DNA from: Candidatus Omnitrophota bacterium
GTDB taxonomy: Bacteria; Omnitrophota; Gorgyraeia; Zapsychrales; JBDRMG01
Assembly: GCA_043812495.1 (NCBI GenBank)
Contig: JBDRMG010000063.1
Location: 1-35,972, forward strand
Direction: 5' to 3'
Length of the DNA: 35,972 nucleotides
In this document: positions 1-35,972 of the stretch, piece by piece
Position numbering within the stretch: the stretch's first letter is position 1
How the letters are laid out: each line of letters begins with the position of its first letter
The notes under the pieces: generated by a model
The model's input: only the letters and a program-made list of their open reading frames with translations
Databases searched by the model: none
Told to the model about the DNA's origin: nothing
Translations under genes and position numbers: made by a program

Positions 1-2
1 CT

Positions 3-3000
3 TCGTTTCATGTTTGAGCTTCGTAGAGTTCTACTTTCGCCTTTCCGCCCAAAATCTTTGATTTTGGGCGAGATCTCGCCCTGCTTTGCAGGGCGGACAT
101 CCCCGTGGCAAGCCACGGGGTATTCGGCGAAGTAGAATAAACTCTTTGTGATATAGACAGGACTATAATCTCTCTGAGATATCAATTTTTGAGCATTTCC
201 TGCAACAGTCATGGGCATAAATCTAATCAAAAGAAGACATCCATTCGATAATTCAATTTTTGTTATTGAGCCATCTGTCTTAACAGGTTGTGGTTGATCT
301 ATGAGTGCTTGTGCTTTTAAGGTTTCCATGAGTATCAGAAGACTATCATCATTTTTAAAATTTGTTAATTGCACTAAAACCTTTTGATGCTCAGGAAAGG
401 TCTTGCGCTCTGCCCAGATGAAGTTCATTATACAATCCACCGTTATTCCTGCCTCCCGATGCCCTTTGTCCCAACTGACAATAAAATTAGTTGCTCCTTG
501 AACCATTCGATTGCCCATAGCTCTTTTCGTTTGACGAAGAATATCTTCTGCGTTCTGAGAACTATCCGCAAATGCACAATTCGTAATGATGTTTCGTACA
601 GTCAAGTAACGTGATGCCCGCACGCCACCTAAGACGCCAAAGATAAATGGCTTATGATAAAAGGTCTCTCCGATGCAGAAGGACAAACGATGTACCCCCA
701 ATTGATCCGCATCTTTCAACATCGAGAGAACTTTGGGTATATTTCGCGTTAGATAGGCACAAAATGATTCTGCTTGCAAGCAATGAATACAGCCTTGACC
801 GCACAGATCAGGACCCATCAATAAAACTCTTGGCTGATAAACAGGTCCCGTTATATATTCGGCATTGGCCAGTCTTATTGGGCGCAAAGGAGAATCTCTC
901 AATTGGACTAATCCAAAAACCGCCGGCAGACTCAAACCGGCCAAAAGATGGGCGATATCCCCGAGCATCTCCGCGCCCGAAAGAAGCGCGCAGCTGAGAG
1001 TTACCTCTTCTTTCGATTTGTCAGCGCGTTTCTGTCTCTTGAGACTATGGTAACGCTCCTTTCTAATTTGATTCTCTTTTCTAAGCTCTTCTCCGATAAT
1101 ATCTAATACGTCATAACTTAAAACGAAACCTGCAAGATCCACCTCGCCTAAAGCACTTAGCCAACCCACCAGGACTCTTTTCTGCTCAGGTTCAAGCCTA
1201 TCCGTTCGACGAATGATGTTAAGTAATACTTCCTTAGCATGAAAATCCCCTGATGGATCGGATGGCCTCCATCCAAACGTTTTAGAATACTCCCGGGTCA
1301 AAGATTCCGACTGTAGTAATTCCACATACATATTTTTATAAAGCGCCTGTCTTATATATGGATAAAATGGTCCGTGTTCTTGTTTTCGATAAAGCAATGT
1401 ATACCGAATAAGGGTATTTTTAGCCAATTTCTCCATTAATCCTTGATGCGTTGTCGGTCTTAGTTCATAAAACTCTTCTACGCATTCATCGATAAGACTT
1501 GTCAATAAACGAATGACGAAACCAACGGCTGCTGCATTCGGTTTTTTCATTTCCTGAATAAGTTTTATGAAATTATCATTCTGGATATACTGAGGATTTT
1601 GCCCAAGCAGATCCCCAAACTTTTTCAAGCGATTTTCATTGGCTGTATGCACCAGAGCATCATTAATGAATAATTTGTAAAGACACAAGTCTTTTGCTTT
1701 CCCTAAGGTGCTTGCGTGACCTAGAACCGGCGCACGGCCGCCTTTCGGATCATGGACAAGACCATAGATCACGTAATCATCACGATATTCTGACTCAAAA
1801 ACAACAACGCGCGGACACATCGGTTTAAAAAGTTCTGAAGAAATATCATAAAAGGTCAGCGGCTTGAGTTCTCCAAAATTCACTCCGGCAACATAAAGAT
1901 TTTCTGAGGATGGGGCAGGGAGTCTTACACAAAGAGAGCCGGCATGGTTTAATCCATTTCGATACTGTGAAAGAAAGCGAACCATCGCCTGTCTTTCAGG
2001 GATTTCCTCAATCTTCTTTTGCAGTTTTTCTTTGGCCTCTTTGAGTGTCTGGCCGCTTGCGAGAGTAGGACAATGCTTATCTTTGGTCTTTGGCACACCC
2101 ACGGTATCATAAATCACGACATGCCTTTTTCCGACAGCCGAGAATATCAAGACATAGCGCATAAGATCTTCGTTGAACTCAAACCAAATTTCATAAATTG
2201 TGTCCGCCAGGAGATGACCAAAGATAAGATGTCTATTTTTCCGAGGAGATATCCTTATTTTGCCTCCCTTCTTATTTTTACTTTTTGTGCTTACAAGAAA
2301 GACTCTCATAAAATCTGCCCCAGGCTCAAAGCCTTCAGCTTGTCCCCACTTCATTCGATAAAACTTCTCAAAAATCAATCGGCCCTTGGCTTCAAGAAGC
2401 GTTCTTCCTCTAGATAATGGATAGACTTCACGCGGCTTTCCCTTGGATGGTCTTGAAGGGATTGGATATAAAATATAGTCCTCTTCATTCTCGGACGTAA
2501 AAAGAAAAACATCCTTCTGCAGTTCTTCGACATGATGTAAAGATATCCAGTACCACGCATCTTCCACTAAACACTTGAATATAACTCTTTGATTTGGTTT
2601 CGGTATTACCGCTTTATAAGCTTCTTTCTTCGCTCTCGATTTCTTAGCAGAACGAAGGCCGGGTCTGGTGCATGTTTCTAGATAATTTTTAAAGACCTCG
2701 TGACCTTTGGACCAGCGGATATTTGAAGATCGCTTTAAGCTAAGATCAGATCTGGCTTCATCAAGCGTTTCCCCGTTCGCAAGAATAGGCACAATATTTT
2801 CTCCATCTGGGGGTTCACCGATCAACTCATAAATAATTACGTGTTTTTTGCCTTTTGCCGTAAAAATGAGAATATATCCGTTGAGATCTCTATTAAATTC
2901 GGATGAAACGATATAGGTTGTCTTTGCCAGAAGCTGCCGAAAGAGGAGGTATTTCTTCCTCGATGGGCTAATGAAAATACTCACTAAATGACGGTTCTTC

Positions 3001-6000
3001 GAGGCTTCTTGAGTTGTTATCTCAGTTTTAAGATTTCTTTCGAGTTTCATAAACTCTTCAGACTTATACCAATACATTCTATGGTATTCGTTGAGGGATT
3101 CACGTCTGCCAGTTTTTTGATCAGAGACCTTGCATCCGTTGACTGCTTTCACCCTCCCCGCCAAAGGCAGAAAGGCCATCGCAAGAATTAGAGGATGACC
3201 GGATGCACTTTGGTGAGTTAAAATAAATGCGGCTATCGCCAGCAAGGCTATGACAATAACACCAATAATAAACCATCTCTTGGATGCTTTTTGGGGACGG
3301 ACTGCTGGTTTTTCGCGTTTCTCTTGAACAGGTTGTTTCTTATCAGATTCTTTTTGTTTTTGAGGAATGTCGTTCTCTTTGGAGGCTGCCGACTTCATTT
3401 CCCTTAAGACCTGAAGGCGCCCTTTGACAGCACTAAGTCTTCTGTGAAATTCATCAAGTGGCTCTTTGATGTTTTTCTCTGATAAGGAAAGCTGCCGATT
3501 TCCCAAAGCATTGCGCGCTTTTAAGTCTTGCCAAGCGCCTTGAGCTGCTTGGACCAAGGCGACTGCTTTTTGCACGGCCTCCTGTAATTTTGTATCATGA
3601 CCAAATCCGGACTCTTCAATGTGCTGGAAGACCACGTCCATTTCCAACTCGGGTGATTTTGGCCCTTTGGTCTTTCTTTTCTTTTTCTTATAATCCGGCC
3701 GGCCGCCTTTATCGGAAGAATCCTTCATCAGTCCCACCAAGGGCACGAAGGCGGGACCAAAGACGTTGATGTGATGTAATCCGGGAAGTAAGGTGTTTAG
3801 CGCGGATAAGGAAATAAGCAGAATGAACGTCGAGAGCAGGAAGGTGAATAATCCGTAACGCCGATAAAGCGATCTATATAGGTGATCCGGGGCGCGGATG
3901 GTTGAGTCTCCAGTCATGGGTTCTGCTGTTTCCTTCTCTTCGACTCTATACAATATCCACACATGACGATCGTCTTTTCCTTTTTCCACCGGAATAAATT
4001 CATAAGGATTCTCTTCCTGGAATTTCTTGAGCGGATAGCGGATAGCAGATGGATCATTTTTACCTATACGCTCTACGCTAAACGCTAAACGCTCAAAAAT
4101 GGCGGATAGCGGATAGCGGATAGCGTATCGTTGATAATTAGGGACGTCTTTCATTCTGATCCCAAGGGTGTCCCCATAAGCTCGCCTAAGGGACAGGCTT
4201 AGGTTACGGATGAAGGACGTCCCTGATTTCGCTACTTTAATTTTACATACGATATACGGCATGCTACCTACCAGTACAGCAACAAGGAACACCGCCATCG
4301 CCCATGAATCAACATATAGTAAGATAATATTGAATCTTGCTTTCTGTGAACCTGGTTTTGGAGTCTTTGTCCATTTGAGCGTCTTATATCTGATCGCTTC
4401 TCTATACTGAATGGTATGTGCTATTCTAGAAAGAGTTCTTAAGGTTAATATTCCGATTTGGAATCTAAAGAATCGCTCTATTTGATAAACCAATAAGACA
4501 TTCGACGGATATCTTGCTTTTTCCATTCTGCACATCGTTGTCGGGGAAACGCCGATAATTCTAGCGAATTTGCTTTGACTGTAGCCATGGACGGTTCTTA
4601 ATATCTCAATTCTTTGTCCGACATGACCGTTAGTATGGTCAAGGGCTTCGCCCAAAGAATAACCCGTTAAGATCAAGGACGGTTTGACTTTTAAGATCCT
4701 GGCTAATTCGACGATTTTCTTAGCCGAAGGAGTATACTTATTCAGCTCCAATTCGTTGAAGCTCTGGAAAGCGGCATATTTATTTAAGATCCGTGAAACA
4801 TCTTTTTGTTTAAGGCCATTGATGATTCTTAACATCCTTATTCTTTTGCCTATGGATGCGCTACGGGCCAAGGCTTCCAAGAGAGGATATCCTTCCAGGA
4901 TTAAGCAGGGTTCGATCTGAAGTTCTTCGCATAACTCAACAAATTCCTGAGGCGATGGTGCTCGTTCATCATATTCCCAGCTAATGATTTTCCGAACCAT
5001 CGTACGTATTTCCCGAGAGCTTTTGCATAAGCGTTTAGCTAGTTCTTCTTGAGATAAACCGCGAACCTCTCTTGCTAATCTTAATCTTTGGCCCCTCGTT
5101 TTGTAGCGAGGCATGGCCATGGCTTCCGCAAGAGAACATCCAACCCAGATAAACGAAGGCTTGATATCCAGCGCTCGGCTCAGCTTAACAAGTGTTCTAA
5201 GAGCTGGGCGATGTTTGCCGTTTTCTAAATAACCGATGGCCGCCAAGCTGATATGCGCGCGCCAGGCCAGTACCTCCTGCGTTAGCCCAGATGCTTTCCT
5301 ATATTTCTTAATCTGCCGACCAATGAGAACCGCATTCTTTCGCCTTGCCTGTACCACAGTCATCAGGCCAAGACCGGCGAAAATGGCGATAAGGGTCATG
5401 GGATCGGCGGCCTGAAGGCTGAGGAATTCTAAGCCCGGGATGATGCCATTGACCTGCTCGGAATCTTCGGAAGGATCGATTTTTTCTCTCTCTATAACGC
5501 GATTTTTGATGAGATCGGTAAGTTTTGTTCTATTTTCTTCGAGCTTCGATTGATTGGCTAAATCAAGGCTAAAATACTCGAGGCGATCTCTAAAGTAAAA
5601 GAGCAGATAGCCATTTCGAATCAAAAAGAAGTTCATCAAAAACCATCCTAGCCGATGATGCCCTTCTGCCGTCGAATAAACGTGCTGCTGATCGCCTCCC
5701 TCCCCGATGAGCTTAAACCCTTCCTGACCGACAAGAACACGATGATATATGGTAAATAGATAAATCTCGACGGCATTTTCTAGAACTTTTTTGGGCGTTA
5801 TACAAATTGCGTTTGTTAATTTTAATAATTCAAATATCAGGGTCTTATAGAAGAATTCGCCCTTACCTAAAGTCAATCTTTGCTCGCGTTGATCTGAGTC
5901 CGTGTACTCTGGGTTATGGCGATCTCCTCGGTAGAGTTCGATTAAGTCGACAATCTGCGGCCATAGGATGGGTCGAATATCACCGTTTTCATTTTGCCCA

Positions 6001-9000
6001 ATGACTTTTTCGTTAAAATACTGAACGGCTTCAACAAAATTCGGATGCTGATTGAAAATTCTTTCTGGATCAAGCATGAGATGATCGGAATCGTCCATGC
6101 TTTTATCGTCTGATTTATGCATTGTGTTCGCAATCCTCTTTGCAGAATAACAAGATATCACAAAAATAATAATCGTAATAACGACACAAGCAGCCACTCC
6201 GATGAGCGTTGATGTCATGTCCCCTTTGGGGACCGCAATGCCGCCATGCAATGCGATGAAGTCAATCACAAGCATAGTAATAAAGATAACTGCTTTTAGA
6301 GCTCCTATTGATTTCATTTTCTGTAAAAGCAACATAACACCAACAACGTTTAGCATCAAAAGTGAGAACAGTTTCACAACATCTTGTATATTGATCAACT
6401 GTTCATGTCTTGTGAGTTCGGATCCTGCCAATGCCCCTTGCGCCTGGAGCAGGTCAGCCATGATACTAATCGCAGCCCACCAAAACGCGATGTGACGGAT
6501 GAATCTAAAGAATTTTTGCGTTGGTGTTTTGACGGCCTCTTGAGGCGCATGGAGATGTCTGAAGTAATGCGCGGTCACAAGAGCCCAGCCGATCAAAAGG
6601 CAAACGGCAATCAACTGCATATCTGAGGGGGCGAGGCAGTTTTGGCTGCTCGATCCCGAAATAGTATCTTTGTTCTCGTTTGCTTGATTCAGCAATCCCC
6701 GTTTGATTGCCACGCCCAATTCAATCACTTCGCCGGAAGGGAAGATAATGTACCACTTATCGGCAACATAGTAATATATAGGCTCAAAGTCAATCATGGG
6801 GACAAACGGATCCAGTAAGAATCCGAGCGGACAATTGAGAACATTTGAATTTCCGTAAATGGCTTTGATGTTAACTTGGCCTAGGCTGCCTCCTTCCGGA
6901 TTGCAAACAGATAAAAATAGGCACGGAATTGGATATTTTGCCGATATTTCGTTGACAGTCTCATCAAGATTTTCTCCATTACTTCTTAATTTAAGGCGAC
7001 CATCTTGAGTTTTTCCATGATCGGAGAAAATGTGCCGGGCGCTGGAAAGGATGCCGCAGGTCGAACTTATATCATTTGTGTTTTGCGCATAAAGAGAAGG
7101 GTCGAAAACAAAGAAGGCTAAAATGAAAGCCGCCCCAACTATCCATCGATTGCTTGAGGAATGCTGTCCCATCGGATAAGAGCTCTCTTCTTCATGGAGA
7201 TTAGGGACGTCCTTTGCCCCTATCGGAAGCCTGTCCCCTCGGAAATTGATCGGGGACACGCTTGATTTGCGGGCGAAGGACGTCCCTAATTTATTGCTTC
7301 TACTGAGAAATTTGAGAAAAGTCGACGCACCAGCCCAAAGGAGATTTATTGCAGAATACAAAAGCCGCCATACCCATAAGAACGGTCTCACCCGGCTTCC
7401 CTCGGAAGGAATTGTTGAAGCCGGGATGCCGACCTCCACTGAATTTCTCGAGAAAAGTCGGCACACCATTTCGGCACTTCTCGATATGAAATTGTGGAAG
7501 TCGAAATCCCGGTTTCCTCTATTAAACGTATTAAGGAAAACCGGGACCACGGAAAGGAATTTTATTAAAGAAGACGGTCGCCAGACCGGGCAGAGCGTTC
7601 CCCCACCAGCCACGGAAAGGTAGGAATGCTCCTTTAAATGAGCCCGGTCTGGCGACCTTATTGGTTGTTTCGTGGCCTTACCATTATTGTAATCATTCCC
7701 AACGCGATTGAGAAAGATTTTTACAACTTTTTGCCGCAGTATCTTAGAAACAAGAAAACTGATCATCATCACGGTGATGAAAATAGGTATCCACTTGCTT
7801 ATAAGCGTATTCAAGTCATTGATGGACACGGCAGACATGAAGAGTAAAATATTATGCACTTTGAAATTCTCTAAAGAAGGCTTTTGCGCTCGCAGGCCGA
7901 TCATAAAGGTTGTCTCTTTGGGCAGGTGATCGACCTCAAAAATTCCACCCTGATTTTCGATCATCTGACGCACAAGTGAAACATCTCCTGATCTCGATTT
8001 CATCATGTCTTGCGCGCAAGCTTTGAATTCGATCAGCAGATCTTGATCTTGACTGTCATATGTTGTTTCGATTCTTAAAATGGGCCAGGGACCGGCGAAT
8101 TTGAAATGATTTGAGCTGATAATAAACAGATTGAGAAACACGCGTAGTAAGGAACTATGGGAAGCAATCACCGGTGGAGCCTTATTCTGCACGACGCGTG
8201 CCAGACGGATATGCCTAACCATGTAACGGTGTTTGATTAACTGAACGGCTTGGTCCATGATATTGTCGATATCGACTAATCGTCGATCCATAACCGTTTG
8301 CCGTTCCGGCTGTAATTGGCTAATGACGGCTTTAGCTGACGCCGCCATATGGGAGAGCTGCTTATCTTCGTCTTGAATGAATGCGCCGAGAGCGTCCAAA
8401 GAAGTGTCGACAAAATAATGAATCAATAGGAATGTTTCGGTCGGATTTGGCCGGTCGATATCAACCGATAATGTGCGCAGGCGATACACCTGATCTTCTT
8501 TATCGCGCGTTTTTGTTCTTTCGCTTAATGCCTGATCATCCGCAACGTTGTGTAAATATTCGGCCATCAGAGAAAGAATAGCGCGATAATCCCGGATGAT
8601 CGCCGGCCACTGTTCGGCCAATTTTTGCGCCCTTAAGGCCATCGGCTCTATACAGGTTTTCTTAAAGGGTGCGAATAAATTCCGTGTTTCATAACCGGCC
8701 AGCCGGAAGCCTTGGGCAAGGTCTTCAAAACTCAATAATTCTTGTGCGTCCATAAGCCCAAGCAAACAGACCAAGGCTGTTTTGCGAACAAGTGTCAACT
8801 CACCAGCGCGGACCATAGCCAAATTCGTATTCTTGGCAAACAACCGGTGACAAAGAGTAGCCTTGGGCGCGGCCATGATCCCTTCGAAGATATTTGCCGC
8901 GCCCAAAACGATAACATCGCTTTCGTACTCGTTGATTCTTCTGATTGTATCGGCGATGATCTTTTGCTCTTCGGTATGCTTGGTCTGATACCCTTGCGCG

Positions 9001-12000
9001 TTAAAGGCACGGGATAAATCCTCAAAGCTATTAAGCTCAGTCGTATCCATTCTCCTTGCCAATTCGATAAAGTAATATTTACGGATAAGGACAATGTTGT
9101 TGATGTGTGTTTCGATCATAGCAAGCTTGGGACTCTCATAAAAATCAAGTTCAAAGCGTCTTTGAACCAAGCGCGCAAAGCCTTCATGGATTGCCTCTTG
9201 AGGTGTAATAAGGATAAAATCATCGACAAGCGCGTAAAGTCTTTGAACAGTCGTTAAGACCTGTTCGCCTCTTGAACCCTGTTGAATTTCTTTTGCGATT
9301 TCATAAACAGTCGGACCTTCAATGTCTTGTTTTAATGCTTCCCTTATATTCTCAATGGCTTCTTTCTCACCCGATGTGTCTTGAGTTAAATACGGCCTTG
9401 TTCGGCTGGCCCCCATACTCAAAGCCACAATACCCATAATAGCAAAACCCCACCAGGCATCAGAGATACGGGTGAAGTGATGAACAGCCATCATCATAAA
9501 CAATGAATAAATAAGCGTCCCCCATAGAGGTCTGTTCTTAAAGAATGATGCTGATCGAATAATATTTTTTCTTTTCAAGGATTCGAAATAACCTATAAGC
9601 ATGCCCAACGCTGTCCCAAGGGCTACTAACAAGCCGCCAAAACCGCTATAGGCGATGGACGCTAAAGCAATCGTGAAAATGATTCCAACCGTCGGAATCT
9701 CCCAATCTTTCTTGAACTTAAGACGAGCGAATAGGCTGACAACCATACTCACCGATAATACTGCCATAGCCCCGATAAGACTTTGGATCGCCATCGTCCC
9801 GAGAGACGGCGCGATACCTTGCACAAAGGAATCCCAGCCAAGTCCATAGAGCACTTTCGAAAACACCTCCAAAATCGCAGGCAGCATAACCAATACAGCA
9901 CTGAGGGCCATCAATACGATCTCCGGCGACAATGTCGAAAATATCTCCGGCCAGGCCATGACCATTTTGAGCGATGTTCCTTTAGGGGGATCTTTTTTGA
10001 AATCAAATACGGTCCCGATGATTTCGGAAATCGCCTCAAGCGCTTCTTTCGAATCATTGCCTCGTCGGGTGCGGACTTTAACTTTATGGCCTTCTTCAGC
10101 CGCTAACGCCATTACTAATAACATGCTTTTGGCGTTGGCTTTTTGTTTGCTATCCAAGTTTAGTAATTCAATTTCGCATAAAAATCTAACAGCTTTACAG
10201 ACAACAGCGGAACAGGGCCGGGCATGGAGACCGTACGGATCCATCACTTCGACCTCTCTTTCATAATCCCACTTGCCCTCCTTGTCATCGTCCTGCCTGA
10301 CGGCAGCCAAAAATACGAACAACAGCGCGACCAACACGGCAATAATCAGGGAGGCATTCAGGGCCATCCCCTCTGTTCCCGTTGACAAAATGGCGTTAGC
10401 GGCCGAATCTGTATTTTGTCGCGGCTCTTCCTCAACGGGGATATGGACCGTAAAGGTTGCTCCGGCGCCGGGCGTGCTTTCAACGGTAATGTTCCCGCCC
10501 ATGGCGCGGACAAGGCGCCTGACGCAAGGAAGACCCAGGCCCGTGCCTCCTTTTCTTGTGGTGAACCCGTCTTCGAAAATCTTCTCGAGATGCTCCAGGG
10601 CAATCCCCGGGCCGTTATCTTCAATGTCCACGCGGATATACGGCTTACCATCCAGCATTTCTTCCCCCGCCCTGATTCTGATCAGATCACGGGTAAATAC
10701 CTTGGCATTGAAAAGAAGGTTTAAGAAAAGGTACACGATGGCTGTGCGATTGACTAAAACCACAGGGAAGGTTGAGGGAAATTCTTTTTGGATGGTAATT
10801 CTTTTATCGCACGTTGCGAACATAAGTTTTAACAATAAATCTATATATACCGGAAAATCGATCTTCTCGATGACAGGTTTCTTTCCAATATCCAAATCGT
10901 CAAACACAGGCGCCAAACTCTCTAATCTTATTATTTCTTCTTCTAGTAAAGAACAGTTATGTTTTATTCTTTCATGCATGCGGTCTTCTGGAACAAATCC
11001 TTTCGCTTTAATTTCTAGACCTATTTTCTCTTTTTTATCGAGAACTTCTCGGAGAAAAAGAATTGTCTGATGATTAGCGTCTTTTGTTTTCTTGAAGTCA
11101 TTAGATTTCCTGGCTTCCCGCCAAAATGCAGTCAAAATATAAACTTTATTCTCGATTTCATCTTTATCTTTTTGGCTTGCAAGATTTCCAGCGATCTGCA
11201 TGGCATCTTGAAGCTGAATATCATAGAGATGTCCCAGCATGTGCATGAAATCCATATCTTTAATGAACGAGTTGATGTCCTCCGGTCTCAGGGGATGATT
11301 TTCTTTGAGACTTTCCTTTCCCTCATTCTGCTTGACGAACAAAAGCGGCGCCACGAGGCATATCAAAGCCGCAAGCGCAAAGAAGATGCCCGGAGTATCC
11401 ACTCCTATCAAGCCGGCAAGGCCATACTGGATTGACAAGGCCTCCGGCTCGATACCGATACTCGACGAATATTCTGTCCTGTAATTAACGGGCTTGGCAT
11501 TGACAGTTGTTAGGCTGTATGGTATGCTTCTGGTGAAAAACCATACCGGCAAAAGTCCATGACCAAAGTCTCTAAATCCATACGCTTGAGCGCCCACGCC
11601 AAGATGCAAAGTCTTGCCAGGGGCGCAAGTGAAAGCGAAATCATCGATGCCATCAAAACTTCCGCATGGGAAAACTCCGAGCTTAGCAAAATGGAGTGTC
11701 GTAAGGATTTTGTTTTTGGCAAAATATGGCATAACAAAACCTATGGAACCAAGCAGGTCCGGCCTATTTTTGTCGAAGAGAAGCAGGAAATTGTCGTTGT
11801 CACTGTTTATGTGTATTATTTTTAACCCGGAGGAACAATGCGTATAACCTATGATCACGAAGTCGATGCCCTTTATATCATGTTTACGGAGACCAAAGTG
11901 GTCACCAAGCATATCGCCGAAGGCATCAACGCGGATTATGATTCCGGCGGAAAACTTGCCGGTCTCGAAGTCCTGGATGCCGTCAAACGGCTCAGCGACA

Positions 12001-15000
12001 AGGCGTCCTTTAAGAAAATCACTCTTGAAGAAATCGCCCTGAGTTCTTGAGCTCCCGCCTCTTTTCCCGCTCAAAAATGAAGACATTATTTTTGCGAAGA
12101 AGGATAGATTATTTCCTTTAAGACTTTCCTCTCCATCCTTCTGCCTGACAAACAAAAGTGGCGCCGCAAAATACAAGACAACCGCAAGCGCAAAGAAGAT
12201 GCCCATCCCCTCCATCCCTACGGGGAAGGCGACGGCGTTGGCGGTTGAGCTTTCTTGCGGATAATTTTGGCTTGAAGAATTTTCTCCTTCGGCTTTGCCG
12301 CTCAGAAGCGAAAAGGCGACGGCGAACGCGACGACCACATTGGACAGACTGAAAGAAACCAGAGGCGTATTGTTATTGGCCACCACAAATTGGTCAATGG
12401 CATTGCTTGCGAATAATTTTGTCAGTCCGAGCTTGATGAGCGACCCTGTGTAGAGGCCGAGGAAGAGCTGGCCGAAGACGCCGCGCTCGCGGGCCTTGGC
12501 GTTGTTGAACATGTAACGCGCAAGCAACATTCCCCCAATAATCAGGTGATACCACGCGCTTTTGATCACAATAAATTTGGCGTGCGCGTAATCCTGAAAA
12601 TTGAAGGCCACGCTGCCACAGGAAAAGATTTTGGCCCCTTGCGCCGTAGCCATGCCTTGCGCCACAAGATCGGCAAAGATCATCAGGATGATCGCGAAGA
12701 AGAAAACCTCCGTGGGCTTAAAGACCTCCCAAATCATCCGAAGGACCAGGAAGGCCACAACCGCCCCCATCAAAAGAAGCACGGCTGTTTCCCCTGTGCT
12801 GAGACCGGGGAAAATCGAGCGTAACGAGCCTGACGCATCTTCTTCGGACCACGCCGGGAATGTGGCGTTAACCTCATAACGCCCATCTTCTAGAGGGCTA
12901 ATTCTAGGCTGAAGAATAAGACATTTTAACCAAGCTCTTTTTGATGATTCGTTGGATTTTGTTGTTTGAATTCTGGATCCACCAAATCTATTTATGAGGA
13001 TTGATTCTGTTGCCATCCAGTTAAGCATCAGCGGATAAAGTCGGCGTCTTCTATTCTGTTCACTGAATATTTCTTCGTAGCGAATATTCAAAAATGAACC
13101 ATGATCATCTCTTTTTAAGAAAATCATTATGCGCGCAGTGTATGCGGAATCCTTCTGGGCCCTGGCTCGGATAGTAACTGTAGAAATAGCGCCTTCGGAC
13201 TCTTCAAATTCCATCCTTAGACCTCTTCGCGCCAAGGCCAAGTTGACGATCGCGTGGATTTTCTCAGGTTCGCGCAGTCTGGATAATTCTTCAAGCACGC
13301 GGTCAATCACGGCATTGTTTTCGTGATTCAATCGCTCGTGCCATTCGCCCAACATGGCGTAGGGTGCCGAAACTTTCGCAGCCACAGCCAAAACAGCTTC
13401 CTTGGCATTCGGGCCTTGTGCGCCAATTTCGATTTCATGACCCACTAATGCCGCTAGTAACATTATTCCGCCTGGTTCTTTGGTATTAAACCATCCTGTA
13501 TTCGTTGTTTTATTACGCACATATATTCGTGTGCTTTCGAAGCTTTTCGCTTCTTTCGAAATCGCAAAGGAAGGTCTCGCATGAAGAGGATCAGGACCTT
13601 CAATAGTGGCTGTCGTCATATAATCCCAGGGTGAATCCATCTGGCCGGCAGACACGTTCCTGGCAAGGGAATTGAGCATTTGATCATACATAGGATGCAT
13701 TGTGAGATTTCTTCTATCGACTTCTTTCAAGAATAAGGCAAGCGCATCTGGTTCATTCATGAAGGTTTGATAATCTTTCCTTCGGGCAGCCTCTTCGTCG
13801 GAACCATTGATATGATCTAATTCGTGGCGAATGGCCGATGCTTGGATAACGCTCGGTAAACTCGCGAAGTACAAATGCATATTGATTTGGTTTTGGCTCT
13901 GAGGAACAGCTGTGATGTGGAGCCCGCACGTAAAGCCAGTGGTACCTGTATATGACCCGTCTTCGCTAAATTGTTTCGTCCCGCCAAAAGGCGGGACTTC
14001 ACGTTTAGCTTCGCCGGGTTCATCCGTCTTCGTGGTCTGACGGGCGGAATCCGGCGTAGCCGGAGGCCATTCTTTTGCCTTCCCCCCCGAACTAAAGTCC
14101 GGGGTCTCCGGCGAAGACGGATGAATTTCTTCCTGGTCGGGGCACTCTTTAAGCTTTACGGGATCTGTGGTGAGTAATACATGGACCTTGATTGGATGAT
14201 CGGGCGGCGCATGCTCAAGGCAATTTTTAATCAGCTCCAGTAAGTCTGTAAAAACCACCATATCAATCTTGTTGACCGACCATTGCGCTTCATAAGTAAC
14301 ACGGTTATCGCTGCCTTTTACGAATTCAACCAAAGCCAAATCCTGTTCTCCGTATTCATCAGTCAGCCCCAGATGCGCATCTTCCGGCACAAAAAGCGGA
14401 TAGCCGCGGCGTTTGACTTTGATCAATCCATAAGTCGTTCCTATATAGCTGTCGGAGCTCAAATGCCTGAGAATTTTATTGATCTCCTTTATCTGGAAGT
14501 CTACGGCTCTTTTGGCTTGGACGCTTTTCTTCTGAGAGAAGCGATCTCCTTTGGTTTTCTTCTTTTTTCCTTTTTGGCCACCTTCTAATTCTGTCAAGGC
14601 TCTGCTCAATTGTCCGATAACGGAAGAATCACATCTGGCCATCCTGATGATATCGTCAGCATTTCGGCTCCGTGTTGTGGCATCGTCCGAACCCAAGCGC
14701 GAAATCGCGGATGATAGTTCCGAAGAACCGTTTTTCTTTCCTGATTTTCTCCCCGACCGCACCGCAAGGAAACCGATCACACACAAGGCCATTAGGATCA
14801 TCGATAGCGGACTTGCGTCAGTGATTGGCCAATCGAATCCTGCCAGAGATGCAAAGTTATATTGAGAAGAGACGGCTTGAGCCTGGATACCGAGGTAGTT
14901 AGTGTTTTGCGGAGAAGATGAATTATTGACTAATTTCCAAGGTACAAGATACAAGTTATAAACAAATCCCAATATCCAAAATCCAAAATTCCAAACTCGA

Positions 15001-17168
15001 TTTGTGGAAACAATCTGTTTGAACATTGGAATTTGATTTTTGATTATTGTTTGTATCTTGTTTCTTGTCTCTTGTATCTTAAACATTCCCGCCACTATTA
15101 CTCCAACGACGACCAAATCGATAACCACAACAAGCGAAGTACTCAATCCTAACCCGACCCCATTCATCGCAACCGGCGCCCCGCTGACCGGAGCGGATTC
15201 GATTGAGGAAGGAACATTATAAGGATCCCGATTCCCCGAATTGTCGAAAGAAAGGCTTGCGATTAAGCTTGCGAATACAAAAAACCGGTTAAAGAGATCC
15301 GGGTTAATCTCATCATTCGTCTTTTTATGGATGCAGTAATCGTCCATTCTGATCTTTTCCCCGTTAAAAGGCGCGCCATTTTCTTCTTCAAGATCTAACG
15401 CGAAGTGGTTTTCTTCACCGTTTAAGAGAAAATCAAGGGCGTCGGTCAAAGAGTTGTTCTCGTCTTCTCCGGAACCGACTTCGCTATCGACGTGCACAAG
15501 ATGATAGGCCCTTACGGAGTCTAACGACGGCCTCGCGGCGGTCATTTGAAAATATTGCAGAACAATTCCTTTGGTCCCGCGGGGGGCCTTTGCAACCATC
15601 CGGCGCGTCCATTTTTCAATTTCCGATTCGCCGGACTCCAGCGTCGCGATCGCTTCCAAGGCGACTTTTCTTGTGCGGCCTACGTTATACTCGTAAATGG
15701 TCTTGAAAAATCGCTCCCAGCCTTTGAAGTCTTCCAGCGTGCATCTTTTGTCCTTTCGCCCAGAGGATTGTCCCCAGGTTTCGAAATCTCCCGGTTTACT
15801 CTTTTGCCTCGGCCGATAGAGGCGGGTATTGATAGCTTCTTTCAATGCGATCGACATAGCGCCGGTCTCCAGAAAGCCATCCAAGAGCCGTTGATTCTGC
15901 GCGCCAATGGGCAAAGCAACATAATCGATTTTTTCCTTTTGGATAAGATCAAGCACGAGTTTTCTTATGGACGAAAAGATCAGACGGTTGGTCTCGGCAT
16001 AATTCCAGAAGATGACATCGTAACGGCGTAGAATTCTCAGCAAGAAGCTGAGCACATCATTGACTTTATACTTATTGATATACGGCAGGGAAATCAGACC
16101 GTTAAAATGAGAATCCTTTCGGAGCGGTTGATTATCTGAGAACCGCTGACGTTGATAACCCGGGACATCGCTTCTGCTTTCCGTAATAAAAGACGGAAGT
16201 TCTTTGAAACTCATTTTTCTGTGTTTCGCGATGGCCAAACCCCGCGCCTCCCTTAAAAGGTCTGTGTAGCGTGTCCCCGCGCCCATCTGGCTTGGCTGTC
16301 CGATGAGGCGCGCGAAGGCGCGGGCGTAGTTGTGCCTCGTGTCTCCTTCCACAAGGCCGATGTCAATTCTTTCATCTTTGGGAATCCTTTCGATATATTG
16401 TTGTTCTCTTTCCATTTCCTGAACAACAGCCGGCTCCACAAAAGGATCAGAGTCAAAGCGTGGATCTCGCAATCCGTAAACTTCGAATTCACTGCGCATC
16501 TCAAGCCAAGCTTCATAAATCTTATGCCCGACCATTTCACGAGAAACCGCCTCGCCATAAACGTCCATAAGAGACAGCAGGCGTCCACTCAGGGTAGTGA
16601 TGATTTCGATACGTCTGTGTTCGCCACGCAATATCTGGCTGCGGTTATCGATTCTGTGCGTGACATAAACATCGCGGCCCGGCGCGTTATCGCGCCCTAA
16701 GTCGGCATTCACCCCATATTGATAATTATCTAGTTCCTCGGTATTCAAGACATCGATCCTGACGCGCAGATTCCCCAGGAATCTCAGGAAGGGCGAAGAG
16801 GATGACGGCGGAATGCTAAGCTTTTTAAGGAGCAGCAGCCTGATGGTATCGATAAGGTCTTTCAAATTGAGCGCATCTCTTTTGACGTCATATTTTTGAA
16901 AAACATTCTCGATAGCGCTGGGCCTTGCCCCCTGGTAGCCGCTGGCGGAAGCGGTTGCTGAGGACTTACGACCCGAGGGATGAGGGATCCTTCGACTGCG
17001 CTCAGGATAAATGAGGGATAAGGGACGGGAGACGAGGAATTTCGTCCATCGTCCATCGCTCGCCCCTGAGCTTGCCCTGAGCGTAAGCGAAGGGCGAAGC
17101 CGAAGGGTCCATCGTCCTTCCGTCTGCGCTCTGTGCCCTCGCCCGATACGCCTTGAGGATAAGCGCAA
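3..17168 (-). CDS. ORF-B: giant multidomain, multi-pass membrane protein (5722 codons, 3' end beyond window start); probable continuation of ORF-A
   Basis: Manual translation of the minus frame whose codons start at + positions divisible by 3 found no stop from 17168 to 3. The upstream in-frame stop is TGA at 17169-17171. The lack of any long minus ORF here in the ORF track fits an ORF that has no stop in the window. It contains recognisable radical SAM, XRE, HPr and HATPase_c motifs. First ATG is at 16566-16568, with no clear RBS near the junction. Confidence 0.9.
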   Translation of the reverse strand, partial: MRLSSRRIGRGHRAQTEGRWTLRLRPSLTLRASSGASDGRWTKFLVSRPLSLIYPERSRRIPHPSGRKSSATASASGYQGARPSAIENVFQKYDVKRDALNLKDLIDTIRLLLLKKLSIPPSSSSPFLRFLGNLRVRIDVLNTEELDNYQYGVNADLGRDNAPGRDVYVTHRIDNRSQILRGEHRRIEIITTLSGRLLSLMDVYGEAVSREMVGHKIYEAWLEMRSEFEVYGLRDPRFDSDPFVEPAVVQEMEREQQYIERIPKDERIDIGLVEGDTRHNYARAFARLIGQPSQMGAGTRYTDLLREARGLAIAKHRKMSFKELPSFITESRSDVPGYQRQRFSDNQPLRKDSHFNGLISLPYINKYKVNDVLSFLLRILRRYDVIFWNYAETNRLIFSSIRKLVLDLIQKEKIDYVALPIGAQNQRLLDGFLETGAMSIALKEAINTRLYRPRQKSKPGDFETWGQSSGRKDKRCTLEDFKGWERFFKTIYEYNVGRTRKVALEAIATLESGESEIEKWTRRMVAKAPRGTKGIVLQYFQMTAARPSLDSVRAYHLVHVDSEVGSGEDENNSLTDALDFLLNGEENHFALDLEEENGAPFNGEKIRMDDYCIHKKTNDEINPDLFNRFFVFASLIASLSFDNSGNRDPYNVPSSIESAPVSGAPVAMNGVGLGLSTSLVVVIDLVVVGVIVAGMFKIQETRNKIQTIIKNQIPMFKQIVSTNRVWNFGFWILGFVYNLYLVPWKLVNNSSSPQNTNYLGIQAQAVSSQYNFASLAGFDWPITDASPLSMILMALCVIGFLAVRSGRKSGKKNGSSELSSAISRLGSDDATTRSRNADDIIRMARCDSSVIGQLSRALTELEGGQKGKKKKTKGDRFSQKKSVQAKRAVDFQIKEINKILRHLSSDSYIGTTYGLIKVKRRGYPLFVPEDAHLGLTDEYGEQDLALVEFVKGSDNRVTYEAQWSVNKIDMVVFTDLLELIKNCLEHAPPDHPIKVHVLLTTDPVKLKECPDQEEIHPSSPETPDFSSGGKAKEWPPATPDSARQTTKTDEPGEAKREVPPFGGTKQFSEDGSYTGTTGFTCGLHITAVPQSQNQINMHLYFASLPSVIQASAIRHELDHINGSDEEAARRKDYQTFMNEPDALALFLKEVDRRNLTMHPMYDQMLNSLARNVSAGQMDSPWDYMTTATIEGPDPLHARPSFAISKEAKSFESTRIYVRNKTTNTGWFNTKEPGGIMLLAALVGHEIEIGAQGPNAKEAVLAVAAKVSAPYAMLGEWHERLNHENNAVIDRVLEELSRLREPEKIHAIVNLALARRGLRMEFEESEGAISTVTIRARAQKDSAYTARIMIFLKRDDHGSFLNIRYEEIFSEQNRRRRLYPLMLNWMATESILINRFGGSRIQTTKSNESSKRAWLKCLILQPRISPLEDGRYEVNATFPAWSEEDASGSLRSIFPGLSTGETAVLLLMGAVVAFLVLRMIWEVFKPTEVFFFAIILMIFADLVAQGMATAQGAKIFSCGSVAFNFQDYAHAKFIVIKSAWYHLIIGGMLLARYMFNNAKARERGVFGQLFLGLYTGSLIKLGLTKLFASNAIDQFVVANNNTPLVSFSLSNVVVAFAVAFSLLSGKAEGENSSSQNYPQESSTANAVAFPVGMEGMGIFFALAVVLYFAAPLLFVRQKDGEESLKGNNLSFFAKIMSSFLSGKRGGSSRTQGDFFKSDFLKGRLVAEPFDGIQDFETGKFSAGIIIRVDAFGDMLGDHFGLRKHDIKGIDFVIIGYTHCSSGLKIIHINSDNDNFLLLFDKNRPDLLGSIGFVMPYFAKNKILTTLHFAKLGVFPCGSFDGIDDFAFTCAPGKTLHLGVGAQAYGFRDFGHGLLPVWFFTRSIPYSLTTVNAKPVNYRTEYSSSIGIEPEALSIQYGLAGLIGVDTPGIFFALAALICLVAPLLFVKQNEGKESLKENHPLRPEDINSFIKDMDFMHMLGHLYDIQLQDAMQIAGNLASQKDKDEIENKVYILTAFWREARKSNDFKKTKDANHQTILFLREVLDKKEKIGLEIKAKGFVPEDRMHERIKHNCSLLEEEIIRLESLAPVFDDLDIGKKPVIEKIDFPVYIDLLLKLMFATCDKRITIQKEFPSTFPVVLVNRTAIVYLFLNLLFNAKVFTRDLIRIRAGEEMLDGKPYIRVDIEDNGPGIALEHLEKIFEDGFTTRKGGTGLGLPCVRRLVRAMGGNITVESTPGAGATFTVHIPVEEEPRQNTDSAANAILSTGTEGMALNASLIIAVLVALLFVFLAAVRQDDDKEGKWDYEREVEVMDPYGLHARPCSAVVCKAVRFLCEIELLNLDSKQKANAKSMLLVMALAAEEGHKVKVRTRRGNDSKEALEAISEIIGTVFDFKKDPPKGTSLKMVMAWPEIFSTLSPEIVLMALSAVLVMLPAILEVFSKVLYGLGWDSFVQGIAPSLGTMAIQSLIGAMAVLSVSMVVSLFARLKFKKDWEIPTVGIIFTIALASIAYSGFGGLLVALGTALGMLIGYFESLKRKNIIRSASFFKNRPLWGTLIYSLFMMMAVHHFTRISDAWWGFAIMGIVALSMGASRTRPYLTQDTSGEKEAIENIREALKQDIEGPTVYEIAKEIQQGSRGEQVLTTVQRLYALVDDFILITPQEAIHEGFARLVQRRFELDFYESPKLAMIETHINNIVLIRKYYFIELARRMDTTELNSFEDLSRAFNAQGYQTKHTEEQKIIADTIRRINEYESDVIVLGAANIFEGIMAAPKATLCHRLFAKNTNLAMVRAGELTLVRKTALVCLLGLMDAQELLSFEDLAQGFRLAGYETRNLFAPFKKTCIEPMALRAQKLAEQWPAIIRDYRAILSLMAEYLHNVADDQALSERTKTRDKEDQVYRLRTLSVDIDRPNPTETFLLIHYFVDTSLDALGAFIQDEDKQLSHMAASAKAVISQLQPERQTVMDRRLVDIDNIMDQAVQLIKHRYMVRHIRLARVVQNKAPPVIASHSSLLRVFLNLFIISSNHFKFAGPWPILRIETTYDSQDQDLLIEFKACAQDMMKSRSGDVSLVRQMIENQGGIFEVDHLPKETTFMIGLRAQKPSLENFKVHNILLFMSAVSINDLNTLISKWIPIFITVMMISFLVSKILRQKVVKIFLNRVGNDYNNGKATKQPIRSPDRAHLKEHSYLSVAGGGTLCPVWRPSSLIKFLSVVPVFLNTFNRGNRDFDFHNFISRSAEMVCRLFSRNSVEVGIPASTIPSEGSRVRPFLWVWRLLYSAINLLWAGASTFLKFLSRSNKLGTSFARKSSVSPINFRGDRLPIGAKDVPNLHEEESSYPMGQHSSSNRWIVGAAFILAFFVFDPSLYAQNTNDISSTCGILSSARHIFSDHGKTQDGRLKLRSNGENLDETVNEISAKYPIPCLFLSVCNPEGGSLGQVNIKAIYGNSNVLNCPLGFLLDPFVPMIDFEPIYYYVADKWYIIFPSGEVIELGVAIKRGLLNQANENKDTISGSSSQNCLAPSDMQLIAVCLLIGWALVTAHYFRHLHAPQEAVKTPTQKFFRFIRHIAFWWAAISIMADLLQAQGALAGSELTRHEQLINIQDVVKLFSLLMLNVVGVMLLLQKMKSIGALKAVIFITMLVIDFIALHGGIAVPKGDMTSTLIGVAACVVITIIIFVISCYSAKRIANTMHKSDDKSMDDSDHLMLDPERIFNQHPNFVEAVQYFNEKVIGQNENGDIRPILWPQIVDLIELYRGDRHNPEYTDSDQREQRLTLGKGEFFYKTLIFELLKLTNAICITPKKVLENAVEIYLFTIYHRVLVGQEGFKLIGEGGDQQHVYSTAEGHHRLGWFLMNFFLIRNGYLLFYFRDRLEYFSLDLANQSKLEENRTKLTDLIKNRVIEREKIDPSEDSEQVNGIIPGLEFLSLQAADPMTLIAIFAGLGLMTVVQARRKNAVLIGRQIKKYRKASGLTQEVLAWRAHISLAAIGYLENGKHRPALRTLVKLSRALDIKPSFIWVGCSLAEAMAMPRYKTRGQRLRLAREVRGLSQEELAKRLCKSSREIRTMVRKIISWEYDERAPSPQEFVELCEELQIEPCLILEGYPLLEALARSASIGKRIRMLRIINGLKQKDVSRILNKYAAFQSFNELELNKYTPSAKKIVELARILKVKPSLILTGYSLGEALDHTNGHVGQRIEILRTVHGYSQSKFARIIGVSPTTMCRMEKARYPSNVLLVYQIERFFRFQIGILTLRTLSRIAHTIQYREAIRYKTLKWTKTPKPGSQKARFNIILLYVDSWAMAVFLVAVLVGSMPYIVCKIKVAKSGTSFIRNLSLSLRRAYGDTLGIRMKDVPNYQRYAIRYPLSAIFERLAFSVERIGKNDPSAIRYPLKKFQEENPYEFIPVEKGKDDRHVWILYRVEEKETAEPMTGDSTIRAPDHLYRSLYRRYGLFTFLLSTFILLISLSALNTLLPGLHHINVFGPAFVPLVGLMKDSSDKGGRPDYKKKKRKTKGPKSPELEMDVVFQHIEESGFGHDTKLQEAVQKAVALVQAAQGAWQDLKARNALGNRQLSLSEKNIKEPLDEFHRRLSAVKGRLQVLREMKSAASKENDIPQKQKESDKKQPVQEKREKPAVRPQKASKRWFIIGVIVIALLAIAAFILTHQSASGHPLILAMAFLPLAGRVKAVNGCKVSDQKTGRRESLNEYHRMYWYKSEEFMKLERNLKTEITTQEASKNRHLVSIFISPSRKKYLLFRQLLAKTTYIVSSEFNRDLNGYILIFTAKGKKHVIIYELIGEPPDGENIVPILANGETLDEARSDLSLKRSSNIRWSKGHEVFKNYLETCTRPGLRSAKKSRAKKEAYKAVIPKPNQRVIFKCLVEDAWYWISLHHVEELQKDVFLFTSENEEDYILYPIPSRPSKGKPREVYPLSRGRTLLEAKGRLIFEKFYRMKWGQAEGFEPGADFMRVFLVSTKSKNKKGGKIRISPRKNRHLIFGHLLADTIYEIWFEFNEDLMRYVLIFSAVGKRHVVIYDTVGVPKTKDKHCPTLASGQTLKEAKEKLQKKIEEIPERQAMVRFLSQYRNGLNHAGSLCVRLPAPSSENLYVAGVNFGELKPLTFYDISSELFKPMCPRVVVFESEYRDDYVIYGLVHDPKGGRAPVLGHASTLGKAKDLCLYKLFINDALVHTANENRLKKFGDLLGQNPQYIQNDNFIKLIQEMKKPNAAAVGFVIRLLTSLIDECVEEFYELRPTTHQGLMEKLAKNTLIRYTLLYRKQEHGPFYPYIRQALYKNMYVELLQSESLTREYSKTFGWRPSDPSGDFHAKEVLLNIIRRTDRLEPEQKRVLVGWLSALGEVDLAGFVLSYDVLDIIGEELRKENQIRKERYHSLKRQKRADKSKEEVTLSCALLSGAEMLGDIAHLLAGLSLPAVFGLVQLRDSPLRPIRLANAEYITGPVYQPRVLLMGPDLCGQGCIHCLQAESFCAYLTRNIPKVLSMLKDADQLGVHRLSFCIGETFYHKPFIFGVLGGVRASRYLTVRNIITNCAFADSSQNAEDILRQTKRAMGNRMVQGATNFIVSWDKGHREAGITVDCIMNFIWAERKTFPEHQKVLVQLTNFKNDDSLLILMETLKAQALIDQPQPVKTDGSITKIELSNGCLLLIRFMPMTVAGNAQKLISQRDYSPVYITKSLFYFAEYPVACHGDVRPAKQGEISPKIKDFGRKGESRTLRSSNMKR
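29..137. mobile_element. MITE-like palindromic element, read in frame inside ORF-B
   Basis: Terminal inverted repeat TTCTACTTTCGCC (29-41) / GGCGAAGTAGAA (126-137) encloses three hairpins: CGCCCAAAATC..GATTTTGGGCG, CGCCCTGC..GCAGGGCG and CCCCGTGGCAAGCCACGGGG. The last resembles IS200/IS605-type end hairpins. Confidence 0.6.
190..845 (-). other. Radical SAM domain within ORF-B
   Basis: CxxxCxxC motif CGQGCIHC at 780-803. It is followed by RLSFCIGETF (GGEP-equivalent), NIITNCAFA (TNG-equivalent) and FIVSWDKGH in the expected order. Confidence 0.75.
1690..2965 (-). repeat. Four tandem copies of an unrecognised ~110-125 aa domain within ORF-B
   Basis: The copies end in PILANGETLDEAR, YPLSRGRTLLEAK, PTLASGQTLKEAK and PVLGHASTLGKAK. 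Each is preceded by LIFTAKGKKHVIIY, FLFTSENEEDYILY, LIFSAVGKRHVVIY and VVFESEYRDDYVIY respectively. Confidence 0.75.
4031..4129. repeat. Heptamer tandem-repeat tract with inverted arms
   Basis: GCGGATA x2-3 (4031-4051), NNACGCT x4 (4066-4093) and GCGGATA x3-4 (4102-4129). Translated in ORF-B as YAIRYPLSAIFERLAFSVERI..AIRYP. Confidence 0.85.
4138..4226. repeat. 89-bp palindromic element, copy 1
   Basis: TTAGGGACGTC...GGGTGTCCCC...GGGACAGGCTT...GGACGTCCCTGA, with nested inverted repeats. Confidence 0.9.
4455..5324 (-). other. Four tandem XRE/Cro-C1 helix-turn-helix domains within ORF-B
   Basis: IGRQIKKYRKASGLTQEVLA..LENGKHRP; GQRLRLAREVRGLSQEELA..WEYDERAP; IGKRIRMLRIINGLKQKDVS..ELNKYTP; VGQRIEILRTVHGYSQSKFARIIGVSPTTMCRMEKARYP. 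Confidence 0.9.
5500..6060 (-). other. Divergent Fic/Doc-like domain within ORF-B
   Basis: HVYSTAEGHHRLGWFLMNFFLIRNGY (5607-5684) resembles the Fic signature HxFx[DE]GNGRxxRxLxNxxLxxxGY. Confidence 0.5.
7201..7289. repeat. 89-bp palindromic element, copy 2
   Basis: TTAGGGACGTCCTT...CCTGTCCCC...GGGGACACG...AAGGACGTCCCTAA. Confidence 0.9.
7391..7657. ncRNA. Candidate structured RNA/DNA element of five consecutive hairpins, read in frame by ORF-B
   Basis: Stems at 7391-7399/7417-7425, 7427-7433/7457-7463, 7468-7480/7497-7507 and 7507-7517/7535-7546. A perfect 16-bp stem at 7576-7591/7642-7657 has an inner stem. CCACGGAAAGG occurs twice (7547, 7610). The hairpins are certain, but no RNA family was recognised. 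Confidence 0.4.
7890..8290 (-). other. Degenerate histidine-kinase ATPase (HATPase_c-like) domain within ORF-B
   Basis: LVDIDNIMDQAVQLI..APPVIAS..LLRVFLNLFIIS..VSLVRQMIENQGGIFEVDHLPKETTFMIGL. The N-box Asn and the G1/G2 glycines are lost. Confidence 0.55.
10010..10266 (-). other. PTS HPr domain within ORF-B (both phosphosites present)
   Basis: VEVMDPYGLHARP (His at 10224-10226) and KANAKSMLLVMALAAEEGHKVKV (Ser46-equivalent at 10125-10127). Confidence 0.9.
10435..10760 (-). other. Histidine-kinase ATPase (HATPase_c) domain within ORF-B
   Basis: N box FLNLLFNA, G1 IEDNGPGI, F box KIFEDGFTT, G2 GGTGLGL and G3 GGNITVESTPGAGATFTVHIP. Confidence 0.92.
11298..11391. repeat. Direct repeat (TM-linker coding), copy left of the TA operon
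   Basis: About 80% identical by manual count to 12111-12204, offset 813 nt (271 codons). Includes a perfect 23-mer CCGCAAGCGCAAAGAAGATGCCC. Encodes GIFFALAALICLVAPLLFVKQNEGKESLKEN in ORF-B. Confidence 0.9.
11500..11528 (+). promoter_or_regulatory. Sigma70-type promoter of the nested TA operon
   Basis: TTGACA (11500-11505), 17-nt spacer, extended -10 TGG-TATGCT (11520-11528), 30 nt upstream of the ATG at 11559. Confidence 0.8.
11559..11825 (+). CDS. DUF4258-family putative RNase toxin
   Basis: 88 aa. N-terminal IRLSAHAKMQSLARGASESEIIDAI and C-terminal QVRPIFVEEKQEIVVVTVY match the family pattern. Lies upstream of a DUF2283 gene. Confidence 0.85.
   Translation: MTKVSKSIRLSAHAKMQSLARGASESEIIDAIKTSAWENSELSKMECRKDFVFGKIWHNKTYGTKQVRPIFVEEKQEIVVVTVYVYYF
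11838..12050 (+). CDS. DUF2283-family putative antitoxin
   Basis: 70 aa. MRITYDHEVDALYI..EGINADYDSGGKLAGLEVLDA is the family signature. RBS GGAGG at 11829-11833. Confidence 0.9.
   Translation: MRITYDHEVDALYIMFTETKVVTKHIAEGINADYDSGGKLAGLEVLDAVKRLSDKASFKKITLEEIALSS
12111..12204. repeat. Direct repeat (TM-linker coding), copy right of the TA operon
   Basis: Partner of 11298-11391. Encodes GIFFALAVVLYFAAPLLFVRQKDGEESLKGN in ORF-B. Confidence 0.9.
12870..13240 (-). other. Possible GNAT-like domain within ORF-B
   Basis: FLNIRYEEIFSEQNRRRRLYPLMLNWM resembles GNAT motif A (beta strand, then RxxGxx helix). Weak match. Confidence 0.3.
13370..13620 (-). other. Second PTS HPr domain within ORF-B (His kept, Ser46 site replaced)
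   Basis: ATIEGPDPLHARPSFAISKEAKSF..FNTKEPGGIMLLAALVGHEIEIGAQGPNAKEAV, with His at 13581-13583. Confidence 0.85.
13812..13826 (-). other. HExxH zincin-like motif within ORF-B
   Basis: SAIRHELDHINGSDEEAA, with a downstream Glu as a possible third ligand. Motif only. Confidence 0.4.
13955..14125. mobile_element. Two abutting MITE-like palindromic elements, read in frame inside ORF-B
   Basis: 13955-14019 has arms ACCCG..GCTAAA / TTTAGC..CGGGT around GTCCCGCCAAAAGGCGGGAC. 14019-14125 has a perfect 14-bp TIR TTCATCCGTCTTCG / CGAAGACGGATGAA and ends CCCCG..CGGGG-TCTCCGGCGAAG, like the element at 29-137. Confidence 0.65.
14933..15080. repeat. Heptamer tandem-repeat tract forming a long imperfect inverted repeat
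   Basis: GATACAA/AATCCAA-type units on the left and TTGGAAT/TTGTATC-type units on the right. TACAAGATACAA (14943-14954) pairs with TTGTATCTTGT (15051-15061). Confidence 0.85.
16975..17122. repeat. Heptamer tract with inserted REP-like palindromes at the ORF-A/ORF-B junction
   Basis: GAGGGAT units versus CGTCCAT units in inverted arrangement. They are interrupted by TCCTTCGACTGCGCTCAGGATAA (carries the ORF-A stop) and by the nested CCCTGAGC-TTGCCCTGAGCGTAAGCGAAGGGC-GAAGCCGAAGGG. Confidence 0.85.
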
Positions 17169-20100
17169 TCAACACCGCCAACGCCAGGCCAAAGAGAATC
17201 GGATCAAGATTGCTGAAATTAATGCCAAGATAACCATAAATCTCTCCTAACGCTGGCTTATCTCTGAGGATTACTCCCGCTAAACCGATGGAAATATCTT
17301 CCTTCTTTCCATTATCGTATACACCCTCTGCCCTCATCGCCTCAGGCAATGATTCATTAATTGACCTATGCGGGCTTAATCTGCCATAAAATCCAATGGC
17401 TCGAAGAACATCTTCTTTCCTGCTGCTTATTGCCACTTGGCTTTCTTTCTCCTTTAATAATACAGCCTGTAATTCTTGAAGATCCATTTCCAGAGCGTCT
17501 TCAACAATTTCTTCCCACCATAGCTCAGGTTGGGGTAATAACTCCAGAAGCCTTCTTTCTTTAATTATTTTTAACAAAATTGTTATCTTTTCATAGGCAG
17601 ATTTCTCAAAGATGCCCTCTACGGATCTAAACTCATTTATGATCTTTTCAGGCAGCGTTTGTTCGTGCTCAATCTTTCCGACAAGTTCTTTAAGTGATAC
17701 CAGCGAAAGAACACCGTCTATTCTCTCGAGTTCACTTAAAGCGATCATTATTTTGTTAAGTACTCTTATCTTTGGTTTCTTTTCTTGAGGATAAAGCCTT
17801 GAGTAAGATTCAGCTATTTTGGTTAAATTCTCCAGAAAGTCTTGGATAGAATCGAAATATTCCCTCTGAACAACTGCGGGTGATTTGTCTGCATGTTTTT
17901 TCAATAAACTGATAGCTTCTTTCGCAGAATATAAGGCATTCCCTATGCCACCGCCTGTTAAGGCACTTGCTTGTCTCGCCGCATCGCCAATAGGAATAAC
18001 ATTAGGTAACCTTTCTTTATCCATATTCGAAAATGTGATAGGCTTTCCTATGGATATGTGTTTGGCAAACTTTCTGTCTGGAATGATCATCGCATTCTCA
18101 AAAATTCCACCAAAATGCTCATCAACACAAGCAATAATACTATCCAATACATCAAACGGTCTTGATGTCTTCGCTTTTGCAAAACCTATACCCACATTGA
18201 CTTCACTTTCTGCTGTTCTCCCTCTGGGATACATATAAAACCAGCCAATATCAGGATTGTCAGAAGCTATGAGAGTCTTATATTTACCCAGCCTGGTAAG
18301 ATCCACGCCTGTATATGTATATTGAGCAACTAAAGCATAAGAATGATCCGTTTTGTCTTTTCTTCTTTCTTCTGGCAATAACATCTGTCTTGTTAATGAC
18401 GCATTAGTGCCTGTGGCCAACAGGATGATTGAATCACTGTGTTCCCGCGCGAATGCTTCAAGATCTTCAATATTGACTCCATAGTCTATTATCGCGCCTG
18501 CTTCTTGTGCTTTTCTTAAGTTTTCCTGTTCGAATAATTTCCTATTAATATATAAATAAGGTGTTGTTCTAAGTTCTGCCGTATCTATCTGCCCTCTTTT
18601 ATTGATTCTTCCTAACATGAATTGATTTGTAGAGTGAACAACCCAATCCGGTAAATGATTCCTATCCATATCAAACCCTGCTTGTACTAATTTCTCTAAC
18701 CAAACACCTTCTGCACATTTTCTTCCAAAAAGCGGATCTCCAGTTTTATTCTCTGGAGTCCTTTCAAGGATTCTAACGTTAAAACCGTTTCTTGCCGCAA
18801 GCATGGCGGCATATGATCCTCCGATGCCAGCCCCAATAATAATAACTTCTTTATTTCGTAACTTATCCACCCAACGCGCCTTAAGGATCAGCGCCACCAG
18901 GACCATCATCGCCACACCCCAGAAAATGTGGTTAAGATGAGCAAAATCTATCACTGGAAAAACAGAGACGTAACATTTCTGAGAAGGGTTGAATTCAAGA
19001 GACGTAATGCAGAAAGGATTCTTTATGATTAACGCTAATCCGTCCTCAGCGATGATACCGTCAATCGCATAAACAAACAAAATAAGGTCTTGGAGATAGC
19101 AACCAAGGTATTGGAATTGATTGCTTTGCTCTTTCAGAAAACGATTTTGTAGAACCAAAAGATTTTTCGATAGATATATCATAATCTTCTCTCGGATGTT
19201 GATAAGATCATTCTCTGGTGACATAAGGATCGTTCCGTGACCCTTTATAATAATCCTGCGATCTGTTTTGCCTATGGCTAGCCATACGCCTCTCCCCTGT
19301 AAAAAGTAATCTTCAAGTCGATTCCAATCGAATCCAAAATGACCTCTTTCCCTATCATCGCAAATTTTCTTTGCTATTTTATAGGATATTCCTTTAGGAT
19401 TATGCGACCCATCAAAAGACAAATTTTCGGATTGACTAGATTTGTTCAGGCAACTTTCGCATTCATAAATGAGACAGGGCATATTTCGCGCTATCTGCAG
19501 TTCGGCTTCATTTCGTAAATCTTTTTTAACACCTCTTAACCAATGTCGGTAACGCGCCATGAGCTTAACGGCTTTTAGAATCATTTCCTCATCGACTGTT
19601 CTTTCTAAGACAGCTTGTTTCAATTTTAATCGGAGATCTTTTGCGTCTTGTCTTAGTGCTGTGTTTCTATCGCTCCTGACAATTCCTGTCAATGCTATCA
19701 TCAGAAAGATAGAAAAAGGATGGAAAGGCTCTAGGCTTGCTGAATAGACTTTTAGAATAATCAAAACACCAGCCGCTGCGGAAAGGAGCATGGGAAAGAG
19801 CAGATGGGCAACGGGAGATTGAAGGCGAATTTTGCGAGTGAGCCAATAAGCAATGGCAATCATGATTAAAAGACCGACCGCTGCCGCGATCAAGGCGATA
19901 GCGGCATCGGACGAGCCCGCGTGACCGACAGGCAGGCCGGGCACAAACCAACAGTTTGAACTTTTCCTTTTTGCGGCCTTTTTCTTGGCTCTTCTCTTCT
20001 TTTCACCTGGTGATCTTTTATTTTGTTTTTTCTTGTTTTTCTTTTTCTCAGAACTTGTCGTTCCTTCTCCCTGCCTTGGCTTATGTCGTTCGTCATATCT

Positions 20101-23100
20101 TTTTTGACCATCAGGCTTAATTTCTTTTTTCTTTTTGTCGGATTGCGCGCTTCCTTCCGGAACAAGTTCCTCAATTAAGCGGACAACTGTTTCAGGATCT
20201 CCGGCGCGATCTCCACCTTTCTTCTTTCTCCCAGACCTTCCTCCCTCTCTCAGAGACATCTCCCACTCAAGCCTTTTCTGTTTTTTCGTCTCTTTAATTT
20301 TCAAAGCATCCACTCTGGCCTGTCCAATTTGCGCCCGCCACTTGGGCAGTTCTTCGTCCGTAATTTTCCCGACGGCTTTGAGCATGAAAACAATATCTTC
20401 TAAAGATAACTTCCCAATGTCCTGCATGCGCATATAAGCCCGTTCTAATTTCTTTGTTATTTCGCTTGCGCCTAATCCATGGCATTCGTTAAACATTCTC
20501 TCTAATACTTCAGAATTATAGAAAATACCCCTATAAATAGCGTCTTTATGCAATTTGAATACCCAATTCGAGAATTTGTCATCTTCAAAGCAAAACTCAC
20601 CGCTTCTGAAATACTGTATGATCCCATCAATATCTTCGCCGTGTTCTACGATAGCGCCTTCTATCGCAAATCCAATGGAAAAGTTTTGATCCCATACACG
20701 GTCAACGATTAAAACTTCTTGTTTCCAAGAATCGAACTCATCCGAAGGAATTTTACCCATATCAGCTAGCCAGAGGATGACATTGACGATATATGTATCA
20801 GCGCGCAGTTCACGGATTATATTTCGTAATTCTTTCGCAAGCCAAATGAGCTCTTCTTCCATATCACCAAGCGCTAAGACCTCATTGGCTTTTTCATTGT
20901 TTTCTCCGAGATATCTTTGTCTTAGAATTTCTGACCAGTAGATACAATTGTCAGGATGATCAAGGCGCTCTAAGTCTTTGCGCAGTGAAGCGGGCACCGC
21001 CGACGGATTACGCATCGTCTTCGCTAAAGCCGTCGCGAGCCGATACGCCTGCCATCCTTCTTCCGGCATTCTTTGTTTAATAAAAACTTCAGCGCGTTTG
21101 ACACAAAGTCTTACGTAGCCTTCGAATCTCGGATAGGCATCCTTTGCGATGTCTCTTGTCCCGGAATAAAACTTTTCGGCCCTTTCGCTTAGGAGGCGGA
21201 ATTGATCGTTTTCGCCGATTAAAGGACAAGAAGCCATGATCGATGCGATCAAAAGACATTCGCCTTGATGATCTGCGATCTTGGCAAAGTATTCACGAGG
21301 ACCTTCATAGTAGCTTTTGGCCACATCCACATAAAGCTTAGTTCCGATTTCTCCTTCATGCTTCTCAAAAGCCTGTTCAGCATCGAGCATAACCATTAAA
21401 GAAGGCAGCATCATTTTTTCTGAATCTTCTTCGTTTCTGTAATGGATCGCTAAGGAGCTTGCCAACCAGGCTATCTTCTGGATAGCTTCATATGATTTTT
21501 CTTGGCTGACATATCTTCCGGTCACAATTTGGAAAGCAAAATTGAGTACGCTTTGGACACAGGAATACTGCTTCGCCTCGTAAAAACATTGAGCAGCTTC
21601 AAGATATTTATCCAGGGCTTGTGGATATTCTTCTTTGCGCTCATACGCTTGGGCTTCGCTTTGAGCCTGGTTGGCGGCGTGCTCACTTTCTTTGGCTGGT
21701 TCTTGCGTCCTTGCATCGATGGCTTTCATTTTCTCAAAAATGGCACCGGCTGTTTTTCCATCTTCAAGGGCCAGAGCAAAAAATTTCACTGCATTGCACG
21801 CCGTTTTTGCTTCCTCAAATTTTTCGTCCTCAATGAGTTGAGCGACACGCGTTCGCCCTTTTTCGATATATCCGGTTAGTCTTTGAAGATTTCTTGTTTT
21901 GTAATCAAGCGGGAATCTTTGATTGCGCGAATACGCGTATTCAAGATATTCCGCGGCCTTGGTTAAGAATTCCATGCTTTGAGTAAAGTCGTCGTTGTAG
22001 CCCGTTGTGTCTTGATTTTCGTGAAGCCAGCCGGATGTCCACAGAAACGCGTTGAAGAGCAATTCGCCCGCGTACAAGCGGCACCATCCAGGCAATTGGT
22101 CCGTGGCAAAAATCATTTTCTGATTGGGCTGATTAAATAAGTAAAAGATGCGATAGCCCGAGAATCCGGACAATAACCCTCCGGCCCATTCATCTATTTT
22201 TGTGATGATTTTCTCAAAATCTTCCGGCGTGCGCGCGTGCTCAAGGCAGAACTGGACCATGGATGGCACTTCATTACCAAAAACTTGAGCCTTAATATAA
22301 TGACTAACGGCTTCTAAGCCATGAGTAATGGCTAATGGGTGATCATTTCCTGATGCGGCCTGGCGGGCCTTTTCGGAACTTCTGTCACCATCAATTTTAA
22401 ATTGTTCTTGAGCGAATTGTTTTTCAAGCCTTGAGATTTCTTTTCCTAAAAATTCTGGGATAAGCTTTGGTTCGTTGAGGCTCGCGGCTAAAGTGCTGGC
22501 AAGTTCAAAGGCGCATCGTGCTTCTTTAGGCATTTTTCCTTCAAAGAATACATTCATGCGGACCCTGCGTAAAAGACCAATATCGGCAACGATCCTTTCT
22601 CGGCTAGTCTCTTTAGTGATAGCCGGAGCTCTCTGATAATGAGTGTTTGCGGCTTCGGCCAAGACAATGAATTGTTCATAATCCGCGATTAAAGGATGAG
22701 AGGCCATTAAGGCAGCTGCGACCAAATGATGGCCTGGAGTTTCTTCGGCCGCTTCAAAATGCTTCTTGGCCTCTCCATATAGTTTTGCGGCTTCTTGTTG
22801 TTCATCAAAACCGTCACAAATTGTGCGAAGCACCTGACCTCTTGAGGATATTTCTATCTTATGGCCGAGTAGCTCAATGGTTACCCAGGCATGGAATATG
22901 ATCCTTCTTGGATCGTTCGCTAATCGAGAACACGCATATGCCTCTTTGGATAAATTTATGCCACGATCAACATCTTTTAGTTTTTTCACGGCCAGAGAGG
23001 CAGCTTGATAATAATAATCTGAAGCTTCTGGATAGGCTTTGAGACCTTGATGTATCCGAGCTATTTCTTGAATTGGATCTAAAGCTTTTTGATAACGCTT

Positions 23101-26100
23101 AAGCTCTTTTAATAAATTGGCTTTTCTTTCAAGGCACTCTATGGCTTCCGTTGTTCTCGAGACTTGCAGCATCGCTTCTTTCCATTGATCCAGGATCTCG
23201 ATGGCTTTGTTATCATTTCTCAGGCTGATTTTCGCCGCGATAAAGGCAGATTCGAATGCCTTTCGCGCTTGCTCATCGTTTCTTTGCGCAAGATAAAGCC
23301 TTGCAGCGCCCATATAACCGGTGCCTTTCCCGTAGTTGCCAATGGCGGCATTGTACTGGCTTTTCTGTGCATTTTGATTTGCGGCTATTCTGGCGTCATC
23401 GGCTTCTGATGTGGTTGTTATTTTTGCTTTTGGTATGGACCGGCCGGAGCTAAAATAAAAGCGCATTCTGACTCTACCATCCTCAAGGGGATATTCCTCA
23501 AAACACAATGTCCGCAAAAGTCCTACTTTTTTCCTATCGTCAATGGTCTCGATAAATTTTGCTCCCATATTTTGAGCCACTTTCATAGCCTCAATCACCA
23601 AAACAGCATGAAACCCTCTGTACCTGACGCGCGTGCGGCGTTCTAGCACTAAAGTATCAACCCTTACGGCCTCGCTCCATGATTTATATTCTCCGCCGAT
23701 AATGGCCTCTGAGCCTTTTATCTCAAATGAAATAACTCCATAGCGAAGGTCATTATAATAAACCTCAATCAAATATCTGTTCTTATAGGATCGCTCAAGC
23801 ATCAGCGTAAATTCCTGCCCATCTGTGGCGGTTATGGTGATGGGGTGATTTTCGGTAAGAACTGAATCTTCTTTCCGGTCATCATCCGGGAATACCGCCG
23901 CAAAAAGCATGAAGGCAGGTAGGTCGCAAAAGAGCATACCAGCAAGCGCTTGCTCATTGGCTAAAATAAAAAAGAGGACGGCGAAGATTAAGGGAGTAGA
24001 GAGTAGCAAGTAGCGAGTAGCGAGACGGCCAACCGTTTTACAATGCGGGTTTGTATTTATGGTCAGTCCATACGACCTTACGACATACGACATTACGACA
24101 TTGCGATATACGCCGTACGCCAAGACCAAAATGACTCCCCAAAGCACCAAATCAAGATGGACGGATCCGAGGCCGGGGAGAGAGAAAACAGACTGCATCT
24201 CTTCCGGAGAGCCTAAGGGTGAGACCAGATTTTCAACGTTCCTTGAATGGGCTAAATTGAAATAGCCTCCGCCCATAAGGAGAGTAATGGGCAAAAAGAG
24301 GATGTTTTTGGCGAGAGTTTTGGGCCAGCCCAAGTTAGGGACGTTCTTCGCCGGCTGTTGAAGGGTGTCCCCATCTTTGGTTTGAGGGGACACCCTTAAG
24401 ATCAGAGCGAAGAACGTCCCTGACAGTAATATCATCAATAATAGGCATTCTTCCGGACTATTAAAAAATAGGAATTCATTGACGCTCGTGGCTTTATCAT
24501 CGAAGTGTCCCGTGATAACACGGCCTGAATGGGGGATTGACAGAAAAGACATGCTGGGATTGAAGAGCGTGAAGGCATTCACTAATGAATAAAGTCGGCA
24601 GCTGAACGCCCCCGCATCTTGCGACAACACTCTTTGGGCTAAGGGACTGGCATAGTGGAGCCAAGATTTAGAAGGTTCGTTGATATCAAAAGCGATCATG
24701 GCAATGTCATGGCGCACAGGATGCAATTCATAATGTTCTTTGACCATTTCAACTATACCCAGCATGATCGTGCACGCACCATCAGAAATTTTCAAACCGA
24801 CGGTGAGCGTAATTCCTTCCTCTTCTTCTTTGCGCTCCTGGTTGATATCCTTTGCTGAAGACGCGCCAAACGTGATGATTTGCTGCGTTGAATGGACAGG
24901 ATATTCTTCCAAAATTCTACGCGTCATAAAGAACAGGCTGGCAAGCGTTTCGCAAGCCTTGATGTCCATGACAGGACGTAGGCCGTCTTCGGATTTATCT
25001 GTTAATTCAGAGATGGCAGAACATTCAGGATCGTCACCGTTCATAATCCTGTGAAAATCATCGCTGTCTATGCTATAGACTTTGTCTTGCTTCCTATATG
25101 TGATGGTAAGAAGGTTGCTGTATTCAACCTTTTGCATAGAAGGCACAATCGCCAGTTTTAATTCTATAGCATGATCATAAAAAGGCCGATTTTCATCATA
25201 TGGATTTGGATACACCGGACCACCCATGGCAAGGGTAACGGGCAAAAGGAGGATGTTTTTGGCGAGAGTTTTGGGCCAGCCCAAGTTAGGGACGTTCTTC
25301 GCCGGCTGTTGAAGGGTGTCCCATTCTCTCAATAGAGGGGACACCCTTAAAATCAGAGCGAAGAACGTCCCTAATCTGGATAGGCTTGCTTTGTCTTGCA
25401 TAAACTCAATAATTTGCTGTCTGTGAGACAAGGCGTAGGCCAAAGTTAAAAGACCAACGACCAAAATGAGAGCAATCAGAACATCGCCCCGGGTAAGTCC
25501 AGAAGATAACATATCCATAAGATCTTGTGGCCATAAACCAAAGCCAACAGAACCATTGAGATTTTCTTCAATTAACTTGTCAAAATTCTTATTCTTCCCT
25601 GCTTTAATCGCGCCTGCCAGACGTTTTATTGCGTCCAAATTGATTGCTTCCCCCGATGCCTTCAATGCCTTAATAAGTGCACCGATATCATCCCAGTCAA
25701 GATCATTGCGCGCGTTTATTGCATTGGATAATAACATTCTCATTTGATAATGAGCTTTCTCAAAAATGCTAAGGCCAAATACTCCATCCAAGGCCTCTGT
25801 CAGAAGCATGCCGGCGCTTTTGAATTCCTTAAACGCCTCAAGAACCTGCTGAGGCGTCATTGGAGAATCAGAGGTCTGAACGGCCAGCAAATACTCGCTA
25901 ACCATTCTTTCTCCAAAACGATGCGCCCTAATCCAAGGATATTGGTCTGTTAAAATCTCTGCAACCTTATCAAACGTCAATTCCTCTTTTACTTCTGGAT
26001 CGATTCCTAATCTTTCCTTCGCAAGCGCATCTTTTGCTTCCGCTGAGGATACGTCTCGATAAATCTCCGCTTCCGCAAGACCTGCTTGTTTTATATCTTC

Positions 26101-29100
26101 GGCTTCTTGTGGGGTGATTTCGCCTTTGCCGAGGAGTCCTTTGGTAAAATCATCCAGCGATGCTTCAAAAGTTTCTTGATTTTCAAATTGTTCTTCTGCA
26201 AGAGCTTTTGCTTGTTTTTTATACTCTCCAACTTTTATATTGTGCAAATCATTCATTTTTTTAATCTGATCTCTTGCCTGACCTAGCACGTTGTTCATTT
26301 GATCGCTATCAAGTTTATTTTCAAATGTTCCTATTGCATTTCGACGTGTTTCCTCATACTCACGGGGATCGACAGGATTATATAAACTAACAGCAAAAGT
26401 AATCTGGGTTGCAAAGGCAGCAACTGTTTCGTCTTCATCTTGCCGCTGGATTCCTCCGCCTGATCTAAGGTTCGTCATGATCCTGCGCCCAACAGATCGG
26501 AGGGTCAAATTTTTAAAGGTCTCGATTTCTCCTTGGCCAAAGACATAGTCAAAGGAGTCAATGAGATCATTGATTGTGGCTTTTAATTCTTCAAGGTTTT
26601 CACCTTGGTATCCGGCAATCAAGACATCGTTTTTCTTTTGCAATATTACCTTGTCTTTTTTGTAAGCATCTTTTCTGGCTGCCTTAACAATACCCTCAGC
26701 ATCCTCCGGATATTGTGTGAATATGGCTTCGTGCACTTGAGGTAATCGCGCAAAATCTGCCCCAAGCCCTTTTGGATCTTCGCCTAGATAGGACGATACG
26801 ATGGCATTAACGCTTGTTCGTAATTGTTTTAAATCGCTCGTTTTGATTTCACCAAGAGATCCTTTAAGACGCTCCTGAGCTAGTTTTTCGACTTTCGCGA
26901 TTTCATAATCTGTAAGATGCTCAGAAAATTGGAGTCTCAGCCGGGCAAACTCTTCTTCAAAGTTCTGAGGTCTTTGTTCAGCTATCGTGAGTGCGCTATA
27001 TCTAAACGCTCCGAATTTCTTTGAACGTGCTTCTTCTTTGCGATCAACGCTATCTTCGGCTTGCTTAAGGATCCAATCGATTCGCCCCCCTGGTATTTGA
27101 CCCGCGTATTGCTCCTCAAGATCATGAAGCCTGTTATGAAATGCATCTGGATTTCTGAAATCATAATCTATAACAGCCGCCCGAGCCTCTTCTTCTAATG
27201 TTTTCGCAAGACCTGCTTCATCTAATCCATCTTTTCGCTTGGCGATCTGTTTGGCCTCGACCATGATAGCTTCCGCCTCAGCCCGATAGGCCCAAAAGAC
27301 CTCGCCGAATGAGCCTGGTCTTCGATACCCCTCTAAATCCTCTAAAACTCCCTCACTATCTCCACCTGGATACCTATTGGCAAATCCACAAACCGCTTCT
27401 CTCAAATCATCCAATCGTTTTTCTTTTTCCTTCTGGGCAATTTGATTAAGGAAATTTTTTGCTCCCCTATGATCCTGGTCAAGTGCAAGAACCTCATCGG
27501 CCAATTGTCTTGCATCAGAAAGACGATCTTCTCTAAGCGCTGCGGCTGATTCGTCACATCGCTTTTTGATGAGGTTTTCTCTAGCGCATTCTCTGACCTC
27601 AGCTTGAATATCCTCTTTTTCTTGCTCTTTAAGATGATCTTCGTGTTGTCCGGTAAAGTCTGCGATAGCTTGTTCGATTTTTTCCGGCATGTCACATGCA
27701 ATTCCCATGAGCCTTCCCTTATATTCCTCGACTTTTTGAAGGCGATCCTCTTCTATGCCTACAATCTCAGCCCTTGCTCTATTGAGAATCTCATCGATCT
27801 TTTCTTCATCCAATTTACCTTGAAATTCTTCTCCAAGGGCACTGAGGCATTCTTCAAACGTCTCCGGAATCCTGAAGTTATAGTCATTGATGCATCCGGC
27901 TGTTCTTTCTTCCAGCAAGCGCACAAGGGATTCTTCGTCCAGATGATCTTTCTTTTTGGCTTCATTTTCCGCGACCGTCATGATGGCCCCGGCTTCTTGA
28001 GGGTACGCCTCAAAGATATCGCCGAATAATTCCGGCTCGCGGAGTTTATTCAAATCTTCCTTGAAGCCTTCAGGGTCTCCTCCCCGGTACAGCTCCACCA
28101 GTTTATTTACGTTTCCTTGCAGCCTTTCCAACGCTTTTTCTTTTTCTTTTTGCCCGATTTGGGCCAACAATGCCCTGGCGCCTTCATGGGATGGATCTTT
28201 TCCCAGCACTGCGCCGGCAAACCGCCTCGCGTCAGAAAGCCTGTCTTCCTTAAAGGCCTTTTGGGCATGGGCATAAAGAATTTTTATGCGTAACGCTCTG
28301 GCGCCTTCATGTAAAGGCATCTTTGAAAGGATTTGATCAACATACTTTTTTGCCTCCTCATAACGACCTTGATCATAGAAAGACCAGGCTTGGCCAAGCA
28401 GATCTTCCATCTCTTCAGCAAGTTTCTCATCGGCCTCTTGCTGTTTGCGCATGTCTTCCATCCATTCTGGAATTTGAACGACACGCTGCCGGATTTGATC
28501 CGCAAGATCAGCATCGGCTTTGATGGGTTCCATTTCCATCATTGTTTCAAAAAACTTTATTAATTCTTCGATCGCGATATTTTCGGTAAGGACAAGGAAA
28601 ATGCGCATTTGAACTTTAAGAAGATCTGTCTTTTGGCGGCGTTCTCTTTTCCATGTTTCCAGCTCCGTATCTTTTCTCTTTTTCTTTGCTTTTGCGGTTG
28701 ATTTTTTCCCGGCTTTACCTTTTGTTTTCTTGCCATTTCCATCGGAATGATTTTCTTTCGTTTTCCCGGCCTTGCGATCGATTTGTTCTGTTAACGCCAC
28801 TATCTCCTCCGATAACTCGCGCACCAGGAAGATGGCCACACCGCTTAAAACAGCTCTTGATTTTCTGGGTTGGGTTGGTAATTCCGCGAGAAGTGCGTTT
28901 TCGTATCGGTCCGTCGCCATCACGGGACGGAGCTCATTGGCGGCATCGTCCAGACGATCAACCTGGGCATACAGGACAGCCAAATTCAATCGGGCATTTA
29001 TGCTGTCGGAGCCAAGGGAGCGTACCTGGCAATATGATTGTACGGCTTTGTCCACCTCGCCTCTTTGCTGATACACGCTGGCCATGGCCAAATGCGCTTC

Positions 29101-32100
29101 TGGGTAAGTAGGGTCTTGAGCGAGGGCCTCTTTGGCCGCTTCTTCCATTTTGTCAATCTGCCCCATCTCGGCGTACTTCATGGCCAAATTATACAAACCC
29201 TTGGCTTTTTCCAGGCCTTCCGGCGCCAAGTCCACGGCCTCTCGATAAAACCGTGCGGCTTTTTCTTCATCCTGGAGGTGATCGCCATAGGCGATCGCCG
29301 TAAGATTCAAGAGGCCCGCATTCACGTATCCTCTTTCTCTTGCTTCTTCAAGAATTTCCGGTATTTTCTCATAACGCTTCAACTCATAATTGGCCCGGCC
29401 CAGAATAAAATAAAGATAATCTGACCGCCTTGTGTCAACGCCTTTTTCTTCCTGGAGCCTTAAGGCTTGCCGGGCAAACGAAAGCCCGGCTTCAAAGAGG
29501 CCTTCGTTGAGACAAATTTCAGCCCTGTAGCCCATGGCACTGATATGGAGGAGAATGCCGGGCTTAACATCATTGCGCAAGAATTCCTGCGTATGCGCCA
29601 ATGTTTCCTCGATATATTTCCTGGCGTCTTTCCATCGGCCGGTTATCATATAAGCCGCGCCGATGTCATGGCAGGCGACCCTGACAAATCCGGGAATCCT
29701 GAAATTCTGCGAATGGCTTCCCAAGATCGTCCGCCTGTCTTTGACGAAACGAATGAGTCTTTCGTAATCCTGAGTTTGAAAATAGAGATTAACGAGATCC
29801 ACCATCACGTCGATATTGCCCGGCTGGATGGCGATCGTTCTTATGAAGTCCTCTTCGGCCTCCTTGGATCGTCCTTGTCCTTTCAAAAGAAGCCCCCGCA
29901 CAGAATAAAGTCTGGCCTGAAATTCTTTGCGTTCGCTCGTGGAGAGTCTCGCGTCCTGCGTCACTTTTTCCGCGCGATCTGTTATTGCAAATATTTTTTC
30001 TGCATCATCGAAGCGGCTGTAGAGATTTGCGTAAATAAGAAGAACCGGGATCCTGAATGCCGGCCTTTCCTGAACGCAAGCCAATTGATCTATGCGCTCA
30101 AACACGGCGGCCAGGGTTAACAGAGTTGCTTTATCCATGTCGCTTTCGACCAACCGGCTCAAGGCTTTCTGAAGAGGTAGGTCGAAATTGTTTTCCTCAT
30201 CAAGAATGTCCCGCTCCATGGTCAGAACCGTCTGAACAAGATTCTCAATAAATGGGATATCATTCGTCACGGCAAAGTTAAAAGAAATCACGCTGGATAA
30301 AACAAAGATGCAACCGGAATCCTTTGCATTTTCAGGTTTACCCAACAATCGCTCGCAGGCCAGCCTGTTATTGTCCCGGGCTCTTTCAAGATCATTCGTT
30401 CTGGTATAAAGAATCGACAATAAATTAGGAATGCCGAATCTCTCTTGATTCAGTCTCTTCGCTGTCTCAAGATATCCGATGATTTCCTGGTCATGGCCTT
30501 CCTCGCCTTTGGCTTCAATCGCCTCCGCGAGCGAGCAAAGCATAAGAGACTTCACGGAATCCATGTCTTCCTCATCCCCTTGCTCCTCGATACCCTCAAG
30601 CGCTTCTTTTAGAAGCGCGATCGTTTGATCAAATTCTTTCTTAAGAAAACACCCTTGCGCCTTATTGTAGCAATCTAACCAGCTTCTTCTCTCGCGTTTC
30701 GACTGAAGAGCCTGACGCTCATCTTCCGACACGCCTTCGACAAGCTCGATAAGCATTGTGACAATTTTTTTCTCTCTATCTCCCAGCGGCCAGCCGTTCG
30801 TTGAATTAACGCTGTTTAAGAAATTTCTCACAAAGGAAATATTCCTCACGTTGTTGAGGGCGAACTCGTTGCGCACTCTGACCGCATAGACCTGGTATCC
30901 TTCCCGAATATGACCCGGATAAATTTCTCTGGGGAGCGCGCTTTCCAAAATGTCCCTGCGATAATCCAAATAATGTTTGGCAGCGATTTCTTGCGCGCTT
31001 TTACGAAGAAGGGCGATGCGCAAATTGCGCCTGATCTTGTCCTGCCGCGATTCTTGTGAGCTTTCAGCGTCCCATTCAGCCTCCCATGCAGTTGCTTCCT
31101 CTGGCCCTAATTGTTCCAAGAGTTCGATCAGGGCTTCCTTTCGGGCATAGGTATTGAGCGTGACGGGAGTGAACAGGCCCTCTTCGATTAATTTGCCAAA
31201 TTCTTCGTCAACCATAGCGCATAACCGCGGAACATTCTGCGCCGGAATCAGTATTTTATTCAACGCCCGTTTCTCAAACATCCAAAGACTGATGCAGTAA
31301 TAAAAGCTGTTTGAAAATTCTTCTTGGGTAAGGCCTTGGGTATTTTTCAGAACATCAGTGCGCGTATAAAGAAAGTTGTAGCACTGGATATCCAATTGTT
31401 TCCAGCATTCGTCTTTGATGTCTCTGATCGAGAAACCTGGATTTTGCGCGAGTGCGTCAATAATACGGTCGACATCTTTGCGCAATTCCCGTAATCCTGT
31501 ATCAAACCCATTGCCCTCTCTACCCGGCCCTCCATAAACAAGCCGATACACTTCCTTGAGTTTGCGTCTTGTCCCATAGTACTCTTTGGCTACGGCAACA
31601 GCGTATTGCCAGTCCCCTTCAGGTGTCCCGGGAGCAACGGGAATCCGGTTGTTCTCAATAATAAATCCTCGGAAAATATCATCAAGAAACTGAACAAGAT
31701 TTCCTGATCCCTTTTGTATGATATCAAAAGCGTTTTTCAAATCCCTCAGGCTTAATTTTGGATGATCAACGGCAAACTGCGCGAAGGTTAAAGGGAGAAT
31801 ATCGTGTTTTTGATAATAGCGGGAATTCAAAATCACGCAGGCTGCGCCTACCGAAAGAACGGCCAAGAGCATTTTCGGCAGGTCGCCTCGGTCGTCCCAA
31901 TGTTTCACGACGGCCTCATAAATGGCATCCTGGATGTCCTGCTCATCATGCCCAAAGACCTCGGCGTAAAACGGATGGTTTTTCTCAATATAGTCTTTGA
32001 GGATCAACGCCAGGAATAAGGCGCCGATATGCCCGACGGTTCTTGTTTTGGCCTGTCCTTCCGTCGTTGCAAGGACATCGGAAACAAGCCACATGATTTC

Positions 32101-35100
32101 TTCACGGGCTGAATCATCTTTGCCGTAAAGCTGGGGCAAGAGAGCCGCTAATTCTCTTTCCGCTCTCTCAATTTGTGCATCAACCGTCTGCTCGCGGTTC
32201 TCTTCTTGTTTTTTCGTTTTTCGTTCGTTGAGCTGTCCGATGACCGCAGCGACATAGTCCTGAAATTTTCGGTTCTTTATTTTCCTTTTAAGCCCTTCCA
32301 AAAGCTCAACGGCCTCATCAATCGCCTGGGTCTCCTTAAGGACCGGTAATTTGTCGATTTCCTTCTGGATCTCGCTGAATATCTTCTTTCCACCGTTCAG
32401 GAGGGCCAGTAATCGTTCAAGCTCACCCTGAACTTCGTCAAGGATTAAACGATCGAAGTCCGCACCAACGGTTTCTGTGATTTGGGCGATCTGCGCCTGG
32501 ACGCTCCGCAAATGTCTGTTAATATCTTGGTCATCCGGGGCCAGCTGAACAGCTTGATTCAAAAATCCTTGGGCGCTTCTTAATAATGATATTTTCTCTT
32601 TCAAATCGTCCGTAAAATCAGCTTCTTTTGCCTGCAGGATCCCGTGCTGGTAATAGACAAAAATCTGATCTCGTTTTTTGTCTTCTTCGAGGGCACGTCT
32701 TTCACTGCGCTCAAGAAGTCCATCCAAAAACATCAACGTTACATCAAACATCGCGCTTCGCTGCTTTTCAAGAAGTGTTAGTTCGACGGAAAGCGCGCAA
32801 AGGGCCCTCAAGGACTCCGGATAGCGCATCATAAGTTTTCTTTGCTTTTTGGCGATAGCCAATAGGTCTTTAACATTCTTTACTTTTGATGCTTTTTTCT
32901 TCGCAACGGCCATATCCAAAACAGCCTCTTGAAAATGCTTGCGGGCCGATGTCAGGTCTCCTTCGTCAAGAGCAAATCGAATATAAGCAATGGAGCACGA
33001 CACAGACAACAACAATTTCTCACTTACGCTGATCTCAACGGCCTTGGCCAAACAATCTTTCGCCCCTGTCCTGTCTTCTTCCTGCCATTTCCGCCCGGCT
33101 TGTGCAAGAAATTTGTAAACTTTTGCTATGGTGCTTGTCTCATCGATTTCTAGGGCCTTGTCCGCAAATCTCTCCGCGAATAGGTATTTGCCATTTTCAT
33201 AATGCATGGTAGCCTTGACAAAAGCAATCCACTTGTTATTCTCGCCATCTTCAAGCCTTTTTAAGGCCTGGAGCGCGGCTTGATATTCTTCAAGGGTTAG
33301 AAAACATAATCCTTCCAGAAACTTATAACGTTTGATCAATGTTTGCCCATCCTCATCAAGCGAATCGTATTGCTCACACAACGAATCAGCAAGAGCTTTT
33401 GTTTCATGAAAATATCTGAGGACTTCTTCGGACTTATTGGACTGAACATAGGCGCTGGCGAGCTGATTAATAGCTTTGATTTCTCCGATAGGATTTTTTT
33501 GTTTTCGGGCAATCTCAACAGCCTGTGTAAGGATGCTGATGCCTTTCTTGAGAAACTTCTCCGCCTTATCAGCCTTCTCTTGTTTGCCCATTTCATAACC
33601 AGCAATCACGCAACACTCGCCAAAGGCATAACACATATCAAAATCGACTTTCCTTTGGCTTTTCATCAATTCTTGCACTTTTTCGTGATAGTCATACGCC
33701 GTATCAAAATCCTGCCTGTTGTAACAGATAATCGCCAAGTAGTAATACGGGTCGGCCACGGTTTTATCTATTTCAATAGAGCGAAGAAGAACTTCTTCGG
33801 CTCTTTCGGGATCAAGATTAGCGAGAAGACCTCCTAAAAGCGAAAGATAATGCTGATTATTCGGATGAACTTCAAGCAGTCCTTCCACATAGGCAATTCT
33901 TTCAGGAACATCCATTGTGTCCCATCGCTTTTCCCGAACGTCACCGGAGGCAGAATGGCTGGTTACTTTTCGCATGACATTAGAAGCGACATTGTTAAGT
34001 TCATTTTCCGGGGTTTGTTCTTCAGGATCGCCGTTCTTGCCGTTCTTACCCGTCGGGTCAATTAGGCCCAAGGCGATGAGGGGAACATCCATGCCTCCCA
34101 TTGTTTGACCAGTCAGTATTCCGTAGATGATCAGGCTCGCAGCAACACCCGCCAAGGCGACAGATAAAAGGTGTTTGTAACGCGTGTTTTTATTCGCAAA
34201 GAAGTACCACGCGGCTATCGCGAGCATCAACAAAATAAGAAACTCCGTTCCGGGCGCGCTGAATCCGACATAAAGCGGCAGGGTGCCCTGGATTCCGTTA
34301 CCGGAGTCTTTTTCTTGAGCCAAGTGGTCGGATTCGATTTGAAGAAGGCGCAGAAGAATGAGCGACTCATAAAGGTGCTTTCGGACGATTGCGGCTTGTT
34401 CGGATTCAGGCTTATCTTTGGTAAAACCTATATAATTTGCAATCATGGTAAAATTTGTATCGAGAACCTGCTTGATCGCTGATTGATAAGCGTCAACGGT
34501 TGTCAGCCTCATTCCGTGAGGATCAAGCTGCTCAACAATGAATTTCTCTTCTTGCAAATAGGGCATACGCCTATAGACTTCCTGAAGGACGCTTTGCGCC
34601 TCGCTGATCACTTCTTCTTCGCTTAAGACAGCCGCTCTTCGATACACAGCAAACATGATAGCCGGCTGGTTAATCGACAAACATTTTGTTAACACGGCGG
34701 CTTTACTGAGGAATTTAAATAGATTTCCAAACAAGCTCTGAGTCAGCGGATCATCCCTCATCTGCTGGACCATGGATTGGACAACCTTTGCTTTCCACTC
34801 AGGATCAAAAGCGATGCGCAGGGCATGGTAGAGGTCTTTCCTTAGTTTTTTTCTTTTGAAAGAACTGATATCTTTAAGACCGTCGATAAATGTACGGTAA
34901 GCCTGCTGGATCTGTTCTTCTTTGTCTCGGGGGTTCTCTAAGTGAATTATGCGAATTGCTTGGGTGAGATTTGTTAATGCGTTGTAATCCCGCGTGGCCG
35001 GATAAATAATGCTGTTGATATAACAGTCGGTTCGCACATCATCCGGTACGGGGGAACCGCGCAAACGATTGAGCCGGCCTATATAATGCGCATAAGCTTC

Positions 35101-35972
35101 TTCGAAGAGTGTGTCTTGATCGTCAATGGTAATATTTCTTGAGCCGTGAGTCAATTTCCATCTTTCCTGCAAATAGCCATAATAATGGCCGATGGCTTGC
35201 TTGGCTTGTGAATCGTCAGCGACATACTCCTGAATATCGTAAATCTCCAGGCCCAGCGGTTGATCTTCCGTCGTTTTGCACACGACGATGAGACGCGCTT
35301 GTTTTTGTCCCTCTTGAATATAAGAAAGGTAATAGTTTTGTACCGGTTCGCTTGTTATTTGACGGAGAACATATTCCCGAAACCTTTGACGGAATTGAAT
35401 GGCTCCTAATTGTCGATTTGTCATTTTTTCGGCGTCTTTCCGCTTATCCGCCCCGAATTCCTCCGCATACCACGCAATCAATTCTTCTCTCGGCGAATAA
35501 TCATGCCGAGAGGCCTTCTTGAGCGCCTCGACTTCAAGTTCGCTATACTGCGCAAGATTCCGGCCGATATAGCCAACATGCGCATGATCCACATTTTCAA
35601 AACCATCTAAGGAGTCAAGAAAATCTCTGATCGCATCTCTGGCCTTATCGGGAACATCAAATGCAAAATGGAGCCCCACGGCTAAAGCCGTGGTCTCCGA
35701 CGAAGGCGGATGAATTTTGAGTCCGTTTTCTGATGAAAGCAGCGGTGAGCTTGAATCGGGTTCAGTAAAATCAAAGGGCATCTGTGTATCTTGATCGTCC
35801 TCTTCTCGTTTGCCACCGAACACCATGCCCGCAATAAACAGGCCCACCAAAACAAGCCAAATGATCCCGCTGTTGATGTCTCCCGTCGAAAACATATGCT
35901 CCAGCCCCAAGAAGCCGATAATACCTAAATGAAGAGATTGTTTCTCAAAATCCTTGCCTTCGCCGTCTTTTT
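17002..35972 (-). CDS. ORF-A: giant TPR-rich multidomain membrane protein (at least 6322 aa, 5' end beyond window end)
   Basis: The ORF track gives 6302 aa from a TTG at 35910, but the frame stays open to the edge (..KDGEGKDFEKQSLHLGIIGFLGLEHM), so the true start lies outside the window. Many hydrophobic segments separate soluble domains. Confidence 0.95.
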   Translation of the reverse strand, partial: KDGEGKDFEKQSLHLGIIGFLGLEHMFSTGDINSGIIWLVLVGLFIAGMVFGGKREEDDQDTQMPFDFTEPDSSSPLLSSENGLKIHPPSSETTALAVGLHFAFDVPDKARDAIRDFLDSLDGFENVDHAHVGYIGRNLAQYSELEVEALKKASRHDYSPREELIAWYAEEFGADKRKDAEKMTNRQLGAIQFRQRFREYVLRQITSEPVQNYYLSYIQEGQKQARLIVVCKTTEDQPLGLEIYDIQEYVADDSQAKQAIGHYYGYLQERWKLTHGSRNITIDDQDTLFEEAYAHYIGRLNRLRGSPVPDDVRTDCYINSIIYPATRDYNALTNLTQAIRIIHLENPRDKEEQIQQAYRTFIDGLKDISSFKRKKLRKDLYHALRIAFDPEWKAKVVQSMVQQMRDDPLTQSLFGNLFKFLSKAAVLTKCLSINQPAIMFAVYRRAAVLSEEEVISEAQSVLQEVYRRMPYLQEEKFIVEQLDPHGMRLTTVDAYQSAIKQVLDTNFTMIANYIGFTKDKPESEQAAIVRKHLYESLILLRLLQIESDHLAQEKDSGNGIQGTLPLYVGFSAPGTEFLILLMLAIAAWYFFANKNTRYKHLLSVALAGVAASLIIYGILTGQTMGGMDVPLIALGLIDPTGKNGKNGDPEEQTPENELNNVASNVMRKVTSHSASGDVREKRWDTMDVPERIAYVEGLLEVHPNNQHYLSLLGGLLANLDPERAEEVLLRSIEIDKTVADPYYYLAIICYNRQDFDTAYDYHEKVQELMKSQRKVDFDMCYAFGECCVIAGYEMGKQEKADKAEKFLKKGISILTQAVEIARKQKNPIGEIKAINQLASAYVQSNKSEEVLRYFHETKALADSLCEQYDSLDEDGQTLIKRYKFLEGLCFLTLEEYQAALQALKRLEDGENNKWIAFVKATMHYENGKYLFAERFADKALEIDETSTIAKVYKFLAQAGRKWQEEDRTGAKDCLAKAVEISVSEKLLLSVSCSIAYIRFALDEGDLTSARKHFQEAVLDMAVAKKKASKVKNVKDLLAIAKKQRKLMMRYPESLRALCALSVELTLLEKQRSAMFDVTLMFLDGLLERSERRALEEDKKRDQIFVYYQHGILQAKEADFTDDLKEKISLLRSAQGFLNQAVQLAPDDQDINRHLRSVQAQIAQITETVGADFDRLILDEVQGELERLLALLNGGKKIFSEIQKEIDKLPVLKETQAIDEAVELLEGLKRKIKNRKFQDYVAAVIGQLNERKTKKQEENREQTVDAQIERAERELAALLPQLYGKDDSAREEIMWLVSDVLATTEGQAKTRTVGHIGALFLALILKDYIEKNHPFYAEVFGHDEQDIQDAIYEAVVKHWDDRGDLPKMLLAVLSVGAACVILNSRYYQKHDILPLTFAQFAVDHPKLSLRDLKNAFDIIQKGSGNLVQFLDDIFRGFIIENNRIPVAPGTPEGDWQYAVAVAKEYYGTRRKLKEVYRLVYGGPGREGNGFDTGLRELRKDVDRIIDALAQNPGFSIRDIKDECWKQLDIQCYNFLYTRTDVLKNTQGLTQEEFSNSFYYCISLWMFEKRALNKILIPAQNVPRLCAMVDEEFGKLIEEGLFTPVTLNTYARKEALIELLEQLGPEEATAWEAEWDAESSQESRQDKIRRNLRIALLRKSAQEIAAKHYLDYRRDILESALPREIYPGHIREGYQVYAVRVRNEFALNNVRNISFVRNFLNSVNSTNGWPLGDREKKIVTMLIELVEGVSEDERQALQSKRERRSWLDCYNKAQGCFLKKEFDQTIALLKEALEGIEEQGDEEDMDSVKSLMLCSLAEAIEAKGEEGHDQEIIGYLETAKRLNQERFGIPNLLSILYTRTNDLERARDNNRLACERLLGKPENAKDSGCIFVLSSVISFNFAVTNDIPFIENLVQTVLTMERDILDEENNFDLPLQKALSRLVESDMDKATLLTLAAVFERIDQLACVQERPAFRIPVLLIYANLYSRFDDAEKIFAITDRAEKVTQDARLSTSERKEFQARLYSVRGLLLKGQGRSKEAEEDFIRTIAIQPGNIDVMVDLVNLYFQTQDYERLIRFVKDRRTILGSHSQNFRIPGFVRVACHDIGAAYMITGRWKDARKYIEETLAHTQEFLRNDVKPGILLHISAMGYRAEICLNEGLFEAGLSFARQALRLQEEKGVDTRRSDYLYFILGRANYELKRYEKIPEILEEARERGYVNAGLLNLTAIAYGDHLQDEEKAARFYREAVDLAPEGLEKAKGLYNLAMKYAEMGQIDKMEEAAKEALAQDPTYPEAHLAMASVYQQRGEVDKAVQSYCQVRSLGSDSINARLNLAVLYAQVDRLDDAANELRPVMATDRYENALLAELPTQPRKSRAVLSGVAIFLVRELSEEIVALTEQIDRKAGKTKENHSDGNGKKTKGKAGKKSTAKAKKKRKDTELETWKRERRQKTDLLKVQMRIFLVLTENIAIEELIKFFETMMEMEPIKADADLADQIRQRVVQIPEWMEDMRKQQEADEKLAEEMEDLLGQAWSFYDQGRYEEAKKYVDQILSKMPLHEGARALRIKILYAHAQKAFKEDRLSDARRFAGAVLGKDPSHEGARALLAQIGQKEKEKALERLQGNVNKLVELYRGGDPEGFKEDLNKLREPELFGDIFEAYPQEAGAIMTVAENEAKKKDHLDEESLVRLLEERTAGCINDYNFRIPETFEECLSALGEEFQGKLDEEKIDEILNRARAEIVGIEEDRLQKVEEYKGRLMGIACDMPEKIEQAIADFTGQHEDHLKEQEKEDIQAEVRECARENLIKKRCDESAAALREDRLSDARQLADEVLALDQDHRGAKNFLNQIAQKEKEKRLDDLREAVCGFANRYPGGDSEGVLEDLEGYRRPGSFGEVFWAYRAEAEAIMVEAKQIAKRKDGLDEAGLAKTLEEEARAAVIDYDFRNPDAFHNRLHDLEEQYAGQIPGGRIDWILKQAEDSVDRKEEARSKKFGAFRYSALTIAEQRPQNFEEEFARLRLQFSEHLTDYEIAKVEKLAQERLKGSLGEIKTSDLKQLRTSVNAIVSSYLGEDPKGLGADFARLPQVHEAIFTQYPEDAEGIVKAARKDAYKKDKVILQKKNDVLIAGYQGENLEELKATINDLIDSFDYVFGQGEIETFKNLTLRSVGRRIMTNLRSGGGIQRQDEDETVAAFATQITFAVSLYNPVDPREYEETRRNAIGTFENKLDSDQMNNVLGQARDQIKKMNDLHNIKVGEYKKQAKALAEEQFENQETFEASLDDFTKGLLGKGEITPQEAEDIKQAGLAEAEIYRDVSSAEAKDALAKERLGIDPEVKEELTFDKVAEILTDQYPWIRAHRFGERMVSEYLLAVQTSDSPMTPQQVLEAFKEFKSAGMLLTEALDGVFGLSIFEKAHYQMRMLLSNAINARNDLDWDDIGALIKALKASGEAINLDAIKRLAGAIKAGKNKNFDKLIEENLNGSVGFGLWPQDLMDMLSSGLTRGDVLIALILVVGLLTLAYALSHRQQIIEFMQDKASLSRLGTFFALILRVSPLLREWDTLQQPAKNVPNLGWPKTLAKNILLLPVTLAMGGPVYPNPYDENRPFYDHAIELKLAIVPSMQKVEYSNLLTITYRKQDKVYSIDSDDFHRIMNGDDPECSAISELTDKSEDGLRPVMDIKACETLASLFFMTRRILEEYPVHSTQQIITFGASSAKDINQERKEEEEGITLTVGLKISDGACTIMLGIVEMVKEHYELHPVRHDIAMIAFDINEPSKSWLHYASPLAQRVLSQDAGAFSCRLYSLVNAFTLFNPSMSFLSIPHSGRVITGHFDDKATSVNEFLFFNSPEECLLLMILLSGTFFALILRVSPQTKDGDTLQQPAKNVPNLGWPKTLAKNILFLPITLLMGGGYFNLAHSRNVENLVSPLGSPEEMQSVFSLPGLGSVHLDLVLWGVILVLAYGVYRNVVMSYVVRSYGLTINTNPHCKTVGRLATRYLLLSTPLIFAVLFFILANEQALAGMLFCDLPAFMLFAAVFPDDDRKEDSVLTENHPITITATDGQEFTLMLERSYKNRYLIEVYYNDLRYGVISFEIKGSEAIIGGEYKSWSEAVRVDTLVLERRTRVRYRGFHAVLVIEAMKVAQNMGAKFIETIDDRKKVGLLRTLCFEEYPLEDGRVRMRFYFSSGRSIPKAKITTTSEADDARIAANQNAQKSQYNAAIGNYGKGTGYMGAARLYLAQRNDEQARKAFESAFIAAKISLRNDNKAIEILDQWKEAMLQVSRTTEAIECLERKANLLKELKRYQKALDPIQEIARIHQGLKAYPEASDYYYQAASLAVKKLKDVDRGINLSKEAYACSRLANDPRRIIFHAWVTIELLGHKIEISSRGQVLRTICDGFDEQQEAAKLYGEAKKHFEAAEETPGHHLVAAALMASHPLIADYEQFIVLAEAANTHYQRAPAITKETSRERIVADIGLLRRVRMNVFFEGKMPKEARCAFELASTLAASLNEPKLIPEFLGKEISRLEKQFAQEQFKIDGDRSSEKARQAASGNDHPLAITHGLEAVSHYIKAQVFGNEVPSMVQFCLEHARTPEDFEKIITKIDEWAGGLLSGFSGYRIFYLFNQPNQKMIFATDQLPGWCRLYAGELLFNAFLWTSGWLHENQDTTGYNDDFTQSMEFLTKAAEYLEYAYSRNQRFPLDYKTRNLQRLTGYIEKGRTRVAQLIEDEKFEEAKTACNAVKFFALALEDGKTAGAIFEKMKAIDARTQEPAKESEHAANQAQSEAQAYERKEEYPQALDKYLEAAQCFYEAKQYSCVQSVLNFAFQIVTGRYVSQEKSYEAIQKIAWLASSLAIHYRNEEDSEKMMLPSLMVMLDAEQAFEKHEGEIGTKLYVDVAKSYYEGPREYFAKIADHQGECLLIASIMASCPLIGENDQFRLLSERAEKFYSGTRDIAKDAYPRFEGYVRLCVKRAEVFIKQRMPEEGWQAYRLATALAKTMRNPSAVPASLRKDLERLDHPDNCIYWSEILRQRYLGENNEKANEVLALGDMEEELIWLAKELRNIIRELRADTYIVNVILWLADMGKIPSDEFDSWKQEVLIVDRVWDQNFSIGFAIEGAIVEHGEDIDGIIQYFRSGEFCFEDDKFSNWVFKLHKDAIYRGIFYNSEVLERMFNECHGLGASEITKKLERAYMRMQDIGKLSLEDIVFMLKAVGKITDEELPKWRAQIGQARVDALKIKETKKQKRLEWEMSLREGGRSGRKKKGGDRAGDPETVVRLIEELVPEGSAQSDKKKKEIKPDGQKRYDERHKPRQGEGTTSSEKKKNKKKQNKRSPGEKKRRAKKKAAKRKSSNCWFVPGLPVGHAGSSDAAIALIAAAVGLLIMIAIAYWLTRKIRLQSPVAHLLFPMLLSAAAGVLIILKVYSASLEPFHPFSIFLMIALTGIVRSDRNTALRQDAKDLRLKLKQAVLERTVDEEMILKAVKLMARYRHWLRGVKKDLRNEAELQIARNMPCLIYECESCLNKSSQSENLSFDGSHNPKGISYKIAKKICDDRERGHFGFDWNRLEDYFLQGRGVWLAIGKTDRRIIIKGHGTILMSPENDLINIREKIMIYLSKNLLVLQNRFLKEQSNQFQYLGCYLQDLILFVYAIDGIIAEDGLALIIKNPFCITSLEFNPSQKCYVSVFPVIDFAHLNHIFWGVAMMVLVALILKARWVDKLRNKEVIIIGAGIGGSYAAMLAARNGFNVRILERTPENKTGDPLFGRKCAEGVWLEKLVQAGFDMDRNHLPDWVVHSTNQFMLGRINKRGQIDTAELRTTPYLYINRKLFEQENLRKAQEAGAIIDYGVNIEDLEAFAREHSDSIILLATGTNASLTRQMLLPEERRKDKTDHSYALVAQYTYTGVDLTRLGKYKTLIASDNPDIGWFYMYPRGRTAESEVNVGIGFAKAKTSRPFDVLDSIIACVDEHFGGIFENAMIIPDRKFAKHISIGKPITFSNMDKERLPNVIPIGDAARQASALTGGGIGNALYSAKEAISLLKKHADKSPAVVQREYFDSIQDFLENLTKIAESYSRLYPQEKKPKIRVLNKIMIALSELERIDGVLSLVSLKELVGKIEHEQTLPEKIINEFRSVEGIFEKSAYEKITILLKIIKERRLLELLPQPELWWEEIVEDALEMDLQELQAVLLKEKESQVAISSRKEDVLRAIGFYGRLSPHRSINESLPEAMRAEGVYDNGKKEDISIGLAGVILRDKPALGEIYGYLGINFSNLDPILFGLALAVLIALILKAYRARAQSADGRTMDPSASPFAYAQGKLRGERWTMDEIPRLPSLIPHLS
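17800..18850 (-). other. FAD-dependent oxidoreductase domain of the geranylgeranyl reductase family within ORF-A
   Basis: VIIIGAGIGGSYAAMLAARNGFNVRILER, KCAEGV, YINRKLFEQ, GWFYMYPRG, VNVGIG and IGDAARQASALTGGGIGNALYSA. Confidence 0.88.
20960..23350 (-). other. TPR/SNAP-like helical solenoid with an internal ~490 aa duplication within ORF-A
   Basis: YPEASDYYYQAA / YPQALDKYLEAA. LMASHPLIADYEQF..MPKEARCAFELASTLA matches IMASCPLIGENDQF..MPEEGWQAYRLATALA. Confidence 0.7.
23455..23850 (-). other. Possible GNAT-like domain within ORF-A
   Basis: VRVD..RYRGFHAVLVIEAMKVAQNMGAKFIE..VGLLRTLCFEE follows the GNAT motif A/B order. Confidence 0.45.
23994..24121. repeat. Heptamer/octamer tandem-repeat tracts
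   Basis: GAGTAGC-type x5 (23994-24028) and CATACGA/CATTACGA-type x7 (24069-24121), translated in ORF-A. Confidence 0.85.
24270..24423. repeat. ~150-bp direct repeat containing 89-bp palindrome copy 3 (24335-24423)
   Basis: Near-identical to 25221-25374, offset 951 nt (317 codons). Encodes GTFFALILRVSP..DTLQQPAKNVPNLGWPKTLAKNILFLPITLLMGG. Confidence 0.95.
25221..25374. repeat. ~150-bp direct repeat containing 89-bp palindrome copy 4 (25286-25374)
   Basis: Partner of 24270-24423. Confidence 0.95.
26640..28270 (-). repeat. ~239 aa helical internal repeat (two full copies plus a partial third) within ORF-A
   Basis: EDRLSDAR..QKEKEK..Y.GGD.EG..ED..KKD.LDE..DY.FR.P recurs at a 717-nt offset. The third copy is YLGEDPKGLGAD..YPEDAEGIVKAARKDAYKKD. 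Confidence 0.85.
28900..30680 (-). other. TPR array within ORF-A
   Basis: For example RLYSVRGLLLKGQGRSKEAEEDFIRTIAIQPGN and EAHLAMASVYQQRGEVDKAVQSYCQVRSL. Confidence 0.9.
32500..33900 (-). other. TPR array within ORF-A
   Basis: For example DPYYYLAIICYNRQDFDTAYDYHEKVQEL and FVKATMHYENGKYLFAERFADKALEID. Confidence 0.9.

Follow-up and report, generated by a model that had tools for sequence, protein, structure and literature searches.

The giant gene in the window, by which we mean the whole 35,972-nt stretch of Omnitrophota DNA analysed here, probably grows by entry of DNA at its linkers. Each entry would leave the local linker duplicated without help from a dedicated recombinase, and toxin–antitoxin (TA) pairs among the cargos would resist loss of what has been gained. 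A first-pass annotation had described unrelated cargos bracketed by duplicated transmembrane linkers and had read them as a cassette array translated as a single polyprotein. The observation proved largely real, and the interpretation is partly supported, being right in outline and wrong in two details.

As far as the fragmented assembly shows, the window belongs to a giant gene of the Omnitrophota type. It is the whole of contig C63 in a 1.94-Mb genome of 66 contigs (G000, 90% complete), and its assignment to the phylum is based on a sequence match: the DNA is shared with a genome of the same class, at a locus labelled Candidatus Omnitrophota. Against a length of at least 10,000 amino acids, the window gives 6322 + 5722 codons with one break and both edges open (Table 1), and many transmembrane segments are scattered among its domains, as in other giant genes of the phylum. 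A hydropathy scan revealed 19 hydrophobic blocks in the window and 167 in all giant pieces of the genome. The upstream piece is TPR-rich, with an FAD domain and hydrophobic linkers (Pfam and hydropathy), and the downstream piece contains two HPr domains, a HATPase and HTH repeats (Pfam). Using a hexamer model trained on the ordinary genes of the genome, we found the giant frame to be best-scoring in 99% of hexamer windows upstream and 92% downstream, with 19% of those in the downstream frame scoring as non-coding. Stop-free frames of the giant type occur on 13 contigs and sum to 94,132 codons (14.6% of the DNA), with frames of 11,223, 11,238 and 25,094 codons on contigs other than C63.

Table 1 Coordinates of the frames, repeats, cargos and nested genes of the window
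Feature	Position	Strand	Description
Giant frame, downstream piece	3..17168	-	5722 codons, open at window edge
Giant frame, upstream piece	17002..35970 (stop-free 35970-17005)	-	6322 codons, open at window edge
Overlap of the two stop-free frames, +1 break	17005..17168	-	164 nt, within hairpin-type repeat DNA
Pair 1, upstream linker copy	12107..12204	-	Transmembrane segment and charged tail
Pair 1, downstream linker copy	11294..11391	-	Direct repeat
Promoter-like site, sigma-70-type	11500..11528	+	TTGACA-17-TATGCT with TG, 30 nt before toxin start
DUF4258 gene	11559..11825	+	88 aa, predicted RelE/BrnT-fold toxin; antisense and codon-aligned to giant frame
DUF2283 gene	11838..12050	+	70 aa, predicted antitoxin, GGAGG before start; Pfam E 2.5e-15
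Linker proposed as third relative of pair 1	10290..10418	-	Weak similarity
HATPase_c domain of kinase-like cargo	10431..10745	-	Pfam E 5e-23
Pair 2, upstream linker copy	18877..18954	-	Direct repeat
Pair 2, downstream linker copy	17149..17226	-	Direct repeat
Flavoprotein cargo	17230..18870	-	39% G+C vs 45% for the window
Pair 3, upstream copy	25221..25378	-	Palindromic element (25282-25378) and ~60 nt of host sequence
Pair 3, downstream copy	24270..24427	-	Palindromic element (24331-24427) and host sequence
Pair 3 cargo	24424..25220	-	Part coding-like, part not
Further palindromic copy, in frame	4134..4230		99% identical to a copy in the C20 giant frame
Further palindromic copy, in frame	7198..7293		Inside a 700-nt non-coding-scoring stretch without a stop

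The single unbroken polyprotein originally envisaged is not supported for the window as assembled, which has two stop-free frames. The +1 break between them near 17.1 kb may be a mutation or an assembly error, with a programmed shift as a third option. A second +1 break was found within a giant frame at G000:C20:33579-33670, and no motif common to the two breaks was found. The last residues of the downstream frame recur in register, via a repeated element, at the start of the giant frame on C20. At positions 1-140, a repeat element with 13 matches in the genome ends the contig, and the frame runs on in register into C20. More small repeat families (13915-14135, 14938-15067, 4025-4140 and 35660-35725) are read through in frame, and copies of three of them are clustered at C53:22311-22772, beside a HicBA operon. 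The Cys-rich stretch at 69-968 (CxxxCxxC), which by eye looks radical SAM-like, had no match in Pfam or NCBIfam. The window also contains plain tandem repeats, among them a run of three to four units at 26-28.5 kb and the HTH repeats, and short linker tandems exist at offsets of 81-102 nt.

All three pairs of direct repeats are real, with the partner of each copy ranking first among ~93,000 in-frame positions. Pair 1 (98 nt, 81% identical, offset 813), extended by its flanks to 141 nt, matched its partner at 70% and the next-best position at 47.5% across 93,427 in-frame positions from all giant-frame pieces of the genome. For pair 2 (78 nt, 65% identical, offset 1728), the partner was the top match among 93,742 positions, with the next best at 51% and a mean of 27% (sd 5%). 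Pair 3 is longer (153 nt, 89% identical, or 92% over 141 nt; offset 951) and is not simply the transmembrane linker it was taken for, because most of it (~95 nt) is a dispersed, hairpin-forming repeat element (folding z of -8.3 and -9.6). A further 69 non-palindromic bases were duplicated too, at 88% versus 49% for the next-best position in an in-register scan of ~93,000 positions. The palindromic element has 14 matches in the genome (folding z, -3.8 to -9.6), of which 8 lie in giant frames and four in the window, and it is present also between ordinary genes. That the offsets are multiples of 3, as had been pointed out, is not independent evidence because both copies of a pair share one frame. 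The linker put forward as a third relative of pair 1 was outside the top five DNA matches and ranked fourth of 257 at the protein level, self included (score, 47), a similarity that is suggestive only. Across the genome, the best match of a linker was the adjacent block in 21/167 cases by DNA and 28/167 by protein, versus 1.8 expected.

The cargos between these repeats are unrelated, as had been claimed: no homology was detected among 10 cargos of the window. Pair 1 encloses a TA operon, which was confirmed by Pfam and lies on the opposite strand. The flavoprotein expected in pair 2 is geranylgeranyl-reductase-like (E 6e-22, below the cut-off), with no homologues in 250 genomes of the class at E 1e-15 or among 7999 candidates at E 1e-10. 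Relatives of the pair 3 cargo were found in none of Pfam, the 250 genomes, the protein collection and the Atlas.

Together, its sequence and a structural model predict that the operon in pair 1 is an intact antisense DUF4258/DUF2283 TA pair. Its layout is that of a type II system: two small genes, one of a toxin and one of an antitoxin family, lie next to each other behind a promoter-like site of their own. This site scored highest among 18 in 10.5 kb, where chance would give 15.5. The DUF2283 protein is presumably the antitoxin. The DUF4258 assignment was below the Pfam cut-off (E 0.001); the protein model (pLDDT 94) had its best fold matches in HP0894, YoeB, BrnT and RelE (E 0.04-0.07), and a search of solved-structure sequences with the toxin alignment gave no match. 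The available part of a published survey (PMC11980606) counts DUF4258 among the uncharacterised toxin families with a BECR fold, in the RelE/ParE superfamily. For the giant frame to meet a stop across the operon, the operon must use the codon TTA, CTA or TCA. When 1652 stretches of 158 codons from ordinary genes were examined, just 32 were free of all three. None of 2000 shuffles was stop-free, either for the TA unit or for two non-coding-like stretches, and the exclusion of stop codons from such junk argues for read-through.

We identified the same operon in 13 of 400 genomes searched across the phylum, and in 12 of these 13 the antisense frame was open across the whole locus. Five more nested loci came from two genomes of the same order, one other genome locus and 2 of 16 metagenome loci; free-standing copies were found at 14 metagenome loci and, in other phyla, at three genome loci. 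When copies were grouped by their flanks alone, which left out 8 loci with short flanks, the operon had no antisense stop in 14/14 nested copies versus 2/10 other copies. This grouping was preferred to a raw codon count (0/2441 versus 32/2071), which we set aside as circular. Between nested copies, synonymous sites differ at 48-86%, and dN/dS was 0.04-0.19 in the operon frame (5 of 9 pairs, the other 4 being saturated) versus 0.62-1.42 in the giant frame. Because the first range is low and the second near-neutral, the operon proteins appear to be selected and the giant frame to be selected only for openness. This agrees with the original claim that captured DNA is kept in frame, as the nested operons lack antisense stops and the giant frame is near-neutral yet open. 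In one copy (L023), two stops interrupt the toxin, yet the giant frame remains open; nested toxins have also decayed through one stop in the HicA of C20 and a truncation in L004.

The nested copies also share their edges. A TTGAC box was the best -35 match in 11/17 nested versus 0/12 free-standing copies, and similarity between nested copies stops close to the -35 box at one end and a few bases after the stop codon at the other. On the operon tree, the window copy is placed (99/94) among copies of other orders in the class, apart from two same-order copies, which suggests that the operon moved by transfer. The nested state required 3 changes on the tree, and one origin was not rejected (single clade, p-AU 0.15). 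One metagenome locus (L031) has a 4069-codon open frame with several backwards-gene-like stretches in addition to the TA operon.

When 905 alternative-frame ORFs within the genome's long frames were scanned by codon score, and 19 of them checked with Pfam, more antisense genes came to light in the giant pieces. Besides four PIN pairs and two HicBA pairs, they include a DUF433 gene, an antitoxin-like gene on its own, a pair of coiled-coil genes and an IS630 element. Giant frames hold 4/4 PIN, 2/2 HicA, 2/2 HicB, 1/1 DUF2283, 1/2 DUF433 and 0/1 ParE members of the genome. Overall, 8 of 10 TA-type operons lie in these 14.6% of the DNA (binomial P 7e-6, which is too strong because most of the TA families were chosen after nested members had been seen). 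Nested modules fell between best or second-best matching linkers of 256 in 5/9 cases, versus 10/92 consecutive linker pairs, a control that itself contains TA pairs.

This pattern is also seen in another genome (G307), where seven TA-type operons occupy the opposite strand of one 5999-codon frame (18 kb) with repeats of 44-127 nt at 93-98% identity. Of the 14 antisense ORFs searched there, 10 match PIN, DUF2283, DUF5615, DUF433, HicA or HicB, and both PIN_3 genes of the genome sit in this stretch. Other TA families are mostly free: in a 60-genome sample of the phylum with G000 excluded, 3/28 PIN_3, 3/21 HicA and 1/29 ParE loci were nested, and 3 PIN_3 and 30 ParE matches that came without loci lie outside these counts.

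Several other nested elements were observed. A two-ORF IS630-family transposase (G000:C20:8440-9500) is antisense in a giant frame, which stays open, and two related coiled-coil genes (C65:24181-24537 and C53:3783-4169) are likewise antisense in giant frames. The lone antitoxin-like gene (C53:7954-8240) has a promoter; since the adjoining repeat includes a PIN gene's end, it looks like a duplicated TA unit minus its toxin. On the strand of the giant frame, but in another frame, lie small genes that have strong ribosome-binding sites (C11:13321-13587 and 19717-20049, and L180:10483-11034); they matched no Pfam family and have look-alikes in G307.

Linkers around nested operons show the same duplication beyond the window. 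A flanking repeat (E<0.001) was found at 8/16 nested loci, always in frame, compared with 8/150 random giant-frame intervals of G000 and 1/8 free loci; it was not significant at the remaining 8/16 or at the nested IS630. The repeats differ by lineage, each host using its own linker. The window and G015 have a transmembrane linker and G297 has a larger domain, whereas in G307 a 44-nt piece hugs the operon on both sides and other classes have short RSEAR/RAEVR-type peptides. In G309, five linker copies (70-94%) lie between unrelated cargos.

Fixed cargo order in relatives would have spoken against the first-pass annotation, and the outcome favours it, on giants other than that of the window. G297 has the order linker-TA-linker-glycosyltransferase-mutase, whereas the homologous G226 has glycosyltransferase-mutase-linker-TA and a different cargo ahead of the enzyme block; both enzyme labels are ones we assume from the sequences. 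G003 shares a 400-residue domain with 15.3-16.5 kb of the window, which lies ~130 residues from its TA copy versus ~1100 in the window. Among 40 relatives, the cargos of the window's giant had no DNA-level match except for the TA operon and repeat elements, and none of the 40 genomes was a close relative carrying an allele of the gene.

These observations fit a process in which a DNA piece would enter at a linker, by single crossover or by replication template switch, and would leave two copies of the local linker with the cargo between them. The two-copy footprint is consistent both with single-crossover integration of DNA carrying a related linker and with a template switch, and the data do not separate them. 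The sole filter on an insert would be that the giant frame stays open, with the ribosome reading through junk; any frame-keeping insert would survive, because IS630 and hairpin elements sit in frame. Operons lacking TTA, CTA and TCA codons in register would be pre-adapted and could move between giant genes. Two linker copies should in turn make a unit prone to popping out by recombination, and a predicted TA cargo would kill cells that lose it. TA units may therefore pile up and protect neighbouring cargos, and because they would counter-select deletion, this may be why TA cargos so often have visible repeats. Such guarding would not be permanent, because nested toxins have decayed in three copies. 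Several findings count against this explanation: half of the nested loci lack a significant flanking repeat, most TA genes of other families in the phylum sample are free, and the frame is broken near 17.1 kb and once in C20.

A rival history, which we consider unlikely, is ordinary tandem duplication of a linker with its domain followed by divergence or replacement, with TA operons, insertion sequences and repeat elements as squatters that stabilise only themselves. Tandem duplication did build parts of the window, where plain tandem repeats are common, and short linker tandems exist; IS630 and the palindromes sit in frame without linker duplication, and some toxin copies decay. But neighbouring cargos lack the detectable homology this history would leave, repeats down to 44 nt flank the operon on both sides in G307, and mutual best matches bracket TA modules more often than other linker pairs. 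Squatters should also find entry into a giant frame costlier than intergenic entry, yet most of the operons are there. A giant gene that is decaying into a junk sink, its long frames being relics and its inserts untranslated, is very improbable. The frame breaks in the window and C20, the non-coding-scoring fifth of the downstream hexamer windows and the many repeat elements inside are what decay would produce, but 12,000 codons run without a stop apart from one break, the shuffled sequences never stayed open, and the nested operons are near synonymous saturation and still lack an antisense stop. In L023, moreover, it is the toxin that carries stops and the giant frame that is open.

The involvement of an integron-like or dif-module-like site-specific recombinase, moving units via the repeats or the palindromic element, is likewise very improbable. 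The array layout and self-promoted TA cassettes do resemble sedentary chromosomal integrons as described in the available text of PMC13108822, and the strongly folding palindrome brackets the pair 3 cargo. Y1 transposase genes are also present (7 matches, two of them scoring 68-69 against a REP-associated model with a cut-off of 80), in a genome that is 90% complete. However, the repeats have no common core, differing in every pair and lineage, and pairs 1 and 2 are unfolded (z, -0.9 to +1.8). In line with the first-pass annotation, which saw none, no recombinase family was found in the two frames of the window. The tyrosine recombinases found in the genome, two in all, proved to be XerC and XerD and scored under the cut-off for integron integrases, and no attC-like site common to the array was found, the repeats being unrelated between pairs and without an Rfam match. 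An integron, which would have an IntI-type recombinase and a shared folded attC-like site, is therefore not supported. Nor is a XerCD dif module: a search of the genome with a dif-like pattern of 28-bp sites gave 17 matches, all of them outside the window and away from the modules. The palindrome occurs also between ordinary genes. The data thus lend no support to a cassette array that has a dedicated site or enzyme. No reverse transcriptase was found in the genome; ComEC is present.

Growth by entry at linkers may be one part of a wider picture, which we advance tentatively: Omnitrophota giant genes as recombinase-free, superintegron-like cassette arrays translated as one polyprotein, in which a phylum-wide pool of stop-free TA cassettes travels and locks units, and a C39 peptidase cuts the product. 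The product might be cut into separately anchored pieces, possibly by the C39 peptidase of the C45 giant, and this is the step we hold least firmly. A C39 domain with a hydrophobic leader and its Cys and His kept lies at the start of that giant (G000:C45:2927-20080), which is not linked to C63. Basic residues were commoner after than before single hydrophobic segments (76 vs 36 of 120; control, 27 vs 29 of 74), and in consecutive linker pairs this bias kept the same direction in 30/66 and alternated in 28/66. The consistent alternation that an uncut chain would need was not seen, which hints at product cutting, although the 28 alternating pairs count against it. A search of the linkers for a conserved cut motif gave Ser/Pro enrichment and nothing more. 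Neither of the two SecA matches in the genome is in a giant frame (0/2); the second, a gene piece with a frame break on a 2-kb contig (C55:1-1041), may be foreign to the genome.

The literature treats as open both the way in which the longest known bacterial genes acquire domains and whether such genes are translated from end to end, and the incorporation of new domains is left open in the available text of 10.1101/2023.11.21.568195; the inserts give a handle on both questions. The repeats predict exact breakpoints for gain and loss. Since gene callers hide TA operons and insertion sequences inside giant ORFs, counts of defence and mobile elements in the phylum would be too low. Part of the unannotated 'dark' sequence of giant proteins would likewise be backwards DNA rather than new folds.

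REP and REPIN elements are dispersed short hairpin repeats with RAYT transposases. The pair 3 element resembles them as a dispersed ~95-nt hairpin in a genome with RAYT-like genes and differs in that most of its copies are in frame inside coding DNA, with none of the 14 matches beside any of the 7 Y1 transposase matches. Embedded antisense overlapping genes, each contained entirely within another gene but read from the other strand, have reportedly been studied in bacteria. Here, the embedded genes belong to known TA families and are themselves the conserved partner, the host frame over them is near-neutral and the arrangement recurs across classes.

Giant multi-transmembrane genes of Omnitrophota, of an 'Archaeovorin' or multi-enzyme class, are known (10.1101/2023.11.21.568195, 10.64898/2026.06.07.730766, PMC10066038), and those described in the available portions of these papers have much in common with the present gene: a very long frame, scattered hydrophobic segments, TPR, HATPase and enzyme domains, a small genome and the phylum. 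An N-terminal C39 or S8 peptidase and a SecA DEAD domain are marks of the class; here C39 starts the C45 giant, and no SecA domain was found in a giant frame. Their published accounts, in the same portions, treat domain content and topology, in contrast to the linker duplication, nested antisense operons and TA enrichment described here; the word 'antisense' is absent from the available text of all three and 'opposite strand' from that of the first two. No description of nested TA operons or of linker-bracketed capture in giant genes was found in the literature covered, in which subscription journals were thinly represented and preprint supplements lay outside.

The DUF4258 type II pairs in the available part of PMC11980606 are also two small genes with a predicted RelE/BrnT-like fold; they are listed antitoxin first, whereas here the toxin comes first, with DUF2283, and the pair is nested. 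The PeSL cassettes of T4-type phages are modules that become shuffled when their repeated separators recombine, and mini-circles may serve as vectors (PMC2839356, available part). The PeSLs are one non-coding repeat family between genes, whereas the separators here are coding, differ by pair and lie inside one gene. Like the sedentary chromosomal integrons of PMC13108822, in so far as its available text describes them, the present system strings together many unrelated cargos, among them TA operons that carry their own promoter-like sites, and TA cassettes are argued there to prevent deletion. Unlike in those integrons, no IntI, attI or attC was found; its separators are coding, lineage-specific direct repeats, and its array is one reading frame, whereas integron genes are silent.

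Follow-up and report, generated by a model that had tools for sequence, protein, structure and literature searches.

Studies on the Omnitrophota describe giant multi-enzyme transmembrane (TM) proteins of the Archaeovorin type (West-Roberts et al. 2023, 10.1101/2023.11.21.568195) and a 'multi-enzyme metabolic cluster' class of giants (Nielsen & Lui 2026, 10.64898/2026.06.07.730766). An earlier note on the DNA analysed here had taken the occurrence of very large multidomain membrane proteins in this phylum as established, and both accounts agree with it. Neither main text describes operons nested within such genes, and the literature returned on toxin-antitoxin (TA) operons inside giants consisted, as far as the available text of these papers goes, of general overlapping-gene papers or unrelated ones. 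Embedded antisense overlapping genes are described in E. coli and Pseudomonas (PMC7103648, PMC9927249, PMC8850804). The sedentary chromosomal integron of Vibrio cholerae carries TA cassettes with their own promoter, scattered in its array (PMC13108822). DUF4258 toxins are called experimentally undescribed in PMC11980606.

The window, that is, the whole stretch of 35,972 nucleotides that we analysed, is one entire contig (C63, JBDRMG010000063.1) of a genome labelled G000, whose assembly comprises 1.94 Mb in 66 contigs and is 90% complete. Its RecA, a single marker, has its best matches in Omnitrophota (87% and 78% identity, among the matches listed). No 16S gene was found in the assembly, and an Rfam search of the window gave 0 matches. 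The explanation we favour, with a probability of roughly two in three for the whole of it, is that the window belongs to a giant gene which carries one slip in a repeat and, on its reverse strand, a TA operon equipped with its own promoter, and that a frame filter would account for the origin of this arrangement. The two long frames and their contents are as follows.

17002..35970, minus strand: ORF-A, 6,322 codons, 5' open; stop-free over 35970..17005, TGA at 17004-17002, open at the right edge
3..17168, minus strand: ORF-B, 5,722 stop-free codons, 3' open, open at the left edge
28222..29916, minus strand: TPR block, cargo of ORF-A (Pfam)
17914..18846, minus strand: geranylgeranyl-reductase-like FAD domain, cargo of ORF-A (TIGR02032, E=7.5e-21, below cut-off)
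10431..10745, minus strand: HATPase_c domain, cargo of ORF-B (Pfam, E=4.7e-23)
10017..10262, minus strand: HPr domain, cargo of ORF-B (Pfam, E=1e-31, two stretches)
near 13370-13600, minus strand: second HPr-like stretch, ORF-B (Pfam)
4656..5312, minus strand: HTH_3 (XRE-type) repeats, cargo of ORF-B (Pfam)
4137..4229, unstranded: palindromic repeat of ~90 bp, in frame in ORF-B (repeat search)
7200..7290, unstranded: palindromic repeat of ~90 bp, in frame in ORF-B (repeat search)
24334..24424, unstranded: palindromic repeat of ~90 bp, in frame in ORF-A (repeat search)
25285..25375, unstranded: palindromic repeat of ~90 bp, in frame in ORF-A (repeat search)

The earlier note had claimed that the minus strand is free of stops over 3..17168 and that ORF-A stays open at the other edge of the window. 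Frame computation confirms both. Beyond ORF-B, its frame has 302 stops in 6,268 codons; the chance of 5,722 codons without a stop is log10 P about -123, and chance openness of ORF-B is therefore excluded. As assembled, the two frames are not a single ORF, with an offset of +1 from ORF-A to ORF-B, and we regard ORF-A as the likely upstream part and ORF-B as the likely downstream part of one giant gene. By hydropathy, hydrophobic segments alternate with cargo domains in both (13 segments in ORF-A and 19 in ORF-B, 32 in total), so the proposed common grammar of cargo and hydrophobic linkers stands. The claim of common repeat families stands in part: the ~90-bp palindrome occurs in two copies per ORF, but the heptamer arrays, present in both ORFs, have differing units and are alike in class, not in family. 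No conserved linker cleavage motif was found; there is only a mild Ser/Pro enrichment ahead of TM segments. The final module of ORF-B holds a CxxxCxxC motif (780-803, minus strand) that looks radical-SAM-like by eye; the module has no Pfam or NCBIfam match. A second foreign- or reverse-strand-looking stretch of ORF-B (7300-7620) adjoins a palindrome and has no family match in any frame.

ORF-A and ORF-B overlap by 167 nt, the ORF-A stop included, and the junction is built of nested repeats.

16970..17124, minus strand: junction element, a heptamer array with three REP-like insertions (sequence comparison)
17107-17095 plus 17070-17059, minus strand: outer REP-like copy of the junction element, 25 nt
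17094-17071, minus strand: inner REP-like copy of the junction element, 24 nt
17011-16988, minus strand: reverse REP-like copy of the junction element, 24 nt, containing the ORF-A stop
17063..17066, minus strand: run of four Gs, likely the +1 slip site (three Gs in sibling repeats, here and in relatives)

Removal of the 49-nt nested insert restores the heptamer array, and the +1 offset maps onto the 25-nt copy of a 24-nt REP-like repeat, that is, onto one extra base. Separate promoters and terminators at the junction, which would speak against a single gene, were looked for in 16300-17600, and 0 promoter-like and 0 terminator-like sites were found there. Over 1-18000, neither kind is in excess (29 promoter-like sites vs 26.9 in shuffled sequence, 19 terminator-like sites vs 20.2). 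Separate short genes are rejected on these counts. The earliest ATG of ORF-B is codon 201, and conserved coding begins ~100 codons upstream of it. ORF-B codons 81-620, searched against 1.84 billion representatives, gave 14 matches, mostly long proteins, and the best matches of the ORF-B start align from about codon 99-125, to internal positions of long proteins. With no promoter or good start, and with homology preceding the ATG, ORF-B is therefore best taken as a continuation of ORF-A, which supports the proposal of the earlier note that the two are parts of one gene. The window is likely an internal piece, ~12,000 codons long, of one giant gene that is offset once by an extra base. A DNA search of 40 relatives with 15000-19500 gave short repeat matches only and no orthologous junction. 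Twenty long stretches from 10 relatives show four breaks in their giants, all at N gaps. Apparent frameshifts at L244, L243 (G029:C20) and L259 (G028:C56) fall on N gaps; giant-gene lengths are therefore underestimated in short-read assemblies.

No read covers the slip in three runs that hold exact 2x pieces of this strain. An assembly error and a real break at this place are indistinguishable from the sequence at hand, and we give the assembly error about even odds. Hairpin repeats are prone to such errors, which counts against a real slip, as do the zero nonsense codons in about 28,000 joined codons and the fact that both breaks of G000 can be placed in short homopolymer runs. If the slip is real, a recent insertion of the repeat or expansion of the G run would have broken the gene, and ORF-B and all that lies downstream would be untranslated in this strain. 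We consider this possible, though on the unlikely side. Indels are uncommon in short-read assemblies, and the 141-nt contig overlaps give this assembly a short-read look. In addition, the slip sits within a nested, mobile-looking repeat, another +1 break outside Ns occurs in C20, the likely continuation, and two frameshifts with zero nonsense codons in the inferred gene would also fit a gene that died recently. This second break (C20 33579-33670 of G000) has no Ns and no repeat, and stands beside a four-T run. A programmed +1 frameshift that joins ORF-A and ORF-B, or a pair of separately translated genes, seems quite improbable to us. Both breaks in G000 are +1, the junction RNA is foldable (z=-1.7), and a TTG at ORF-B codon 102, near the start of homology, might open a second gene; but no clear ribosome-binding site precedes this TTG, and promoter and terminator are missing there. 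ORF-A would terminate in translated repeat sequence. By eye, the two junctions have no motif in common and neither contains the site motif of prfB-type frameshifting, and the 20 stretches of the relatives' giants hold no breaks outside Ns. A programmed shift is judged unlikely for its lack of a conserved shift site and of an orthologous junction in the 40 relatives. We retain the reading of one giant gene with a single extra base.

Frames of this kind occur on 11 contigs of G000, amounting to 271 kb or 14% of the genome, and the longest has 25,094 codons. The window ends on the left in a repeat shared with other contigs.

1..140, unstranded: contig-end repeat, common to both C20 ends and to the right ends of C32 and C39

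Because of this repeat, common to C20, C32 and C39, the contig breaks at 1..140. An exact match of 103 bp links the left end of the window with the right end of C20, and the join is in frame: ORF-B and C20 together give 10,473 codons, then the second +1 break, then 11,223. The repeat at this join has three possible exits. In the simplest linear order, C39-C20-C63, there are about 28,000 codons and the end lies just within C39; if the exit leads to C32 instead, as many as 9,316 further open codons would be gained, and a direct exit to C39 would meet a stop soon after the repeat. Extension of the contig both ways, as the earlier note had advised, thus works on the left and not on the right, where no join was found. 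Contigs C32, C52, C19 and C35 chain via 141-nt overlaps into one frame with 9,316 codons open, and C11 with C37 forms a chain of 8,992 codons. A true giant-gene start lies on C45 (2927 onward, L103), with a C39 peptidase domain and 0.02% cysteine. On contig C39, a 2,177-codon protein that is RHS/YD-repeat-like by eye (3423-9956, L110) is convergent with a likely giant 3' end. SecA_DEAD is found in C10 and C55 only, GH77 in C53 and methyltransferases in C19 and C20, and Y1_Tnp has 7 matches in the genome.

One part of ORF-B looks like reverse-strand sequence, and there the opposite strand carries an operon between two direct repeats. The earlier note does not mention this operon, which is the more unusual feature of the window.

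11500..11528, plus strand: Sigma70-type promoter of the nested operon (10/12 consensus, 17-nt spacer, extended -10)
11559..11825, plus strand: DUF4258 gene, 88 aa, predicted RelE/BrnT-fold toxin (Pfam E=0.0019, full profile length, below cut-off)
11838..12050, plus strand: DUF2283 gene (70 aa) behind a ribosome-binding site; predicted antitoxin (Pfam E=2.9e-15)
11294..11391, unstranded: 98-bp direct repeat, left copy; reads as a hydrophobic linker in ORF-B (81% identity between copies)
12107..12204, unstranded: right copy of the 98-bp direct repeat (period 813 nt = 271 codons)

The module is antisense in ORF-B and bracketed by the 98-bp repeats, the frame of ORF-B is unbroken across it, and both genes are codon-aligned with ORF-B. 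Two small adjacent genes behind one promoter present the layout of a type II TA operon, and a similar promoter stands ahead of all five nested DUF4258-DUF2283 pairs, including that of the window. The predicted structure of the DUF4258 protein (pLDDT 93.6) has BrnT, HP0894, YoeB and RelE-type toxins as its top Foldseek matches, none at E<=0.001 (for BrnT, prob 0.99, TM 0.60/0.67, E 0.13). Prediction of the complex gave the pair a score of 0.83 vs 0.00 for the best control, a level that 116 of 157 solved pairs and 2 of 215 mismatched ones attain. Agreement of contacts between runs is 100%, and the partner pLDDT is at least 86. This prediction lends support to a putative binding of DUF4258 to DUF2283, and together the two genes are predicted to form a toxin-antitoxin operon. 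A Pfam scan of 174 of the 175 alternative-frame ORFs of at least 58 aa in the window left DUF4258 and DUF2283 as the only credible families; matches to WAV3_C and FZ_RECK were below cut-off and were rejected. A scan of metagenomes with the DUF4258 protein as query gave no match.

When the 575 antisense ORFs within giants of G000 were scored by codon usage, TA genes came out on top. Four nested PIN-family toxins are confirmed by Pfam (two on C42, one each on C53 and C65), HicA-HicB is nested in C53 and in C20, where HicA contains a stop, and DUF433-DUF5615 is nested in C19. Whole-genome searches with eight TA families found 10 TA loci, of which 8 are nested in giant ORFs and 2 are free (ParE on C47, DUF433 on C41); 8 of 10 loci in 14% of the DNA corresponds to a binomial P of about 9e-6 at 15%. 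The census of antisense genes in the other giant contigs is a lower bound, since its Pfam scan covered 100 of 492 antisense ORFs, picked mostly by codon score. A search of G000 for PemK gave 0 matches. Other genes are nested as well. An IS630 element of two ORFs (C20 8479-9484, L098), the single copy in the genome, lies opposite the giant frame. A pair of related coiled-coil genes, 40% identical to each other, is nested antisense in giants on C65 (24181-24537) and C53 (3783-4169) and has no credible Pfam family. On C53, at 7899-8184, an antitoxin-like gene precedes a PIN gene of which only the final ~27 codons are left; this is a nested module with its toxin deleted internally and the giant frame still open.

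Searches of 61 genomes gave 73 HicA and 62 PIN_3 matches, of which 67 and 57 were classified, leaving out 6 and 5 that were weak, partial or at a contig edge. A match was counted as nested when it lies antisense to a frame that stays open for 450 codons or more, and in nearly all cases this frame spans the whole locus. On this count, 19 of 67 HicA and 18 of 57 PIN_3 genes are nested, 37 of 124 in all, in 17 of the 37 genomes with matches; these counts include the 2 HicA and 3 PIN_3 of G000 itself, and for one HicA host, the 661-codon frame on G034:C100, the status as a giant is uncertain. Same-strand nesting was seen in 0 of the 124 classified matches. In long stretches of the relatives, host frames are open over the full 20 kb. 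The nested genes keep to set registers: HicA is codon-aligned in 18 of 19 cases, and PIN_3 lies third position on third position in 18 of 18. The third antisense register is never used; free genes have 0.06-0.07 stops per codon there vs 0.03-0.05 in the others, about twice as many. The geometry of the operon may determine the register of each gene. Among free TA genes, those with at least one stop-free antisense register are a minority. With DUF2283 as query in 168 genomes of the order, every one of the six closest matches (identity 60-71%, from six families) is nested, and all eight distant ones are free; the 301 genomes of the class add 13 matches, with 6 nested among 7 close ones and 1 nested among 6 distant ones. 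Internal stops occur in 3 of 37 nested toxin matches vs 2 of 87 free ones. Giants at L189 (G035:C29) and L265 (G003:C217) contain a homologue of the first module of ORF-B, which in G003 adjoins a nested DUF2283 gene. At L263 (G164:C51) and L265, the nested DUF2283 has other upstream partners, DUF433-like or PIN-like by eye, and DUF4258 is cut down or missing; nested modules therefore appear to stack and recombine.

On phylogenetic trees, the nested genes appear to form their own clades, which span several families. The nested/free label changes 5 times, vs 16.7 (HicA) and 15.2 in shuffles, and three all-nested HicA clades have SH-aLRT of 96-98; these are quick trees of 76 and 148 columns, and their starred branches are compatible with a single origin. 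In the TA frame, nested HicA clades have pS of 0.72-0.77 and pN of 0.19-0.28, like free clades, and the DUF pair has pS of 0.76/0.87 and pN of 0.20/0.34. In the giant frame, pS is about equal to pN for the nested HicA clades and for the DUF pair. These values point to purifying selection on the nested genes as TA proteins. Leu/Ser codons that would make giant-frame stops number 0 of 218 in nested HicA and 0 of 105 in the DUF pair, against 141 of 561 in HicA genes that are free; zero stops are partly definitional for a nested gene and are informative only since synonymous sites are saturated, and P values are overstated because kin are not independent. Ala/Thr codons that would make giant-frame Cys fall roughly 7-fold, from 78 of 297 in free to 4 of 109 in nested genes. 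This cysteine signal is weakened because GC3 is higher in nested HicA (0.53 vs 0.42 in free) and other A-ending codons also drop, at most about 3-fold. The Cys content of the ORFs in the window is 1.0%, near the 1.3% of ordinary proteins. Taken from sequence comparison, the pattern suggests that the giant frame is translated across the inserts; over TA genes it is constrained for stops and probably for Cys only.

Members of one nested clade have DNA that is alike over the operon only, with unrelated flanks. Of the 41 nested modules, 11 have strong flanking direct repeats and 30 do not; such repeats were seen at 8 of 80 free TA loci and at 7 of 220 sites chosen at random in giants. Three flanking repeats are perfect (179, 58 and 27 bp), the repeats differ from module to module, and 16 of the 17 inspected have a period divisible by three. 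With unrelated flanks and such periods, modules that were stop-free beforehand therefore appear to insert with local duplication of host DNA. No recombinase for the modules was found in G000, which holds only two XerC/D-sized recombinases. The integron integrase profile TIGR02249 stays below cut-off in G000 (90% complete) and exceeds it in only 5 of 61 genomes; an integron model was rejected for want of an IntI over cut-off in G000.

We propose that a giant gene translated end to end would act as a frame filter. Inserts would survive only if their length is a multiple of three and they are stop-free in the giant frame, and in some TA lineages synonymous codon choices that satisfy this filter may have become fixed, for the two antisense registers in which stops are scarce. 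TA modules would then move from one giant gene to another, with a segment of host DNA duplicated each time. A module could loop out by way of the flanking repeats, the toxin would punish its loss, and modules would thus persist. They likely also protect the repeat-rich giant gene from deletions, as TA cassettes of superintegrons do; this stabilising role is likely by analogy with the TA cassettes of the V. cholerae integron as described in PMC13108822, and a benefit to the host is something we infer from that likeness. The fuller version, in which synonymous recoding has freed the reverse strand of mobile TA cassettes from stops and left it poor in cysteine, and the cassettes insert in frame with a duplication of host DNA and serve as addiction locks for polyprotein genes of 100 kb, we consider tentatively, well short of even odds.

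Pure selfishness is nearly as likely as a stabilising role. The nested modules may be passengers of no use to the host, with the giant gene as a tolerant landing ground and addiction as the means of persistence, and as a complete account this is quite possible, if not an even chance. The giant frame likewise continues across an IS630 and REP-like repeats, the giant-frame peptide over TA genes has pN about equal to pS, and some nested toxins are decaying. On the other hand, 8 of the 10 TA loci sit in 14% of the genome, yet the free TA genes that are stop-free in any antisense register are a minority, and giants are therefore a hard, not an easy, target; the range of nested clades over several families also argues against mere passengers. 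An unlikely alternative function is anti-phage defence, or regulation of the giant gene by antisense transcription or mRNA cleavage, with nesting as a saving of space. The RelE/ParE superfamily does include defence toxins, according to PMC11980606, and the near-consensus predicted promoter points against the giant transcript, but the diversity of toxin families (HicA, PIN, DUF4258, DUF433-DUF5615) fits addiction better than one regulatory role.

If the frame-filter reading is correct, the nested TA operons offer class-wide natural long antisense overlaps with selection measurable on both frames. Parts of giant proteins would be read-through of foreign DNA, and we therefore argue that continuity of translation, not sequence, is selected there. 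The operons also suggest, in a form that can be tested, how genes so rich in repeats and 30-100 kb long or longer are maintained. Most TA systems of these bacteria would escape annotation, as would 8 of the 10 found in G000. If the modules are indeed addiction locks, the giant gene would be the single-ORF counterpart of a superintegron.

In comparison with known systems, the window resembles the multi-enzyme giants in its phylum by RecA, its many TM segments and its HATPase_c, TPR and oxidoreductase cargo. Set against giants of at least 10,000 aa, it has 6,322 and 5,722 codons in two frames, and more than 10,000 if these are joined. The Archaeovorin type is marked by an N-terminal C39/S8 peptidase, a divergent SecA DEAD domain and GT/GH/HEAT content. 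In G000 a C39 peptidase stands at a giant start elsewhere (C45), the 5' end of the window's gene lying outside it; the window itself has no SecA_DEAD, GT or HEAT match. A dockerin-type giant (dockerin and TSP3 repeats, TM-poor) was rejected, as there are no such Pfam matches and many TM segments. Like Rickettsia palindromic elements and REP/RAYT systems, the gene has palindromic repeats read in frame, with Y1_Tnp in the genome; unlike them, several unrelated families are nested in one another, and one copy breaks the frame. With the embedded genes of E. coli and Pseudomonas, as those reports present them, the nested operons share a complete ORF antisense within another gene. Those cases are novel ORFs in ordinary genes, whereas here entire operons of old recognisable families are embedded, with their own predicted promoter, class-wide recurrence and a mobile look. 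As in the published outline of the V. cholerae cassettes, TA modules with their own promoter sit in a long repeat-rich array, and their loss would kill; unlike that integron, the array is one reading frame, and its flanking repeats vary between sites instead of resembling attC. The bicistron and a predicted fold nearest BrnT, HP0894 and YoeB are like those of the RelE/ParE (BECR) type II TA systems, in so far as these are characterised in the source cited above, and the assignment of DUF2283 as partner of DUF4258 comes here from gene order and the model. The giant gene is a further member of a published class, and the nested, lineage-specific TA cassettes are the new part.
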